Below, piece by piece: positions 1 to 64,000 of a stretch of 64,000 nucleotides of DNA. The first letter of the stretch is position 1. Every line of letters begins with the position of its first letter. The DNA is taken from contig JALSSW010000071.1 in NCBI GenBank assembly GCA_026984035.1, positions 230 to 64,229 on the forward strand, read 5' to 3'. A program made the translations under genes and the position numbers. The notes beneath the pieces were generated by a model. That model was not told where the DNA came from. It did no database searches and saw only the letters and a list, made by a program, of their open reading frames with translations. Source of the DNA: Planctomycetota bacterium. GTDB lineage: Bacteria > Planctomycetota > UBA1135 > GCA-002748355.

Positions 1-170
1 AAGTCTTCAAGAGTCAGATCCACTTCCTGGAGCATCGTTCCCATCGCTCCATCCCACACCAGCACCCGTTCCTCCATGGCGGCAAGAAAGGGGAAGCGTC
101 CCGCCCTGTCCTGGGCAAGAAAGGCCATGGGTTCGCCATACTTCTTGCTGCCTTCGCTTTCCTTGCTCAT
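1..170 (-). CDS. Homocysteine S-methyltransferase (Hcy-binding) domain protein, N-terminal fragment, probably cobalamin-dependent methionine synthase; continues beyond window start
   Basis: Not in the ORF track (truncated, 56 codons). Minus-strand ATG at 170..168. Own translation: MSKESEGSKKYGEPMAFLAQDRAGRFPFLAAMEERVLVWDGAMGTMLQEVDLTLEDF. ERVLVWDGAMGTMLQ resembles the conserved start of the MetH Hcy domain (E. coli ERILVLDGGMGTMIQ). The ATG overlaps the TGA of the upstream regulator (ATGA at 167..170). Confidence 0.55.
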   Translation of the reverse strand, partial: MSKESEGSKKYGEPMAFLAQDRAGRFPFLAAMEERVLVWDGAMGTMLQEVDLTLED

Positions 171-1132
171 ACCTTCTTTTCCCCCAACAATGACAGAACC
201 TGAAGGTGATTCGCCCTCGGGTCGGCCGAAACTTCCGAATGCCGTTGCTCCACAAATCCGGCATCTCCCATCCAGCCCTCGAGATCCTTCTTGTCGAAGC
301 CTCTCCAGACATGCCCATATTCCTCACAAATCCGCTGGTCCTCATGGGCTTGAAGGGTAACAAGAAGACATTTCCCCCCGGCCCGAGTAAGCCGCCCGGC
401 CTCGGCCAAGACCCTCTCGGGTGCCCGTGCATACTGCAAACTCTGAAGAAGGAGAACGGTATCCACGCACCCGTCCTCCAGGGGAACGTCCTGCATGTCA
501 GCCCTGAGGAAGTACACATTTGGGTGTCCCTCTTCGGAAGCTTTCTTGCAACCCATTTCCACCATGCGGGGGTGGGAGTCAAGGCAAATGAGCCGCTTAG
601 CCGTGGGTGCAAGTAATGAGAGGAGGGCTCCATCCCCCGATCCCATGTCGAGGCATACCCCCAAATCCAAGAATAGGGAGAACCCGAAGGTCAAGGAAGC
701 AAAGCTCCGCCCGGGCACCCAATGCCGATCCAAGCTCCCAGCCACTTGGTCAAGCCAATTTCCACCCCGCCGATCCAGAAGAACCTGGTCCATTCGTTCG
801 CGGTCTTTACCCAAAACGGGATCATTCCCCACACTCCTGGTGATCAGGTCCCAGAACTCGTCTCTCTGACTCCCTCGAAACCGATAGAAAGACCTCGTCC
901 CCTCGCGACGGTCAAGAACCATCCCCGCTTCTCTCAACCTCGAAAGCTGACTGGAAACCGTCGATTGACGCTGATTCAAAATTTCCGAAAGCTCTCCGAC
1001 ACTCAACTCCTCCTCCCGGATCAAAGCAAGGAGGCGGAGCCTGGTTCTGTCTCCAAGAAGCTTCAGATGGTCTACTAATGCAGGAAGATCATTCATCGAT
1101 TCATCCAGATATACCGATGAATGTTCGTCCAT
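167..1132 (-). CDS. ArsR-family winged-helix regulator fused to a class I SAM-dependent methyltransferase-like domain (SahR-like)
   Basis: ORF 167..1243. Preferred start is MDEHSS at 1132, downstream of the neighbour stop at 1158. HTH: LLGDRTRLRLLALIREEELSVGELSEILNQRQSTVSSQLSRLREAGMV. Methyltransferase motif I is CLDMGSGDG, followed by VDTVLLLQSLQY and GGKCLLVT. Confidence 0.8.
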   Translation of the reverse strand: MDEHSSVYLDESMNDLPALVDHLKLLGDRTRLRLLALIREEELSVGELSEILNQRQSTVSSQLSRLREAGMVLDRREGTRSFYRFRGSQRDEFWDLITRSVGNDPVLGKDRERMDQVLLDRRGGNWLDQVAGSLDRHWVPGRSFASLTFGFSLFLDLGVCLDMGSGDGALLSLLAPTAKRLICLDSHPRMVEMGCKKASEEGHPNVYFLRADMQDVPLEDGCVDTVLLLQSLQYARAPERVLAEAGRLTRAGGKCLLVTLQAHEDQRICEEYGHVWRGFDKKDLEGWMGDAGFVEQRHSEVSADPRANHLQVLSLLGEKKV

Positions 1133-1157
1133 TGAAGACCAGAACTGAAAAGAATTC

Positions 1158-3791
1158 TTATTTAAGCGCGGGAAAACGCCGAATCCATCGGGAGAAAAAA
1201 GCTGACCGAAGCGGGGCAAGTGCCTTGGGATGGGGCCTTCCAACGATTTTCACTGGCCCCATGGCGACCATGTAATCCTTGTTTTCGGCATTCACAGGAA
1301 GAGGTTGGGCCCAAAGAATGGCCCCGGAACTCGGAAGGCGAGAAGCCCTGAGATCTGTGATGGCCTCCCCCTCCGAAGAAAAACGGATCTGATCTCCAGA
1401 CCGCGCAATCGTGAACGAAGCTCCATCTCCGAGCACCTTACCAATCTTGTCATTCAACTTCAGGAAAGAGCGGGAGGCTTTCCGCTTTCCGTTGACGTAA
1501 CCGATGATCCCTCCCATGGTGAATTGCGTGTAGGTATCGGGGCGCTGCGCTTGGAATAGGAGGACTCCTGTAGGAACCAAGTTCAGAATGGTTTGCCCCT
1601 CGTCATTGATATCCTCTTGGATAAACACGCTGAAGGTAAAACGCCAATCCCCTTCAAATTGCAGCACATGCCGAAACATCCCGGTTCCATGCATCTCCAC
1701 TTTTCCCCCCTCCTTGGAAAGCTTCAGCCTGGCCCCGACCTTGGTCCCAGCCCTCCAAAACCTGGGGACAAACCCAACCTTCTCCGGGAAGACTGGAATC
1801 CAATCTCTGAGCTGCCTCCGATTCTTCCAGTCATACGAGATTTCCACCATCCCTCGAGGTAAGAGGCGAACTTTTCCGGCCAGAGGTGGAACTCGATTCT
1901 TGCTGTGCTCGAAGGCTAGATCGAGAAGTTTGGGGAGCGCTTGCTTTTGAAGCAATTGGGCCCAAGGCTGTTGAAACCGTCCTAAATCCTGGGAAAGGCG
2001 TTCCAAAATTGGCTCTGAATCCGAAGTGGATAGCAGCTTCTCCTTGGTGGAGTAAAGGAGGTTTCGAAGCTCCAACTCCGGACCAACCTCTTTCTCCACC
2101 CACTCCGGAATCACGAATTTCTTTCTCGCAAGCCTTTTTGTGACCTTCCGCTTTTCCTTGGCCCCCATATCCCCAAGCTCCATGGCCAGAAGGATGGAGA
2201 GCGCATCCTTGCGGTCAGGATCGCCCAAGAGTTTTGCTTTTGCCGCCGATTCCGCGAAGAGGTAGAGGGGAATATCCAAGAGGTTCATATCCTTCGTCTC
2301 CTTTTTCCTCTCCAAACTCAATTGCAAGGTCTCTGGATCGAAGGAGAGAACCTTGTAGGAGACTTTCACCTTTTTTCCCTTCCTTGTTGTGGGGAGAAAG
2401 ATCCTTGGCTTTTTCTTTTTGGATGTGGCGGCTTTGTAGTCATCCAACAAACCCTCCAACTGCTTCCGAGCCCTTGCCAAGACTTCGAAACGACCCCCCT
2501 TACGCCCTTTCATCCAATTCTTTGCATCCTCAAAATCAAAATCCCGAAGAGCAGCGAGTACCGCAGCGAGGGCTAATTCATCGGGGGCTTTTTGAGGAAC
2601 CACTTTGACAGCCTTGGGGAGACGGACCAAAGCCTTAGCCACCTTGATCGGTTCCGGAAAAAGCGACCCTGCCTCCACCATCGAAGGCAGCATCACCCCT
2701 TTAGCATCCAAGGCCTCTGGGGGATCCGCCTTGATGATTTGATCCGGATTGCGCACGAAATTAGCAAAGAGGGAAGGAAGTAAGGCTTTTTCTTGCGGAC
2801 TGAAGGCTTTGTTGATGGCAGCAGACCCATGGTAGCTCTTGAGCTTGCCTTCGGCGTTGTATTCGAGGGCAAGAAGTTTGAGTAGGTTTTTACGGAAGCG
2901 GCCCTTGTAGGCCCGATCCAGAAACGCCACCGCTGCGTAAGCGCAGCGATAAAAGAATTGCTGCTGCTGGCCATAGTTGTCCGGATCCTCCGGACTGGCT
3001 CCCGTCGCCCTCATATAGTCATCCAAATCCCGAAAAGTCATCACATAGAGAGGATGGTGCAACCAAGGGAGTCTGGATTTGTGCTTCCATTTAAAGGGTT
3101 TCCTGAGGTAGGGGCGGACTTCCTGAAGGCGACTTTTGTCGATCCACCCAAAACCCGGGTCCTTTGAGAGAATGAGTGGCTCATGCGGACGCGAAGAGAG
3201 ATGCTCGGCCATCCCCTCCATCAGCCATGCACTCATGCGATTTTGATTCCAATCATTTTTCGGATTGGTATAGGCAAACATGATTTGGTGCACAGATTCA
3301 TGCATGGCCACTTCAAAGGAACGTCTTACTCCTTCCTTGCGGTCGTAATAGGTCATCGTGTGGAGCAGAACTAAATTGAAATGAGCCGCACTGAACTTGC
3401 CACCCCCTGCTTTCAAATAGGAATCCCTGCTCTTCAAAATCCAAAAGGGCAAAGGCCGGTCCCGCATCTTCAATTTCAAAGGCTGGGCAAAGTCCTTGTC
3501 GAAGAGCTTTTTGATCGCCATCAATGCGTGGTATCGCATCTTGGCTAAAAAATCGAGATTCCCCCGCCCCTGATCCTCAATAAAGAAAACAAAGGGGAGC
3601 TTATCAACCCGTTGGAAAACCAAGGACTTGTAAGGCTCCGCATCACGGTAAACTTTCTCAATGGCTTCAGGGGTTTTTGCTCGGGCTAAGGCCTTTCCCA
3701 AGGCAAACATTTGCCGCATCTGGCTTTGGGCTGGGGACAATCGAGCAAAAGGGAATAGGAAAAGGAGAACAACTATGAGTTTCTTTCGCAT
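1158..3791 (-). CDS. Secreted HExxH protein (DUF1570-like putative metallopeptidase core) with long helical middle and beta-rich C-terminal region
   Basis: ORF 1158..3914. Likely start is MRKKLIVVLLFLFPFARLSPAQS (signal peptide) at 3791. Contains AMHESVHQI (HExxH) followed by WLMEGMAEHL. The DUF1570 assignment is from memory of Planctomycete proteins and is not verified. Confidence 0.6.
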   Translation of the reverse strand: MRKKLIVVLLFLFPFARLSPAQSQMRQMFALGKALARAKTPEAIEKVYRDAEPYKSLVFQRVDKLPFVFFIEDQGRGNLDFLAKMRYHALMAIKKLFDKDFAQPLKLKMRDRPLPFWILKSRDSYLKAGGGKFSAAHFNLVLLHTMTYYDRKEGVRRSFEVAMHESVHQIMFAYTNPKNDWNQNRMSAWLMEGMAEHLSSRPHEPLILSKDPGFGWIDKSRLQEVRPYLRKPFKWKHKSRLPWLHHPLYVMTFRDLDDYMRATGASPEDPDNYGQQQQFFYRCAYAAVAFLDRAYKGRFRKNLLKLLALEYNAEGKLKSYHGSAAINKAFSPQEKALLPSLFANFVRNPDQIIKADPPEALDAKGVMLPSMVEAGSLFPEPIKVAKALVRLPKAVKVVPQKAPDELALAAVLAALRDFDFEDAKNWMKGRKGGRFEVLARARKQLEGLLDDYKAATSKKKKPRIFLPTTRKGKKVKVSYKVLSFDPETLQLSLERKKETKDMNLLDIPLYLFAESAAKAKLLGDPDRKDALSILLAMELGDMGAKEKRKVTKRLARKKFVIPEWVEKEVGPELELRNLLYSTKEKLLSTSDSEPILERLSQDLGRFQQPWAQLLQKQALPKLLDLAFEHSKNRVPPLAGKVRLLPRGMVEISYDWKNRRQLRDWIPVFPEKVGFVPRFWRAGTKVGARLKLSKEGGKVEMHGTGMFRHVLQFEGDWRFTFSVFIQEDINDEGQTILNLVPTGVLLFQAQRPDTYTQFTMGGIIGYVNGKRKASRSFLKLNDKIGKVLGDGASFTIARSGDQIRFSSEGEAITDLRASRLPSSGAILWAQPLPVNAENKDYMVAMGPVKIVGRPHPKALAPLRSAFFSRWIRRFPALK

Positions 3792-3840
3792 GTTCGTATT
3801 TGGCCTCATCCCGGTCGGGTAAGGGTTCAGGGAAGTCCCA

Positions 3841-5703
3841 ATGATGCACCAAAGAAGGTCCAGGATCGAGGGGAAGGGGAGAAGACCCGCCTTTTTCCTG
3901 GGTCTGCTTGCCATCCTTTTCTTTGCCTTTCTCTGTCACCCAAGGGGCGTCCTCGAATGGGACGAGGGGGAGTTCTTTCGATCCATCCATTATTTTCATG
4001 TAGCCGAAGGGTATCCCCACCCACCAGGGTTTCCTCTCTACGTCCTCCTGGGACAGGGACTCTTCTCCCTTTTGGGAAATGAACTGACAGCCCTCTGGCT
4101 CCCCAGCCTTCTGGGGGGAGCCCTGGCGTTTTTTGGAATCTATCGCCTTTCCCTCTGGCTGCATGGGGACTCCCACATGGCTTTGATTTCGGGGTTGGCA
4201 TTCGGCTTCCTACCGCCCCAGTGTTTCTTCTCCGCCGTCCCCATGAGCGACGGGATCTCAAACGGCCTGGCCTACCTGGGCATCTCCTTTCTCACAACGG
4301 GCTGGTCAAAGCGAAATCCCGCACAGGGATTGTCTGCAGGCCTGCTCTGCGGCCTTTCTCTCTCCCTACGCCCAGCCACCCTCTTTTTCCTCTTCACACC
4401 CTGGCTTCTCTTCGTTTTCCTCAGCCTAAAAGCGGGCCGTCTCCGAACCCTATGGTCCGCCTTGCCCGGCCTGCTCTTGGGAGGAATCCCAGGTCTTTGG
4501 ATCCTGCTGGACAACCTTGGGGGCATCACTTCACTTTGGGATGTCTTCTCCTCCTACTATGCTTCGGTAGGGTCCAAAGACCACATCCTGGCATCTATCC
4601 GAAACGAAGGGATTACGAGAGTTCTCAAATTCTGGATCTTCTGGCCCTTTGGATCGGTTTTCACCGGAATCATGATTCAAGGGCTTTTCTTCGTAGGACT
4701 CATCCCCTTGCTCCGGAGCCCTCTCCGCAAAAAAGTCCTCCTCGTACTTCTTGCGATCAGCCCCTATGTAGCGTTTGCCCTTCTCAAAATGAACTTTCTC
4801 TGGGCATCCCGCTATGGTCTCCCCATCCTTTTTGTGTATTTCCTCCTCCTCCCCCCCCTTGTAAAGACCCTCCTTGGCACAAGCTTCAACCTGGCCAAGC
4901 TTCGGACCCTCTGTGGCCTTTGGATCCTGGTTTCAGTTTTATGGATGGCGCCAATCATCCACCAACTTCGAAGCATCAATCCCCCCCCAGCGCAAGCGAT
5001 TGCCTTCGCAAAAGACCGGGCCAAAAAATTCCCCAGTATCCTGGTCACCAGTTCGGATCTGGGTGGGCATATCCCTTCCCTTACCTGGAACCTCCCAAGC
5101 ATCCTCAAATGGGGAAGACCTATCGACAAACCTTGGTTGGGACTTACAACCCATCGATTGGAGGCCTTTCCTGGAAAAAAGTTTTTGGGAATCAAGGATC
5201 ATGATAAAGGTTGGGCCGGGCCAACCCTTTTTTCAGCTTCATGGAATGGAGAAGCCCTGAAACATTTAAGTAGGCCAAGATTCAGCGACATCCTGGTTAC
5301 CGATGAATCCCAACGAGCGATTCCCTGGACGGGTTGGTTCAGCCCCAAGAAAAAGGGAGAGTTGCTCGGGCGTAAAGAGGTCAGCCTGCTACTCCCACCA
5401 AACCTGGACGGCTCCCTGATGCTACATTTACAACTTCGCCTCACCCCCAAGCCGGGAGGAGGCAGTCAAAAGGGCGTCGAAACCCAGATCACCCTCTTGG
5501 AGGATTGGAAGAACCCTTCCGGAAAAGCCCGATTCCTGCTTCAGGTACCGATCCAAACCGCAGCCTGGACGAAGCTCTTCATCCCCTACAAAGGATCGCT
5601 CAACAAAGTCCGCGCCTTACGCCTATCCGTTCAAGACCCCGCCCGCGAAGCTGAGGACGCAACCCTCCTTGCTAGGGATGGAAGGGTCGAGAAACAGGAA
5701 TAA
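3841..5703 (+). CDS. Polytopic membrane glycosyltransferase, GT-C fold, DUF2723/TMEM260-like
   Basis: 620 aa with many hydrophobic segments. The first-loop motif WDEGEFFRSIHYFHVAEGYPHPPGFPLYVLLG matches the DUF2723 signature (acidic DxxE then HPPGYPL). A soluble C-terminal domain follows. Confidence 0.65.
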   Translation: MMHQRRSRIEGKGRRPAFFLGLLAILFFAFLCHPRGVLEWDEGEFFRSIHYFHVAEGYPHPPGFPLYVLLGQGLFSLLGNELTALWLPSLLGGALAFFGIYRLSLWLHGDSHMALISGLAFGFLPPQCFFSAVPMSDGISNGLAYLGISFLTTGWSKRNPAQGLSAGLLCGLSLSLRPATLFFLFTPWLLFVFLSLKAGRLRTLWSALPGLLLGGIPGLWILLDNLGGITSLWDVFSSYYASVGSKDHILASIRNEGITRVLKFWIFWPFGSVFTGIMIQGLFFVGLIPLLRSPLRKKVLLVLLAISPYVAFALLKMNFLWASRYGLPILFVYFLLLPPLVKTLLGTSFNLAKLRTLCGLWILVSVLWMAPIIHQLRSINPPPAQAIAFAKDRAKKFPSILVTSSDLGGHIPSLTWNLPSILKWGRPIDKPWLGLTTHRLEAFPGKKFLGIKDHDKGWAGPTLFSASWNGEALKHLSRPRFSDILVTDESQRAIPWTGWFSPKKKGELLGRKEVSLLLPPNLDGSLMLHLQLRLTPKPGGGSQKGVETQITLLEDWKNPSGKARFLLQVPIQTAAWTKLFIPYKGSLNKVRALRLSVQDPAREAEDATLLARDGRVEKQE

Positions 5704-5738
5704 GGGATCCCATCATTGAAAGCTCGTTAGCAGGTTTT

Positions 5739-6443
5739 TTACAGATCCAGGAGCACAGGGGCGAAATTCGTGTAATCCACGGACGCCATTACATAACGAA
5801 TTCCGTCATCCTCTCCGACAAACCCAGCTGCATGATCGCGCCCATGGAGGTGACCATAGATACAGAGTTCCACTCCAGCCTCCTTCATCATAGGAACAAA
5901 GCCTGTCTTCAAACCAAAACTGTATAGAGGGGGATAATGGATCATGCTCCAAATCCTCCGGTATGCCCTCTTTTTTAAGTCCTGCAGTGAGAGCCCAAAA
6001 CGAAGGAGTTCCCTTTCATAAACCTTTCGATCCTGATCGCTATAGGGTTTGCCCTCGGATCTCCCAGGAGGGTTCCAACCCCTGGTCCCAACAATGGCGG
6101 TCCCATCCGGAAGCACAAAAGCGTTGTTTTGCAAAATGGAGATCGACTCGGGAAGAATGGCTTCCACCTTTTTCTTTGTATTCCACCAGTGCGCATGGTT
6201 GCCCTTGATCATCAACTTCCGCCCAGGGAGACGATCTACGAATGCAAGGTCAGGAGCAACCTCTTCGAGATTCATTCCCCATGAAAGATCACCGCCCATC
6301 AACACATAGTCCTCTTCGGAGACAAGACGCGTCCAGGCCTCCTCGATTCGCTTAGGATGGTCCTTCCAATGGTCCCCAAAAATATCCATCGGCTTATTGG
6401 TTCCGAAAGATAGGTGCAGATCACTAATGGCGAAAATCTTCAT
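5739..6443 (-). CDS. Metallophosphoesterase (calcineurin-like phosphoesterase family)
   Basis: Canonical motif set: MKIFAISDLHL (DxH), MGGDLSWG (GD), IKGNHAHWW (GNH), IYGHLHG (GH). Start is at 6443 (MKIF) or 6455. Confidence 0.85.
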   Translation of the reverse strand: MKIFAISDLHLSFGTNKPMDIFGDHWKDHPKRIEEAWTRLVSEEDYVLMGGDLSWGMNLEEVAPDLAFVDRLPGRKLMIKGNHAHWWNTKKKVEAILPESISILQNNAFVLPDGTAIVGTRGWNPPGRSEGKPYSDQDRKVYERELLRFGLSLQDLKKRAYRRIWSMIHYPPLYSFGLKTGFVPMMKEAGVELCIYGHLHGRDHAAGFVGEDDGIRYVMASVDYTNFAPVLLDL

Positions 6444-6463
6444 TTGCTCCAACAATACCGGAA

Positions 6464-8566
6464 ATGGAAACTCTCAGGAAACGACTCGAGCGAGGTCTTT
6501 TGGATCCAGAGGATCTCCACAAGCTCGCCAAGGCTCTTGCAAACCTCGCTTGGGAACAACACTCGCAAGACCTGCCTTTCGGTCCCTTCACCCCTGATGA
6601 GATCTTATGGGATGGTTCCCAAGTCAGGCTCCAAGCCCACTCCGTTCCCCGCCATGCAGGAGAGAACGATGAAGATCAAAAGGCGGAGGAGGATAACAGA
6701 AAGTCCGGCAAAGGAGAGGGTTGGACTCATCGTGAGGACATCCGATGGATCGGGGCTCTCCTTTTTTGGGCAGGAACGACCGAATCTCATGAGGACACAA
6801 CCCTTCTTCCCACACAACTCAGGGAAGACCTCCCCCCCTTCTGGGATGGAATCATCTCCAACTGCCTCCACGAAAACCCATTAGAGCGCTTTGCCCATGC
6901 GGGAGACCTTCTCCATGCTCTTCAGGCCCATAACTCTCCGGCCCCAACCCCTCCAAAAAAACCCACACTCCTCATCCCTCTTCTTCTCTTCGCCCTTCTG
7001 GCAACCTACCTGTTGGGCTTTGAAATCCATGACCATGGCCGAACCTATGATGATCTCGTCCAGCGGGGACGAGGGGAGGCCATGCTCGATTTTTTTTCGA
7101 CATGGAATCCCAAGGACCTTCCCAGCAAAGACCCGAATGATTTCACACATGGGGACAGGCTCTATGGCCCCTTTGCAGCGACTCTCTCCGTCTGGATCGG
7201 CCAGTTTATTTCTCCTTGGATCGGAGACCCAACCCAAGAGCTCCATCTCCCCTTTCATGCAGGACTCACTCTCTTTGGCCTGCTTTGGGTCCTCTGTTGC
7301 TACTTTTTAGCCCTTAGGGTTTTCAAGCGCAGCCTACCTGCTCTAACAAGCACCCTCCTTCTGCTGGCTCTTCCGCGGGTCTTCGGGCAACTCACATCCA
7401 ATCCCAGCGATCTCCCCGCCGCTTCCCTCATGGCCCTCAGCGCCGTCATGATGTTTCGTTGGTTCGACAAGCCAAGCCTGGGTCGCACGATTTTCTTTGC
7501 CATCGCCCTAGCTGCCCTTGGGGCAACAAGAATGCAAAATGGAGGCCTTATGGCTGCCATCTGCCTTCCCCCCATCTTTCTCCGCTTTTTCCGGGGAAGA
7601 AACCGAAACCTCCTTCCCCTGAAACAAATTGTCCTTCTTCCCCTCTTCGCATGGGCTTTCTTCATTCTCTTTTGGCCGGATTTTTGGTTTTCTCCTCTCA
7701 CAGAACCCATTCAAGTTCTGCGTGATTTTTTCCACCACAAATCCCGGTACACCCAGGGGAGTCTCTATTTCGGTACGATTCAAACCCAGGCCTGGACCTA
7801 CCCTCTTGTTCTCATCACGATCAGTACGCCTCTTAGTATTCTCGCCCTTTTCCTCTTGGGGCTCCTCCGCAAAACCTTCAGCCCGATCCAGCTCTTCCTC
7901 GGACTCTGGCTTCTCCTTTCCATCGGAAAACACTTCACCGGCATTGCCAATCATGGGGGAATCCGTCACTTCCTGGACGCCTATGTCCCCCTCGCCCTTT
8001 TTGCGGGAATGGGCCTCCATCGGGCGATGGATCTCCTGGGCATGATCCGCTGGCGGGCTGCAAGCATGCTGGGGACTTCTATACTCCTCCTGTCCATCAG
8101 CCTCCTGACCCACCCATTTGAAAGCAGCTACTACAATCTTTTCGTGGGTGGGATCCCAGGTGCCGTTGGTAGGTTTGATCTGGACTCAAACGGATCCTCC
8201 TTCTTGGTTCTTATGAAAGGCCTGCGACCCCAGCTTAAGAACGGAGACTTTCTCTTCATTCCGGGCTCGATGGACCTCGTAGTCCAAGTTCCCCTTCCCA
8301 AGGACTGCCCGGTCTTAGCCCTCCGACCCAATCAAGCCCCGCTTTTGAAGGAGGCCATCAAGGCTGGCACATTTAAAAACCGCCGCTGCATTCTCCTCTT
8401 CCACCAGGGAGTTCTTTGGGGCAGTCTCGATGAACTGATCCATGAGAAGAAACTAAAGATCCTCTTCCAGACCGGGCCAAAAGGCTTACCCCTCTCCATG
8501 GCCCTTTTGGTCCCGGACCCAAAGAACCTCCTCAAGGTATTGGAAAAACTCAAAACCGAGGGTTGA
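6464..8566 (+). CDS. Fusion protein: degenerate protein-kinase C-lobe remnant plus GT-C membrane glycosyltransferase (ArnT/PMT-like)
   Basis: 700 aa. The N-terminal ~155 aa carry kinase subdomain-like strings (FGPFTPDEILWD, REDIRWIGALLFWAGT, ISNCLHENPLERFAHAGDLLHAL) without catalytic residues. At least 10 TM segments and a C-terminal soluble domain follow. Confidence 0.6.
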   Translation: METLRKRLERGLLDPEDLHKLAKALANLAWEQHSQDLPFGPFTPDEILWDGSQVRLQAHSVPRHAGENDEDQKAEEDNRKSGKGEGWTHREDIRWIGALLFWAGTTESHEDTTLLPTQLREDLPPFWDGIISNCLHENPLERFAHAGDLLHALQAHNSPAPTPPKKPTLLIPLLLFALLATYLLGFEIHDHGRTYDDLVQRGRGEAMLDFFSTWNPKDLPSKDPNDFTHGDRLYGPFAATLSVWIGQFISPWIGDPTQELHLPFHAGLTLFGLLWVLCCYFLALRVFKRSLPALTSTLLLLALPRVFGQLTSNPSDLPAASLMALSAVMMFRWFDKPSLGRTIFFAIALAALGATRMQNGGLMAAICLPPIFLRFFRGRNRNLLPLKQIVLLPLFAWAFFILFWPDFWFSPLTEPIQVLRDFFHHKSRYTQGSLYFGTIQTQAWTYPLVLITISTPLSILALFLLGLLRKTFSPIQLFLGLWLLLSIGKHFTGIANHGGIRHFLDAYVPLALFAGMGLHRAMDLLGMIRWRAASMLGTSILLLSISLLTHPFESSYYNLFVGGIPGAVGRFDLDSNGSSFLVLMKGLRPQLKNGDFLFIPGSMDLVVQVPLPKDCPVLALRPNQAPLLKEAIKAGTFKNRRCILLFHQGVLWGSLDELIHEKKLKILFQTGPKGLPLSMALLVPDPKNLLKVLEKLKTEG

Positions 8567-8625
8567 CCAAAACAAGCAAGAACTACCGTCGGCTCAAGGA
8601 GCTTCAGACTGAGCTACGGACAACC

Positions 8626-9963
8626 CTACAAGCTCTCCAAACCCTTCTCTAAAACGAGATCTGCGGGAGCAAGGCTCCTTGCGAGAAGATCCTCGATGAC
8701 ATCAAGATATTGAGCCTCCTCTTTGGGGTAAAAGCCTTTAGATGCCAGCCGACCCAAACCCTCCCGCGCCAGAGAGACCATTCGCGTACAAGCCGCGCCA
8801 ACCGAAAATCCATCGTCAAGCTGTCCTCGAACGCCATTTTTGGAGGATTCCTCATGGAGTCGGTTGATACTGTCATCGCAACGATAGGGATGAAGCTCAA
8901 GAGCCCCCTCACGAGAAGCTTCGTCATAAAGAAGACCGGCCATCAAAGCAGCAAAGGCCGGGACAAAGTGAGGGGGAACGGAATCGGCCGAACGAACTTC
9001 GACTCCATTTCGGATGCGGGCTGCAGGAAAAAGTGTTGTCGCATGGAGTGCAAAATCCTCCAAGGTCAGTTTCTCTCCCGAGGCTAAAGCATCCCGAAAA
9101 CTCACCCTCCCCGGACACTCCACCAACTGCCCATCCCGTTTCACAAACCAGAGGTCTGCTTCCAGTGCAAAATCTATGTAGGCAGCAAGGCAATTCCCAG
9201 TTCGGATAAGCTTCCCGGGAACTGCGCAGCGCCGAGAATCCGTATCCCACCAAACCCGTTCACGAAAACTCGCATATCCAGAGTCCTTGCCTCCCACCCA
9301 GGGGGAATTTGCGAACAATCCCGTCACTAGGGGGGCTGTAATCAGGGCTGCTCGTAAGGTCTCGCCAGCTTCTCGTTCACTCCGATAGTCCACCGTAACC
9401 TGCATTCCTGCAGTAGCCCGCATCATATGCATCCCCAGATTTCCGGCGGATCTCAGCTTTTTATCCATAATCCGATATCGAGGCTTGGATCGAAGCGGGA
9501 TCTCTGTAGGCATGGATATCGGCTGGTGCCCCAAATGGATACAGCGATATGGACTGCCCCGGTGAAGCTCTTCTACCCTTGATACAAATGCGTCCAAGTG
9601 GGAAACCAGCTCGCTCGGGCGCTGGACGGGAGCAAAAGAGATCTCCACTTGCCCTCCGGGCTCGAGGGAGACACTCCCTTTACCTACCTTAATGAGTGAA
9701 AGGACGCCGCTTTCTTCTAAAGGGATGGGAGCGGGGCCACCGGGCTCTTCCAAGAGTGAAACCATTCCCCGCAGAATCGTGTCGGGTCCACCATCCCCCA
9801 AACTTGGAGCTGCACGAAGGGTTTGCCTATCAACACGCAAGCATTCGTATTCGATTCCAAGAAGTCGGGGGCGTTCTTGATGGGCATTTCCCAAAAAGAA
9901 AGACCGAAGTATGGGAAAAAGAGAGTCTTCCTCTCTTGGAAGGATTGCAGGTGTTTCATTCAC
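8626..9963 (-). CDS. gshA: Glutamate--cysteine ligase, plant/alpha-proteobacterial (GCS2) type
   Basis: 445 aa. It can be aligned end to end by eye with plant GSH1: LGIEYECLRV, SVSLEPGGQVEISFAP (plant SISLEPGGQFELSGAP), GLFANSPW, TTLFPAARIRNGVEVRSAD, ALMAGLLYD. Confidence 0.85.
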   Translation of the reverse strand: MNETPAILPREEDSLFPILRSFFLGNAHQERPRLLGIEYECLRVDRQTLRAAPSLGDGGPDTILRGMVSLLEEPGGPAPIPLEESGVLSLIKVGKGSVSLEPGGQVEISFAPVQRPSELVSHLDAFVSRVEELHRGSPYRCIHLGHQPISMPTEIPLRSKPRYRIMDKKLRSAGNLGMHMMRATAGMQVTVDYRSEREAGETLRAALITAPLVTGLFANSPWVGGKDSGYASFRERVWWDTDSRRCAVPGKLIRTGNCLAAYIDFALEADLWFVKRDGQLVECPGRVSFRDALASGEKLTLEDFALHATTLFPAARIRNGVEVRSADSVPPHFVPAFAALMAGLLYDEASREGALELHPYRCDDSINRLHEESSKNGVRGQLDDGFSVGAACTRMVSLAREGLGRLASKGFYPKEEAQYLDVIEDLLARSLAPADLVLEKGLESL

Positions 9964-10177
9964 GATGAGGGACTCTCAACCAAACAATTTTTTGAGCCAA
10001 GGAGTATAGCAAAGCGAAAGCGCAACCACGAAAAACCATACGGAAAGTTCCATTCACATTCGGGGCTTGGCATTCTCAGGCACTTTGTTCACAATAATCC
10101 CAGTAAACCTTAATGAGTTTAAGCAAAGTATTTGAACCAAGTTTCCAGGCCAAGTCTCTAAGCCTTTTTTAAGCCTA

Positions 10178-10756
10178 ATGACCTCATCGCCTCAACGAGA
10201 TTATTCTGCCTATGTAGCGGAACATGGACGGAGCGGAAAACCCGGCCGTCCTCTTGGTTTGGAAGCCTATCTCCTTCTCCGCGAGAAGCTCGATGAGCTC
10301 ACCCTTCTCGAGATCCAAGAAGGTATGCTGCAGGGCATGGACAAGGAATCCTTGGACACGCTGACAACCTTGACAGAAGACTTACTCACCGAAGCACCCC
10401 AATGCTCTCCTGCTCCCAATGGGGCGGAGATTCTTTCCATCCTCTTGAGAAGAGAGGAGATGGAAATCAGAGAAGCAACTGAACTCTGTGAGCGAGTCGA
10501 AGAGTGCTTGCACGAAGACGATGCCTCGACTGAGCCGCTTTTGGAAGATCTCTTAAAGGATCTGTTCGGCATATCTCCCAACGCTCCCGAAGCGGTCTCC
10601 CAAGAGTTTTGGGAGGATGAGGAATGTCTTCCCTATGAGACAACCCTCTCCAAAAGCAGGGCTCACAACCCCCCTCTTTACCCTAAGGGCAAAGTCCCCG
10701 ATTCAAGGATGCGAAGGGAACTTTGGCGACTGAAAAGGCGCAGGGAGCAGGGTTGA
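10178..10756 (+). CDS. Hypothetical acidic protein (E/D/L-rich) with basic C-terminal tail
   Basis: 192-aa ORF with no competing ORF of similar length. No recognisable motif. Coding status rests on ORF length and position only. Confidence 0.4.
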   Translation: MTSSPQRDYSAYVAEHGRSGKPGRPLGLEAYLLLREKLDELTLLEIQEGMLQGMDKESLDTLTTLTEDLLTEAPQCSPAPNGAEILSILLRREEMEIREATELCERVEECLHEDDASTEPLLEDLLKDLFGISPNAPEAVSQEFWEDEECLPYETTLSKSRAHNPPLYPKGKVPDSRMRRELWRLKRRREQG

Positions 10757-10768
10757 ACCGAGAAGTGC

Positions 10769-11986
10769 CTACCTCCGGGTGGCACGCCAAATCCCCGAAG
10801 TTACGGGGCGTTCGTGGCAACCGCTCTCATCCACAGCACGGTTTTGATCCGAACTCCCCTTTAACCCCATCTCGGAAAGCACCCAAGAAAGGATTCTTTT
10901 CGCATCACCCAGCATCTCCTTGGTGATGATCATCGGATTGGTCAACATTCGAGCCGGACGAAGGATGCGATTGCAACCCAACAAAATCCCGATGATGGGC
11001 TCATCGAAGGCATTATCCCCAAGTAGATCTTCGGCTAGTTTCATGAGATCCCAGCGATCCGGGGATTCGACAAGATTGAGCTTCTTCCGGTTCCTCAGAC
11101 CATAATCCACGAGAATACCTTCCAAAATGGCGCCGAAATGCACAAGGGTCATTCGAAAATCAGAAAGCAAAGTAGCTCTCTCAAGACTAGCGATCTCCAA
11201 CTTAATGAGGGCCCGCATTCGGTGGTCCTTGATCATCGATGGATCCAGAACACCATCCAAAGGATTTTGGGGCAGAGATTCTTTTTGGCCCACTTGAGAG
11301 GGATGGTCTTCTTGACGCCGACCGCCCACAACCCCACCAGTTAAACCCGTCGACTGCATTCTTCGATCCTCCTGGACCCCATCCCCTTTAATAGGATTGA
11401 GCTCATCAGCTCCCAGGGAGCCTGTAAACATCCCAAGGTCTCGCGACTCAAAGGAATTGATTTTTTCCGTTTTTTCCTTCAGCCCTGGAACATAACTAAG
11501 AAGGGAGCGGACACTCGGCGACTGGTGGGCAAGGGGGCGGGGGTCCAAAATAGGCTGAAGAGGCCGGGTCATTAAAGATTTTGCAAGAGTAATGATTCCT
11601 GCTTGCATCTCTTTCATGAATTTCACATGGGAAGGAGGTTGGTTGGGTTGAGCGATTTCTTTATCAATGTCGGGAAGAAAATGAACTAAGCACGAAGCAA
11701 GCAAATTTTCATCCTCTTCTCCAAGATCCATGGGAAAAGTCCTCGCTCCCAGCTCGGCGAGATTGGAGAAATAACGATGAAGCCGCCGCACCTGGCCGAA
11801 TTGACGGGCTAAACCGACAGGCTCTTCGTGCTTTCCCTCCTGAACCCCGGAATAATACAGCTGAAGGTCTTCCTTGGCCTTAATGACAGCATCCCGCAGA
11901 AGTTTCAGGGTTCTTTTGTCTATGATTCGTTCCGACATGATTCCATTTAAACCTTTCGACACAGGAAAATCCTCCCTTGACTTCAA
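10769..11986 (-). CDS. Hypothetical protein
   Basis: 405-aa ORF. An alternative start is MSERIID at 11938. It is helical-looking at the N- and C-termini, with a Gly/Pro/Gln-rich linker. No motif recognised. Confidence 0.5.
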   Translation of the reverse strand: MKSREDFPVSKGLNGIMSERIIDKRTLKLLRDAVIKAKEDLQLYYSGVQEGKHEEPVGLARQFGQVRRLHRYFSNLAELGARTFPMDLGEEDENLLASCLVHFLPDIDKEIAQPNQPPSHVKFMKEMQAGIITLAKSLMTRPLQPILDPRPLAHQSPSVRSLLSYVPGLKEKTEKINSFESRDLGMFTGSLGADELNPIKGDGVQEDRRMQSTGLTGGVVGGRRQEDHPSQVGQKESLPQNPLDGVLDPSMIKDHRMRALIKLEIASLERATLLSDFRMTLVHFGAILEGILVDYGLRNRKKLNLVESPDRWDLMKLAEDLLGDNAFDEPIIGILLGCNRILRPARMLTNPMIITKEMLGDAKRILSWVLSEMGLKGSSDQNRAVDESGCHERPVTSGIWRATRR

Positions 11987-12031
11987 TGTGCAAGTGTGGG
12001 CAAAGGGTCCAAAGCAGCGGGCTTTTCGGGC

Positions 12032-13456
12032 ATGAGTCTTAACTTCGAACAGAAGGTCATAAAGATTCTGGGTCAGGACCGGGCCTTCTGGGATCCAGCG
12101 ACAAAGCTATGTTATTCGCTGGACGGGTACCCAGTGCAAAAGCATACCCCACGCGCAGTTGCTATGCCGGAGACAAACAAAGAAGTCCAAGCCTTGGTTC
12201 GCCTCTGCCTCGAAGAAGGAGTCCCCATCCTCCCACGGGGAGCAGGAACCTGCTTGAGTGGAGGGGCCACTCCTCCGAAAACGCCATGTCTTTTGATCGA
12301 AATGGCTCGCATGCAAAAGATTCTCTCCTGGTCTCCGGAAGATCGGACGGCCATTGTTCAATCCGGAATGGTCAACTTGGATCTCAGCGTCATCGTGGGA
12401 AAAAAGGGGCTCTATTACGCCCCCGACCCGAGTAGCCAAAAGGCCAGTACCATCGGCGGCAATCTCGCCGAGAACGCGGGGGGTCCACATTGTTTCAAAT
12501 ACGGGATGACCGCAGATCACATCCTCGGGGTTCGATTTGTAGATGGCCGAGGAGAAATGGTTGTCGCGGACTTAGAGGATGGTCCCGATCTGGTTGGACT
12601 GTTTACTGGTTCAGAGGGAACCTTCGGTGTTGCGACCGAGGTCAAGGTCAGACTGAGTAAATCTCCGGAGATGGTGCGAACCTTTCTTGCATCCTTTTCT
12701 TCGATGGAAGCAGCTTGCGGAACGGTTTCCCGAATTGTTCGCGAAGGGATTGTTCCAGCAGCCTTGGAAATCCTGGACCACCTGACGATTGAGGCGGTGG
12801 AAGCCAGTGTTTTTGCGGCGGGCTATCCCAAAGATGCCGAGGCGGTTCTCCTCATCGAGTTGGATGGACCCAGGGATGAGGTAGAAGCTGACAGCCCAAA
12901 GGTAGTAAAGATTCTCAAAGAAGAGCATCCTCTCGCTGTCGAATCGACCACCGATGCTGAACAAAGGCAAAGCCTTTGGAAGGGACGCAAGGGGGCTTTT
13001 GGAGCCATGGGAAGACTCAAACCCAACATCTTCGTTCTCGATGGGGTTGTCCCCACTTCAAAGCTGGCCTCAGTCCTTTCCAAGGTTGCGGAGATTGGCA
13101 AAAAATACAACATCGTTCTCTCCAATGTCTTTCATGCAGGGGACGGCAACCTCCACCCTAATCTTAGTTTTGATGGCCGTGACCCCTCCGAGACAAGGAG
13201 AGCCATGGAGGCTGGTTTAGAAATCCTCGAACTCTGCGTGATGTCAGGAGGTTCCATTTCGGGAGAGCATGGCATCGGTTATGAAAAACGGGAGGCCATG
13301 CGATACATGTTTGATGAAGCGGACCTTTCCGCCTTTCGAGAGTTACGCCGTTGTTTTGATCCAAGAGGTGTCTGTAACCCAGGAAAGTTCTTCCCCACAG
13401 GGGGAGGCTGTAAAGAGGGGCGGAGCGCAAAAAGCAGCGAGGGGCTGGATGTTTGA
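12032..13456 (+). CDS. glcD: Glycolate oxidase / FAD-linked oxidase subunit GlcD
   Basis: ORF 11996..13456 (GTG). The ATG at 12032 (MSLNFEQK) is preferred. It has FAD_binding_4-type strings (VPILPRGAGTCLSGGA, IGGNLAENAGG) and the C-terminal GGSISGEHGIG. It is followed by glcE and glcF. Confidence 0.85.
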   Translation: MSLNFEQKVIKILGQDRAFWDPATKLCYSLDGYPVQKHTPRAVAMPETNKEVQALVRLCLEEGVPILPRGAGTCLSGGATPPKTPCLLIEMARMQKILSWSPEDRTAIVQSGMVNLDLSVIVGKKGLYYAPDPSSQKASTIGGNLAENAGGPHCFKYGMTADHILGVRFVDGRGEMVVADLEDGPDLVGLFTGSEGTFGVATEVKVRLSKSPEMVRTFLASFSSMEAACGTVSRIVREGIVPAALEILDHLTIEAVEASVFAAGYPKDAEAVLLIELDGPRDEVEADSPKVVKILKEEHPLAVESTTDAEQRQSLWKGRKGAFGAMGRLKPNIFVLDGVVPTSKLASVLSKVAEIGKKYNIVLSNVFHAGDGNLHPNLSFDGRDPSETRRAMEAGLEILELCVMSGGSISGEHGIGYEKREAMRYMFDEADLSAFRELRRCFDPRGVCNPGKFFPTGGGCKEGRSAKSSEGLDV

Positions 13457-14555
13457 ACACAGGCCACAGACAGACAAGGAAGTCGTGGAGCTCCTCTCCG
13501 GAATTCATGAGCAAGGAATCCTTCTTCGATGCGGTGGTCATGCCAGCTCGCGGGGGGTGAGTCCGGGAAAGACTCAGGCCATCCTGAATCTTTCCGATAT
13601 GAACAAAATCACAAGGCTCGACCCAAACGACCTCACCTGCGGGGTCCAGGCGGGAGTCCTGCTTGAGGATTTGGAAGAAGCCTTGGCCCCACACGGTTTA
13701 GCCTTTGAGTCCGGCCCCTTCTTGGGTCATCGGAGCATCGGAGGAATCCTAGGAGAGGCCCCTCCAGCTTCCCGCTCCTTCGACCGGGGGAGATTGCGCT
13801 CTCAGCTGATCGGAATCCTTGGGGTGGATGGGAGAGGGCGCCGTTTCCATGCGGGGGGGCAAGTGGTCAAGAACGTAGCAGGTTACGACCTCTGCAAGCT
13901 CTTTGTCGGAAGCGGTGGCGCTTACTTTGTGGGACTCGAATTCCAGCTTCGACTCGTGGCTCTTCCTGCTCGAATAGGACTCCTCCAATCCGAACCCCTG
14001 GGCCTCGACGATGGCATCATCCAATGGCGAGAACTCAGGAATACCCTTCCCACACCTCGAGCACTCGACTTAGTCTTGGAAGGATCCCACTGCCATATCG
14101 AAGTCCTCCTGGGGGGGAGTGCGGCCTACGTCGAAAGCCAAATCCGCCACACAGGTTTTAAGGTTAAGCTCGAGGGGATGGATGCCTGGAAGGGCGTCAG
14201 GGGGAGGGAAGCAATTGCGAACAAAGAGTCCTCTCCCCCCAACCTGTTTCGGGGCCACTGCCCCCCTTCCCAACTTTCAGATTGGATAGGACAGACTCCC
14301 ATACATGGGCGAATCCACTACCAGGGGGCCTTTGAATGGGACCGGCTCCCCGGAGGAGAGCGTCCGATGGGAGCCATTGTTCACCCAACTCAAAGAGAAG
14401 GAGAGCAAGTCCAGGGCAATCCTCCCTCCGATCCGGGGGCCTGCCGCATTGCCATGGAACTCAAGCGGACCTTCGCTGGAGGGCTCATGCCCCAGAGGCT
14501 CTCGTTTTTAACCAGGATCTCAAGAAAAGGGGCTCCCCAGGAGATCCACCCATGA
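13449..14555 (+). CDS. glcE: Glycolate oxidase FAD-binding subunit GlcE
   Basis: ORF 13269..14555. The start MFEHRPQT at 13449 overlaps the glcD stop by 8 nt. VVKNVAGYDLCKLFVGSGG is the typical GlcE string. The gene sits between glcD and glcF. Confidence 0.7.
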   Translation: MFEHRPQTDKEVVELLSGIHEQGILLRCGGHASSRGVSPGKTQAILNLSDMNKITRLDPNDLTCGVQAGVLLEDLEEALAPHGLAFESGPFLGHRSIGGILGEAPPASRSFDRGRLRSQLIGILGVDGRGRRFHAGGQVVKNVAGYDLCKLFVGSGGAYFVGLEFQLRLVALPARIGLLQSEPLGLDDGIIQWRELRNTLPTPRALDLVLEGSHCHIEVLLGGSAAYVESQIRHTGFKVKLEGMDAWKGVRGREAIANKESSPPNLFRGHCPPSQLSDWIGQTPIHGRIHYQGAFEWDRLPGGERPMGAIVHPTQREGEQVQGNPPSDPGACRIAMELKRTFAGGLMPQRLSFLTRISRKGAPQEIHP

Positions 14556-15793
14556 ACCTGGAACAGTCCAACCCGGCATACAAGCACAGCCTGGACTGCG
14601 TTCATTGTGGTCTGTGCCTCCCGGCCTGCCCCACCTATCAGACTCTTGCGCAAGAAAAGGACTCCCCCCGCGGGCGCATCCTCCTCATGCGCGCCGAGGC
14701 CGAAGGGGAAATTGCTCTCTCCGAACCTTCCCTCGGCGATGCCCTGGACAACTGCCTCGATTGCCGAGCCTGTGAAAGCGCCTGCCCTTCGGGAGTCCAA
14801 TATGGCAAGATCCTCGAAGCATACCGAGAGAAGCTGGCCAGGCTCCCTTCCCGCAACCGCAGGGCGCGCTTCCTTGGGAGCCTCCTCGACAACCTCATCG
14901 CAAGCAAATCATTGCACCGCCTTTCTATGTCCTCCCTGCGGATGGCACAGGCTCTGGGCCTGCAAAAACTCGCCACCGTCCTCCCCTTTCCCCGCTGGAT
15001 GAAAGAAGGCCTGGCTCTTCTTCCCAGGATTCCCAAAGGAAGTGAGCGCTGCCCCATTGCTCCCGGAATCTATGAGCCAACTGGGCCTAAGCGTGCCGAA
15101 ATCGCTCTGTTCACAGGCTGCATGATGGAAACCCTTTTCGGAAGAGTCAATCGTGCCGCTCTCAGAGTGCTGCAGGCGGCAGGCTGTAGAGTACACGTCC
15201 CTCCTAACCAAGGTTGCTGCGGCGCTCTTCACCTCCATGCAGGACTCCAAGACCGCGCTCGTCCTCTTGTCGAACGCAACCTGCGCGCATTCCCCAAAGA
15301 CCTGGACGCAATCATCGTGACTTCCGCCGGCTGCGGATCCGCAATGAAGGAGTACCCAAGCTGGATGGGGCAAGCCTCGGAATTCTCCACCAAAGTCCAA
15401 GACTTCACCGAGTTTCTCGCCAATCTCGGCCTGGGCTTCACTCCCCGCTCTGTTCCCATGCAAGCGACCTGGGACGACCCCTGCCATCTTTGCCACGGAC
15501 AAGGGATCCGCAAAGAACCTCGCCGACTTCTTGCCCAAATCCCCCAACTTAAGCTAATTCCCCTTGAACATCCCGAGGACTGCTGTGGAAGCGCGGGGAT
15601 CTACAACCTCCAAAAACCGGCTCTCGCCCACAGCATCCTGGATCGTAAGGTCAAAGACATTCAAAAGACCGGCGTGCGCATTCTGATCACAGCCAACCCC
15701 GGATGCCATCTCTGGATGGAGAGCGGCTTAGCTAAGCTGGACGAAGACTACCAAGTCCTCCATATCGCCGAGGTTCTCGCAAAAGCCCTTTAG
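14552..15793 (+). CDS. glcF: Glycolate oxidase iron-sulfur subunit GlcF
   Basis: ORF 14336..15793. The start MNLEQSN at 14552 forms an ATGA overlap with the glcE stop. Two 4Fe-4S motifs (CVHCGLCLPACP, CLDCRACESACP) and two CCG-type Cys-rich domains (FTGCMM, CCG..H; DPCHLCH, CCGSAG). Confidence 0.85.
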   Translation: MNLEQSNPAYKHSLDCVHCGLCLPACPTYQTLAQEKDSPRGRILLMRAEAEGEIALSEPSLGDALDNCLDCRACESACPSGVQYGKILEAYREKLARLPSRNRRARFLGSLLDNLIASKSLHRLSMSSLRMAQALGLQKLATVLPFPRWMKEGLALLPRIPKGSERCPIAPGIYEPTGPKRAEIALFTGCMMETLFGRVNRAALRVLQAAGCRVHVPPNQGCCGALHLHAGLQDRARPLVERNLRAFPKDLDAIIVTSAGCGSAMKEYPSWMGQASEFSTKVQDFTEFLANLGLGFTPRSVPMQATWDDPCHLCHGQGIRKEPRRLLAQIPQLKLIPLEHPEDCCGSAGIYNLQKPALAHSILDRKVKDIQKTGVRILITANPGCHLWMESGLAKLDEDYQVLHIAEVLAKAL

Positions 15794-15800
15794 GCTCTCT

Positions 15801-16850
15801 CTATCCGATTCGCATCTGGATGCCATTGGAAAAACTAAAGGGAAAGGTGCGGCCGCTCACATTGTCATTGACCATCCATTGTCCATAAAGGCTAAGACCT
15901 CGGAGAGAAACAATAGGAGGGACTTGTACTTTGAGAGTTGCAGAACCGGACCCAGGAGCTCCTCCCACGGTCGTAGCGGGCACAAAGAAAAGAGGTCCGG
16001 TCAAAAGCGAGCAGCCCTTTGCGCCCAAAACCGTGAGGTCTATGGGGAGGGTAAAGGAATTCCACTTTTTGTTGCTGGCCCCCAGGAGGAACACCGCTGG
16101 TGCCTGTGGTCGCGCATTGGAAAGATCGATCTGGATCACATTGCCAAGCACCGGAGCACCTCGGACCGAAGCCTTGGGAACCACATTTCCGTTTCCGACA
16201 CAACCCTTCCCATAGGGGACCACTGCCCCACCCAGGAAATCGAAGCGCGTTACCAAGCCCGAACCTGCCTGTCGAAAGCGGGAAAAGGTCGAAGAAGCCC
16301 CGGTTGCATAGAGGCGCTCAGTCGGCCCACCGGTAACGGAATCAAAGAAGTAAAGAAAGGGGCGATTGTTGTTCCCATTTTTGTAGATTCGGACATCCAT
16401 CATGATGTCGCTCTTTCCATCCCAGGTGTAATTCACCTTGAAGGGTATTGGCAAAACCCAGCTCAGAGTCCCGGAGGTAGGCAAGGTGATGGTTGTCTTG
16501 GGGACAACAAGGACCTTATTGATCAAGTTGGAATCAAAGGCTGAGGTCACAAGGGCCGGAGCCTTCGCCAAGGTGATCTCAAGAGTCACGGATTTCCCGG
16601 AGAAGCCCTGAGTCTTGGATCTGAAATTGAGTCCAACGATTCGGACGGCTCCCCCTTTGATGATTTTTTTGAGATCCGATGCAAGATATTTCTGCTGGTA
16701 ACGCATGGGGGAGCCCGCAAAGGGTAGGGAATTCTGGCTGTTTCCCTTGGTCTTCGCTGTGGAGGGAAAAATCGCTTGGCTTTGCGCCAAGAGAGGCATC
16801 GATAGTCCCAGGAGGAAGATCGGAATAAGGGTTTGTCCAGCAATTTTCAT
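15801..16850 (-). CDS. Secreted hypothetical protein with C-terminal Cys-Gly beta-sandwich-like module
   Basis: ORF 15801..16907. Likely start is MKIAGQTLIPIFLLGLSMPLLAQS (signal peptide) at 16850. The C-terminal module is YGKGCVGNG...LGAKGCSLL...YGQWMV. Confidence 0.5.
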   Translation of the reverse strand: MKIAGQTLIPIFLLGLSMPLLAQSQAIFPSTAKTKGNSQNSLPFAGSPMRYQQKYLASDLKKIIKGGAVRIVGLNFRSKTQGFSGKSVTLEITLAKAPALVTSAFDSNLINKVLVVPKTTITLPTSGTLSWVLPIPFKVNYTWDGKSDIMMDVRIYKNGNNNRPFLYFFDSVTGGPTERLYATGASSTFSRFRQAGSGLVTRFDFLGGAVVPYGKGCVGNGNVVPKASVRGAPVLGNVIQIDLSNARPQAPAVFLLGASNKKWNSFTLPIDLTVLGAKGCSLLTGPLFFVPATTVGGAPGSGSATLKVQVPPIVSLRGLSLYGQWMVNDNVSGRTFPFSFSNGIQMRIG

Positions 16851-17070
16851 CAGTGCTCCAACTTCGACCGTGTCGAAAAAGGGATTTGGGCGATAACGGA
16901 AACTCACTCCAATTTACTCGAATTCTCTCAGGCCCGCAGGCTCCCTCCCGAATCGATGGAGTTTGACTCGCACCGGGCTTCCGTCCATGTCTCTGAAAGA
17001 CTTCCGGACGGATTCCCAAACTCCGAGGATTTATCCTGCATAGTCCGATGGATCCGCAAAGGTAACGGCT

Positions 17071-18606
17071 TCAGCGAGACAAAAGGATTTCAATACTCCG
17101 GGTGGATTGCCCTGAAATCCCGCTGCCCCCCCCAAAAATCAACCATCCACATCCCATACCCTCGAAACCCAGTGCTCCCGCCCGGTCCAGATTCAGATTG
17201 GGAAGGGCTGTCCACTTTCCGGTTTTGGGGTCAAAGACTTCGCTTAGCTTGATGGGCTTTGGATTGAGGAGACTTCCCTGAGCCCCCCCCAAGTTGACGA
17301 AGCGGCCCAAACGGTCCACAAAAGAAGTTGCAAGGCCACGGGCAGACTTCATCGGGGCAATTGCGGTCCATGTTCCCTTTATGACATCATAGACTTCCGC
17401 CTTGTTGGTAGGCGCCCCACCGCTTGTGATGGAACCCGAAGACCCGCCTGCCACATAGATTTTTGATCCAATGGTGGCAGCTTGAAAAATCGCCCGTGCA
17501 GTCAGCATGGAAGCTGTCGAGGAGAATTTGTTCGTCTTTGGATCATAAATCTCACAGCTCTTGGTAATGTAAGGAATGCGGACAAAGAACAAGGTGCTCC
17601 ATGAGAGTCCACCCACGATGAGAACCTTCCCGCTGGGAAGCAGGAAGGATTGGTGCCCCGCTCGGGGGATCTTCATGTTCGGTCCTCGGGTCCATTTCCC
17701 TGTCTTGGGATCGTAGATCTCACTCTCCTTGAGGGCCGAGCCCAGAGCTTTAAGTTGGTTATTGAGATCCGAGAGCCCCCCAGTCATGAGAACCCTTCCA
17801 TCCTTAAGACGCGTAGCTGCTTGCCCCATCCTTTTAAAAGCCATCGCTCCAGTCCGCACAAAGATCTTTTTTACGGGATCGTACAATTCGCAGGCCTTTT
17901 GCGGATCATTTTGAATATCCACTCCCCCAGCCAAAAGGCTACGACCGTCCAAGAGGAGGGTGTTGGTCCCAAGAGCGCGGACATCGTTCATAGAAGGGCC
18001 TGGTTTGAACCGGCGATCCAGCTCATCGAAAACCTCCGTAGACCGAGTCGCCACCAAAGAGAGGAACCCCCCGTTCCCACCTCCTACGACCAAACTCAAA
18101 CCGCCCCCCATGGAGATCCGCTCTGCGTAGGACCTCTGCTTCCCCATGATTTGGCTCGGCTGACGAAAGGCTCCCACCTTTTCAAACATGGCTGCCGAAA
18201 CATTGGAGATGGCGCCGAAAAAGCTCGGTTTTCCGGGGAAGGTAAAAGCCTGTTGGAGGACACCCTTTCCTAGAAGGCTGGAATCATTTGGAACGGGAAG
18301 AACCCATTTAGCGGCCCCGGTGGGTCCGAGAAGCCCTTGGAACCAAAGCTGAGGCAGCTCCAGCCCAAGGCCCAGAGAACGGGTTTCGAGAGGATCGATC
18401 AACTTGAGCGGAATCGTCGTCCGCTGCATCGAAGTTAGGAGAAAATAAGGCCGAAGACCGGGACCATCCCTCAACTCCACAGTCAATGTTTTTCCAAGCC
18501 CACCACCACAATGGGTGACCCTCATGGGCTTTTGAGAAACGAGGGGAATCGCGAGGAGGAAAACACAAGAAAGGGGAACAAGACGAAGATTCATGAAAAC
18601 TCCCAT
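17071..18606 (-). CDS. Secreted Kelch-repeat beta-propeller protein
   Basis: Signal peptide MNLRLVPLSCVFLLAIPLVSQ, with start at 18606 or 18594. Repeated Kelch-like units (LVVGGGNGG, LLAGGVD..ELYDP, LMTGGLS..EIYDPKTGKW, LIVGGLS..EIYDPKTNKF, IYVAGGS..EVYDVIKGTW, LGGAQG..EVFDPKTGKW). Confidence 0.75.
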   Translation of the reverse strand: MGVFMNLRLVPLSCVFLLAIPLVSQKPMRVTHCGGGLGKTLTVELRDGPGLRPYFLLTSMQRTTIPLKLIDPLETRSLGLGLELPQLWFQGLLGPTGAAKWVLPVPNDSSLLGKGVLQQAFTFPGKPSFFGAISNVSAAMFEKVGAFRQPSQIMGKQRSYAERISMGGGLSLVVGGGNGGFLSLVATRSTEVFDELDRRFKPGPSMNDVRALGTNTLLLDGRSLLAGGVDIQNDPQKACELYDPVKKIFVRTGAMAFKRMGQAATRLKDGRVLMTGGLSDLNNQLKALGSALKESEIYDPKTGKWTRGPNMKIPRAGHQSFLLPSGKVLIVGGLSWSTLFFVRIPYITKSCEIYDPKTNKFSSTASMLTARAIFQAATIGSKIYVAGGSSGSITSGGAPTNKAEVYDVIKGTWTAIAPMKSARGLATSFVDRLGRFVNLGGAQGSLLNPKPIKLSEVFDPKTGKWTALPNLNLDRAGALGFEGMGCGWLIFGGGSGISGQSTRSIEILLSR

Positions 18607-18699
18607 GCGAGATAGGATGACCTGGCTGTAAAACGCAGGCTACCTGGAAAAAAGAGGCTCTATTTCAACAAAGCAAGGGGCAAGGGGAAAGTAGGGAAG

Positions 18700-19230
18700 A
18701 TGAAGATCTACACAAAAACGGGCGATCAGGGTGAGACTGGCCTTTTTGATGGGACTCGCGTACCCAAGGAGAACATCCGGGTCGAGGCCTATGGAACAGT
18801 GGATGAACTCAACAGCCTTCTGGGGCTGCTTCGCTGCGAATCATTGGAACCAAAAACGGATCAGGGCATTCTTCAAATCCAAAAAGACCTCTTTGAGCTG
18901 GGCAGCGACTTGGCGACACCTGGGGGGAATCGCACTGAGGGTTTCCTCGAATCGAGAACCCAGGAGATGGAGTCCTGGATGGATGAGGCCATGAAACAGC
19001 TTCCCAAAATGAAAAGTTTCATTTTACCGGGAGGAACACGGGAGGCTGCGCTCTTGCATCTGGCCAGAACTGTAGCGCGACGAGCCGAGCGTTTAGCTTG
19101 GGCTGCCAAACGTAAGGAGGAGATTCCCGATCGCATTTTGATTTACTTGAATCGGCTTTCAGATTTGTTTTTTGTGTTAGCTCGTTGGGCCAATTTCAGG
19201 GCAAAAGTTAAGGATATTCCTTGGGAATAA
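18700..19230 (+). CDS. pduO: ATP:cob(I)alamin adenosyltransferase, PduO type
   Basis: MKIYTKTGDQGETGLFDGTRVPKENIRVEAYGTVDELNSLLG is the signature N-terminus of PduO/MMAB-type adenosyltransferases. Length is 176 aa, as expected. Confidence 0.9.
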   Translation: MKIYTKTGDQGETGLFDGTRVPKENIRVEAYGTVDELNSLLGLLRCESLEPKTDQGILQIQKDLFELGSDLATPGGNRTEGFLESRTQEMESWMDEAMKQLPKMKSFILPGGTREAALLHLARTVARRAERLAWAAKRKEEIPDRILIYLNRLSDLFFVLARWANFRAKVKDIPWE

Positions 19231-19260
19231 GTTAGGGATAAGGAACCACTCCTGGAGGTT

Positions 19261-20328
19261 TTATAATTCCACAAGAACGCGACCCTTGACCCCATCTTTC
19301 TTTTTGAATTCAAGAGGGACGAAATCCCCCTTGCTGTGGTATCCAATAAGATCTTGCACGTGCATTCCATTGCGAGCCTTGATTCCATTCACAGCAAGAA
19401 GAATGTCCCCCTTGGAGAGGCCGGCTTGCCAAGCAGGGCTGTCCTTTAGAACCGAAAGGATGCGCCCCCCTGGGCCAAGAAACATAGGGTCCATTCGAAC
19501 CCCGAGAAAAGGGCGCTCAAAGATGCGTCCTTTTTTGAGTTCGGCCAATATCGGGGCAAGGTCATGCAAGGGGACCCCAAAACCAATGCCGGAGTCATAC
19601 CAATCCGCACCGGCCATATCCCCGTTTGGAGAAAGAGGGACCACAATCGCAAGGGCACGACCTTTGAGGTCCACCAAGGGCCCTCCATAGTTCGCGGGAG
19701 AAGTGTTCGCATCGCATTGGATGGCTTTGCCATGAATACGGCCTAATCCCGAGAGGATGCCTGCATGCACAGTAGGCAACTTGGGCCCAAAGCTGCGACC
19801 CAGGGCAAACACCCATTGACCGACACGCATCTTGTTACTCGGGACCATCTCCGGAACAGGGAGATCTTTGGCTGCGACCTTGAGAAGGGCGATTCCTCGA
19901 CCCTGGTCTTCCCCCATTTTTTTCGCGGTGAACTTACGACCATCGGCCAGGCTCACCAAAATCGTGGTTGGATGAAAATTAAGCACGAAACGAGTCGTCA
20001 GGATCCAACCTTCCCTTCCAACAATAATGCCAGTGCTTGTCCCTTGCGCCTGAAGAAACCCTGCCAGCTTCAATGGCCCCAAGCCTTTCTTCGGTTTCTT
20101 GGGTCGCCCGGGCCTCTGGCTTCCTCCCAGAGTTGATCGCCGCACACCTCCAAAGGTTTCTACCGTCACCACCCAGGGAGAAGATTGGGCGACAACCCGA
20201 GGGATGACCCTAGAAAGAGATCGGACTTCTTTGAGTGGATGGGATAAAAGGGGCGAGGGAGTTTGAGCGGGAACCCCAGTGGCAAAGACACAGAAAGATA
20301 AGCCGCGAAGGAGTTGGATGGTTTTCAT
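19261..20328 (-). CDS. HtrA/DegP-like trypsin-fold protein with PDZ domain, catalytic triad lost (pseudoprotease)
   Basis: 355 aa with a signal peptide. The fold strings are retained but the triad residues are replaced: GWILTTRFVL (no His), GRGIALLKV (no Asp), SPANYGGPLV (Tyr in place of Ser). PDZ: GGRILSVLKDSPAWQAGLSKGDILLAVNG. The ATG overlaps the upstream stop (ATGA, 20325..20328). Confidence 0.75.
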   Translation of the reverse strand: MKTIQLLRGLSFCVFATGVPAQTPSPLLSHPLKEVRSLSRVIPRVVAQSSPWVVTVETFGGVRRSTLGGSQRPGRPKKPKKGLGPLKLAGFLQAQGTSTGIIVGREGWILTTRFVLNFHPTTILVSLADGRKFTAKKMGEDQGRGIALLKVAAKDLPVPEMVPSNKMRVGQWVFALGRSFGPKLPTVHAGILSGLGRIHGKAIQCDANTSPANYGGPLVDLKGRALAIVVPLSPNGDMAGADWYDSGIGFGVPLHDLAPILAELKKGRIFERPFLGVRMDPMFLGPGGRILSVLKDSPAWQAGLSKGDILLAVNGIKARNGMHVQDLIGYHSKGDFVPLEFKKKDGVKGRVLVEL

Positions 20329-23264
20329 TTTTTCGCCTCCAAGACCAAGCTGACCTTAGTTACCCGCACACCCCGCTTAAGGGTCAAATCAATGCTCTCT
20401 CCTGGCCCAAAAGCCCGGAGAGCCCGGCGAAACTCTGCACAAGTCCGAACGGGATAGTCGTTCACCCGGACTATCATGTCATCAGGTCGGATCCCCGCCC
20501 TTTGCGCGGGCGAATCGGGGAAGACACGGTCTACATAGGCGGGAGGAGAGCGCCGGCGTCCCGTGTCAAAGAGCTTGATGCCTGTATAGACCGGCCCCTT
20601 AGCCTTGGCTTTGAGGGATTGGGCCGCGAGATTCTTTGCGAGACTCCGATCTCCCAGGCAGAGAGCAACAAAGGGGGCCAAGTTCTCGGCGGGGATCACA
20701 AGCGAAAGCTGCGTATTTGTCTCCCGCGACTCCACCAAAGGAGTCAGCATTCCCACAAGTTTTCCATCGAGAGTAAAAAGTCCTCCCCCCTGCGTCCCAG
20801 GGTTAGATGGGGCGTCCGTCAAGTAGACGCGACCTTTGTAAGGAAATTTGCGCAGATTCAGCCTGAGGTCTGAACGGATACTTCCCGAAATCACACCTTC
20901 AACAACGGTGACCCGTTCATCAAATTCCGCCAATTTGAAGGCGTTTCCCATAGACCAAACAACCGTTCCCGGAGGAAGGAATCGCTTTTTTCCGGGGATC
21001 GCAATCGGATGAAGATTCGATTTTCCGGGATCAATTTTGAGCATCGCGAGCCCTAATTCCTCAGCCCGACGATAGATCCTCGCCTCGTGGATGCTGCCGT
21101 CCGCGAGAACAACGCGCACTTGTCCCGGCTGCAGCATGATGTGATCCCAAGTGAGGATGAAACCCTTTTTTGAAACCACCAGGCCGGAACCATAGCCCTC
21201 GATACCTTTCAATCCGCTTGCCCCCACAATCTTTACCACTGCATCGAGCAAGGGAACCATGTGCTCTTCCATCGCGGTGCTGGGCCGAGGCAAAGGATCC
21301 TCACGGAGCTTGAACCCGGGAAAGCCTGAAGCTGCGGGATCGTCCCCAACGGCCTCCCAGGTCTCAACCAAAACCTTATCGATCCGTTTCTCCAAGCGAA
21401 CGGGATAGAGGAGGGAATCTTTTGCCCTCACCCACTTGTTGACAACAACTTCCACAAGTCCCCCATCTGCGGGGCTGCGATACCGACAGCCCACGGGAAT
21501 AAAGCGTTTCCCGTCGATATAAAGAGCCCTCTTGCCAGGTCCTCTTAGGGCCAAAACCCAAACAGGGGCCCCAGCAACATAGGCTCCACCCTCTACATAG
21601 AGATCCCCCGGAATACCCTCTGATCTGGACGGATCCAATAGGGGCAGGAGCAAACGTTCGCGTTGGAGGGTCACAAGTTCATCCCCCCTGTCCTTTTGCT
21701 TGGCGAGGGCTTCCGAATCAAGAGTCTTCCCCCGAAAGCTTCGTTGGATTCGCTTTCCATCCAAGATCCAAGAACGCTCAAAACGATCCTTTCTGGACGG
21801 AACATGAACCATGACGCGCACAATCCTCTTCCCCTTCTCCGCCACGAGATGGGGCTCAACCTTTCCCCGAAGCCAAGAGACAACCCCATCCATGTATTGG
21901 TAAAGACCTCGATCCCGTTCAAGCTCCTTCGTGCTGGGTCCAGTCTTCTTGACCTTCACCTTACCTCGATACTTCCTGGGGATCTTTCCACGCCAACCCT
22001 TTGGAAGAGCCTTCTTCCATCCTTTCGGAACTTTGAACCCTTTGGGAAGGAGTAAATCACTCAAAGCAAGGCGCCTATTTTTTTCGCGCTCTTCGCGCTC
22101 CTTGGCAGCCTTGAGAAGTTTTGAAAAATCCGGCTTCTTCGAAAAATCCGGAACATTCGGTCTTGGGTTTCGCTGGGATCCTGTAGGCAAGGCGGCCAGA
22201 GGGAAGCGGGCATGCCGAATCGGACCATAGTTTCGATGACCTTCACTGAACCTGCGGTAGCCAATGTCCACAACAAAGCCGGCAGGAAGTCGCCCTGTCC
22301 ATTTTCCGAGTTGATTCGCTGTCCGAACCTTACGGCCATTAAACGTCACAATCTCATCACCAAGCCGAATGCCATGCCTCCAGGCAACAGAGTCTTCGAA
22401 CAGCGCCTGCGCGAAGACTCCTCTTCGGCCTCCCATATTGGGATCCTCCATAGTCCATGCGCTCATGTCGGTGGTCCCATGCTCACAATGCTTCCCCGCA
22501 AGGAGATCCGGGAGAAAACCTTTGATCTGCTGAATACTCACGGCAAATCCTGCTCCCGTGTTCACCCTCCCGCGATCTCGAATCGTGATGCGCCCATTGA
22601 TCCCAACCAACAAGCCATTCTCGTCGAACAAAGGGCCCCCGGAATTCCCGGGGTTGATCGGGGCATCTACTTGGATGCAATCCGGATACATCAGCATCCT
22701 CCCGTTTGGCCCCGTTCCCTTTTGGAATCGGTGAATCCCTGAGACAATCCCAATGGTCACCGTCGGCTTGAAATCCGTTGCCAAAAGAAAAGGGTTTCCC
22801 ATCGCGTAGACAAAACCACCCAACTTGAGATGATCTGAGTTCCCCAACCGGGCGTGTGGCCACGTTCCATCAGGATTGGTTCCTTTACCCCGCAAGGCGA
22901 GCAAAGCGATATCCCCTCCCGGATCCACTCCGATCACATCGGCGATATAAAAATTGCCGTCCGGAAGGCCGATCTTCATGACCTTTGATTTTGTTGCGAC
23001 ATGGTAATTGGTCAGGATCCACCCCTTGGGTGAAATAATCACCCCAGAGCCTCCACCCGCTCGCTCTAAGGACATCACGGCGCAAACCGTGGGGGCCAAT
23101 CGTGCAACAAGTTCGGTGCGAGCTTTTTGCGCCAGAAGGGCATAGGTTAAAGCATCGGACTCCTCTCCCGATTCATTCCCAGCTTCCTGTTGGAGAGCAA
23201 AACATTCTCCCACAACTCCCAAAACTGAAACCAGGGAGAGAGCAAGAATTGACCCTATTTTCAT
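20325..23264 (-). CDS. Double HtrA-type protein: active trypsin-like serine protease + PDZ, linker, second degenerate protease domain + PDZ
   Basis: ORF 20325..23768. The start MKIGSILALSLVSVLG at 23264 overlaps the upstream stop (ATGA). Domain 1 has TNYHVA / GDIALLAL / GNSGGPLF. Domain 2 has TWDHIM / LGLAMLKI / GTQGGGLF. Two PDZ-like segments are present. Confidence 0.8.
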   Translation of the reverse strand: MKIGSILALSLVSVLGVVGECFALQQEAGNESGEESDALTYALLAQKARTELVARLAPTVCAVMSLERAGGGSGVIISPKGWILTNYHVATKSKVMKIGLPDGNFYIADVIGVDPGGDIALLALRGKGTNPDGTWPHARLGNSDHLKLGGFVYAMGNPFLLATDFKPTVTIGIVSGIHRFQKGTGPNGRMLMYPDCIQVDAPINPGNSGGPLFDENGLLVGINGRITIRDRGRVNTGAGFAVSIQQIKGFLPDLLAGKHCEHGTTDMSAWTMEDPNMGGRRGVFAQALFEDSVAWRHGIRLGDEIVTFNGRKVRTANQLGKWTGRLPAGFVVDIGYRRFSEGHRNYGPIRHARFPLAALPTGSQRNPRPNVPDFSKKPDFSKLLKAAKEREEREKNRRLALSDLLLPKGFKVPKGWKKALPKGWRGKIPRKYRGKVKVKKTGPSTKELERDRGLYQYMDGVVSWLRGKVEPHLVAEKGKRIVRVMVHVPSRKDRFERSWILDGKRIQRSFRGKTLDSEALAKQKDRGDELVTLQRERLLLPLLDPSRSEGIPGDLYVEGGAYVAGAPVWVLALRGPGKRALYIDGKRFIPVGCRYRSPADGGLVEVVVNKWVRAKDSLLYPVRLEKRIDKVLVETWEAVGDDPAASGFPGFKLREDPLPRPSTAMEEHMVPLLDAVVKIVGASGLKGIEGYGSGLVVSKKGFILTWDHIMLQPGQVRVVLADGSIHEARIYRRAEELGLAMLKIDPGKSNLHPIAIPGKKRFLPPGTVVWSMGNAFKLAEFDERVTVVEGVISGSIRSDLRLNLRKFPYKGRVYLTDAPSNPGTQGGGLFTLDGKLVGMLTPLVESRETNTQLSLVIPAENLAPFVALCLGDRSLAKNLAAQSLKAKAKGPVYTGIKLFDTGRRRSPPAYVDRVFPDSPAQRAGIRPDDMIVRVNDYPVRTCAEFRRALRAFGPGESIDLTLKRGVRVTKVSLVLEAKK

Positions 23265-24628
23265 TGTTCCAACACCCTCAAATCCCCAAGAATGACCGCA
23301 GCCCCCGAATCCAACATAAAGCTGCCCTGAAGTTCCAAAACCACTCTCTCGATGTTTTCCAGATTCAATTGGAGAGAAACTGCGGGAGCTCCCCCTTTTA
23401 GCTCCACTTCCTTCATCAGAGGTTTTCCATCTCCCAAAACTCGCAGCTTTACGAGACCTTTGCCCCGCGAAACAAGCCCAGCTTTGCCAAGAAGAATCCC
23501 ACGCTTTGCTGTCAGAGGAATTTCCATCCTCAAATTGGGAACCACCCAAAACCCATGTCTGAATTTTTCCCCTTCTAACTTCAAAGATCTTCCTGCGGGG
23601 GAGTGATCTTTGAGGACGGGCCACTTTCGATCGAGGGTGGGTGTGCGGGCGATCTGTAACCCCGGAATCCTTGAAACAAATTTGACCTGGGGGGATCCGA
23701 ACTCGATCTCCTGGATGAGTTCTTGATCCAAGCGAAGTCGAAAACCTTCCAAAGTTTGGAAAACCCAAGGCTTCGATAAATCCGAATTCGCTGAAAGGAG
23801 GCGCCCAATAAGGACGGTTCCATTTTGGAGCTTCGCTCGATCCATGGGAACATTTTCTGGCGCCACCGGCTCAACCCCCGAACCTTCCGCAAAAACAACC
23901 CCATAGACCTTTGTAAGAGGAAGGGATCTCTCTTTTCCTCCCACCTTGAGAAGCAGGGTCCCAAGCTTGCCCTTCCCAACTTTATCATTAATTGGGGTTC
24001 CCCCTAAAAGTTTGCAAGGGATACGACGGATGATCGGTTCACCATTAGAGCTTTTCCCCTTGGTATAAAAACACAAGTCGGACTCAAGAGGGGGCGCCTG
24101 CAAAGCTCGCGAAAAATTTGCATCCAAAACCCGATGCTTCGCTTCCTTGTTCTCCTCCTCAGAAGCTGTGACCTTGGGTTTCGCAACCGGTCCCCGAAAA
24201 CCCTGAATATAGGTCAAGGGAACCAGGATCTTATTTCCTCTATGAATTTGAAACTCAAGGCTTCCTTTTGTCCCTCCGAGACAAACACCATCGAGAATGG
24301 CTCCGCTTCGAAGTTTGAGGAATCCTCTTGCCGGAAGATTCTTGTTCGAAGGAGATACACTCAGGGCATCCTCCCCCTCATCAGATCCATCCATAATCCA
24401 GGCTTTCCCGGGCGCAAGCCTGATAGGATTGCCCCCTTCCACCCCCCTGAAGCCATCTTTGGCCGAAAAAACCCAATCCCTAAAAGTCCAAGTTTTCCCG
24501 GAAAAACTCTTGAGCCGAACGGTTCGTCCATCCCCCCTTATGCCCGGAACCGTACCAAAAGAAGGCCTTGCAGAAAGGCCAAGTAAACAGAAAAAAGGAG
24601 AAAGAAAAAAAAGACTTACCGCTTTCAC
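23261..24628 (-). CDS. Secreted protein with repeated small beta modules and NPCBM-like C-terminal domain
   Basis: The GTG start at 24628 overlaps the upstream TGA (GTGA). Signal peptide MKAVSLFFLSPFFCLLGLSA. The C-terminal ~130 aa (FRHGFWVVPNLRMEIPL...VKLRVLGDGKPL...VLELQGSF...AAVILGDLRVLE) resembles the NPCBM jelly-roll pattern. This is a by-eye call. Confidence 0.55.
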   Translation of the reverse strand: MKAVSLFFLSPFFCLLGLSARPSFGTVPGIRGDGRTVRLKSFSGKTWTFRDWVFSAKDGFRGVEGGNPIRLAPGKAWIMDGSDEGEDALSVSPSNKNLPARGFLKLRSGAILDGVCLGGTKGSLEFQIHRGNKILVPLTYIQGFRGPVAKPKVTASEEENKEAKHRVLDANFSRALQAPPLESDLCFYTKGKSSNGEPIIRRIPCKLLGGTPINDKVGKGKLGTLLLKVGGKERSLPLTKVYGVVFAEGSGVEPVAPENVPMDRAKLQNGTVLIGRLLSANSDLSKPWVFQTLEGFRLRLDQELIQEIEFGSPQVKFVSRIPGLQIARTPTLDRKWPVLKDHSPAGRSLKLEGEKFRHGFWVVPNLRMEIPLTAKRGILLGKAGLVSRGKGLVKLRVLGDGKPLMKEVELKGGAPAVSLQLNLENIERVVLELQGSFMLDSGAAVILGDLRVLEQ

Positions 24629-25680
24629 TTTCCCCCTCTATTCACTTTGCGATAGTAACGCTCGAGAACCGCGCGATAGCGTTCCGGAAGTTTGGTTTGT
24701 ACTTCGTTCATAATTTTTTTTCGGTCGCGATCTTTCATTTCTCCCCACTTACTCTTCACCCCACGAGAGCCATGGAGCTGACCGACGCGGCCGGGACCAT
24801 CACTTAGGGAAGATTGATTCGCAGGCCCCTTGGACTGCTGATTCCCCTTTGGTGGTCCACTTCCTTGCTGTTGTTCTTCTTTTTCAAGCTGCTCAATCAG
24901 CTTGGTAAGTTTATCAACAATATCGAGTTGCTTGGTCTCAACCTGCTTACCGGTTTGCTCTTTTCTCAGCTTGCGCTCGCAGTATTTCATGTCGTCGGCA
25001 ATCGCATGAAGGGGGCTGTCCCATTGAGCTTCAAGCTCGGCAAGAAGTTGGGCGGCATTGGCACGGTAACGTTCCGGAGCATCCGGGTACAAATCCAAAA
25101 AAGCCTTTAGATTGACGATAGCCTTCCCCGCATCGGGGATCAGGGCGAGGCTGTAACCGATATAGAAAGCCCCCTCCCCATCCATAAGGCTGTAACCGCT
25201 ATCCTTGGTAACAAAATCTGCAAGCACCAAAACGGCCCCTTCGGGGTCATCTTCGTCCAGCAGAGCCCGAGCAAGGAAATAACGGGAATGGGCCTTGATG
25301 TATGGATCCTTGGCTTTCAAAAGGAGTTTCGTAAGATCCAAAACTCCCTTCGGAGAACCTGCGTCCACCTCATTCATGGCTTTACGGTACGGAGGAATCA
25401 GTTTGCGGAGGACGCGATCGGTAATCCTGCTATCGGGACCAACCTTCCATTCTTTTTCAAATTCTTTGAGAAGAGTCTCGTCAGCCTTATGCGCCTTCAT
25501 CCATGTTAAGAAGGCATTTTTGTCAAACTTCTTCCGCTGAAGAACTGCCTGCTTTCCTTGGGCTTCAGGACCACCCTGCTTTTGGGAGAGACCCAGTGAG
25601 GGCAGCACAAGAAAAGTCGCCACCAAAAAAAGCCTCTTAGGATTCCAGGGGCGGATTGCTCTTTTAGGAAATGACCTCAT
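24625..25680 (-). CDS. Secreted TPR-like protein (BatC-like position) with conserved C-terminal tail
   Basis: 351 aa with a signal peptide (LFLVATFLVLPSLGLSQ) and a helical repeat region. It ends in WGEMKDRDRKKIMNEVQTKLPERYRAVLERYYRKV. The ATG overlaps the upstream stop (ATGA, 25677..25680). Confidence 0.6.
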   Translation of the reverse strand: MRSFPKRAIRPWNPKRLFLVATFLVLPSLGLSQKQGGPEAQGKQAVLQRKKFDKNAFLTWMKAHKADETLLKEFEKEWKVGPDSRITDRVLRKLIPPYRKAMNEVDAGSPKGVLDLTKLLLKAKDPYIKAHSRYFLARALLDEDDPEGAVLVLADFVTKDSGYSLMDGEGAFYIGYSLALIPDAGKAIVNLKAFLDLYPDAPERYRANAAQLLAELEAQWDSPLHAIADDMKYCERKLRKEQTGKQVETKQLDIVDKLTKLIEQLEKEEQQQGSGPPKGNQQSKGPANQSSLSDGPGRVGQLHGSRGVKSKWGEMKDRDRKKIMNEVQTKLPERYRAVLERYYRKVNRGGK

Positions 25681-27644
25681 TTATCCTCACCTTCATCATT
25701 GCCTTCTTCCTTCTGAAGTTTGTTCGCAAGCTTTCTGGTTAAACCGCCCACTCTTCCTTCCTGCTTCGCAGCGTCATCGGCGAGATCCTTCCTGTTTTTT
25801 CCTTTTTTCAGCTTATTCACAACCTTGGTCTTGCGATTCACACCCTCCTGGAGAGTCCGCAACATCCGAAGCTCGGCCGAAAGAGGAACCAGGGGTTGCT
25901 TACCATCACAAGATTGCCCCGCTTGGTCGCTTTCCTTGTATTCGATCTGCTTGCGTAGAGCCTCCAGTAATGCCTTGAGAAGCCGCTCGACTTCTCTTTG
26001 ACGAACCCCTACAGCTTCTCCTGTTTCATAAAACTCCAAACGCTTGGCAACCTTTCTTAACTCGCCGGCAAGCTCCTTGACGATTTCCGGGAAAACAGCA
26101 GTACTCCCCTCTTCGATCAATAGCCGGAGAGCAGAGTTTGCTTCGGCTTCCAAGCTGCGTTCGCCCTTGGAAATCTGGCGACAAGCTGTCTTGATCGAAG
26201 TCGGGACGATTCCCTGCTGGCTCAGGGCTTCGATACGCTTTCTCCGCTTTTGTGTCACTTTGGTTCGGGATGTCAAAGCAACCTGCTTGGCCAGCATTGC
26301 TGTAAATCGCTCCTCCAGAGCCCTCAGAACCTCTTCTTGAAGTTCTTGTCGCAGCTGTGCCAAAGCATCCTCGAGCTTCTTCTTGGCTTCCTGCAGCTCA
26401 TCCTCTGCGTCCTTCTGATCCCTTCTCGACTTGCTGGGCTTTTGTTCCTTGAGGGAACCAGCAGCGTTTTTTTGCTTAGGAACGGCTAATTCGACATTTT
26501 TCTTTCCAGGAACAGGTTCGCCTTCCCCGCTCCCGTCTTCGCCCTCTCCCTTCCCTGCCTCCTCAGCTTTATCCATATCCTTGGCAAGGTCATCCGTCTT
26601 CTTCATCGTCTCCAACTGCTTCTTGGCAAATTGCTCGAAAGGAAGAGAAAGGAGCTTTCGCTGGGCTTCTTCCTCCATTTTTTTCAAGGCTTCCTCTGCC
26701 TTCCTGAGTTCCTCGACCGAACTCTCCTGATCATCGAGGGCCGCCTCCGGAGCCTTTGCCCCCATTCGAGCTTGTGCCCGTTGCATCGATTCAGCTGCCT
26801 TTCCGGCGGATGAAGAAGCTGCACCTCCTTGCCCCTCGGAATCCGAGGGCTTCCCCTCATCCGCTCCCCCTTCTTTGGAAAGGTCTTTGGCGTCCTGCTC
26901 TAAAGATTTCAGGTTCTCTTCGAGCTTTTCAGCCTCCTCCGCCAAAGAACCCTGCTTTGCCGTGAGCTTGGGATCTTCCTTGGCGCCGGCCCCAAGAGCC
27001 TTTGTGCCGCTCTTCACCTGTTCTTCCTTGGCGATGAGATTGCGAATGCGGGTCCTGGCATCCTTTAGATCTTGAATATGCTTTTGCAGCTTTTCAGCGT
27101 TTGATGATTGCTCCTTTTCCTTTTGCTGTTCTTGCAGCAGCTTATCAACTTGGTTTTTAAACTTTTCAAGCTTGTCAATCTGCTCCATGAGCTTGCGGAG
27201 ATCAACGTCCCGGTCCAGAAGGAGCTGCATCAGTTGATCCAGATCTTTGCGAATCGTATCCATCCCCCTGATGGCTTCATCCCAAGACTTGCCTTCAAGA
27301 AGATCCGCAACTTCCTTCATTCGCTCCTCCATCTTGGTTTCCGCCATGTACCGGAGACCAACCTGGATTCGCTTTACTTTGTCAGGCTCTTTATCCTTGA
27401 GTTCCGCCTTCAGGGAACGCATGGTCGACTGCAGCTCTCGAAACTTGAGAAAAGCTTGGCTCTGGAGATGCTTGGGAGATTTGTCTTGGTCCCCCCCGGA
27501 TTTACCTGTTGCCTTGGCAGTTGGTGGCTTCGCGGAAGAAGGATCTCCTCTCCCTTGAGCAAATGCGGGTACCCTCAAGGCGGTCAGGCCAAAAGAAACA
27601 ATGAGCGCCGCCCCAAATAGCAACTGTCTTTTCATTGAAAACAT
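25677..27644 (-). CDS. Secreted K/E/Q-rich coiled-coil protein
   Basis: ORF 25677..27704. The start MFSMKRQLLFGAALIVSFGLTALRVPAFAQG at 27644 lies 4 nt after the upstream stop. There are long heptad-like stretches and no enzymatic motif. Confidence 0.6.
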   Translation of the reverse strand: MFSMKRQLLFGAALIVSFGLTALRVPAFAQGRGDPSSAKPPTAKATGKSGGDQDKSPKHLQSQAFLKFRELQSTMRSLKAELKDKEPDKVKRIQVGLRYMAETKMEERMKEVADLLEGKSWDEAIRGMDTIRKDLDQLMQLLLDRDVDLRKLMEQIDKLEKFKNQVDKLLQEQQKEKEQSSNAEKLQKHIQDLKDARTRIRNLIAKEEQVKSGTKALGAGAKEDPKLTAKQGSLAEEAEKLEENLKSLEQDAKDLSKEGGADEGKPSDSEGQGGAASSSAGKAAESMQRAQARMGAKAPEAALDDQESSVEELRKAEEALKKMEEEAQRKLLSLPFEQFAKKQLETMKKTDDLAKDMDKAEEAGKGEGEDGSGEGEPVPGKKNVELAVPKQKNAAGSLKEQKPSKSRRDQKDAEDELQEAKKKLEDALAQLRQELQEEVLRALEERFTAMLAKQVALTSRTKVTQKRRKRIEALSQQGIVPTSIKTACRQISKGERSLEAEANSALRLLIEEGSTAVFPEIVKELAGELRKVAKRLEFYETGEAVGVRQREVERLLKALLEALRKQIEYKESDQAGQSCDGKQPLVPLSAELRMLRTLQEGVNRKTKVVNKLKKGKNRKDLADDAAKQEGRVGGLTRKLANKLQKEEGNDEGEDK

Positions 27645-27648
27645 CCGA

Positions 27649-29931
27649 TCACCTCTCCTTTCCATCTTTTCCGGGAGTTTCTTTCCCTGGGCCAAAGAGC
27701 TCATTCATTTCCTTTTTCAAAGCTGCCTTGGCTTTTTCTCTTGCACCCTCTTCGAAACGGATCACTTCTCGAAGGGTGTTCAGAATTCGTGTAAAGGTCT
27801 CCAAACGCGTCATATACCTGAGCACATTCCGCATCATGGAGGCGACTTCATCATAACCCTTGGAAACAAGCATGCGGTCCGCCGCCAAGGCAGATCGGGC
27901 ATATCCCCGCACCGATCCGGCTAAAGAAGGCATATGGCGGGATCCAAGAAGGCCTAAAGGTTCCACAATGCGAGATTTGAGTCGAAAGATCCTGGACTCT
28001 TCCGCCAGCCTGTTATTCAACATCTCATCCAAAATGGCCTCATAACGCCTGCCAATCCCCGAAACCGTCCGCCCCAGATGTCTTTGGTGGCGGCCCAGTG
28101 TCAGAATTCTTCGACGAACTTTTTCCAGATTGGCTCCAGCCTTGGACAGATTTTGTAAGTCTCTAAACTCGGCCGCATCGGCAAGATGCTGTTTCAAAAG
28201 CTTCTCAAACTCCACCCGCTGTTCATTTTGCCGACGAAGAAGTTCAGTGAGCAGCTCGGCAGGGGTCACAACTTTGAAGGTATAAGCATCGGAAATCGTC
28301 TCCGCCGCCCCATCCATACCCACAGGCCGGTTGTCCCGGGCACCCAAGCGAACCGCAAGAAAGTCCCCAGGTCGAATAGGATTCGCCCCGTCCATCAAGG
28401 CATCTTTCTTCTTTAATAGAGGAAGGAGATCAAAAGTAATGGGGCGATCAAAAACAGGACTCCCCGGCTCAAAATCCTCCAAGCCTTGCGCTTTTGTCTC
28501 CCGAAAAGCCTTGATTCGGTCAGGTGCTCCAATGGAAGCTGTTTTCCCCTTCGCGAAAAGGAGCCGCAACCGAGAAAGCCCGAAGTCATCCACTGCGGTC
28601 ACCTCAATGGGAATCTTCGCCATGGGAGTAATCCTGGCCCCCACTCCGCGCACCGCAAGCTTGAGTCGTGGAGCCCGATCGGGGACCACTTGGAGAAGCA
28701 AACGCCGCCCCACGCCCTCTCTCAGCCCACTCTCATCCTCTAGAGCAATCACAAACAACCCCGAGGCTTTTGGACTCACTTGTCCCTGAAAGATCAGTCC
28801 ACTCCCAGTTACCTGGAGATCACCCTGGGGGGATCCTCCGACTACCACCCAAGCCTTCTTCACCGGTTTGCTCACCTTCCCTTGCAGCTCCAGCATCGCC
28901 CCTTCCGGGATCACCAATTCCCGTGCGTCGTCACTGAGGACCGCCTCTTTTTTCCCCATATATTCAGGAAAGTGCAGCTTAATCGCCAAATCTTGGACCA
29001 TGGGGCGATCAACGAGTTGCACATGGAGGTCATCCGTCAACCCATCTCCACCATCAGCGAAGGCTTGAATCGGATCCATCAAAGATGGAAAGGTCACCGT
29101 GAAAAGATCCTCACCGGTGTTCTGCACCATGGGCTCACTCGTCCAGCTTCCCCCCACAAAACGCCAGTGAATAAAAACACGTTCAGGAACAACCCCCCCG
29201 GCACGAACCCGAATCGTCAAATCATCTCCGCGAGGGGAAACCAAAACCCCTTTTTTCGCATCCAAGAAGACAAGATGAGTCTTTCGTGGCCAATCAACCG
29301 TTTGGCTCAACAGAAGATTGCGTTGTGTCCAAATTTTAAAATTCTGCGGGCTTATTCCGGCAGCAACCAAGAGGAGAAGAAAAGCTCCCCCAAACATCAA
29401 AAACTCCCGACGTAGCCGCTCACGGCGTATGGCCTTGGAAAAATGCAAAGCCTCCAACTCCTTGGCATTTAACAAAACAGCCTCCGCCATCAGGATTTCC
29501 GATTCTCCACGGACATTTCCCTGAACAAGGCTGCGGGAGAACTGAAGGGCGGAAATAAAACGTTGGCCAAGCCCCGGAGTTGCCCTCTCGACAGCGAGAG
29601 CCAATTCATCGTCCCCGAGCCGGGATTGCAGGGGAGACCAGACTTTAAGATAGAGCCCCCGAATCACCCAAATCAGCCAAAGGCCCAAGAGAACGGCACG
29701 GGCAGGCATTTCCAGCCGAAGCATTCGATCCAAACCAAAGGTCACGAGATAGTAAAAGAAGAAGGCCGGCCCGATGAAACCCAAACCCTCAATCAAGATC
29801 CCTTTTCGAACCTTCGAACGGAGCTCCCCCAGGCTTTGCCGAAAGCGTTCAAGGATCCCGGCCACTTCGCCGGTGATCGTGGAAGGTAGTTTTGTTTCTG
29901 TCATCGATTCTGTTCTTATTTCAAAGGCCAA
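27649..29931 (-). CDS. Membrane protein with N-terminal TM hairpin and large extracytoplasmic beta-rich domain (DUF4175-like, Bat-cluster associated)
   Basis: 760 aa. TM segments are GLGFIGPAFFFYYLVTF and AVLLGLWLIWVIRGL, with a later one at FLMFGGAFLLLLVAAGI. Ig-like beta regions follow (VTAVDDFGLSRLRLLF), then a helical C-terminus. The family name is recalled from memory and not verified. Confidence 0.55.
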   Translation of the reverse strand: MAFEIRTESMTETKLPSTITGEVAGILERFRQSLGELRSKVRKGILIEGLGFIGPAFFFYYLVTFGLDRMLRLEMPARAVLLGLWLIWVIRGLYLKVWSPLQSRLGDDELALAVERATPGLGQRFISALQFSRSLVQGNVRGESEILMAEAVLLNAKELEALHFSKAIRRERLRREFLMFGGAFLLLLVAAGISPQNFKIWTQRNLLLSQTVDWPRKTHLVFLDAKKGVLVSPRGDDLTIRVRAGGVVPERVFIHWRFVGGSWTSEPMVQNTGEDLFTVTFPSLMDPIQAFADGGDGLTDDLHVQLVDRPMVQDLAIKLHFPEYMGKKEAVLSDDARELVIPEGAMLELQGKVSKPVKKAWVVVGGSPQGDLQVTGSGLIFQGQVSPKASGLFVIALEDESGLREGVGRRLLLQVVPDRAPRLKLAVRGVGARITPMAKIPIEVTAVDDFGLSRLRLLFAKGKTASIGAPDRIKAFRETKAQGLEDFEPGSPVFDRPITFDLLPLLKKKDALMDGANPIRPGDFLAVRLGARDNRPVGMDGAAETISDAYTFKVVTPAELLTELLRRQNEQRVEFEKLLKQHLADAAEFRDLQNLSKAGANLEKVRRRILTLGRHQRHLGRTVSGIGRRYEAILDEMLNNRLAEESRIFRLKSRIVEPLGLLGSRHMPSLAGSVRGYARSALAADRMLVSKGYDEVASMMRNVLRYMTRLETFTRILNTLREVIRFEEGAREKAKAALKKEMNELFGPGKETPGKDGKER

Positions 29932-30032
29932 TCGCCATTGGGGGGTTCATTGGGACCTTCTATCGGGGCCAAAGAATCCCCTTCTTGGGGCAAAACGCTT
30001 TTCAAAGGAGGCAAGGTCATCAATCAATATGG

Positions 30033-32552
30033 TTAAAGAAGGTCGAAACGCTTCCTCAGGATCCATTCCAAGGTCAAAAAGAAAACTACGAGCGCCAGCG
30101 AGAACCAGTTGTCCCAAAGAGGATAAGGAAAGGCATAAACGGATGTCCGAGACCGGGAGGGGATTGCTGCAACACGATCCACAAGGAGGTTCGGGGGTAA
30201 CAACTCTCCTCCGGCCTTTTTGGCCAAGCGTTGAAGCCCCGAACGATTCATCGGTCCACGGCTTTCGAGCCTCGACCGACGCACTTCAAAACGCACCGGC
30301 TTACCTCCTCCATCTCCCGACATCGCCGTGACGGTCCAAGTTCCGGTTCCGGTGGGCCGGAAGGATCCGCGATAGCGCCCTTCCCCTGAAGCCAGGGGTT
30401 TTAGCCGGAGATCAAAGGTCATTCCTTTGGGACCCTGCACCCGTACCGGAACATCCTCCGCGATCAAGGGTTCAAAATTTTCGTCCAGGGCCCGGAGGTA
30501 GATTTCAACCTCCTTCCCCAGGGTGACCTTCGTTAAAGAAAGCCCCAACTTGAAACGACCACTTCCTGCGGTCAGTCTCCCTTCGCTCAAATAGCGCAGC
30601 CCTTTGAGCCAATAACGGTTGAACGCCGATTCCATCACACCAAACCAACGATAGGTCTCATCTGTTCCTGTGTAGCTGACCCGACCGGCCCCCACATATT
30701 GAGTTGCAAGAATAGGACGACGCTGCCCTTCAGACATGAAGGCAGTGTTGGGATGGTCAATCAAAACAAAGGCGGCGGGCTTCTTCCGCAACACGGGGAA
30801 GGACCAGTGAAAACCTGGAAGGAGACTCCAAAGCCGCTCATTCGTTTCCGGAGAATCCACAAGTCTCAGGCTCCTGTGCCGTTTACCTTCTGTGGTCAGA
30901 GTCCATGGCCAAGCAACTCGAAAAAATCGGCCATAGCCGATCTCGCGTTCGGCCGACGGTAAATCGGGCACCACAGGCAAAAGATCCACCAGAGGTTTGA
31001 GGCTTGAATCAGGCTGAATCGCCGAGAGAGAAAACTTGTCTCCCATGACCCACCAAAGCCCTGTTCCCCGTTCGGTCACAGCCCGTTCTACCATCTGAGA
31101 AAACTCAAGCGGAATGAATCGAGGATCAGGATCGAGGAAAAGGACTACATCCCATTCATCCAATTCCTTTGGATCTTTGGGAAGGTTTTTGAGGCTCACA
31201 TTCCCTTCCTGAGGAAAACCTTTTTCTGCACTTTGGAGCCAGCACCCGACTTTGACAGTGTCATCGCGCATCAGCTGGGTCTTAATGAGGCGGTATTCGA
31301 AGGTGGGCGCACCTACGATCATCAGGACATCGAGAGTCGAAGTGAGGACTTGGATCCGGTGTGTAAATCGGTGGCGCTCTCCATCAAAGTCCTCTCCTTC
31401 GGGGGGGGTGATTTCGACTTCCAGAACATGCTCGCCTTCCTTCTCCAATTTGAAAGGAGGAAAGTTCACCGAAGTAGAAGGTTGATCTCCTCCAAGCTCC
31501 ACTCGTTTTGTGGCGATCGTCTTTTTTCCTCCAGCGAGTCGCTCCAAAAGACGCACTTCGATTTGCTGAAAGGGGTAGCCCTGAGACTGGACTTGGACGG
31601 AAAGACTCACGGGGTCTCCCCTAAACACCTTGTCCGGGGCCTGAAGATCCCGAAGTCCAACAACCCAGGCTTCCCGGGGGTCACCGACACCCACCACATA
31701 GACCCGATCGATGTCCTTTCGGGCCAAAATCGCCCCGGCCTCCTCGGCCCGACCACCTAAATTCACCCGGCCATCAGTCACAAGAATGACCCCTGCAATC
31801 CTGGCCGAACGAACGGAATCCAGAGCTTGCCTCAACGACCCTGTCAGGTTCGTTCCACCCTCCGTGGGTTTCAGCCGATCCCAATCAATGTCGGGAGCAC
31901 CGGGAAGCCCACCCAAAGTGGAGGAGCCCACAGGATTTTTCTCACGGCCTCCCCTTGGGGGGCTGGCCTCTCCCCTCTTGACCTTAGAAGAGCTCCCTTT
32001 TTCCTCGCTTGCTTTGCGCTTTTTCTCCGGAGCAGGCCTGGAGCTTTCTCCAAAAAGACGGAGTCGGACAAGGTTTTTCTTAGCAAGGGTTTGGAGAATT
32101 CCCTTGTCTTTAAGGAGGCGGACCGAGAGACCAAAACGGGTCATGGTCGATGGATCTTCAACCCCCAAGTCCTTCCAAGCCTGTGCCTCTTCTTTCGAGT
32201 GGGCATAACTGTCCAAGTGCCCCATTGATTGCGATGCATCCAGAAGAACGAGCACTTCGCCGGGACGCACAGATTTGCGCACCTTTACCAAAGTCGGCTC
32301 AAGAAGAAGGAGCCCAATGGATGCCAAGGCCATCAAGCGCAGGAACGCCAACAAAGAACGCTTCCCAACGGAGAGACGCTTTGCGTCCTTTTTGTAGAGA
32401 TACACGACAAGGAGAAGGATCGCGACTGTCGCTGCAATGGAGAGGAGTGCAAGCGTACCCGAAGGAAGAGAAGTAAACTCAAAGCGCAGCTTCTCCCCTG
32501 CCTGTCCTTCTCCAGGACCCAGCCCGGCCAACCATTTCAGAAACTGTTCCAT
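30033..32552 (-). CDS. Membrane-anchored vWA domain protein (BatB-like) with C-terminal TM anchor
   Basis: 839 aa with N-terminal TM segments. vWA MIDAS-like string VLVLLDASQSMGH, then GGTNL and VILVTDGR. Large beta-rich region. C-terminal TM segment WFSLALVVFFLTLEWILRKRF. Confidence 0.7.
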   Translation of the reverse strand: MEQFLKWLAGLGPGEGQAGEKLRFEFTSLPSGTLALLSIAATVAILLLVVYLYKKDAKRLSVGKRSLLAFLRLMALASIGLLLLEPTLVKVRKSVRPGEVLVLLDASQSMGHLDSYAHSKEEAQAWKDLGVEDPSTMTRFGLSVRLLKDKGILQTLAKKNLVRLRLFGESSRPAPEKKRKASEEKGSSSKVKRGEASPPRGGREKNPVGSSTLGGLPGAPDIDWDRLKPTEGGTNLTGSLRQALDSVRSARIAGVILVTDGRVNLGGRAEEAGAILARKDIDRVYVVGVGDPREAWVVGLRDLQAPDKVFRGDPVSLSVQVQSQGYPFQQIEVRLLERLAGGKKTIATKRVELGGDQPSTSVNFPPFKLEKEGEHVLEVEITPPEGEDFDGERHRFTHRIQVLTSTLDVLMIVGAPTFEYRLIKTQLMRDDTVKVGCWLQSAEKGFPQEGNVSLKNLPKDPKELDEWDVVLFLDPDPRFIPLEFSQMVERAVTERGTGLWWVMGDKFSLSAIQPDSSLKPLVDLLPVVPDLPSAEREIGYGRFFRVAWPWTLTTEGKRHRSLRLVDSPETNERLWSLLPGFHWSFPVLRKKPAAFVLIDHPNTAFMSEGQRRPILATQYVGAGRVSYTGTDETYRWFGVMESAFNRYWLKGLRYLSEGRLTAGSGRFKLGLSLTKVTLGKEVEIYLRALDENFEPLIAEDVPVRVQGPKGMTFDLRLKPLASGEGRYRGSFRPTGTGTWTVTAMSGDGGGKPVRFEVRRSRLESRGPMNRSGLQRLAKKAGGELLPPNLLVDRVAAIPSRSRTSVYAFPYPLWDNWFSLALVVFFLTLEWILRKRFDLL

Positions 32553-32648
32553 CGAATCGCTTGCTTCCTTGTGTCAGTGCCTTTTCTGTCGTTATTCAGC
32601 CCAAGCACGGCAGTCGACTTGTTTTGTCAGTGGTCCTTAAGTAACCCT

Positions 32649-34901
32649 TTAGTGGTGTCCAAAACGCCAAGCCAAAAAACTCTCTAAAACTAAAAAACCC
32701 AAAAGCGCAAAGGCCAAAACTCGCCAGAATTCTCCCTCATCCACGAGAAAACCAGCCTTCACAGCAGAAGCCTCATCCACCCAGACCGCCCTCTCGGCCA
32801 TCTCAGAAGGCAAGCCTGCTAAAAATGCCTTTTTTGGGACCGTCTCCAAACGCCCCTCTTCTGTCCAAGGAGAGACTGAAAAAAAACGTTTTGCCTCCCC
32901 CATTCCTACCCGGTCAAGTTTCAGGACCCAGGCCCCTGCCTTCGGCCATGGCCGGCCCTCCTCAGGCCCGATTAAAGCCTTGAGATCATCTGGATTCTCC
33001 TTATCAGGTTGAGCGAGAAGACTCCGCTCAAGGCTCAGGCCGCTTTCATCTCCTTCCATAGGGAGAATGCGCAAGGCTGGACGATAATCCGCCGCCGACA
33101 ATGTGAGCGACCACTGTCCTCGGGGACCCAGGTTGTAAGGGCTCAAGTCCATCGGTTTCAACATTTGCTCTGCGAGGCGGGTCAGGAGAACGGGATATGA
33201 AAAATCTCCGGGCCAACTGGTCCAAGAAGCATCGGCCGTGGTCGTCATCATCCCCACAGAACCGTTGCCGAATTTTTTCTCCAGGAGAAGGGGAGGGCCA
33301 TTCTCATCCCCCAAACGTAGAAGGACTTTGGTTCCCTCTCCCAGAATCTCGGAACCTTTAGAATCACGTTCAATCTCGTGATATCTCCCCACAGACACAA
33401 GGGAAAGGAGCTTGGAAAGAACCTCGTTCATCCCCTGGAACAAAGGATGCTCCACTTGGGTAATGACAGGAGAAAGGGGTTTGGCCATATCTCCGTCCAC
33501 TTGATCGAGGGGAGCCGGAAGTAGGCCCTTGCCATCCTTCCAAAGAAGGGACTTGTATGAATTCACCGAGACTTGATCACCGGTGAAAACCAAAAGTCCC
33601 CCTCCCGCTCTCACCCAAGCTTCCAACCTTTGAACTTCTTTTTCGGGAAGTCGCCCCATATTGGCCAGGACAATCAGATCAAAGGAACCCAGCTTCTTCT
33701 GTGGAAAATCGTATTCATCCGTGTGCGTTACAGAAAAACCCGAAGCACCATCCTCTCCAGGGTCCAGAGCAGACCCCAAATAAAAGGTCTCCGAAAGCTC
33801 TATTCGCTCACCCGGATCTCCATCCACAAGAAGAATTTGCGCAGCATCTTGGACTTCAACCGCCAGAGCCTTTTTGTTATCCAAAGCCAGACGATCCAGC
33901 GGAAGATCAGCCTGAATTACATGAAAGCCCGGCGAGGCAAAATCAACGCTGAAGACCAAGGACTTGGAGCTATTTGGGGGAATAGGATCCATCTTCCGTG
34001 TCACGCGTGCACCGCCATCCACCTGAAATCCAAGGGGAAACCTGGCGCTCACATCCTTAGAAAAATTGAAGACTTCTACTTCAAAACGAGAGGGGATCTT
34101 TTGAATCGAACGGGCTTGTAAGGGCTTGATCCTGGTGATCCCGAGATTCGCTTGCCCAGAATGTGTCGCTGGAAAGAAAAACAACTTCCCCGTCCCTCCT
34201 CGAAGACCACGGAGACCTTTAAGAAGGGGTTGCTTGATACGCCCATCGGCTCCCATCAAGTCACTTCGTCTAAAATCCGAGACGAGATAAATAGAAAGGC
34301 GAGAGGCCTTTTCCCCAAGAGCATTGTCAATGCGTCGAATCCCTTCAAACAAAAGGGTGGGCTCAAAGCGATCAGGAGTCGGACGTGCAGCAGCGAGAGC
34401 TTCGTTCAGCTCTCCCCGGAGGGTTATCGTCACAGGCCGAGCCGAAAGATCAGCTTTGCTGGAAGAACTCCTCCACAAGGTCAAAAAATCTCCTCCTCGC
34501 GTCTTTCCGATCTGATCGGCGATCTCAAGGACCTTTTTTCGAGCCGCGTCAAACACAATCCCCACTCCGGATCGCTCACCAAGACTCCCCGAATCATCGA
34601 GGATAATGACATGGTGCACCGAACGCTGCCCCAAGCCCAAGAGGTCCTCCGAGGAGGCCATTGGACGTGCAAGCAAAAAAGCTAAAAGAGCGACAACTCC
34701 CATCCGAAGGAGCAGGAGAAGTAATTGCTCAAAGCGCATCCTCCTCCTCGTCTCTTTTTCGGCCCGGAGCAAAAACTCGATCGCCGCCCAACGAATCCTC
34801 TTGAAGCGTCGCTTATTGAGAATGTGGATGATCAAAGGGACCGAAGCAAGACCTGCTCCCCAGAGGAGAAAAGGGTTCAATAAGGAAAAAGCAAGGATCA
34901 T
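32649..34901 (-). CDS. BatA-type protein: N-terminal double-transmembrane domain (TIGR02226-like) + vWA domain + C-terminal TM
   Basis: ORF 32649..34934. The preferred start is MILAFSLLNPFLLWGAGLASVPLIIHILNKRRFKRIRW at 34901, which is the BatA N-terminal signature. vWA string HHVIILDDSGSLG. C-terminal TM FWRVLAFALLGFLVLESFLAWRF. Confidence 0.75.
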   Translation of the reverse strand: MILAFSLLNPFLLWGAGLASVPLIIHILNKRRFKRIRWAAIEFLLRAEKETRRRMRFEQLLLLLLRMGVVALLAFLLARPMASSEDLLGLGQRSVHHVIILDDSGSLGERSGVGIVFDAARKKVLEIADQIGKTRGGDFLTLWRSSSSKADLSARPVTITLRGELNEALAAARPTPDRFEPTLLFEGIRRIDNALGEKASRLSIYLVSDFRRSDLMGADGRIKQPLLKGLRGLRGGTGKLFFFPATHSGQANLGITRIKPLQARSIQKIPSRFEVEVFNFSKDVSARFPLGFQVDGGARVTRKMDPIPPNSSKSLVFSVDFASPGFHVIQADLPLDRLALDNKKALAVEVQDAAQILLVDGDPGERIELSETFYLGSALDPGEDGASGFSVTHTDEYDFPQKKLGSFDLIVLANMGRLPEKEVQRLEAWVRAGGGLLVFTGDQVSVNSYKSLLWKDGKGLLPAPLDQVDGDMAKPLSPVITQVEHPLFQGMNEVLSKLLSLVSVGRYHEIERDSKGSEILGEGTKVLLRLGDENGPPLLLEKKFGNGSVGMMTTTADASWTSWPGDFSYPVLLTRLAEQMLKPMDLSPYNLGPRGQWSLTLSAADYRPALRILPMEGDESGLSLERSLLAQPDKENPDDLKALIGPEEGRPWPKAGAWVLKLDRVGMGEAKRFFSVSPWTEEGRLETVPKKAFLAGLPSEMAERAVWVDEASAVKAGFLVDEGEFWRVLAFALLGFLVLESFLAWRFGHH

Positions 34902-34952
34902 GCGAGGCAACTCCTGGAGGTGCAGAGTTCGCAAAGAGTCATGAAATCGGGG

Positions 34953-36038
34953 TCAGCGCTGAAGAATAGGGAGGCGGGCATAAGGAAGGTTGAGGATAAT
35001 GAGTGCAATCGCAGTTCCATAGGTCCGCCCCACTCCATCTCCTTGCCAATAGCCCTTAGAACTCTGCTGCTTCATCATATATGCCGCGATTTCCTTGTAA
35101 TATCGGTCCCAATCCCTCCCCCCTTCTTGGTAGAGGGCCTCCGCAAAATAAAGCTGGGCATAGAAATGAAACCCTCCACTTCGAGTCGGTGAGATATGAC
35201 TTTTTGCATATTGCATGGCTTTTTTGGCCATCTTGTCATCGTACTTACCTGCGTTGTAAAGAACGGCACAAGCAGCGGCCGTTATCGCAGGCCGCGAGGG
35301 TCCACGAAACCGAGCCCCATATCGAATCCCACCGTCTTCATTGGCTGAATCCGCGATGTATTTGACTGCGTTTCGAATCACCTTTTTGGGCACATTGATC
35401 CCCGCGTTCCGACAAGCCCGCAAACCCTGCACCTGAGTAACAGTAACCGAACCTTCGTCATAGTTATCTCCAGGAGCATAGTTCCAGCCCCCATAGGAGG
35501 ATTGACTTTTGGCCGTGAGGCGGATGGCTTTATCCAAAACCCTTCTCAGCCGGCGCTGCATCTTGAGATCCACTTCCATCCCATAGACTTCACCCAAAAA
35601 AAGCATGGCGAAGCCATGCCCATACATGGGACGCTCTTCCTCTTGAAGAATGCTGATGAGACCGCTCTTTAGGGAATGGCGCATCAAAAATTCCGCAGCC
35701 TTCCGAATGTTTGGAGCATAGGGTCCCCGCATGGGGGTGGAGCCGGTAGCCATAAGGGCAAAGCCGGCGAGGGAAGTCATCGCAATGGGATAACCATTGG
35801 AAGAACCATTGGCCCGCCATGATCCATCCCTGTTTTGTGTCCGGACAAGATACTTGGCCCCTTTTTGAATCGTGCTTTCAATCCGAGCATTGACCCCTCT
35901 AGGGTAGAGCTTCCCATTTTTTGGGAGCTTGATTCCATCAAGTTCTTGCGCTCGCAACCCAAGGGAAAGCCCAAGAGTTGATGCAAAAAAGATTCCAAAC
36001 TTCGGAAGCAATAATTTGGACCACCCCATTGCCTTCAT
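34953..36038 (-). CDS. Secreted prenyltransferase/squalene-oxidase-repeat (alpha-alpha toroid) protein
   Basis: 361 aa with a signal peptide. Repeated QW-like units: TQNRDGSWR, SQSSYGGWNY, ANEDGGIRY, QQSSKGYWQG. The ATG overlaps the upstream stop (ATGA, 36035..36038). Confidence 0.75.
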   Translation of the reverse strand: MKAMGWSKLLLPKFGIFFASTLGLSLGLRAQELDGIKLPKNGKLYPRGVNARIESTIQKGAKYLVRTQNRDGSWRANGSSNGYPIAMTSLAGFALMATGSTPMRGPYAPNIRKAAEFLMRHSLKSGLISILQEEERPMYGHGFAMLFLGEVYGMEVDLKMQRRLRRVLDKAIRLTAKSQSSYGGWNYAPGDNYDEGSVTVTQVQGLRACRNAGINVPKKVIRNAVKYIADSANEDGGIRYGARFRGPSRPAITAAACAVLYNAGKYDDKMAKKAMQYAKSHISPTRSGGFHFYAQLYFAEALYQEGGRDWDRYYKEIAAYMMKQQSSKGYWQGDGVGRTYGTAIALIILNLPYARLPILQR

Positions 36039-38791
36039 TTCGATTCCTTTTTCTTTCCACCCGCCCCGTGGGTTTCCAACTGAACCGAGGGAAGGGAACC
36101 CAGGATCTCTAAGAGCTGGCGAACTTCATTGGAACGCCCGGCCCTTTCCAGTATTTCAATGCGAGCCAACAGCAAATCGGGATTACCTTTATGCCCAAAC
36201 TTATGCAAAAGAGCATCTGTGCGTTTCAGTTGTAACAACGCAGGTTCCGTTTCACCTTTTTTGGAGAGATCCAAAGCCATCTCCCTGCCGATCCGACGAC
36301 AAAAGTCCAAGACTGCTTCTCTGGAATCAGAGGAAAGCTGCCCCGACAGCAAAGTCTTCATTCCCAGATCGAAGGCTTCTCTTTTTTTCTCCAGGAGGAG
36401 GAGCCTGCGCATCTCCTCCATCACAGAAGGAGATGATGCAAGGAAATCTTCGGGAACGGCATAGACAATGACCCCAGCTTCGTCGGAGACAAAGAGGAGG
36501 CCATTTTTTCCTTTCAAACTAATGGGCGCAGTCCTTTCCTCTCCACCCTTCTCCAGAGGGGGGAGTTGGTAGCTCCCCAGTTGAACCCCAGTGCGCCCAT
36601 CAAAAACCTGAATCCCATTGTCCATGGGCAAAAACACCTGCCCTCCCAAGGCGAGGCCTCTTCCGAAAAGTGGATCACTTAGAGTGGATTCAAAAAGACG
36701 CTTCCCTGTGCGGATATCAACTCCTTGGATTGCAGTCCCAACGAGAAAAATGCGCCCATCATCCGGCCCCAACACCTGGTGGAAACTTTCGCTCCTCGTT
36801 CCTCTCTCATAGCGAGGGAGTTGCCACTCGACCTTGCCGGAGAAGCGATTCAGGCAAAGGAGGACATCCGAATCAACGGGAGCGACAATGAGGTTGTCCC
36901 CGGAGATCAAGGGAAGAGAGGGGAAAAACTTTCGCAGACGGATCTTTTGAACCCCGTAGAAGGTCCGCCTTGCCCGAACCGTAGCCTTAGGTTTGGGCTG
37001 CACAGGATCCCAGGTTTCATAACGCCGAAACCATAGGAGTTCGAGATTAGGGGCTCGAAATGCCGCGACCCCACCGCTGTTGGTTAGAAAATAGAGAATA
37101 TTGCCCTGCGCCACCAGTGGGACTGGGGGAGGCAGGAGGAGTTCACTACCTCCACTATGGACGGGAACAATCGAAAGAAGCTCACCGTCCTTTGGATCAA
37201 TTTTCGCGACAGAAAACTCTCGATCCACTTGGACCGGCGCAAAGAGCCAGTCTCCAAGGGAAATCGGCGGGGCCAAGAAAAAAACTCTCCTGCCCCCCTT
37301 CAGCTTGGGTCGTAGATTCCAAAGTTCTTTTCCTTTTGATGCGTCATAGCAAATCAGGGAATTGCGATATTGCATCCCCCCGACCCCTCCCTGCCCCAGA
37401 GGAACGCGGTAGCTTCCCAGAAAATAGAAAAAGGATCCATGGGGAGTCACCCTCGAGGTCACCCTCTGCTGGGCAAAGTCCTTTGCAGGGTTTCGATATG
37501 CAAGGGTCTGTTGCCGCAACCGGCTCACAGGCCGAAAAAACGAACTTTTTTTCCCAGATTCCGGATCCTTGGGCCAAACAAATACAAGCTTTCCTGTCTC
37601 TTCATCCAAGCCCACAAGCCGCATGTGATCCTTGATGAGCAAAACGTTTCGCCCATGAACCCTTGCAAAGCTAAGAGGGAGACCTGCCCGAAAGCTTTTG
37701 TTATCAGGGACCTTGGTCCCCCCAGATCCCGAGAAAAAAACAGTCCCCCCTCTTCGATTCCCCTTGACCTTACCCAAGCCATACGGATCCTGCACCAGGC
37801 AACGGAACTCCCAGAGAGGAACAAAATCGAAGGCAGAGAACCCAGCATCCACATCTTTTCGTCTCTCCTCCAAACGACCCCGGAGGGCAAAGGCTTCGTG
37901 CTCCCCCAGCTTCGTCAGGGGGACCAGCTCTCCATGAACCCTTACCGAACCTCCAGGATCCATGTGAACGAGAGCCTTAAGGTGCCGACCCCAGCCATCT
38001 TCATTTCCCAAAAGAGCGGCAAGATGGGCCTGCCGCACATGGATCATGATTTGAACATTACGGCTTGGATCCGGGTAATTCTCGAGGATCCTTTCTCGAA
38101 CCAGATATGCCTCTCCCAAACGCCCCTCGGCTTCAAACAGATCCGCCAGCAACATTCCGACCCTAGCTCCATAGCTGCTCGGAAGGTAGAGCTCAAAAAG
38201 CCGCTGGAGTTCTCCTTCATCCAAGGATTCCGCTGCATTGAGGTAGCGGTCCTTCACCTTTGGATCCACCAGCAAACGAAAGGCTTCTAAGCCTTCTTTG
38301 GGAAGGGAAGCCAAAAGTTTCTGGCAAAACCGAGCCAAAGGAAAAAAAAGCCGGTTGTCCTCGCTGTAAAACACCTTAAAGGGATCGCTCTTGCCAAAGC
38401 GTTCATCCTCCCCTAAGGCTTTTCCTTCCATTACCTTCTGGAGATCCCCAATGCCTTCATCCCATTTCTTTTTGGCAAAGAATTCCATGGCCTTGTCAAG
38501 GACCCGGTTGAGGTCATTATTTTCCGGAACGGTCAGACTTCCCCCCTCATCTTCTTTCTTCGAGCCCTGCTGCAGGACCCTCCCTCCTTTCCCCAATATC
38601 ACCTGCCCTTGGGCCTTTGGAGAAGACTGCAACGGGGGAAAAAGGGGGAAACCGAGCAAGAGACCGAGGAAAAACAAAATTCGAGAGATTCTCCCTCGGC
38701 AAAAAACGAAAGAGTGAAGGGCCATCCAGAAAGTTGTTGGAGATTTTCGCATCAAGTTTGGAGAGGAGGTCCATCCCCTCGAAGATTCCAC
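36035..38791 (-). CDS. Secreted TPR-like / PQQ-type beta-propeller / TPR-like protein
   Basis: 918-aa ORF. The start is uncertain (38791, 38752 or 38725), with a hydrophobic leader ILFFLGLLLGFPLFPP. The central region has PQQ/BamB-like blades (GKELWNL, LELLWFRRY, GKVEWQL, FLVGTAIQGVDIRTGKRLF, LGGQVFLPMDNGIQVFDGRTG). Confidence 0.65.
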   Translation of the reverse strand: MESSRGWTSSPNLMRKSPTTFWMALHSFVFCRGRISRILFFLGLLLGFPLFPPLQSSPKAQGQVILGKGGRVLQQGSKKEDEGGSLTVPENNDLNRVLDKAMEFFAKKKWDEGIGDLQKVMEGKALGEDERFGKSDPFKVFYSEDNRLFFPLARFCQKLLASLPKEGLEAFRLLVDPKVKDRYLNAAESLDEGELQRLFELYLPSSYGARVGMLLADLFEAEGRLGEAYLVRERILENYPDPSRNVQIMIHVRQAHLAALLGNEDGWGRHLKALVHMDPGGSVRVHGELVPLTKLGEHEAFALRGRLEERRKDVDAGFSAFDFVPLWEFRCLVQDPYGLGKVKGNRRGGTVFFSGSGGTKVPDNKSFRAGLPLSFARVHGRNVLLIKDHMRLVGLDEETGKLVFVWPKDPESGKKSSFFRPVSRLRQQTLAYRNPAKDFAQQRVTSRVTPHGSFFYFLGSYRVPLGQGGVGGMQYRNSLICYDASKGKELWNLRPKLKGGRRVFFLAPPISLGDWLFAPVQVDREFSVAKIDPKDGELLSIVPVHSGGSELLLPPPVPLVAQGNILYFLTNSGGVAAFRAPNLELLWFRRYETWDPVQPKPKATVRARRTFYGVQKIRLRKFFPSLPLISGDNLIVAPVDSDVLLCLNRFSGKVEWQLPRYERGTRSESFHQVLGPDDGRIFLVGTAIQGVDIRTGKRLFESTLSDPLFGRGLALGGQVFLPMDNGIQVFDGRTGVQLGSYQLPPLEKGGEERTAPISLKGKNGLLFVSDEAGVIVYAVPEDFLASSPSVMEEMRRLLLLEKKREAFDLGMKTLLSGQLSSDSREAVLDFCRRIGREMALDLSKKGETEPALLQLKRTDALLHKFGHKGNPDLLLARIEILERAGRSNEVRQLLEILGSLPSVQLETHGAGGKKKESK

Positions 38792-39024
38792 TCTGAAACT
38801 CCCCGAGAAACCCCAGGGGAGTCATCCCAAGGAGTCAAGTATCTCAAAGAAAGCTTCAAGGATCTGAGGATTCCCCCCCAAGATGGAGATTCAACAGCTC
38901 CAATCCCGCCGGAAGGCTTCCTCGAAAAGTCCGTTATTGTAAGGTATAGGACCCCATTCCTTGCGAAGCTCCTCCAGGAAATCTTTCCCCGGCTTTCGGA
39001 AAAGCCAACAGAAACCAAACGAAA

Positions 39025-41658
39025 ATGAAACAGAGATTCAATCGAGGGTGTCCCTTTCACTCCCTTCTCCCACAAACCTGGCTCATATCCTTGATCCTGG
39101 GGGTTCCTTTTCTGGGGAACGGGCTTCCAAATGCCGGGGCCCAAGTCATCCAAGCCATCAAGATCCAAAAGGCCATCCCGCACCAGGCAAAAAAGAAGCA
39201 AACCCAAAAATCCAAGGCGAAAAAGCCTGACAAAGAACCTAACAAAGAAAAAGAAGCCCAACTCCCCCATGCAAAGCAGGGTTCCAAAACAAAAGTTACC
39301 CCTAAAAAACAAGTCGATGAGGTCATGGACCTCTTGGACAAGGGGATTGAACTGAGCTACCTGAAGCGGTTACAGCTCATCCCCAAGATTCTTCAAGTCG
39401 ATCCCGACACCATCGCAACACGCTTTTTGCCCCTCCTCGAGGGAGACCGAAATCGTTTGAGCCTCAAGGTGCATCGTCTGATCGAAGGTCTTGGAGACCC
39501 CAGATTCCGAAAAAGAGAAGCTGCCCAAAAAGCCATGATCCAAATGGGCCCCAGAATCCTCCCGATCCTGGGGGAACTGCCGAAACCCAAAGATCTCGAG
39601 GTGCAGATCCGCCTCCACTACGTCCTAAAAACCCTCAAGCAAATGGGGAATGAAGATATTGTTCGCCTGGCCCTGCGAGCTCGCCTGATCGCCGAAGCCC
39701 TGGCCTACGCTCCCAACAGTCGCAACCTGGTTGCCTTGGCCAAGGGTCTCAGCCACCTCGACCACCGGGTACGCAAAGCCGCGCTCAACTCCATCATCGG
39801 CCAACTCCGAACCATCCAACCCGATGAAAGGACTGCAGAGGTAATCCGTACCCACTGCCTGGAACTCCTCGAAGGAGAACAACTCGATCTCCGAAATGCT
39901 GCCCTCACCACCCTCGCACTCCTTCCCCAAGGGCGGGACCGCCTTCTCAGGGTTCTCCAGGATCCTCGCTCTGCCACAAGCCTCAGAATCCTTGCGCTTA
40001 ACCTCCTGGTCCATGTGGATGAGAAATCCCGAACCCAGCTCCCCAGCCTTCTAGGCAAGGAAAACCCCGCCTGGATGGGAGAGATTGCCCAAGTATTAGC
40101 AGATGCCCCTCCCACTCCGCCTTCCCCAATCCTGATTAAAGCGCGCATCCGAACCAAAGAGGACCAGGAGATTGCTCTGGACTCCACCATTGAAACTTTG
40201 CTCGGGAATATGATCTTGATTGCCCCGCCCAAAGAGCTGGCACCTCTCGGAACCCTCCTATTTCCCCGCGACGCCATCGAAATCATTGACTTCGATGGAT
40301 CCAAGGCTTCTCCCGAAAAAGGGAAGAGCAAGGACCCCGAAATCCCCCCGAACAAGCATCCGGAGAAAAAACAGGAAGCCCGGGTTCAGCCATCTCTCTT
40401 CCTGGTCCTCAAATCGGGCATGAAGCTCGCGGTCAAGAAACCTTCTTTTGAAGAGGGAGTCCTTTCGGTCCAAACCCTGGGACGCAAACTAAAAATCCCC
40501 CAATCCGAAATCAGGGGATTCCTCAGCCAAACAAAGCGCAAGTTTCTGTTCGGAGGGAGCCGACTCGGCGATCAAATCCGCTTGAAAACCCAAGCCCACA
40601 GCCCAAAAACAGGGAAAATCCTGGCGATCAACGACCAAGGGGTCCTTTTTGGGATCAAAAAAAAGAAATCTCTCATCCCTTGGAATGAGATCGGAACCCT
40701 TCAATTCAAGGTAGGGAACAATCTCGGATTGCAAACCAAGCGTGGAAACCTCGCCCAGTTCGTACAGGTAGATCTCAAGGATGGCCAACGCCTGATCGCT
40801 TTCTTGGCTGATATAAAAAAGGATCGATTCCTTCTGGCTCACCCACTCTTCGGCGCCCTCTCCTTGAGTTTGGATCGGGTGCGAAGGGTTGAACTCGCAA
40901 ATTCCGGCCAGGCACTCGCGGGCTTTACTCTGATCGTGGATTATGGGGAATACAGCGTCAAGGAATTGGATGCCGATGGCAAGGTCGTCTGGTCCATGGA
41001 AGATCTTTTCAGTCCCATGGATGCAGAGGTCCTTCCGAATGGGAACATCCTGATCACCGAACAGGATGAAAATGCAGTTCGCGAATACACCCGAAAAGGA
41101 GATGTGGTTTGGGAGTTCACCGGATGTGAGTCCCCCCGGGAGGCAGACGGCCTGCCCAATGGAAATGTCCTCATCACTGACATGAAGAATCGACGCATCA
41201 TCGAAGTAAACCGGGAGAAAAAAATTGTCTGGTCCTTTGGAGTCAAGCAAGCTGGAACCAAATTTAAACCTTATGATGCTGATAGGCTTGCGAATGGAAA
41301 CACCTTGATCGCTGACTTTGGTGGATCTCGGATCATCGAAGCAAACCCACAAGGAAAGATTGTTTGGCTGCAAAAAAACATCCCTTTCCTTTGGGACGTC
41401 GACCCTTTACCCAATGGAAACATCCTCGCCACCCTCCACAAAGCTGGAACCAAGGTATCCACAGGGAAGGTCATGGAGATCCGGCCAGACCACAAAACTG
41501 CCTGGGAGATCCGCGTAAAAAACCCTTCCGACGCCGATTTGCTTCCTGACGGAACAATCCTGGTAGCCGAGGGGAATGCGGTGAGTCTTTACAATCGGGC
41601 AGGCAAACTCCTGAAGAAATGGAAGACCGATTGGTCCGCCAGAGCAAGTCGTTATTAA
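39025..41658 (+). CDS. Secreted HEAT-repeat protein with four small beta modules and a six-bladed beta-propeller
   Basis: 877 aa. The leader is WLISLILGVPFLG. It has a Lys-rich stretch and HEAT-like helices (DHRVRKAALNSI, DLRNAALTTLALL). C-terminal blades repeat LPNGN[ILV]LI...[IV]VW (EVLPNGNILITE..VVWEF, GLPNGNVLITD..IVWSF, LANGNTLIAD..IVWLQ, LPNGNILAT, LPDGTILVAE). Confidence 0.65.
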   Translation: MKQRFNRGCPFHSLLPQTWLISLILGVPFLGNGLPNAGAQVIQAIKIQKAIPHQAKKKQTQKSKAKKPDKEPNKEKEAQLPHAKQGSKTKVTPKKQVDEVMDLLDKGIELSYLKRLQLIPKILQVDPDTIATRFLPLLEGDRNRLSLKVHRLIEGLGDPRFRKREAAQKAMIQMGPRILPILGELPKPKDLEVQIRLHYVLKTLKQMGNEDIVRLALRARLIAEALAYAPNSRNLVALAKGLSHLDHRVRKAALNSIIGQLRTIQPDERTAEVIRTHCLELLEGEQLDLRNAALTTLALLPQGRDRLLRVLQDPRSATSLRILALNLLVHVDEKSRTQLPSLLGKENPAWMGEIAQVLADAPPTPPSPILIKARIRTKEDQEIALDSTIETLLGNMILIAPPKELAPLGTLLFPRDAIEIIDFDGSKASPEKGKSKDPEIPPNKHPEKKQEARVQPSLFLVLKSGMKLAVKKPSFEEGVLSVQTLGRKLKIPQSEIRGFLSQTKRKFLFGGSRLGDQIRLKTQAHSPKTGKILAINDQGVLFGIKKKKSLIPWNEIGTLQFKVGNNLGLQTKRGNLAQFVQVDLKDGQRLIAFLADIKKDRFLLAHPLFGALSLSLDRVRRVELANSGQALAGFTLIVDYGEYSVKELDADGKVVWSMEDLFSPMDAEVLPNGNILITEQDENAVREYTRKGDVVWEFTGCESPREADGLPNGNVLITDMKNRRIIEVNREKKIVWSFGVKQAGTKFKPYDADRLANGNTLIADFGGSRIIEANPQGKIVWLQKNIPFLWDVDPLPNGNILATLHKAGTKVSTGKVMEIRPDHKTAWEIRVKNPSDADLLPDGTILVAEGNAVSLYNRAGKLLKKWKTDWSARASRY

Positions 41659-41721
41659 AAAGACCAGCTAATTTGCAGCTTCTTTTGTGGCGAGGCCAGG
41701 GAGTAGCTTTGCGTGGTCAAG

Positions 41722-43539
41722 CTAACGCATGTGTTCCTGGGGAGGGATCAGATCCCGGTCTGTCTTGTAATGCGCAAGGAGGATCCCTAATCGTTTCCGT
41801 TGGATTTGTTGCTCATCCTCATCCCCCTCCCGAAGAGAGCGAAGGAATCTGTAAAGGACGGTTTGGTAAACACTTCCATCACCCCAACGAAGATAGAGGC
41901 CCAACCAACCAATCGAAGCATCCAGATCGTTCTGGCTCAAAGCCTTCGCTGCACGTCGATGAGCCAACTTCCTAAGGATGGGGAGAGCCTGCACACCTTT
42001 TTCACCCCGAGCCTCTACAAGAAGGCGAGCTCTGGAGGCCTCGTCGAGGAGGGCTAAGAAATCCCTGGTTTCCTGATCCAGCTCCCTGATTTCCGGTGAT
42101 CCTCCAACAATCAGCTTGGTCCCTTTGACCTGCGCCCCCTTTCCAACTTCCACCATGCGTTCAGCAATGAGATCAAGGAGCTTGGAATAAGCTTCTTCGG
42201 GATAACCGATATCCAAGAGATATTTAGGGTAATCCTCCTCCCACCCCGCTCGTAGCCGAGGGAACGATAACCCAAGGCCTATCGCCAAAAGGAGAGCAAG
42301 CCCAAACTGAAACTTCTCCATCCGAAGACGAAAGATTTTGGCGAACCCTGGATCCTCATCCACCCGCTCTAAAAACTGGATCCTTGCATTGGTGCTGGGA
42401 TGACGAAAACCCGCATTGGCTCCACTCCCGGGAACCAAAAGCTCCCCTTCCTCCAAGCTCTCGATCAAGGGTCCGCTCTCACCCAGAAAGCTCCGGGCGC
42501 TCAAGTCGGCTTCACATTCCAACATCCGACTGAAGCTCCTGTAAAAAGGAAGGAGCAGAATCAGGAAGATACCAAACAAAACCAGCTGAACGTCCTCACT
42601 CGTGCTCGCAAAAAACCAGGGGATCCCAAAAGATAGAAACCAAGGAGTGAGAAGGAAAAAGACAAGGAGGCGGAGCATGTGGTGCTGCCGGACGTGGGCG
42701 ATCTCGTGAGCATAAACCCCAAAAACTTGTCTCGGGCTCAAAAGATCCAACAGAAGATCCGTGAACATGATCAAGCGAGTCCAGCGAAAAAAGCCAACTA
42801 CAGCAGCGTTAAACATCCGCTTCCCAGTCGGCAAAACATAGGCACCGGCAACAGAGGCCTTTGCCTTCTCATCAATCTGCTTAAACCCAGATAAAAGATC
42901 AAGATCCCTTAGGGGCTTTAAACCAAGAATCAACCTCGTCCAAAGAGGCAGCAAAAGGACAAGGATGAAAATGGAAAGTGCAAGCCCTGCACCCAAACCG
43001 AAGCTGAAATCATTCAGGATGGCGCGCAGATGAGGCTCAACACCCATGAGGTCAAAGAGAAGGAGAACGAGTAAAAAGAAGGGAAGGACAAGCCAAGTGG
43101 CCCGGACACGAAACCCGCTGCGCACACTCCCAAAAACCCGAAACTCTCCCAGGAGCAGCAAGAGTTCAAACCAAAGGTAAGGGAGGAGGATCAGCATCTC
43201 CGAAAGAGCTTCGGAATTGCTCGCAACATCGAAGCGCACAAATGACTCCAGCCGAAAAACGCCCCAGATCACATAGCTGAAAACCCAGGGGAGAAAAGGT
43301 AGGGCACTGGTCAGGCCCTTTTCCAATTTTGGCGTCTTTCCAAAGTGGCGAATCACCACCAGAAACTCGAAAAGAAGGAGAATAATGGCTCCACTCAAGG
43401 CTGTAACTGCCAGAGCCCCTTTCCCCTCTCCCGGCATTTGCGGGTCGGTTACCCAACTCGCAAGAGCCCGAAGAAGAAGGGCTCCCAAAAACCAAAAAGG
43501 AAAGATCAAAGCCGAGACCCCGGGCAACAATCCGCCCAT
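41722..43539 (-). CDS. Integral-membrane M48-family (Ste24/HtpX-like) zinc metallopeptidase with C-terminal helical domain
   Basis: 605 aa with multiple TM segments. HEIAHVRQHH (HExxH) is followed by ECEADLSA. The start is uncertain: ATG 43539 overlaps dapF by 34 nt, and a TTG at 43509 would give a TTGA overlap. Confidence 0.7.
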   Translation of the reverse strand: MGGLLPGVSALIFPFWFLGALLLRALASWVTDPQMPGEGKGALAVTALSGAIILLLFEFLVVIRHFGKTPKLEKGLTSALPFLPWVFSYVIWGVFRLESFVRFDVASNSEALSEMLILLPYLWFELLLLLGEFRVFGSVRSGFRVRATWLVLPFFLLVLLLFDLMGVEPHLRAILNDFSFGLGAGLALSIFILVLLLPLWTRLILGLKPLRDLDLLSGFKQIDEKAKASVAGAYVLPTGKRMFNAAVVGFFRWTRLIMFTDLLLDLLSPRQVFGVYAHEIAHVRQHHMLRLLVFFLLTPWFLSFGIPWFFASTSEDVQLVLFGIFLILLLPFYRSFSRMLECEADLSARSFLGESGPLIESLEEGELLVPGSGANAGFRHPSTNARIQFLERVDEDPGFAKIFRLRMEKFQFGLALLLAIGLGLSFPRLRAGWEEDYPKYLLDIGYPEEAYSKLLDLIAERMVEVGKGAQVKGTKLIVGGSPEIRELDQETRDFLALLDEASRARLLVEARGEKGVQALPILRKLAHRRAAKALSQNDLDASIGWLGLYLRWGDGSVYQTVLYRFLRSLREGDEDEQQIQRKRLGILLAHYKTDRDLIPPQEHMR

Positions 43540-44498
43540 CCATCGGGACCAAAGCGAAGCCTAACCCTGCCCTCGAACACCTTGTGTGCCGGCCCAACCA
43601 TGAGAACCCCACCATCCTTCTTCCAAGTGATCTCCAGTGTTCCTCCCCGCAAATGCACAGAAATCGCCTTCCCCTTCTCAAAAAAGCCCCGATCCACCGC
43701 AGCCACCGCAACAGCGCTTGCCCCCGACCCACAGGCAAGTGTCTCTCCCGAGCCCCGCTCATAGGTTCTCTGAACGATCCCATCCCCATGGACAAACACG
43801 AATTCCACATTGGTCCGATCCGGAAAGGCCTCCCCTGACTCCAACCCCGGTCCCCAGCGTTCCAAATCCAGAGTCTCCGGATCGGAGGATAAAAAAACAA
43901 CGAGGTGAGGATTGCCGACAGACAAAACCGAGCCCTCTATTTTTTCCCCGGAAATTTCCAAGCCAACCCGGATCGGACGGTCTCCACCTCCACCCAAAAC
44001 CTCCAGATCCTTTCCCGCAACAAAAGGGATCGCAGCCGCGTCAAAGACAGGAACTCCCATCTCCACCACAACCTTGTCAATACGCCCTTCGTTTCCCACA
44101 AAACGCAAGGTTTTCACCCCTGAATCCGTCCCCACCTCCAGACGTTCCGGCGGCCCCGATGGATCCCTCTGGGCAAGATATTTCCCAACACAACGCAGAG
44201 CATTGCCGCAGAGGCTCCCCAGTGAACCATCCGCGTTGTACATCCACATTCTGGGGCGGCCGGCTTCTTCCCCGATCAGCACAAGCCCATCCCCCCCCAC
44301 GCCAAAGTGCCGGTCACTCAGCCGTTGCGCAAGAATAGAGACGTTCCTCCGAATCCTTTCCGCATCCTCCACGCAGCTGAGATCCACGTAGATATAGTCA
44401 TTCCCCAACCCTTCCCATTTCTCGAAGGGAAGCAACAGCTCCTGCAACTCCCGCCCTTTCCGAGATCCCCGATCCTCATCATTGGAGTACGCTCCCAT
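43506..44498 (-). CDS. dapF: Diaminopimelate epimerase
   Basis: FEKWEGLGNDYIYVD, SLCGNALRCVG, SVGNPHLVVF and TLACGSGASAVAVAA contain both catalytic Cys motifs. The start lies 2 nt after the upstream stop. Confidence 0.85.
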   Translation of the reverse strand: MGAYSNDEDRGSRKGRELQELLLPFEKWEGLGNDYIYVDLSCVEDAERIRRNVSILAQRLSDRHFGVGGDGLVLIGEEAGRPRMWMYNADGSLGSLCGNALRCVGKYLAQRDPSGPPERLEVGTDSGVKTLRFVGNEGRIDKVVVEMGVPVFDAAAIPFVAGKDLEVLGGGGDRPIRVGLEISGEKIEGSVLSVGNPHLVVFLSSDPETLDLERWGPGLESGEAFPDRTNVEFVFVHGDGIVQRTYERGSGETLACGSGASAVAVAAVDRGFFEKGKAISVHLRGGTLEITWKKDGGVLMVGPAHKVFEGRVRLRFGPDGWADCCPGSRL

Positions 44499-44500
44499 CC

Positions 44501-45982
44501 TCAGCTCCCCCCATTCATAAGATCGTAGCGTTCTCCCTCTACAGGCACCGTAACCTCAGAAAAACCCACCTTAAGGAGCTTGTCGCGCAAGGAATAGGAT
44601 GCGTCCTTCTCCCCATGCACCACAAAACACTTCTTGGCACTCCCTGCCAAATGCTTAAGACTTTCGACCAATTCCCTATAATCCGCATGAGCGGAGAGCC
44701 CATTCATTGTCCGCACCTGGCAACGAACCTTCACTTCTTCACGAAAAATGTGAACTTGTTTTTCACCCTCCAAGATTCTCCGGCCCAAGGTATAGGGAGC
44801 CATGAAACCAACGATCAAAATGCAGTCCTCCTTACGAGGAAGAGACCTCAGGAGATGATGCAGGACACGTCCACCTTCGCACATTCCAGATGCAGCAATA
44901 ATTATGCAAGGGTGGTCAATGCGATTCAAAGCCTTACTCTCCTCCACCGAACGCGTAAAATGAATATCCTGGAAATGGAAGGGATCATGCCCCCCCTTGA
45001 TCATCTTCTGGATATCCGCGTCCAAATCATCAAGGTGATTGGCAACCACCGAAGTGGCGGCCCGCGCAAGGGGTGAGTCCACATAGATCGGAATATGAGC
45101 GATCTTGCCCTCGCGGATCAGTTTACCGAAGAGGTAAATCAGGTTCTGGGTACGCCCCACAGCAAAGGCGGGAATAACCAATCGCCCGCCGTCTTCCTGC
45201 TCCTCACGCACGATCTGGACCAGGTCCTTTTCCATCGTTTTCTCATCGGGATGGAGGCGGTTGCCATACGTGGATTCCGTCACCAGGACATCCACATCGG
45301 GCAGAGGATCCGGATCCCTAAGGATGGGCATATTTTTTCGACCATGGTCCCCGGTAAAGGCAATCTTAAATTCCCGGCCACCCTCCTTGAGAGTCACGAC
45401 CACTTCCGCAGATCCAATGATATGACCGGCATCAAGAAACTCGACCTCGATCCCTTCCTCCAACTCAAAAGGCTGGTAGTAATCCTTTGACCGTAAACGC
45501 TGGATTGCTTTGGCACTGTCTTCCAGGGTGTAAAGGGGTTCTATTTCAGGATCCTTTTCCTTTCTGTGCCGATTTAAAAATTCCGCATCTCCCTCTTGGA
45601 TCCTTGCCGAATCCTCCAAAAGGACTGCCGTCAAATCCTTGGTCCCTGGAGTACACCAAACCTTTCCCCGATAGCCTTCTCGAACCAAAATGGGGAGCGC
45701 CCCGGAATGATCGATATGCGCATGGGAGAGCAAAACATAGTCGATCTCCTTAGGGTCAAAGGGGAGATGAAGGTTGGCTTTGCGAGATTTTTCACGCTTC
45801 CCCTGGACCATTCCACAGTCGAAGAGGATGCGAACCCCTCTCCACTCCAAAAGATGCTTGGACCCAGTGACATTGCGGACTGCCCCGAAAAAACGAAAGA
45901 TGGGATGATTCACTTCTCCACCCAGACGCTCTTGGTCCTGATGGTTAATGGGAAGAAGATCAGATTCAGGAACCCGTCCCAA
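44501..45982 (-). CDS. MBL-fold beta-CASP family RNA-metabolising hydrolase (CPSF/RNase J-like)
   Basis: FFGAVRNVTGSKHLL, LLSHAHIDHSGALP (HxHxDH), LVTESTYG, and SAHADYREL at the C-terminus (beta-CASP motif C). An alternative GTG start at 45913 forms a GTGA overlap with the upstream lipoprotein stop. Confidence 0.85.
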   Translation of the reverse strand: MGRVPESDLLPINHQDQERLGGEVNHPIFRFFGAVRNVTGSKHLLEWRGVRILFDCGMVQGKREKSRKANLHLPFDPKEIDYVLLSHAHIDHSGALPILVREGYRGKVWCTPGTKDLTAVLLEDSARIQEGDAEFLNRHRKEKDPEIEPLYTLEDSAKAIQRLRSKDYYQPFELEEGIEVEFLDAGHIIGSAEVVVTLKEGGREFKIAFTGDHGRKNMPILRDPDPLPDVDVLVTESTYGNRLHPDEKTMEKDLVQIVREEQEDGGRLVIPAFAVGRTQNLIYLFGKLIREGKIAHIPIYVDSPLARAATSVVANHLDDLDADIQKMIKGGHDPFHFQDIHFTRSVEESKALNRIDHPCIIIAASGMCEGGRVLHHLLRSLPRKEDCILIVGFMAPYTLGRRILEGEKQVHIFREEVKVRCQVRTMNGLSAHADYRELVESLKHLAGSAKKCFVVHGEKDASYSLRDKLLKVGFSEVTVPVEGERYDLMNGGS

Positions 45983-46200
45983 ATTGTGTATTGAGTCGTC
46001 ACTCGGTAGCTGGTCGCTTTCCCGGCGAGACGCTCAGGATCCAATGTATTCAACTTGCCAAGACCGAAGAGCCAGTACCAGTTCCTCCCATGAACCACTT
46101 CGATCCCCGTGGGACCGGCCCCAACTGTGTGAACCTGGGTCATACAACCGGAAGACCCAAGACAAAGGGCAAGGAGTAGCGCCCAAGACCATCGTTTCAT
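45910..46200 (-). CDS. Bor-family-like small lipoprotein
   Basis: ORF 45910..46254. Likely start is MKRWSWALLLALCLGSSGC (lipobox LGSSGC) at 46200. The mature part can be aligned by eye with lambda Bor (FFVSGIGQ..VD / WYWLFGLGKLNTLD; FVNGLLGFITLGIYTP / IWDGFLNLIFFPLTIR). Confidence 0.55.
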   Translation of the reverse strand: MKRWSWALLLALCLGSSGCMTQVHTVGAGPTGIEVVHGRNWYWLFGLGKLNTLDPERLAGKATSYRVTTQYTIWDGFLNLIFFPLTIRTKSVWVEK

Positions 46201-46360
46201 ACCATGCCTCCAAAGGCTTTCATATGTGGGGAAAAGCTCGCTCGCATTATTCATGACCTCCTCCCATCTACCAGGCGTTTTTGCTCCATGATGGGAAAGC
46301 TCCGGAGAAAAGCGACTTCATGGTTTTTTTTAGGACTGGCGCCCGACAGGATGATTCTGC

Positions 46361-47554
46361 ATGCCTCCCAATATTCTCATCCCTTTGGTTTTTGTCTGCA
46401 GCCTCTTCTTCGCTTGGCTTTTCCTCTTTTTGGCCAAACGAAGGGATCGCCAGGGCTTCCTTTACGAGCGGGCTCCCAGCCTCCCGATCCATGTTCTCGC
46501 AGTGCATGATGACGCATGGATCCACGGGACCATCCAGTCCAAGGCACCCTTGACTTGCCCCTGGTTCCAAACCCCTTGCTGTTGGTTCTCCTACAAAATC
46601 GAAAAAAAGAAGACTCGGATCGTCACCGATTCCAAGGGAAAGACCAGGACCGAGACCTATTGGGACACCATCTACAGCGAACAGGACAGCTGCCCCTTTG
46701 ACCTCGTAGGGGAAAAGGAAAGCATTCGAGTCAGGACCAAAGATTTCGCCATCAAATCCACCATCTCCACCGGCTATGACTACGAATGGGGAAGTCGTCG
46801 CCACAGCGCGCATCTTCTCCCCCTCGGGCAGAAAGTCACGATTCTGGGAGTCAAACTCGAGGACCAAAGCTTTGGCAAATTGGGGCAGATCCCATGCTTG
46901 ATCACGTTTCAGACGAGGGAAGCCTTTGTTCGAGGGACCGATCAAGGGGAAAAATGGTACCGCCGCATCGGATTCTTTTTCCTTTTCCTTGGGGGAGGAG
47001 GAACGGGTGCTCTGCTTACGAAGGCTCAAAGTGGAAGAGTGGACTGGGTACTCGCAATCACTGCGGGTGCTGCGCTTCTTACTCCTTTTTGGTTCTGGTC
47101 AACCTATAACCGATTTATCCAGAGGCGGCAGCAGGTGGAGGCTGCTTGGAGCCAGATCGACGTTGATTTGGGAGTGCGGTTTGATTTAATCCCCCAACTC
47201 GTGTCGGTCGTTAAGGGTTATCAGAAGCATGAGAGGCGGACTCTCGAGGAATTGAGTCGCATCCGGGCGGGAAAAACCATCCAGGAAAAGATCCAGGGCG
47301 ATCAAGCCGCCTCCCGGTTGAGTCAGAGCCTCTTGGCCTTGAAGGAGGCATATCCAAACCTACAGGCAAATGAACAGTTCCAAGCGCTTCATGAAAAGCT
47401 TGTGGGCCTTGAGGAGAAACTTGCCACCAGCCGAAGGCTCTACAACAAGGTCACAAAGGAGTGGAATGACCTCTGCCAGGGCTTTCCCAGTGTTCTGCTT
47501 GCCCTTCCCTTTGGATTTAAGCCTAAACCCTTCTTTAACCAGCATGATTCATGA
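46361..47554 (+). CDS. Fusion protein: GIDE-like two-TM domain + LemA domain
   Basis: 397 aa. The N-terminal part is TM (ILIPLVFVCSLFFAWLFLFLA), then a beta domain (IHGTIQSKAPLTCPWFQTPCCWFSYKIE...CPFDLVGEKESIRV), then a second TM. A TM plus LemA core follows: YNRFIQRRQQVEAAWSQIDVDLGVRFDLIPQLVSVVKGYQKHE. Confidence 0.7.
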   Translation: MPPNILIPLVFVCSLFFAWLFLFLAKRRDRQGFLYERAPSLPIHVLAVHDDAWIHGTIQSKAPLTCPWFQTPCCWFSYKIEKKKTRIVTDSKGKTRTETYWDTIYSEQDSCPFDLVGEKESIRVRTKDFAIKSTISTGYDYEWGSRRHSAHLLPLGQKVTILGVKLEDQSFGKLGQIPCLITFQTREAFVRGTDQGEKWYRRIGFFFLFLGGGGTGALLTKAQSGRVDWVLAITAGAALLTPFWFWSTYNRFIQRRQQVEAAWSQIDVDLGVRFDLIPQLVSVVKGYQKHERRTLEELSRIRAGKTIQEKIQGDQAASRLSQSLLALKEAYPNLQANEQFQALHEKLVGLEEKLATSRRLYNKVTKEWNDLCQGFPSVLLALPFGFKPKPFFNQHDS

Positions 47555-47654
47555 CCTTGCGCCCAGGAATCAAGGGGACCTGCTATGAAAAATGTAGGCC
47601 GAAGGCCGTTTCCGGGTTACAATCCTTCGCTTTTCCCTCTCGCGAGGAGAAAGC

Positions 47655-49115
47655 ATGGAACATAAAATTTTGGGTGAAGGCCTCACCTTTGACGACGTCC
47701 TGGTCGTCCCGCGAAAGACAGAAATCCTGCCTCGCGACGTCGATACGAGCACCAAAATAACGAGAGAGATCCGTATCGAAATTCCCCTTGTTTCCGCCGC
47801 AATGGACACGGTAACCGAATCTCGACTCGCGATTGCCCTGGCTCAGGAAGGAGGAATCGGCATCATCCATAAAAACTTGAGCCTTGAGGGACAAATCCTC
47901 GAAGTGGACCGCGTCAAACGATCCGCGAATGGGGTGATCCGCGATCCTGTTACCCTCTCACCGGATGCCACAGCGAAGGAAGCCAAGGCATCCCTTCGCC
48001 AACACAAGATCTCCGGCCTCCCCGTGGTCGATGAAAACAATCTGGTCCTTGGAATCCTTACAGCCCGAGACCTCCGCTTCCAAACCGGGAGCGACACCAA
48101 AGTCGCCGACCTGATGACCCGCAAGGTCATCACAGCCCCCCCCACAACGACTCTTGAGGAAGCAAAAGAAATTCTGCACGACCATAAAGTCGAGAAATTG
48201 GTCCTCGTGGATCAAGGGGGGCACTTGGCGGGGCTCATCACCATTAAAGATATCAACCTGACCGAGACCTTCCCGAACGCTTGCCGGGACGGGCGGGGAC
48301 GGCTCCGGGTGGGGGCAGCAGTGGGCGTCCACGACTATGAACGAATTGAGCGTCTGATTGAGGCCGGGGTGGATCTTGTTGTCGTCGATACGGCCCATGG
48401 CCACAGCAAGAATGTTCTCGATACGGTCCGGGAAATCAAAAAACGGCACAACCTCCAAGTTGTTGCCGGCAACATCGCCACTGCGGATGCGGCCCGCGAT
48501 CTGATCGAAGCCGGGGTGGATGGAATCAAGGTTGGGATCGGTCCGGGCTCCATCTGCACGACACGAATTATTGCGGGCATTGGCGTCCCTCAGCTCACCG
48601 CTGTGTATGAATGTTCTAAAGTGGCCGAACAATACGGAGTCCCGGTCATCGCGGATGGGGGGATACGGCAGAGCGGAGACGCAGTCAAGGCGATCGTCGG
48701 AGGCGCTTCCTGCGTCATGATCGGGAGCCTGTTTGCAGGCCTGGAAGAATCTCCAGGTGAACTCATCCACTACCAGGGGAGGACCTTCAAGGCAGTCAGA
48801 GGGATGGGAAGCCTCGGCGCCATGGTCCAGGGCAGCAAAGATCGCTACGCCCAAGAGGACGTCACAGAAAGGGACAAGCTTGTTCCGGAGGGGGTCGAGG
48901 GGATGGTGCCCTACAAGGGACGGCTTTCGGGCTACGTCTATCAATTCGTTGGGGGCATCCGGAGCGCCATGGGCTATACAGGAACAAAGAACATCGAAGA
49001 TCTCCAAAAAGAGGCCAAGTTCGTCCGGGTCTCCTCGGCAGGCCTTCAAGAATCCCATCCCCACGATATTCAAATCACCAAAGAAGCTCCGAACTACTTC
49101 GGCAAAGGGCTTTAG
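47655..49115 (+). CDS. guaB: IMP dehydrogenase
   Basis: [10 protein letters not shown], a CBS pair region, [20 protein letters not shown] (catalytic Cys loop) and [10 protein letters not shown]. Length is 486 aa. Confidence 0.95.
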
Positions 49116-49129
49116 ACTTCAGGAAGCAG

Positions 49130-50695
49130 ATGGAGACCAAAAACCACAAAGGAGTGCTGATTGTCGATTTTGGGACCCAGTACTGCCAACTGATCGCCCG
49201 CCGCATTCGAGAGCAGGGGATCTTCTCGAGGATTACCGTGCCAAGCCGAGCGACCGAAGCTCTTTCGGACGGCAACTTCGGCGCCATCATTCTCTCTGGG
49301 GGACCCCAATCGGTTTATGAAGAAGGGGCTCCAAGCCTTGATTCAGAAATCTTGAACAAAGGCATCCCCATTCTCGGCATCTGTTATGGGATGCAATGGA
49401 CGGTGCAAGCTCTCTCCGGCAAGGTCGCCCCCGCCGCCCTCAAAGCCGCGCGCGAATATGGACATGCCGAACTGAGCATAAGCGATGCACCCGGACCCCT
49501 CTTCGAGGGAGTGGAAAACCCTACGAGAGTTTGGATGAGCCATGGAGACCAAGTCGAGATTCTCCCCGAAGGTTTTTCGGTAAGTGGCTCCACTGAAACT
49601 TGCGCCATTGCAGCGGCCTACAACGAAACCCAAAGGATCTATCTTCTCCAGTTCCACCCGGAAGTAAGCCACAGCATCGAAGGACAGACCATCCTTCGTA
49701 ATTTTCTTTTCCAGGCAGCGGGCTTGCACGCAGATTGGACTCCCGGCTCCATCGTGGAAGAGACTGTTTCCGAACTGCGCGCCCAAATTGGGGAGGCAGG
49801 AGAGGTCATCCTGGGTCTTTCCGGCGGAGTCGACTCTTCTGTTGCCTCCGTTCTGATCCAGAGGGCCATTGGTAAGCGCTTACATTGCATCTTTGTCGAT
49901 AACGGCTTATTGAGGGCAGGAGAGCGAGAAGCTGTAGAAACCCTGTTCGCGCGCAATTTTGATATGGACCTCCACGTGGTCGACGCGCAGGCTCGTTTTC
50001 TGAACGCACTCAAGGGGGTCACCGATCCTGAACGAAAGCGCAAGATCATTGGGCGCGTCTTCGTCGAAGTCTTCGAGGAGGCCAAGCGGGAGTTTCCCCG
50101 TGCCCATTTTCTGGGCCAGGGGACCCTTTATCCTGATGTGATTGAGTCGGTAGCAGCCCACGGAGGGGCTACATCTGTCATCAAATCCCATCACAACGTT
50201 GGCGGCCTGCCCGAAGAAATGGAGATGGAACTTGTGGAACCTCTCCGCAACCTCTTTAAGGACGAGGTCCGGGCAATCGGCCACAGCATGGGGCTTCCTC
50301 CGGAAGTCATCGATCGACAGCCCTTCCCGGGACCAGGCCTGGCAGTCCGAATCCTTGGAGAAGTGACTGAAAACCGCTGCGAAATCCTTCGCCAGGCTGA
50401 CCATATCTTCACGACCGAGGTCGAAGCCGAAGGCCTCCACAAATCGCTTTGGCAATATTTCGCCGTCCTCCTTCCTGTGAGAAGCGTCGGGGTCATGGGG
50501 GACGCCCGCACCTATGAATTCCCCGTTGTCTTACGGGCTGTTGAGAGCCAAGACGCAATGACTGCGGATTGGGCATCTTTACCTCCGGAACTCCTGCGAC
50601 GTGTCAGCAACCGGATTATTAACGAAGTACCCCAAGTCAACCGCGTAACACTCGACATCACCAGTAAACCCCCGGGAACCATCGAATGGGAATAA
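49130..50695 (+). CDS. guaA: GMP synthase (glutamine-hydrolysing)
   Basis: The GATase domain has ILGICYGMQ and LQFHPEV. The ATP-PPase P-loop is GLSGGVDSSV. The C-terminus KPPGTIEWE is canonical. Confidence 0.95.
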   Translation: METKNHKGVLIVDFGTQYCQLIARRIREQGIFSRITVPSRATEALSDGNFGAIILSGGPQSVYEEGAPSLDSEILNKGIPILGICYGMQWTVQALSGKVAPAALKAAREYGHAELSISDAPGPLFEGVENPTRVWMSHGDQVEILPEGFSVSGSTETCAIAAAYNETQRIYLLQFHPEVSHSIEGQTILRNFLFQAAGLHADWTPGSIVEETVSELRAQIGEAGEVILGLSGGVDSSVASVLIQRAIGKRLHCIFVDNGLLRAGEREAVETLFARNFDMDLHVVDAQARFLNALKGVTDPERKRKIIGRVFVEVFEEAKREFPRAHFLGQGTLYPDVIESVAAHGGATSVIKSHHNVGGLPEEMEMELVEPLRNLFKDEVRAIGHSMGLPPEVIDRQPFPGPGLAVRILGEVTENRCEILRQADHIFTTEVEAEGLHKSLWQYFAVLLPVRSVGVMGDARTYEFPVVLRAVESQDAMTADWASLPPELLRRVSNRIINEVPQVNRVTLDITSKPPGTIEWE

Positions 50696-51660
50696 ACCTT
50701 TCTGAGCCAGCTCTCTCCGAGGGTTTTCCGCAAGGAGAACCTTCGTATGCACTCGAGGTCCGCCATGTTACAAAGCGTTTTGGAGGATTTACGGCAGTCT
50801 CCGATCTGTCCATGAAAGTTCCCAAGGGGAGCATCTATGGCTTCCTCGGTCCAAACGGCTCTGGAAAAACAACCACCATGCGGATGATCATGTCGATCTT
50901 CTATCCCGACGAGGGAGAGATCCGCGTCCTAGGACATAGCGACGCGGCGGAGGTCAAAGACCGCCTTGGGTACCTCCCGGAAGAAAAGGGACTCTACAAA
51001 AAAATGAAGGTCCGAGAGATCGTCGCCTATTTTGGACGACTCAAGGGGCTCCCCAAAAAACAGGCTTTCGAGAGGGCAACCCAACTCCTCACCGAATACG
51101 GCCTGGGAGATTGGCTGGACACCCGATGTGAAGCCATGTCCAAAGGAATGGGACAGAAGGTCCAGCTCCTCGGAACCCTTGTCCACGATCCCGACCTCGT
51201 CATCCTCGATGAACCCTTCAGCGGTCTCGACCCCATCAACATGGAGTTGATGCGAGACACAATCTTGGCTCTCAAAAAACAGGGGAAAACCGTCCTCTTT
51301 TCCACACACGTCATGGCCCAGGCCGAAGAAATCTGCGACTCCATCCTTCTCATCTACAAAGGACAGGCAAAGATTGACGGGCCCCTTTCTCAAATCCGTG
51401 GAAGCGGCCATCGGGCTATCCGCCTGGAGTTTGAAGGGGACGGGTCCTTCCTCGCCAAAGACCCCCTTGTCGACCACCTGAACCAAACTCCCAACAGCGC
51501 AGAAGTCTTTTTAAAACCCGAAGCAGACCCTCAGGAATTCCTAAAACAAATCGTCAACAAACTCAAAATCCGGCGTTTCGACATGCGAGACCCATCGCTC
51601 CACGAAATTTATGTCCGCACGATCGGCCCCGAAGCTGCAAAGGAGTTCGGCCATGTCTAA
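50686..51660 (+). CDS. ABC transporter ATP-binding protein (NatA/ABC-2 type)
   Basis: Walker A GPNGSGKTT, signature SKGMGQKV, Walker B LVILDEPFSGLD. The start overlaps the guaA stop by 10 nt. Confidence 0.85.
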   Translation: MGINLSEPALSEGFPQGEPSYALEVRHVTKRFGGFTAVSDLSMKVPKGSIYGFLGPNGSGKTTTMRMIMSIFYPDEGEIRVLGHSDAAEVKDRLGYLPEEKGLYKKMKVREIVAYFGRLKGLPKKQAFERATQLLTEYGLGDWLDTRCEAMSKGMGQKVQLLGTLVHDPDLVILDEPFSGLDPINMELMRDTILALKKQGKTVLFSTHVMAQAEEICDSILLIYKGQAKIDGPLSQIRGSGHRAIRLEFEGDGSFLAKDPLVDHLNQTPNSAEVFLKPEADPQEFLKQIVNKLKIRRFDMRDPSLHEIYVRTIGPEAAKEFGHV

Positions 51661-53365
51661 GCGCAAAGGAAAGGCGAAGCTGGTCGCCCAACGCGAGATC
51701 CTCGAAAATGTCCGCACAAAAACCTTTTGGATCGGGATTCTCTCTTTTCCTGTCATCCTGGTTGCCTCCATCCTGATCCCTACCTGGTTTCAGAAGAAGG
51801 TCGATATCCGGACTTTCGGAGTAGAGGACCACTCCGGCTGGCTTCTCTCCGCCATTGAAAAACGGCTCGAGATGCCCAACTTCGAAGCCCTCGCAAAACT
51901 CCTCCAAGCAAAAAGCCCTTCCGAAGATCCACAAGACCTTTCAAAGGAGAATCTCCCAGAGCCCCCAAAAGTCTCCATCCCCAAGGATCTCCGAGAAAGC
52001 ACCCTGGGCAAATTCCTGACAGCCTTCACCCAAATGTCTGCGAAAGCTGCCAAGGGTACGAATGGAAGCAATGAAAACGCTGTAGAAAAACAAAACCTCA
52101 ACACACTTCTTCTGAATCTCCTCGATACCTTGGAATCCACCGACATCGGATCCCTCCTCTCGCATATCCCCATTGCCCTCCCCATCCCCAAGGGCAAAGC
52201 AAAGGAGGGCTTGAAACTCTTCCTGCGCAATATGCGAAATGACATCGCAAAGTTTAACGACTGGATCAAGACCCTTCCCGAAGAAGAGGCTGCAAAACTC
52301 AAGAATCCCCACAACACGAGCAAATTCCAACTCGTTACCAAAGGGCCGGAAGAACAGCTCAAAGAACAGCTCAAGAAGGAAAAAATCTTCGCCTACTTCG
52401 TCATCGGCAAAGACCCCGTCAAGGGAGACGAGGGGAACAAGTACATCTCCAACAACCTTACGGACCAAGGACTGAGACGTTGGTTCAGCAATCTTGCCAA
52501 TGGCATCGTCGCAGCCAAGCGGATCCAAAAACTGGGCATCTCCCCTGAAAAGGCTGCATGGCTTCAAACTCCTGTTAAGTTTGCTCCCAAGAAATTGGAC
52601 GAGGCGGGAAACGAAGCCGAAGTCGCAAGCAAGGACATCGCCCTCAAATGGGCACCCGTCGCCTTTGTTTATCTCCTCTGGATCTCGGTCTTCATGATGG
52701 CCCAAATGATGTTGACCAATACCATCGAAGAAAAATCCAACCGAATCATCGAGGTTCTTCTCTCCTCCATTTCACCCCTTGAACTCATGACGGGCAAGAT
52801 CATCGGGATTGCCATCACCGGCCTCATGGTCGTTGGATCTTGGGCACTCTTCTTTGCTCTGGGCATCTACTTGTTACCCACATTTTTCCCACAATCCAGT
52901 GGGATCATCTCCTCCCTTGGTCTCGGCTCCATCCTGTCCAACCCAGCCTACCTGGCTTCGTTCATCATTTACTTTGTCCTGGGGTTCCTGCTCTACGCTT
53001 CCGTTCTCGGAGGGATCGGCTCTGTTTGTAACAGCCTGAAAGAAGCTCAGAACCTGCAACAGCCGGTCATTCTCATCCTGATCATCCCCCTCCTCGCAAT
53101 GATGCCCATCGCCTCCGACCCTAATGGGACTCTTGCCAGAGTCCTCTCCTTTATCCCGCCTTTTACACCCTTTGTGATGATGAACCGAGCCGGAGGTCCG
53201 CCCGCAACCTGGGAATACGCCTTAACTTCTGTCCTCCTTCTCTTCACCGTCTGGCTCACCTTCCGGGGTGCTGCCAAAATCTTCCGCATCGGCATCCTGA
53301 TGACCGGAAAACCCCCCAAGCTCCGGGAGATGCTCCATTGGCTCCGTGCCCCAGTGAATCGGTGA
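51653..53365 (+). CDS. ABC-2 type permease (NatB-like) with large extracytoplasmic loop
   Basis: ORF 51611..53365. The start MSKRKGKAKLVAQREILENVRTKTFWIG at 51653 overlaps the ATPase stop by 8 nt. There is one TM, a ~330-aa loop, then five C-terminal TM segments. Confidence 0.75.
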   Translation: MSKRKGKAKLVAQREILENVRTKTFWIGILSFPVILVASILIPTWFQKKVDIRTFGVEDHSGWLLSAIEKRLEMPNFEALAKLLQAKSPSEDPQDLSKENLPEPPKVSIPKDLRESTLGKFLTAFTQMSAKAAKGTNGSNENAVEKQNLNTLLLNLLDTLESTDIGSLLSHIPIALPIPKGKAKEGLKLFLRNMRNDIAKFNDWIKTLPEEEAAKLKNPHNTSKFQLVTKGPEEQLKEQLKKEKIFAYFVIGKDPVKGDEGNKYISNNLTDQGLRRWFSNLANGIVAAKRIQKLGISPEKAAWLQTPVKFAPKKLDEAGNEAEVASKDIALKWAPVAFVYLLWISVFMMAQMMLTNTIEEKSNRIIEVLLSSISPLELMTGKIIGIAITGLMVVGSWALFFALGIYLLPTFFPQSSGIISSLGLGSILSNPAYLASFIIYFVLGFLLYASVLGGIGSVCNSLKEAQNLQQPVILILIIPLLAMMPIASDPNGTLARVLSFIPPFTPFVMMNRAGGPPATWEYALTSVLLLFTVWLTFRGAAKIFRIGILMTGKPPKLREMLHWLRAPVNR

Positions 53366-53430
53366 AAGGCATGAACATGGATCAAAGAACCAAAAAACAA
53401 TGTTGGTAAAGGACGACAAATCCAGAACCA

Positions 53431-56016
53431 CTAAAGAGAAAAATTACAACGGGATTGCCTCCACGCGGGAGGAATCGCACAAAGCAGAGACACGGTAAAC
53501 GCAAGTCCAGCAACCAACAAACAAGCCTTCCATGGGAGAGCGAAGGGGATATCCAGGCCGCTGACCCCGCGCAATCCCCGGACCAAAATCCAGGAAAGAG
53601 GTAAGCCCGCAAGGATCGTCAGGAGACCGGTCAAAAAACCGACCACAACGGATTCCACAGCAAGGATGGCGAAAAAACCCATTCGGGTCACGCCCAAGGC
53701 CCCAAGAACCCAATTCTCGCGTGCTCGGGAAATCGCAGAAAGAGTCATCAGGTTGATTTGCCCCGTCCCGGCAAGAACCAGGAGGAGAAGGAGAAGAATG
53801 TCGAAAAAGATAAAGTCCCTGTCTACATCGCGGAGATGGAAAAGCTCGACTTCTGTCCCGCTGCGGATCCAAGCAATCTTGGCTTTTCCTTTAAGGAAAT
53901 CCTCTAGCTTGGGTCGGATTTGATCCGGAGAACTGCCGGAATCGAGAACGATCTGGAAATCACCTGAGCGGGATAGATCCAAACAGAAATCTTTTTTGAA
54001 CCAGCGGGAATCAACGAGGGCGAAAGCGCGTTCGTCCGGGAAAAAGCCGGCCCTGTCACAGAGAGCAAGAACCCGGTAAGGGACAATCTTTCCACCCCCC
54101 ACGGAAACGGGGACTTCGCTCCCTTTAGAGAGACCACGCAGTCTTGCAAGGCGGGTGCTCAGGATCATGCCTCTTTCGTTTTGCATCCGCTCGATCAGGC
54201 TGGCATCAAAGGGGGCTCCCAGTTTCGCCAACTCACGGGTCTCCGTTCCCCGTGTCAAAAAGGGCAGCTCCGCCCTTGCGCTCAAGGGTAAAACAGCCCG
54301 CACTCCAGGAATCTTCCGCATTTCCGCCCAACGTTCTTTTGGCAAAGATTCAGTCCGAAGGAATAGGTTTCCCCGCATTCCCATCCGCGAAAAGGCTCGA
54401 ACCTCCTCCTTCAGAGATCCCGTTAAACCCTTCAGCCCAACCATAGCCAAGGCTACCAGAGTCAATCCAGCCACAGCCGAGGCAACCCGGGCCGGCGCCC
54501 GCAATAGGTTTTTGCGCACCAAAAAAGTCGCCAACGGGAATCTCCTCTTCAACAAGCGCAGAGGTACACTCCCCACCCTTCGCACCAATCCGGGAGCAAG
54601 CAACAGGACCCCGAAAAAGACTCCCACCACCAGTCCAAGCTCTAGCAGAACCAACCCTGCCCCATTTCCCTCTTCCCGCAAAAGGGGGGTCATTGCGAGG
54701 TAAGCCATCGGCAAAGCTAGGACCAAAGTGGCAAACAGAAAAAGGTTGACCCCCCGAAGCAAATCGGCCGGAGGGGCTAGGTCCCGCGCAAAAAGAATGC
54801 GCATCGGTGAGAGCTTCCTCACCTTGAGCAAGGGAAAAGACGCTCCCACCAAGGTAAAGAAACACCCAAGGCCCATAATCCAAAGTAAAGGTTCCCATGG
54901 GATCTCGAAGGTCACAATTGTTTTCCCAAGGCCAAGGGTCGTGATCCCAGCACTGGCAAAGGTCTTCGCAAGCAGTAAGCCCAGGCCCAAGCCCAAAACA
55001 GACCCAAGAAAAGCGAGCAAACAAGCCTCTATAAAAAAGGCCATGGCCACCTGCCCTTTTGTCGCCCCCAAGCAGCGAAGAATCCCCACTCGTTGCATCC
55101 GCTCAGCCAGCGCATGGGACAATGTGTGGAAGATCACAAACATCCCCAAAGCCAGAGCCAAGCTTCCCAGCACCTTAACCCCATTGCGAAAAGCCCGCTC
55201 ATCCGCGTCCTCTCCGATCATCGCGCTCCGCCGGTCGTCAATTAAAAACCGTCCCTCCAAGCTCTTCTTCAAGCCATCTACGGGAAAGCCCTTAGCTCGA
55301 CTGACCTGAAAGACCGGATTCAAGGTCGGCGAAACCTTCCGCGCCAATCCAAAAGCCCCCAGAATGACGAGACCGCCTTGACGCCTCGCCAAACGGAAAG
55401 GTTGGAGGATCCCTTTCACCACCAAAGTCTCCTCCTTTCCCTTCAGATCCGGTCTCTGTTTAGGGGCCAACCACTTCCCATTTTTACAATCCACAGGAGA
55501 AACCGTTGGCAAAGAGCGAACCCGAAACCTGGAGCCTGGAACCAAGCTAAAATGTTCTGCAAGAGTTGGCCCAACGAGAACCATATTGGGAGGATCCAAC
55601 TCATTCAGATCCTTACCCTGGTCCACCATGTAATGCCCAAAGGGATTCCGTCCTTCTGGCATGAGTCCAAAGAGAATGCAGACCTCTTTCTCTGGATTCG
55701 TGTTTTCCGCATCTTTGCCCTTCTCGGCAATCACGGTGACCTGTCCAATAAGGCCCAGCTTTCCCACACCATCCTGCCGAGCCAAATACTCCTGATGCTC
55801 AGAAAGACGTTTCAATCCATCCTTTGGACGAAGTTCGAGATCGACTCTGCCGAAATCCCCCCGTTTCAAAACCAACTGACTCAAAATGGTGTTGTGGTCC
55901 AACACATGGATGGAGGTCACGACCGCAACCCCGAGGAGGACCCCAAGGACGGTCAGGACCTGCCGCAAAGGCTCAGATCGAAAGCTCTTCCAAACGAGAA
56001 AAAACAGCAGCCGCAT
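53431..56016 (-). CDS. ABC transporter permease with two FtsX-like domains (MacB/YbbP type)
   Basis: 861 aa. The pattern of N-terminal TM, periplasmic domain and 3-TM FtsX module occurs twice. It lies immediately downstream of the cognate ATPase. Confidence 0.8.
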   Translation of the reverse strand: MRLLFFLVWKSFRSEPLRQVLTVLGVLLGVAVVTSIHVLDHNTILSQLVLKRGDFGRVDLELRPKDGLKRLSEHQEYLARQDGVGKLGLIGQVTVIAEKGKDAENTNPEKEVCILFGLMPEGRNPFGHYMVDQGKDLNELDPPNMVLVGPTLAEHFSLVPGSRFRVRSLPTVSPVDCKNGKWLAPKQRPDLKGKEETLVVKGILQPFRLARRQGGLVILGAFGLARKVSPTLNPVFQVSRAKGFPVDGLKKSLEGRFLIDDRRSAMIGEDADERAFRNGVKVLGSLALALGMFVIFHTLSHALAERMQRVGILRCLGATKGQVAMAFFIEACLLAFLGSVLGLGLGLLLAKTFASAGITTLGLGKTIVTFEIPWEPLLWIMGLGCFFTLVGASFPLLKVRKLSPMRILFARDLAPPADLLRGVNLFLFATLVLALPMAYLAMTPLLREEGNGAGLVLLELGLVVGVFFGVLLLAPGLVRRVGSVPLRLLKRRFPLATFLVRKNLLRAPARVASAVAGLTLVALAMVGLKGLTGSLKEEVRAFSRMGMRGNLFLRTESLPKERWAEMRKIPGVRAVLPLSARAELPFLTRGTETRELAKLGAPFDASLIERMQNERGMILSTRLARLRGLSKGSEVPVSVGGGKIVPYRVLALCDRAGFFPDERAFALVDSRWFKKDFCLDLSRSGDFQIVLDSGSSPDQIRPKLEDFLKGKAKIAWIRSGTEVELFHLRDVDRDFIFFDILLLLLLVLAGTGQINLMTLSAISRARENWVLGALGVTRMGFFAILAVESVVVGFLTGLLTILAGLPLSWILVRGLRGVSGLDIPFALPWKACLLVAGLAFTVSLLCAIPPAWRQSRCNFSL

Positions 56017-56716
56017 TGAGTCCTGGCCCGGTCAAAGAATGAGAAGGGTCAAGCCGACCATCTCTCAGGAAGAGAACGCGATCCCCAAAGGCAGCGTCCC
56101 GTGGGTTATGAGTCACAAGAAGGATGGAGAGCCCATAGCGGTCCCGCACCCGCGAAAAGAACTGCATGGTTTCCTCCCCAGCCTTGGTAGAGAGGTTTCC
56201 GGTCGGCTCATCGCAGAGTAGGACAGGAGGCCTTTGGGCGAGGGCCCGTGCAATCCCCACCCGCTGCATCTCTCCCCCCGAAAGACCATGGGGCTGGCGA
56301 TCCAGGAGATGCGCCAGATCAAGGACATCCACCACCTCTTTGATTTCCTGAAGGTATAGACCAGGATCCTTCCCAGCAATGAGGAGGGGTAGAACAATGT
56401 TCTCTCGAACGGTCAGATCGGGAAGGAGCTGGAAGAATTGGAAGACATATCCCAAAAACCGCCTTCGAAGCAAAGTCCTCCTCCGAGTTCCTTTGGCAAA
56501 AAGGTCCTCCCCTCCGAGAAGGACAGTCCCCTGAGTAGGCTCTTCCAATCCACCCAGCAAATGGAGCAGTGTCGTCTTTCCGGATCCTGAGGGACCCATT
56601 ACAGTCACAAATTCCCCTGGCTCCAAGGAGAGGGAGACCTCCGCGAGAACGAGACGCTCAGGAGAGTCCTGCGGAGCCCAAGAGAGGGAGGTCGCAGTAA
56701 GAATGGGCGCATCCAT
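55973..56716 (-). CDS. ABC transporter ATP-binding protein (MacB/LolD type)
   Basis: Walker A GPSGSGKTT, Q-loop, signature LSGGEMQRV, Walker B VLLCDEPTGNL. Confidence 0.9.
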   Translation of the reverse strand: MDAPILTATSLSWAPQDSPERLVLAEVSLSLEPGEFVTVMGPSGSGKTTLLHLLGGLEEPTQGTVLLGGEDLFAKGTRRRTLLRRRFLGYVFQFFQLLPDLTVRENIVLPLLIAGKDPGLYLQEIKEVVDVLDLAHLLDRQPHGLSGGEMQRVGIARALAQRPPVLLCDEPTGNLSTKAGEETMQFFSRVRDRYGLSILLVTHNPRDAAFGDRVLFLRDGRLDPSHSLTGPGLNAAAVFSRLEELSI

Positions 56717-56984
56717 AGAAAGGAATCATGCGAGAGCCCATCCCAAGGTCAAGGATCCAGAAGGGGGAAGGACCGTTTCTTTTTTTTGAATCAATCATGC
56801 ATCCCAATGAGGAGACAATCTCGACTAAGACAAGGGGGTTTTCTCATTTTTGGGACAACCCCACACATTTCCTCGGAGAAAGGATTGTATTCCATCAACC
56901 TTTCCATGCAAAAACATTCCCCTTTTTCCCAACATTCATGAATATTAACCAAAAGATGGATTCATTTCTTCTCCATTACAAAGT

Positions 56985-57000
56985 TGGCATAAAGTTTGCT
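56985..57000 (+). promoter_or_regulatory. Sigma-54-like promoter motif (-24 TGGCAT / -12 TTGCT)
   Basis: TGGCATAAAGTTTGCT matches TGGCAC-N5-TTGCW with one mismatch and correct GG-N10-GC spacing. It lies in the AT-rich 300-nt divergent region, 20 nt before the ATG at 57020. The very short implied leader and the absence of an enhancer-binding protein in the window lower confidence. Confidence 0.25.
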
Positions 57001-57019
57001 CAAATCCTCCATTCTCAAA

Positions 57020-58570
57020 ATGAACCGAACTGACCCACAGCCCCCGCCGACCCAAGAAGCAAGCGTCCTGATTATTGACGACGATCATGAAATCCGGGGG
57101 ATTCTTCAAGAGCGGCTCCGCATCGAAGGATTGGATTCGATGGCAGCCCCCTCGGGAGAACTTGGTCTCGCCAGCTTTATCGATCGCATCGCAAGGGGAA
57201 CACCCTTCCAAACTCTCATTTTGGATATTCGAATGAAGGGGATCTCCGGGATCGAATTGCTCAAACTGATCCGGCTGATCGACCAACAATCTACCATCTT
57301 GATGATCTCAGGCCTTGGCGACTTGAACAAAGCGGTTCTCTGCCTTCGTCACGGAGCAGACGATTATCTCAGCAAACCCATCAAAATCTGGGATCTCAAA
57401 GCAAGACTTGCCACTGCTCAAGGGCGGAGAAAGGCCATAACCGGAAGGGAAGATGGCCAAAAGAACAAGGGACTCAAATGGGGGACGGCATTCGTCCCCC
57501 AAGTCCCAGAAGAGTTTTCCTCTGCATGGAATCAGGCTACCTCGATACCGGGAGACAAAAAACCGGTTGACTCTCTCTCTCATGGGTCTGGAGAAGGGAC
57601 CCATGAGAATCCCGAGCCGAAACCCAGCCTTCAAAATGAAGAGGAAATCGTGAAAAGTCCGGATTCTCCACTGGATCCCGGGGTTCTCAAGACCGGAAAT
57701 GAACGAGAAGGGCAGAAGGGAAGAAAGGGAGGATCCTTGGATGATTCTCCCGAGCACGGAATGGGCGAAAACCGTGCAATGACCGCAAGGGAGAGCGGTT
57801 CCCTCCAATCCGGTCCTGAGAAAAAGGCACCCCGGGAACCATCGAACCCGGCACCTCATCCGGGGGATGAGGCCGACCTGCGTGCGGTCTCTCCCCTGGA
57901 TGTTTTTTTCTTCTTGGTGGACCAACTCGAACGCCAAGAAGTGGGGTGGGCGGGACATTCTCAGGCACTCTCCAATTTCCTGAGTAAGGCGGCTGCCCTT
58001 CTGATGCGGGATCTGGACTTGGAACCGGTTGATCTCGACGCACTCCGCCTTGCAGGACTCATTCACAATCTAGGTCTCATTCGCGCTCATGGGACCTTGG
58101 GACGGGGTTTCGCATCCCCTCCTCCCCCGGCCTCTTCTGAAGCGTCCTCCCCCCCTATTGCACCCCGATCCTTGATCGAAGACCTGACTCTCCCCGCCCG
58201 CGTCCTCGAAGGGATCATCCCTTTGATCCAATCCTCCCAGAAGCCCGCGGCCGAAAGAGCCCAAGCCACATTGGAACAAGCGGGGCGTTTTCGTCGTCAA
58301 CTCCAGGAATTCGGGTCCATCCTGGATCAGACCTCATCTACCAACAACCAAGCTGGGCAGGGAGAGCACCAAAGGAAGACCGAAACCATGGGCCTTTTCT
58401 TCGAACTCGCAGATCTTTCCTTCCACAAAGCTCAAGGTCCCTTCTCCGAGGAGGAGTCGACCCCCCTGCCTTCGGACCCCATCTTTTCCGGACTCGAAGC
58501 TTACGCCTCCAAGCTTGGATTCCCCTTTCAAAAAGTGCAGGAAGGACTCTCTCGCTTGCTCAAATCCTGA
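57020..58570 (+). CDS. Response regulator: REC domain, long low-complexity linker, degenerate HD-GYP-like C-terminal domain
   Basis: ORF 56996..58570 (TTG). The ATG at 57020 is preferred. REC: VLIIDDDHEIR, TLILDIRMKGISG, ILMISG, DYLSKP. C-terminal: GWAGHSQALSNFLSKAA...LRLAGLIHNLGLI, with HN where HD-GYP proteins have LHDIGK. Confidence 0.7.
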   Translation: MNRTDPQPPPTQEASVLIIDDDHEIRGILQERLRIEGLDSMAAPSGELGLASFIDRIARGTPFQTLILDIRMKGISGIELLKLIRLIDQQSTILMISGLGDLNKAVLCLRHGADDYLSKPIKIWDLKARLATAQGRRKAITGREDGQKNKGLKWGTAFVPQVPEEFSSAWNQATSIPGDKKPVDSLSHGSGEGTHENPEPKPSLQNEEEIVKSPDSPLDPGVLKTGNEREGQKGRKGGSLDDSPEHGMGENRAMTARESGSLQSGPEKKAPREPSNPAPHPGDEADLRAVSPLDVFFFLVDQLERQEVGWAGHSQALSNFLSKAAALLMRDLDLEPVDLDALRLAGLIHNLGLIRAHGTLGRGFASPPPPASSEASSPPIAPRSLIEDLTLPARVLEGIIPLIQSSQKPAAERAQATLEQAGRFRRQLQEFGSILDQTSSTNNQAGQGEHQRKTETMGLFFELADLSFHKAQGPFSEEESTPLPSDPIFSGLEAYASKLGFPFQKVQEGLSRLLKS

Positions 58571-59124
58571 AACTCAACACTGCAAGGGTCTGGGGAGACA
58601 CCTTCACGGCCTTCGCGGCGCAACAATTCCAGTTTTAAGCCAACACCAGCCCTTCCAAAACGCCCCGGCCCGTTTGCAGCGACAACCCGATGGCAGGGAA
58701 CAAAAAGGGGGATGGGGTTGTTTCGCATCGCAGTCCCCACCGCCCGCGCAGCCCTTGGCGCTCCCGCTCGTTTGGCAAGCTCCCCATAGGTCACAACCTG
58801 CCCAGGAAGGACTGCCTGGAGGGCCTTCCAAACTCGAAGACGAAAGGCTGTCCCGCGTAAATCCAAGGGAAGGGGAAGTGAAAAAACGTGGGAAGCGACC
58901 TCAAGGTCCCAATCCTCCACAAAAGAGACGGCCTGCTCCAAAAGGCGGGAGGGACCCTCGGCGAGCCTGGGATCCGGATCCTTGCTGGCGGGAGGGAGTT
59001 GAAGGAGTTTGTCCACCACCCCCTCGAAGATCTTCTTACTTGTCCCCGGCAGCCCCAGGGCGAGAATCCCCAGAGGGCCGACTGCCAGGTGGTATTTGCC
59101 CCCACCCGGCCCTTGAAAGTCCAT
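58528..59124 (-). CDS. ogt: Methylated-DNA--protein-cysteine methyltransferase
   Basis: VVTYGELAKRAGAPRAARAVGTAMRNNPIPLFVPCHRVV contains the PCHRV active site. Start is at 59124 (MDFQG) or 59154. The 3-prime end overlaps the convergent response-regulator gene by 43 nt. Confidence 0.85.
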   Translation of the reverse strand: MDFQGPGGGKYHLAVGPLGILALGLPGTSKKIFEGVVDKLLQLPPASKDPDPRLAEGPSRLLEQAVSFVEDWDLEVASHVFSLPLPLDLRGTAFRLRVWKALQAVLPGQVVTYGELAKRAGAPRAARAVGTAMRNNPIPLFVPCHRVVAANGPGRFGRAGVGLKLELLRREGREGVSPDPCSVEFQDLSKRESPSCTF

Positions 59125-59159
59125 GCAAAGCAATCCTCTTTGCCCAGGAATCAAGATCC

Positions 59160-60608
59160 ATGCCTCCTTGGCCCGATAAACCTATTCATATGGGAACTTT
59201 GCGTCCAGAAAGCCCCCTCCCCCATCTCACGGTCATCATCCCCTCTTGGAATGGCCGGAAGCTCCTCGAAACATGTTTGGACGCCCTGGAGAAAGCCTAC
59301 CAGAAAACCGGCCTGCCCGACGCCATCATCATCGTAGACAATGGAAGTGAGGATGGAACCGTCGAATGGATCCAAGCGAAAAACAACCCTCGCCTCTCCT
59401 GCGTCCCTCTCGAGAAAAACCACGGATTTGCCTTCGCCTGTAACAGGGGAGTCGAACAAGCTACGAGTGAATGGGTCCTCATTCTCAACAATGACACCAT
59501 CCCGGCCCCCCATTTCGCAGAGAAGCTCCTTCGCGCGGCAACAAAGGAAAATGCCTCAGGGAATCACATAATTTGCGCTCCTGTTTCCAACTATGTCAAA
59601 GGTCAGCAACTCATCCCTCTCCTCGAAGGCGAAGACGAACAGAGCGTGGAGCTCATCGAAAAACGCCTGACAGAAGCCGCAGAAGGAATCATCGAAGATG
59701 TCCTCGAGTTGTCGGGTCTTTGTTTAGTTCTTCGCAGGCAGAGCTATCTCACTTTGGGAGGTTTTGACGAACGGTATGGATTGGGGAATTACGAAGATGA
59801 TGACCTCTGCTTCAAGGCAAGACGCCAGGGCGGACGCCTCCTGATTGCTCGGGATGCCTATGTCCATCATCTCGGCAACCGAACCTTTATGGCTCTGGGG
59901 ATGGACTACGAAAAAAATCTGAAGGAAAAACAAAACCTTTTCTTCGACAAGTGGAACGGAGATGAACTCTTCATTCTGGAAGGCCAATCTCTTAACCTTT
60001 CCCCTCAAGAGTTTCTTCCGATTGTGGAAGAAGCCAGGCTCCCTTCGACCTGCACTCCTTGGCTCCGTCGCCTCCAGGCCAAGGCCTATGAAGGGGTGGG
60101 ATTGCCTGCAAAGGCCCTATGGGCATGGCGGGAATTCCTCGCCCTCTGTTCCAAAAATACCGAAGCCCGCTCCAAAGAAGCCCTGCTCCTGTTTCAACTG
60201 GGAAGGACCCAAGAAGCTCGCCTGACTCTGAGCCATGCTCTCGAGGAATGCTGGTTTGGGCCTATTTTCGCGGCCAGTGTCCTGACTCAAGTTGCAAACC
60301 TCCTTCGTAAGGAAGCGGGGGACGAAGCGGCGGATTATCTGGGTTTCGCGCTCGAGATCTGCCCTGACTTTATCCCCGCCCTGAACCTGAGAGCGGTTTG
60401 GGCCATTGAAGAAGGACGGTTTCGCGAAGCGGAGAACATCCTCTTGCCCTTTCAACAGAGGGAAGATGCCGATCTTTGGAACAATCTGGGGATCGCCATG
60501 TACCAACAGGGAAAAGGGCAAGAAGCCAGGGAAGCCTTTGCCCGTGCAGCGCAAAAGGCGGGACCAGGTTCGCCTGGCGCCCGGAACTTGGCCGCCTTGG
60601 GCGGGTGA
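59160..60608 (+). CDS. Family 2 glycosyltransferase with C-terminal TPR domain
   Basis: ORF 58515..60608. The real start is taken as ATG 59160 (MPPWPDKP) or 59190, because the upstream part is antisense to ogt. GT2 strings: LTVIIPSWNG, IIVDNGSEDGT, FAFACNRG, LILNNDT, NYEDDDLC. TPR-like helices run from about aa 300. Confidence 0.8.
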   Translation: MPPWPDKPIHMGTLRPESPLPHLTVIIPSWNGRKLLETCLDALEKAYQKTGLPDAIIIVDNGSEDGTVEWIQAKNNPRLSCVPLEKNHGFAFACNRGVEQATSEWVLILNNDTIPAPHFAEKLLRAATKENASGNHIICAPVSNYVKGQQLIPLLEGEDEQSVELIEKRLTEAAEGIIEDVLELSGLCLVLRRQSYLTLGGFDERYGLGNYEDDDLCFKARRQGGRLLIARDAYVHHLGNRTFMALGMDYEKNLKEKQNLFFDKWNGDELFILEGQSLNLSPQEFLPIVEEARLPSTCTPWLRRLQAKAYEGVGLPAKALWAWREFLALCSKNTEARSKEALLLFQLGRTQEARLTLSHALEECWFGPIFAASVLTQVANLLRKEAGDEAADYLGFALEICPDFIPALNLRAVWAIEEGRFREAENILLPFQQREDADLWNNLGIAMYQQGKGQEAREAFARAAQKAGPGSPGARNLAALGG

Positions 60609-60636
60609 AAGAGTGGCTCACCCACCCCAGCGGCCT

Positions 60637-61944
60637 TTAAAGACCTTCTTGGAGGATGGCGGAACGAAAAGCTTGGATACCCCGCTCGAATTTTTTTTGG
60701 CGACGGACTCTTTTGGGACCTCGGATGCGCACATCGGGGAGTAAGCCCCAATTTGCATTCATCGGTTGAAAGTTCTCGGGATTGGCACTCGCCAGGTAAC
60801 GGGCCAATCCCCCCAACATGCTCTCCTTCGGGGGGAGAAATGAATCCAAGCCAAAAACCCTCCGTGCGGCATTGGTCCCCGCCAACCAGCCCGTGGCTGC
60901 CGATTCCAGATAGCCTTCCACTCCACAAAGGACTCCCGCCACGAACAAACCCGCCCTCTTTCGGGCCTCCAGGTTTGGGGCAAGAAGAGCCGGAGCATTC
61001 AAAAAGGTATTTCTGTGCATCACCCCATAGCGGACGATCTCAGCCTTCTCCAAGCCAGGGATCAAAGCAATGATCTCTTTCTGATCCGGCCACTTCAACC
61101 CTGTCTGAAAGCCTACGAGGCTCCACATCCGACCTTCTCGGTCCTCCCTGCGTAGCTGCACCACTGCAAAGGGGCTCTCCCCGGTTCGAGGATTCACAAG
61201 GCCCTTCGGCTTCATCGGCCCATGTGCCGGAGTGAGGTAGCCTCGCCTTGCGATCTCCTCAATGGGCATGCAACCTTCAAAAAATTCCAGCTTCTCCCAA
61301 TCATGAGGAACATGCTTTCGAGCCAGAGCCATGGCCTCGATGAGCCGCCGATACTCCGATTCATTCAAGGGACAGTTGAGATAGTCCGGATCCTGATCGT
61401 AACGGCCCTGCGCAAAGACCAGATCATGATTCAAACTCTCCCCCAGAACCACCGGAGCGGCAGCGTCATAAAAAGCCAAAAAAGCTTCCCCCAAGTGGTC
61501 CTGGATCTGTTCCGCCAAGGCCTCAGATGTCAAAGGACCGGTAGCCAATACAAGCGGACCCTCTTCGGGAAGCTCCTCGCACTCCTGTATCCGGCGTTCG
61601 ATCATGGGTTCGGCGTCCAAGGCCTCCTCCACCAACTCGGAAAAAAGCTCCCGATCCACTGCCAAGGCTCCCCCTGCAGCCACGGCTGCCTTGTCCGCAG
61701 CCCTAAGGATCAAGGACGAAACCTCGCGCATTTCGGCCTGGAGCAAAGCCTTTGCATTCGTTTCGGCAGTGCCCCCCAAAGAGTTAGAGCAGACCAACTC
61801 GGCGGCCTTCCCGCTCCGGTGGGCAGGTGTCATCTTCTCCGGCCGCATCTCCAAGAGCAAAACCGGGACCCCCATGCGCGCAATCGCCATGGCAGCCTCC
61901 GTTCCGGCCAGACCCGCTCCTACAACCAAAACCCTTTCTTTCAT
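60637..61944 (-). CDS. trmFO: Methylenetetrahydrofolate--tRNA-(uracil-5-)-methyltransferase TrmFO
   Basis: ORF 60637..62130, with start MKERVLVVGAGLAGTEAAMAIA at 61944. ELVCSNSLG, FFAGQITGVEGY-like (LFVAGVLCGVEGYLES) and FQPMNANWGLLP are typical of TrmFO/Gid. Confidence 0.9.
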   Translation of the reverse strand: MKERVLVVGAGLAGTEAAMAIARMGVPVLLLEMRPEKMTPAHRSGKAAELVCSNSLGGTAETNAKALLQAEMREVSSLILRAADKAAVAAGGALAVDRELFSELVEEALDAEPMIERRIQECEELPEEGPLVLATGPLTSEALAEQIQDHLGEAFLAFYDAAAPVVLGESLNHDLVFAQGRYDQDPDYLNCPLNESEYRRLIEAMALARKHVPHDWEKLEFFEGCMPIEEIARRGYLTPAHGPMKPKGLVNPRTGESPFAVVQLRREDREGRMWSLVGFQTGLKWPDQKEIIALIPGLEKAEIVRYGVMHRNTFLNAPALLAPNLEARKRAGLFVAGVLCGVEGYLESAATGWLAGTNAARRVFGLDSFLPPKESMLGGLARYLASANPENFQPMNANWGLLPDVRIRGPKRVRRQKKFERGIQAFRSAILQEGL

Positions 61945-62105
61945 ACCAACGGCCCAACCCTTGACCTCTGTTTTTCCATGCCATCCTGCGGCAAAACAAG
62001 CAGGATCTTGACAGTTCCCCGCCAGGGATCTATCCCCTTCCTTCCTTTTCTTTTTCTCCCACCGGCTTCCGGTCGCATACAAGCTACAAAGCACAAGGAA
62101 CTCAG

Positions 62106-63248
62106 ATGTCCAGCTCCTCCTCCGTTTCAAAAGAATCTGTCCTAAAGGCCCTCAGCCAAATCCAGGATCCCGACCTGGGCAAAGACATCGTCAGCCTAGG
62201 CTTTGTAAAAAACCTGGTCCTTGATGGAGGTAAAGTCTCCTTCACAATAGAGCTGACAACACCCGCCTGCCCGGTGAAAGAAAGCTTTAAGGAACAGGCC
62301 AATTCTCTTGTCTCGACCATTGAAGGGGTGGAGAGTGTTTCGGTAGAAATGACCTCGAGCGTTGCTGCCGCCAACCCCTTCGACAATCAAAACGCGGTCC
62401 CAGGCGTAAAAAACATCATCGCGGTCTCCTCCGGCAAGGGGGGAGTGGGCAAGTCTACCGTCGCGGTCAATCTCGCTTGTGCCCTACACCAGCTCGGCGC
62501 CATGGTCGGCATCCTGGATGCCGATGTCTACGGCCCCAACGTCCCCCTGATGATGGGGCTCCAAGGAAACCCCAAGATGGTCGAAAAAAAGATCATCCCC
62601 CTGAGCGTCCGCGGCATTCAGGTCATGTCCATGGGTTTCCTCGTTGCTGAGGACCAGCCTGTCATCTGGCGGGGACCGATGCTCCACAGTGCCATGCGAC
62701 AGTTCCTCCATGACGTCCTCTGGGGTGACCTCGATTATCTGATTGTCGACCTCCCCCCGGGAACCGGAGACGCCCAACTGTCCCTGGCCCAGCAGACTCA
62801 CCTCATGGGGGCGGTCATTGTGACAACCCCGCAGGCCGTGAGCGTTTTGGATGTACGCAAAGCGATTGGAATGTTTCAGCAAGTCAGCGTCCCAGTCCTC
62901 GGGATTGTCGAAAATATGGCGGGCCTGATTGTTCGCGGAGAATACGAGGGGAATCTTTCCAAACTGGTTGCGGACGGACCTGAAGGTAAGGTTGAGGCCC
63001 AGTTGTCGGATGGAAAGTTTGAGCTGCACTTGGATCTGTTTGGGACCGGGGGCGGGGATCGCATCGCCAAGGCCTATGATCTCCCGATCTTGGGGAGGAT
63101 CCCTTTGGATCCGGCCCTCCGGGCAGGAGGGGACAAGGGCAGCCCGGTGACGCTCGATCATCCCGACAGCCCCGTTGCCAAGAGTTTCATTGAAGTGGCC
63201 CAGGCTTTGGCCGCCAAGGTCAGCACCGCAAACCTCAGCGCAACATAA
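62106..63248 (+). CDS. apbC: Fe-S cluster carrier ATPase Mrp/ApbC/NBP35 with N-terminal DUF59 (MIP18) domain
   Basis: DUF59: VLKALSQIQDPDLGKDIVSLGFV. Deviant Walker A: SGKGGVGKST. Also WGDLDYLIVDLPPGTGD and ENM. Confidence 0.9.
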   Translation: MSSSSSVSKESVLKALSQIQDPDLGKDIVSLGFVKNLVLDGGKVSFTIELTTPACPVKESFKEQANSLVSTIEGVESVSVEMTSSVAAANPFDNQNAVPGVKNIIAVSSGKGGVGKSTVAVNLACALHQLGAMVGILDADVYGPNVPLMMGLQGNPKMVEKKIIPLSVRGIQVMSMGFLVAEDQPVIWRGPMLHSAMRQFLHDVLWGDLDYLIVDLPPGTGDAQLSLAQQTHLMGAVIVTTPQAVSVLDVRKAIGMFQQVSVPVLGIVENMAGLIVRGEYEGNLSKLVADGPEGKVEAQLSDGKFELHLDLFGTGGGDRIAKAYDLPILGRIPLDPALRAGGDKGSPVTLDHPDSPVAKSFIEVAQALAAKVSTANLSAT

Positions 63249-63361
63249 AGGTTCGGTTCCTCCCGTTTTTGGGAGGATCGGTTCCCCCTGAATTTTCGTT
63301 TGAGCACCAAGCTGGGAACCGGCTTGGTGATTCCTTTGTTTTTTGGAGTTTGGGAGAAACG

Positions 63362-64000
63362 ATGTCTTCAATTGCACTCATTCTTTGCCTGTCCTTCATC
63401 GCTCCTCTTCCTCTGCAGGCACAAAACAAGGGAGCAGTACAGACATTCCCCAGGTTCCATCCAAACCGAACGCGGCTTGAACGCTTCCACCGAATGATCA
63501 CCTCGCGGGTCCGACTTGCCGGAACCAAGGGGGACCTTGAATCCGCAGACCAAGTGAAAGAAGTTTTCCTTGCGGCAGGACTCAAGATCGAAGAGCACAA
63601 CTATCGTGTCTATCTTTCCCGCCCAAAAACCGCGAACCTCAGCCTCCTTACAGCCAAACCTCAAAAACTCCCCATGGGTGAGAAAGGTTTCGAATGGGAC
63701 AGTGCTTCTTTTCAGACCAAAGAAGTCATCCCGCACCTTGCCTATACCCCTTCCTGTGATCTCAAGGGAAGAGTTGTTTATGCCAACTATGGACTACCGG
63801 AGGACTACAAAACCCTAAAAAGCCTTGGTGTCGATGTCAGGGGGCGCATCGTGCTGGTGCGCTATGGGCACTCCTTTCGAGGCGTCAAAGTGCAGCTCGC
63901 AGAGGAACATGGAGCAAAGGCCATCCTGATTTACTCCGACCCCGCAGATGATGGTTTCACCAAGGGGGATCCATACCCAAAGGGCAAGTTTCGCCCCAAG
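63362..64000 (+). CDS. Secreted M28-family peptidase with PA domain (glutamate carboxypeptidase II / NAALADase-like), N-terminal part; continues beyond window end
   Basis: Not in the ORF track (no stop inside the window). Own translation from ATG 63362: MSSIALILCLSFIAPLPLQAQ...LAGTKGDLESADQV...GRVVYANYGLPEDYKTLKSLGVDVRGRIVLVRYGHSFRGVKVQLAEEHGAKAILIYSDPADDG. The last stretch is the typical PA-domain string of GCPII-like enzymes. Confidence 0.7.
   Translation, partial: MSSIALILCLSFIAPLPLQAQNKGAVQTFPRFHPNRTRLERFHRMITSRVRLAGTKGDLESADQVKEVFLAAGLKIEEHNYRVYLSRPKTANLSLLTAKPQKLPMGEKGFEWDSASFQTKEVIPHLAYTPSCDLKGRVVYANYGLPEDYKTLKSLGVDVRGRIVLVRYGHSFRGVKVQLAEEHGAKAILIYSDPADDGFTKGDPYPKGKFRPK

Follow-up and report, generated by a model that had tools for sequence, protein, structure and literature searches.

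A ten-gene operon of envelope proteins

The window, a 64-kb stretch of planctomycete DNA, carries ten co-directional genes (g1–g10) on the minus strand, from 38791 down to 19261 (Table 1). The ORF list bears out the original prediction that no opposing gene interrupts the block; plus-strand neighbours flank it at 39025–41658 and 18700–19230. The junctions were re-read from the sequence and are as first described: ATGA start/stop overlaps at 36035–38, 25677–80, 23261–64 and 20325–28, a GTGA overlap between g7 and g8 at 24625–28, and a 4-nt gap between g5 and g6, where the g5 stop is followed by TCGG and an ATG at 27644 (GGAGAGG lies upstream of this ATG). The g6 start at 27644 is supported because orthologue alignments begin at residue 1. 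Six of the nine boundaries in the window are therefore overlapping or 4 nt apart. The g2/g3 gap measures 51 nt from ATG 34901 or 18 nt from a TTG, and the ATG is the likelier start, as it coincides with the beginning of the BatA HMM match and has AGGAG upstream. The g3/g4 gap is 96 nt, and the g4/g5 gap is 101 nt with a TTG start or 128 nt with an ATG start, the latter giving the 751-aa protein on record (P0001). Junctions at orthologous loci are equal or tighter (e.g., a 4-nt g4/g5 overlap in loci L001 and L002). For g1, ATG 38752 is the likely true start. We conclude that the ten genes are one real operon.

Table 1. Features of the locus, with coordinates in the window
Feature	Coordinates	Strand	Description
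g0	39025..41658	+	Secreted 877-aa protein, arylsulfotransferase-like beta-propeller; Pfam Arylsulfotran_2 1e-08
g0/g1 divergent intergenic region	38792..39024	.	Presumed promoter region
g1	36035..38791	-	TPR-like N-terminal half and PQQ/BamB-like beta-propeller; N-terminal hydrophobic signal or anchor
g2	34953..36038	-	Secreted single alpha/alpha-toroid with squalene-cyclase-type repeats; ATGA overlap with g1
g3, BatA-type	32649..34901	-	N-terminal double-TM hairpin, vWA, Ig-like, GATase1-like, C-terminal TM helix
g4, second anchor protein	30033..32552	-	Two N-terminal TM helices, C-terminal TM helix
g5	27649..29904	-	Three TM helices, about four periplasmic Ig-like sandwiches, C-terminal helical bundle
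g6	25677..27644	-	Secreted long helical protein, K/E-rich (25% K+E)
g7	24625..25680	-	Secreted; weak TPR signal (TPR_14, E 0.029)
g8	23261..24628	-	Secreted; C-terminal NPCBM (putative glycan-binding), NPCBM 3.7e-11
g9	20325..23264	-	Active HtrA (protease and PDZ) fused to dead HtrA and PDZ
g10	19261..20328	-	Dead HtrA and PDZ, Trypsin_2 3.8e-22; ATGA overlap with g9

A crude hydropathy scan finds an N-terminal hydrophobic segment in all ten products. HMM searches mostly agreed with the domains that had been called by eye (PQQ_2, SQHop_cyclase, BatA/TIGR02226, NPCBM, and Trypsin_2 with PDZ); the TPR calls came down to weak TPR_14 matches in g1 (8e-4) and g7. In the intergenic region between g0 and g1, a sigma-70 consensus scan returned sites no commoner than chance, and no Rfam family matched.

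Secreted proteins at the upstream end and g8

The position of the divergently transcribed g0 beside the operon is conserved: L001, L002, L006–L010, L021 and L027 likewise have a homologous or ASST-like gene upstream, on the strand opposite to the operon. The g1 propeller matches PQQ_2 (3.2e-13), and g1 orthologues with 24–71% identity occupy the same position. The toroid g2 matches SQHop_cyclase_C (3.9e-11) and SQHop_cyclase_N (4e-07), with weak PDB matches to cyclase C-domains; its sequence contains neither the DxDD motif of cyclases nor the CxEQ thioester motif. No other gene of the cluster is as well conserved: g2 has 51–63% identity at loci where g5 has 32–36%. The fastest-evolving members are g8 and g1. 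Orthologues of g8 are 22–56% identical, its fast-evolving N-terminal part has no recognised fold, and no PDB sequence relative was found for the protein.

Two probable vWA proteins with predicted TM anchors at both ends

The BatA-type protein g3 matches BatA (1.6e-17) and TIGR02226 (8e-20), and weakly ThuA/DUF4350. In g4, the region between the TM ends comprises vWA, Ig-like, alpha/beta (GATase1-like) and Ig-like domains. The vWA domains proposed for both proteins drew no Pfam call in the window, but other lines of evidence support them. PDB profiles match BatB (3ibs, 4rck, 4jdu) and a GATase1-like structure (2gk3) in g3, and vWA, CARDB-like Ig, GATase1-like and filamin/A2M Ig structures in g4, all at weak E-values of 4e-4 to 0.03. 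Orthologues of g3 and g4 do have Pfam VWA matches, and homologues of g4 bear PF00092, PF05762 or PF07090. The AF2 model of g4 (pLDDT 80) has a fitting, Rossmann-like secondary structure; a whole-chain fold search with it gave only generic multi-domain matches.

Both proteins retain the DxSxS motif of a MIDAS site, DDSGS at 34584–34598 in g3 and DASQS at 32226–32240 in g4. Across 18 orthologues of g3, D102 and S106 are invariant and S104 nearly so; in 29 orthologues of g4 the same holds for D105, S109 and D260-G261 (invariant) and S107 (nearly invariant). The cytoplasmic loop of the g3 TM hairpin is basic and conserved.

A DUF4175-type protein split over three genes

The profile built on g5 (A1) retrieved 21,467 representative clusters, with PF13779-annotated proteins at 3e-38. 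The Pfam DUF4175 model leaves the window's own g5 unmatched even at E 10, and the g5 orthologue in L035 clears its gathering score. By profile similarity, g5 belongs to a very large DUF4175-related family; we know of no DUF4175 protein with a known molecular function. Conservation in g5 peaks at residues 98–122, and a predicted cytoplasmic loop, DDELALAVE...QRFISALQF (29539–29613), is highly conserved. Its AF2 model (pLDDT 86) retrieves only generic Ig arrays in fold searches.

DUF4175 (PF13779) proteins begin with a TM hairpin and an Ig-like region, continue with a long stretch that is helical or of low complexity, and end in the motif [VL]Pxx[YW]...Y[YF]RxL. The same plan is found here, but distributed over g5, g6 and g7, with the terminal motif on a separate weak-TPR protein. 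The 1234-aa protein P0035 aligns to g5 over residues 81–690 and to g6 over residues 847–1216 (E 7.7e-07). By this alignment g6, which matches no Pfam family, is the counterpart of a middle or C-terminal segment in fused proteins of DUF4175 type. The C-terminal module of g7, KLPERYRAVLERYYRKV (24643–24693), is a conserved block in 20 orthologues and corresponds to the motif at the C-terminus of DUF4175-type proteins; its ending is common to g7, P0034, P0189, P0191 and a 1012-aa protein of L035. Judged by these alignments, g5, g6 and g7 together are one split DUF4175-type protein.

One active and two dead HtrA domains

Pfam places Trypsin_2 (9e-48) over two stretches of g9, along with PDZ, and TIGR02037 matches at 2e-94. 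The prediction of a double HtrA holds for the number of domains, but only the first appears active. Domain A has the complete triad (His in TNYHVA, 22995–23012; Asp in GDIALL, 22899–22916; Ser in GNSGGP, 22632–22649), intact in 17/17 orthologues. Domain B is degenerate (GTQGGG, 20781–20798; LGLAML, 21039–21056), and in all 14 orthologues Ser is replaced by Q/H/Y/F and Asp by G. The dead HtrA proposed for g10 is confirmed at its catalytic positions: Tyr stands in for Ser in ANYGGP (19678–19695), Phe for His in TTRFVL and Gly for Asp in RGIALL, and [AV]NYGG[PA] is kept in 13/13 orthologues. The protease set thus combines one catalytically intact HtrA domain with two that are dead in every orthologue. 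HtrA proteases are built from trimers, and the 1:2 ratio of active to dead domains matches such a building block.

A precedent for an active and a dead HtrA acting together is MamE with the repurposed, inactive MamO of magnetotactic bacteria (PMC4794232), where an intact HtrA is likewise encoded beside degenerate HtrA-like proteins that have been conserved in that state. Weak similarity to MamE and MamO is reported by NCBIfam, far below family cut-offs. This resemblance reflects generic HtrA similarity: there are no magnetosome genes here, and unlike in MamE/MamO there are two dead partners, one of them fused to the active domain.

Gene order is conserved across uncultured Planctomycetota

The order g1–g8 is conserved outside this genome. 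About 17 additional species-level loci of uncultured Planctomycetota share it, all examples of the cluster being metagenome-assembled genomes, and it is kept down to a g5 identity of about 31–34%. Given this synteny across many species-level genomes, the arrangement is far beyond chance. Of the 18 loci long enough to judge, 13 have the HtrA set after g8; the set is accessory rather than obligatory. In L019, L021, L022, L024 and L032, opposite-strand or unrelated genes stand in its place.

Such exceptions raise the possibility, which we regard as rather unlikely, that the block breaks down into two or three neighbouring units: a Bat/DUF4175-like core (g3–g7, perhaps with g8), an unrelated secreted propeller/toroid pair (g1–g2) and a HtrA set for general protein quality control in the periplasm (g9–g10), the last merely sharing a transcript or neighbourhood. 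Besides the five loci without HtrA genes, two Kelch genes separate g8 from HtrA in L026, and gaps of 47–59 nt precede HtrA-A in L001 and L002. In L004, the order is BatA, a giant PQQ protein, vWA and g5, with HtrA 4 kb off behind unrelated genes, and in L035 the toroid gene lies downstream rather than upstream of the core. Against separate units, g1–g2 adjoin g3 in about 16 loci where g1 identity is only 24–36%, g8 and g9 overlap by ATGA in the window, and PQQ-propeller, toroid and NPCBM genes travel with the core even in rearranged distant variants. Two pseudoproteases, dead yet conserved across such distances, also speak for a dedicated function and against housekeeping. HtrA-A and HtrA-B are separate genes in the distant loci L001 and L002 (545–589-aa and 352-aa proteins); their fusion in this lineage, together with the g5–g6 fusion in P0035, supports functional linkage. 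The HtrA set itself, missing in 5/18 loci, may adjoin the assembly as a unit of its own instead of belonging to it.

The core descends from MoxR–DUF58-linked operons

The predicted lack of MoxR and DUF58 in the window was borne out. Neither AAA_3/MoxR nor DUF58 was found among its large ORFs with Pfam or in its whole length with tblastn, nor in the 10 kb beyond its right end, nor within 10 kb of any orthologous locus. The g3-g4-g5 core of distant relatives (Tepidisphaerales, Verrucomicrobiales), however, directly follows MoxR and DUF58. Immediately upstream of the core homologues, Pfam identifies MoxR (AAA_3, 6e-61 and 7.5e-63) and DUF58 (2e-48 and 3e-36) in L035 and L038, and tblastn identifies both in L036. 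The MoxR-linked version in L035 has a toroid and an NPCBM protein downstream of the core; a propeller is also present in the L004 variant, whose upstream end was not recovered. Sequence comparison indicates homology between the g3-g4-g5(-g6/g7) core and the module after MoxR and DUF58 in distant PVC relatives, and the cluster therefore derives from a MoxR-DUF58-BatA-vWA-DUF4175 operon class. A literature search found no paper describing this ten-gene combination, in line with the original prediction, but the homology of the core and the DUF4175 relationship of g5 speak against an unrelated new machine. The operon is better described as a Planctomycetota-specific elaboration of a widespread MoxR-DUF58-BatA/vWA-DUF4175 envelope module, with extra secreted parts.

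We compared the cluster with the Bat-class operons of Bacteroides fragilis (Bat), Borrelia (bb0170-bb0176), Leptospira (bat) and Rhizobium leguminosarum (RL3499-RL3502). Like BB0173 (PMC5700661), g3 combines a BatA/TIGR02226 double-TM segment, a MIDAS vWA and a C-terminal TM helix, and as in Bat operons it is followed by a second vWA membrane protein and a TPR-like protein; the position of distant g3–g5 homologues after MoxR and DUF58 is a further likeness. Unlike in Bat operons, MoxR and DUF58 are locally absent, no protein of the cluster matches BatD (PF13584), and a toroid, a PQQ propeller, an NPCBM protein and the HtrA trio are added. With about 750–840 aa, g3 and g4 also exceed BatA, BatB and BB0173 (about 330 aa) by extra Ig and GATase1-like domains. 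The name Bat may mislead; the abstract of the Leptospira Bat paper says that a specific function has not been demonstrated (PMC3557215).

Proposed role and alternatives

The original prediction left the choice between envelope or periplasmic assembly, adhesion and surveillance. Modules such as vWA/MIDAS, tandem Ig-like domains and NPCBM are typical of adhesins, and a surface adhesion or fibre/holdfast apparatus, in which the vWA, Ig-like, NPCBM and coiled-coil proteins would reach the cell surface and bind glycans or proteins outside the cell, would agree with their presence here. The g5 fold-search matches include the SiiE adhesin and S-layer proteins, the rapid evolution of g8 and g1 is as expected of ligand-contacting parts, and BB0172, a Borrelia vWA paralogue, is reported as an outer-membrane integrin binder (PMC5700661). 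We nevertheless find this reading improbable, since the TM helices predicted at both ends of g3 and g4 and the three in g5 point to the cytoplasmic membrane, the block holds no secretion-system, sortase-like, pilus or outer-membrane-anchor genes by Pfam/NCBIfam, and relatives have the homologous core linked to MoxR/DUF58, which are cytoplasmic.

Very improbable is a periplasmic protease trap or conflict/defence system, either alpha-2-macroglobulin-like (with the toroid as thioester-like domain, the Ig arrays in the role of macroglobulin domains, and proteases) or a MoxR-vWA ‘ternary’ system minus its ATPase: complement C3/C5 macroglobulin-domain arrays are among the g5 fold-search matches, the g4 profile weakly matches an A2M MG domain and the fused g5-g6-type protein P0188 adjoins split A2M genes, but g2 has no thioester motif and the C3 matches (TM-score about 0.12) reflect generic Ig arrays. 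The ternary systems (Kaur, Burroughs, Iyer, Aravind 2020) combine a MoxR-vWA chaperone pair with a third component (VMAP, iSTAND, FtsH or propeller) that bears variable effector domains, and planctomycete examples with trypsin-like effectors are described (PMC7159879). They share with our cluster vWA domains, sometimes beta-propellers and trypsin-like peptidases, and planctomycete hosts; here, however, there is no MoxR-vWA pair or third component with variable effector domains, the proteins appear extracytoplasmic or membrane-anchored, and PADLOC gave no meaningful match.

The best explanation of the whole, which we hold with slightly better than even confidence, is that the operon encodes an inner-membrane-anchored, periplasm-facing assembly elaborating the MoxR-DUF58-BatA/vWA-DUF4175 module. 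Its topology is based on the crude hydropathy scan and the positive-inside rule; its interactions, stalk geometry and mixed HtrA oligomer we infer. In this assembly, both ends of g3 and g4 would be anchored in the inner membrane, with their metal-dependent MIDAS binding sites facing the periplasm; the BatA-vWA protein BB0173 has been mapped experimentally to the inner membrane with a periplasmic vWA domain (PMC5700661). Anchored by three helices, g5 could form with the helical g6 and g7 a long stalk towards the wall or outer membrane, the scaffold being assembled through the MIDAS sites. The g2 toroid, the propellers of g1 and nearby g0, and the NPCBM protein g8 would be secreted partners, or ligand or glycan binders, that the scaffold captures. 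The active HtrA and its two pseudoprotease partners may form a mixed oligomer that processes or quality-controls the assembly. Contact with a cytoplasmic partner, ancestrally MoxR/DUF58, is likely to run through the conserved cytoplasmic loops of g3 and g5; here that partner would be encoded elsewhere or dispensed with. The physiological role is likely envelope integrity or organisation; in R. leguminosarum, the RL3499 MoxR operon is required for membrane integrity and cell morphology (PMC3893208; title of Vanderlinde 2011).

Gene order and junctions

The ORF map bears out a block of ten minus-strand genes (g1 to g10, 38791 down to 19261), bracketed by the divergent gene g0 and a convergent PduO-type gene (Table). 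The block is packed like an operon. Reading the junctions on the coding strand, we found the four ATGA overlaps (36035..36038, 25677..25680, 23261..23264 and 20325..20328) and the GTGA overlap (24625..24628) exactly where the original prediction had placed them. The 4-nt gap it proposed between g5 and g6 is also present: the g5 C-terminus reads ...GGAGAGGTGA, and its stop is followed by TCGG and the g6 ATG at 27644. A Shine-Dalgarno-like GGAGAGG stands at this gap, and g6 orthologues align from residue 1 of the protein started there.

Three gaps had been proposed as wide enough for internal promoters. The size given stands for the 96-nt g3/g4 gap and, with a TTG start, for the 101-nt g4/g5 gap; the latter is 128 nt with the ATG start, which gives the 751-aa protein on record (P0001). 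For g2/g3, where about 18 to 50 nt had been allowed, a 51-nt gap is favoured: the g3 start is most likely ATG 34901, because this is where the BatA model sets in, with AGGAG 9 nt ahead of it. A consensus scan for promoters and terminators, which performed at chance level, returned no site in the gaps and is uninformative on internal promoters. No Rfam family matched anywhere in the window.

Features of the window and of related loci (L0xx, other genomic loci with a g5 homologue), with coordinates in the window or, for L0xx entries, in the locus
Feature	Coordinates	Strand	Assignment	Basis or scope
g1		-	PQQ_2; TPR sub-threshold	Pfam/NCBIfam
g2		-	SQHop_cyclase_C, SQHop_cyclase_N	Pfam/NCBIfam
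g3		-	BatA, TIGR02226; weak GATase1-like signal (ThuA, DUF4350)	Pfam/NCBIfam
g8		-	NPCBM	Pfam/NCBIfam
g9		-	Two trypsin-like stretches; PDZ (PDZ_6, PDZ_2, PDZ; two stretches)	Pfam/NCBIfam
g10		-	Trypsin-like; PDZ	Pfam/NCBIfam
Domain A (g9 N-terminal)			His kept in most, Asp in all; GNSGGP	17/17 orthologues
Domain B (g9 C-terminal)			His kept in some, lost in others; Asp to Gly; Ser to Gln/His/Tyr/Phe	14/14
Domain C (g10)			His to Phe; Asp to Gly; Ser to Tyr	13/13 orthologues
g0	39025-41658	+	ASST-like propeller, 877 aa; divergent	ORF map
PduO-type cobalamin adenosyltransferase gene	18700-19230	+	Convergent with operon end	ORF map
Kelch-propeller gene	17071-18606	-	Secreted	
LemA-domain protein	46361-47554	+	Domain from residue 262 of 397	
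Large ORF	1158-3914	-	No Pfam family	E<=1e-3
Large ORF	3841-5703	+	No Pfam family	E<=1e-3
Large ORF	6464-8566	+	No Pfam family	E<=1e-3
Large ORF	10769-11986	-	No Pfam family	E<=1e-3
Large ORF	15801-16907	-	No Pfam family	E<=1e-3
L002 toroid genes	2966-5168		Tandem duplication	
L030 toroid genes	3066-5126		Tandem duplication	
L008 g2 orthologue	~4348-5246		In-frame stops or split hits	
L001 g6 orthologue	~13956-13981		In-frame stops or split hits	
L035 g5 homologue	9923-12178		PA14 domain (1e-10)	
L035 728-aa protein	16553-18739		Two NPCBM stretches	
L040 minimal variant	9336-15000		DUF4159, DUF4175-like and TPR genes	
L007 PduO-Kelch pair	21364-22203		After the cluster	
L026 Kelch genes	8635-13176		Two, between g8 and HtrA genes	

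Domain content of the products

A Pfam/NCBIfam scan agreed with the domains called by eye for g1, g2, g3 (BatA), g8, g9 and g10, while the TPR calls stayed below threshold, including a TPR_14 match in g7 (E 0.029). Significant Pfam families were lacking in g4, g5, g6 and g7, and neither BatD (PF13584) nor SH3 matched any of the ten products. The claim that every product carries a signal peptide or membrane anchor is supported by a predicted, hydrophobicity-based N-terminal segment in 10/10. TM-like segments are predicted in g3 (three), g4 (two plus a C-terminal helix) and g5 (three). Lys and Glu together make up 25% of g6. Searching the PDB by sequence with g1 and g8 gave no match.

Class II terpene cyclases are two-domain beta-gamma toroids of ~630 aa with a DxDD motif, cytoplasmic or membrane-associated. 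We rejected g2 as such a (squalene-hopene) cyclase: it is a single toroid of 361 aa with an N-terminal signal-like segment and without DxDD, and it scores far under the TIGR01507 and TIGR01787 cut-offs. An A2M/thioester domain was rejected for want of CxEQ.

Conservation across Planctomycetota

We anchored the comparison of loci on g5 because a 10-kb flank on each side spans the whole block. The close g5 family consists of proteins from Planctomycetota MAGs. Taking one genome per species, 11 closer g5 sequences led to 34 loci, all of them from MAGs and nearly all titled Planctomycetota. The gene order extends well beyond this genome: by tblastn, g2 to g8 occur in order in about 17 further species-level loci, and g1 is also present wherever the contig extends far enough. 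Loci L001 and L002, with g5 identities of 32-34%, run from a divergent ASST-like propeller through PQQ/TPR, toroid, BatA, an 808-830-aa protein and g5 to products of 583-646 and 327-337 aa, NPCBM and a trio of HtrA genes. Their junctions are 4-nt overlaps (g4/g5 among them) or gaps of <=96 nt.

The most conserved member is g2 (51-63% where g5 is 32-36%), and the least conserved are g1 and g8 (22-29%). Of 18 loci with >=4.4 kb past g8, 13 have the HtrA set and five lack it; in those five, opposite-strand or unrelated genes follow g8. The window and the loci closer to it (L006-L009, L011) have the first two HtrA genes fused as g9. Upstream and on the opposite strand, g0 recurs in nine or more orthologous loci, and the conserved neighbourhood therefore comprises eleven genes, not ten.

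The toroid gene is tandemly duplicated in two loci (Table). Two separate g3-g4-g5 loci (L017, L018) were found in MAG xHP1_bin.172, suggesting that core paralogues can coexist in one genome or bin. The interrupted g2 and g6 orthologues of L008 and L001 could be pseudogenes, frameshifts or MAG assembly errors.

Relation to MoxR-DUF58 operons

MoxR and DUF58 had been reported missing from the window, and among ~40 large ORFs scanned with Pfam none carries AAA_3 or DUF58. Likewise, tblastn with proteins of related loci (two MoxR) found nothing in the window, the 10 kb past its right end holds neither gene, and no g1-g8-type locus has the pair within its 10-kb flanks (tblastn). Among the loci examined, DUF58 occurs only in the most distant ones, L035 and L036 (Tepidisphaerales) and L038 (Verrucomicrobiales). 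In all three, homologues of g3, g4 and g5 lie directly downstream of MoxR and DUF58 genes, as indicated by Pfam for L035 (AAA_3 7.5e-63, DUF58 3e-36) and L038 (AAA_3 6e-61, DUF58 2e-48) and by tblastn for L036. Pfam further assigns VWA_2 (2.4e-12), VWA and DUF4175 to the g3, g4 and g5 homologues of L035/L038. Downstream in L035 come genes for a low-complexity protein of 1012 aa, a toroid and a protein with two NPCBM stretches. Another variant, L004, has BatA, a 1867-aa PQQ protein, vWA, g5, g6-like, g7-like and NPCBM genes. On the arrangements in L035, L036, L038 and L004, the block in the window derives from the MoxR-DUF58-BatA-vWA-DUF4175 operon class, and neither the toroid nor the NPCBM partner is confined to the MoxR-less form.

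The PA14 domain of the L035 g5 homologue and the paired NPCBM stretches of the L035 728-aa protein are putative glycan-binding modules. L040 holds a minimal variant with overlapping junctions, made up of genes for a standalone DUF4159 (GATase1-like) protein, a DUF4175-like protein (1092 aa) and a TPR protein (574 aa); no BatA, MoxR or DUF58 is nearby. The GATase1-like module, a separate gene there, is fused into g3 and g4 in the window.

The vWA anchors g3 and g4

The BatA assignment of g3 is well above cut-off for PF07584 (64 bits; cut-off 25.9) and TIGR02226 (70.9 bits; cut-off 23.05), and its basic BatA loop has invariant H26, N29, R31, W38, A39 and A40. Pfam VWA models lack significance on the window g3 and g4 themselves and match their orthologues and homologues; more distant g4 homologues carry PF00092, PF05762 or PF07090. 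Across orthologues (g3, n=18; g4, n=29), the Asp and second Ser of the MIDAS DxSxS are invariant, as is a downstream Asp, and the first Ser is nearly so. Profiles of both gave weak but mutually consistent PDB matches to BatB-type vWA domains (3ibs, 4rck, 4jdu), with further weak matches to CARDB-like Ig domains, to GATase1-like structures (3soz, 3rht, 2gk3) and, for g4 only, filamin- or A2M-type Ig domains. The vWA calls on g3 and g4 are thus backed by MIDAS conservation, PDB profiles and Pfam hits in orthologues.

The g4 model (pLDDT 80) starts with two N-terminal TM helices and a Rossmann-like beta-alpha-beta region (86-290, with a disordered insert at 180-213). Two beta-sandwiches come next, separated by a large alpha/beta domain, and a TM helix closes the chain. 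Whole-chain Foldseek against the PDB returned only generic multi-domain glycosidase matches. The small BatA-vWA protein BB0173 of Borrelia has three TM helices and its vWA domain in the periplasm (PMC5700661), and this mapped topology is what the hydropathy pattern predicts for g3/g4.

A DUF4175-type plan split over g5, g6 and g7

Searching 1.84 billion proteins with a profile built from 27 relatives of g5 gave 21,467 representative clusters at an E-value cut-off of 1e-3, or 7,128 when this was tightened to 1e-30, and the profile reached PF13779-annotated proteins (e.g., P0189 at 3e-38). The window g5 has no PF13779 match even at E 10; its L035 orthologue scores 35.5 bits against a gathering cut-off of 27.3, and the DUF4175-type protein P0034 scores 37 bits. 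Judged by these profiles, DUF4175 membership of g5 holds at the superfamily level, by transitivity.

The single-polypeptide plan of DUF4175 proteins is not found in the window, where its elements are spread over g5, g6 and g7. Fused forms occur elsewhere (P0035, P0034 and the L035 1012-aa protein). In P0035 (1234 aa), the first 690 residues align to g5 and residues 847-1216 to g6. At their very C-termini, three DUF4175-type proteins (P0034, P0189, P0191) and the 1012-aa protein of L035 share the conserved block KLPxRYRKxLExYYKKL found in the C-terminal part of g7. These alignments indicate that g5, g6 and g7 together represent a split DUF4175-type plan.

The AlphaFold model of g5 (pLDDT 86) has three TM helices, the second and third joined by a helical insert. 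In this model residues 200-545 form about four beta-sandwich domains, and four helices make up a C-terminal bundle. Whole-chain Foldseek against the PDB gave only generic Ig arrays and no functional lead (TM-scores 0.1-0.2, as for g4). The most conserved 20-residue window of the family, DDELALAVE...QRFISALQF, lies in the TM2-TM3 insert and is also found in MoxR-linked homologues. By the positive-inside rule this insert is predicted to be cytoplasmic; two basic clusters, RSKVRKG and KAIRRERLRRE, lie next to the N-terminal ends of TM1 and TM3.

The Ig array of g5 resembles macroglobulin-domain arrays. On a JGI contig, P0188, a 1232-aa fused g5-g6-type protein, adjoins split A2M genes (MG2/A2M, TED/A2M_recep), an adjacency that is probably coincidence. 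AdvA of Acinetobacter is a cell-division protein in which two TM helices follow the region annotated as DUF4175; it was not taken as a functional guide.

HtrA domains: one live, two dead

Domain A of the window has a full His-Asp-Ser triad (TNYHVA, GDIALL, GNSGGP), which is missing from domain B (GTQGGG, Asp to Gly) and from g10 (ANYGGP, His to Phe, Asp to Gly). The description of g9 as a double HtrA holds insofar as it has two protease domains with PDZ; the second is catalytically degenerate. That of g10 as dead is upheld, all three triad positions being substituted in every orthologue. The motifs flanking domain C are conserved ([AV]NYGG[PA], RG[IVL][AT]L[LV]). With triads substituted and flanking motifs kept, the set is read as a live protease accompanied by two pseudoproteases of long standing, each with PDZ. 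HtrA proteases are built from trimers, and the 1:2 ratio of live to dead domains together with the A-B fusion suggests a mixed trimer with a single active site. MamE and MamO are a precedent for partnership of an active and a dead HtrA (PMC4794232).

Class and possible function

Genetic evidence from several bacteria ties MoxR-DUF58-BatA/vWA operons and DUF4175 proteins to virulence, stress tolerance and the integrity of the envelope. Both are very common, the g5 family alone exceeding 21,000 clusters at 50% identity. Of the features of the Bat class, the BatA double-TM region (PF07584/TIGR02226) is found in g3 and the MIDAS vWA in g3 and g4, whereas MoxR and DUF58 are not found in the window, nor BatD and BatC/BatE-type TPR(-SH3) proteins among the ten products. 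The block is best filed as a lineage-specific form of this known but functionally obscure operon class, with which it shares its membrane core by homology. The original prediction considered the combination undescribed, and our literature search found no paper on it. A role in envelope integrity or organisation would be most consistent with the class. RL3499 is required for membrane integrity and morphology (PMC3893208), and no mechanism has been demonstrated behind the aerotolerance label (PMC3557215).

In our working model, the large domains of the anchored proteins would lie in the periplasm, where g3 and g4 may capture partner proteins via their MIDAS sites and g5-g6-g7 may build a stalk of helices. 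The toroid, propellers and NPCBM protein would be bound partners or glycan/ligand readers, and an HtrA oligomer would process or police the assembly. A cytoplasmic partner could dock on the conserved loops that g3 (the basic BatA loop) and g5 are predicted to expose in the cytoplasm. We think it unlikely that the block is a self-contained, ATPase-independent machine specific to Planctomycetota, in which a fixed split-DUF4175 stalk and two MIDAS vWA anchors span or organise the periplasm, capture toroid, propellers and glycan binder, are matured by an obligate one-live/two-dead heterotrimeric HtrA, and possibly form the base of a visible envelope feature. MoxR-vWA ternary conflict systems combine a MoxR-vWA pair with a third component and variable effectors (PMC7159879); a defence system of this kind was rejected, with no MoxR in the window and a negative PADLOC search, whose hits were confined to a generic trypsin domain and an artefact of coiled-coil sequence (LmuB, 6e-4).

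As a lineage-specific form of the operon class, the Planctomycetota variant sets the periplasmic module apart from the ATPase pair, breaks the DUF4175 protein into functional pieces, and names candidate partners (toroid, propellers, NPCBM) and a dedicated one-live/two-dead HtrA set. These features yield testable who-binds-whom hypotheses for the whole class, and the HtrA set is a clean case of conserved pseudoproteases paired with an active protease.

Neighbouring genes and the rest of the window

Across 1-64000, nearly all 2-kb bins have a negative GC skew, with a cumulative value of -3.1 and no turning point; the skew therefore gives no signal of a replication origin or terminus in the window. 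The large ORFs without a Pfam family encode 368-918 aa. The exact sequence of the 918-aa one is not on record, and it was rejected as a g1 paralogue for lack of a tblastn cross-match to g1. The N-terminal extension of the LemA-domain protein is unusually long, and its upstream region or start codon is uncertain. A Kelch-propeller gene lies close beyond the operon, on the far side of the convergent PduO gene. A PduO-Kelch pair also follows the cluster in L007 and Kelch genes occur within that of L026 (Table), which may point to a loose association of Kelch propellers with the cluster.
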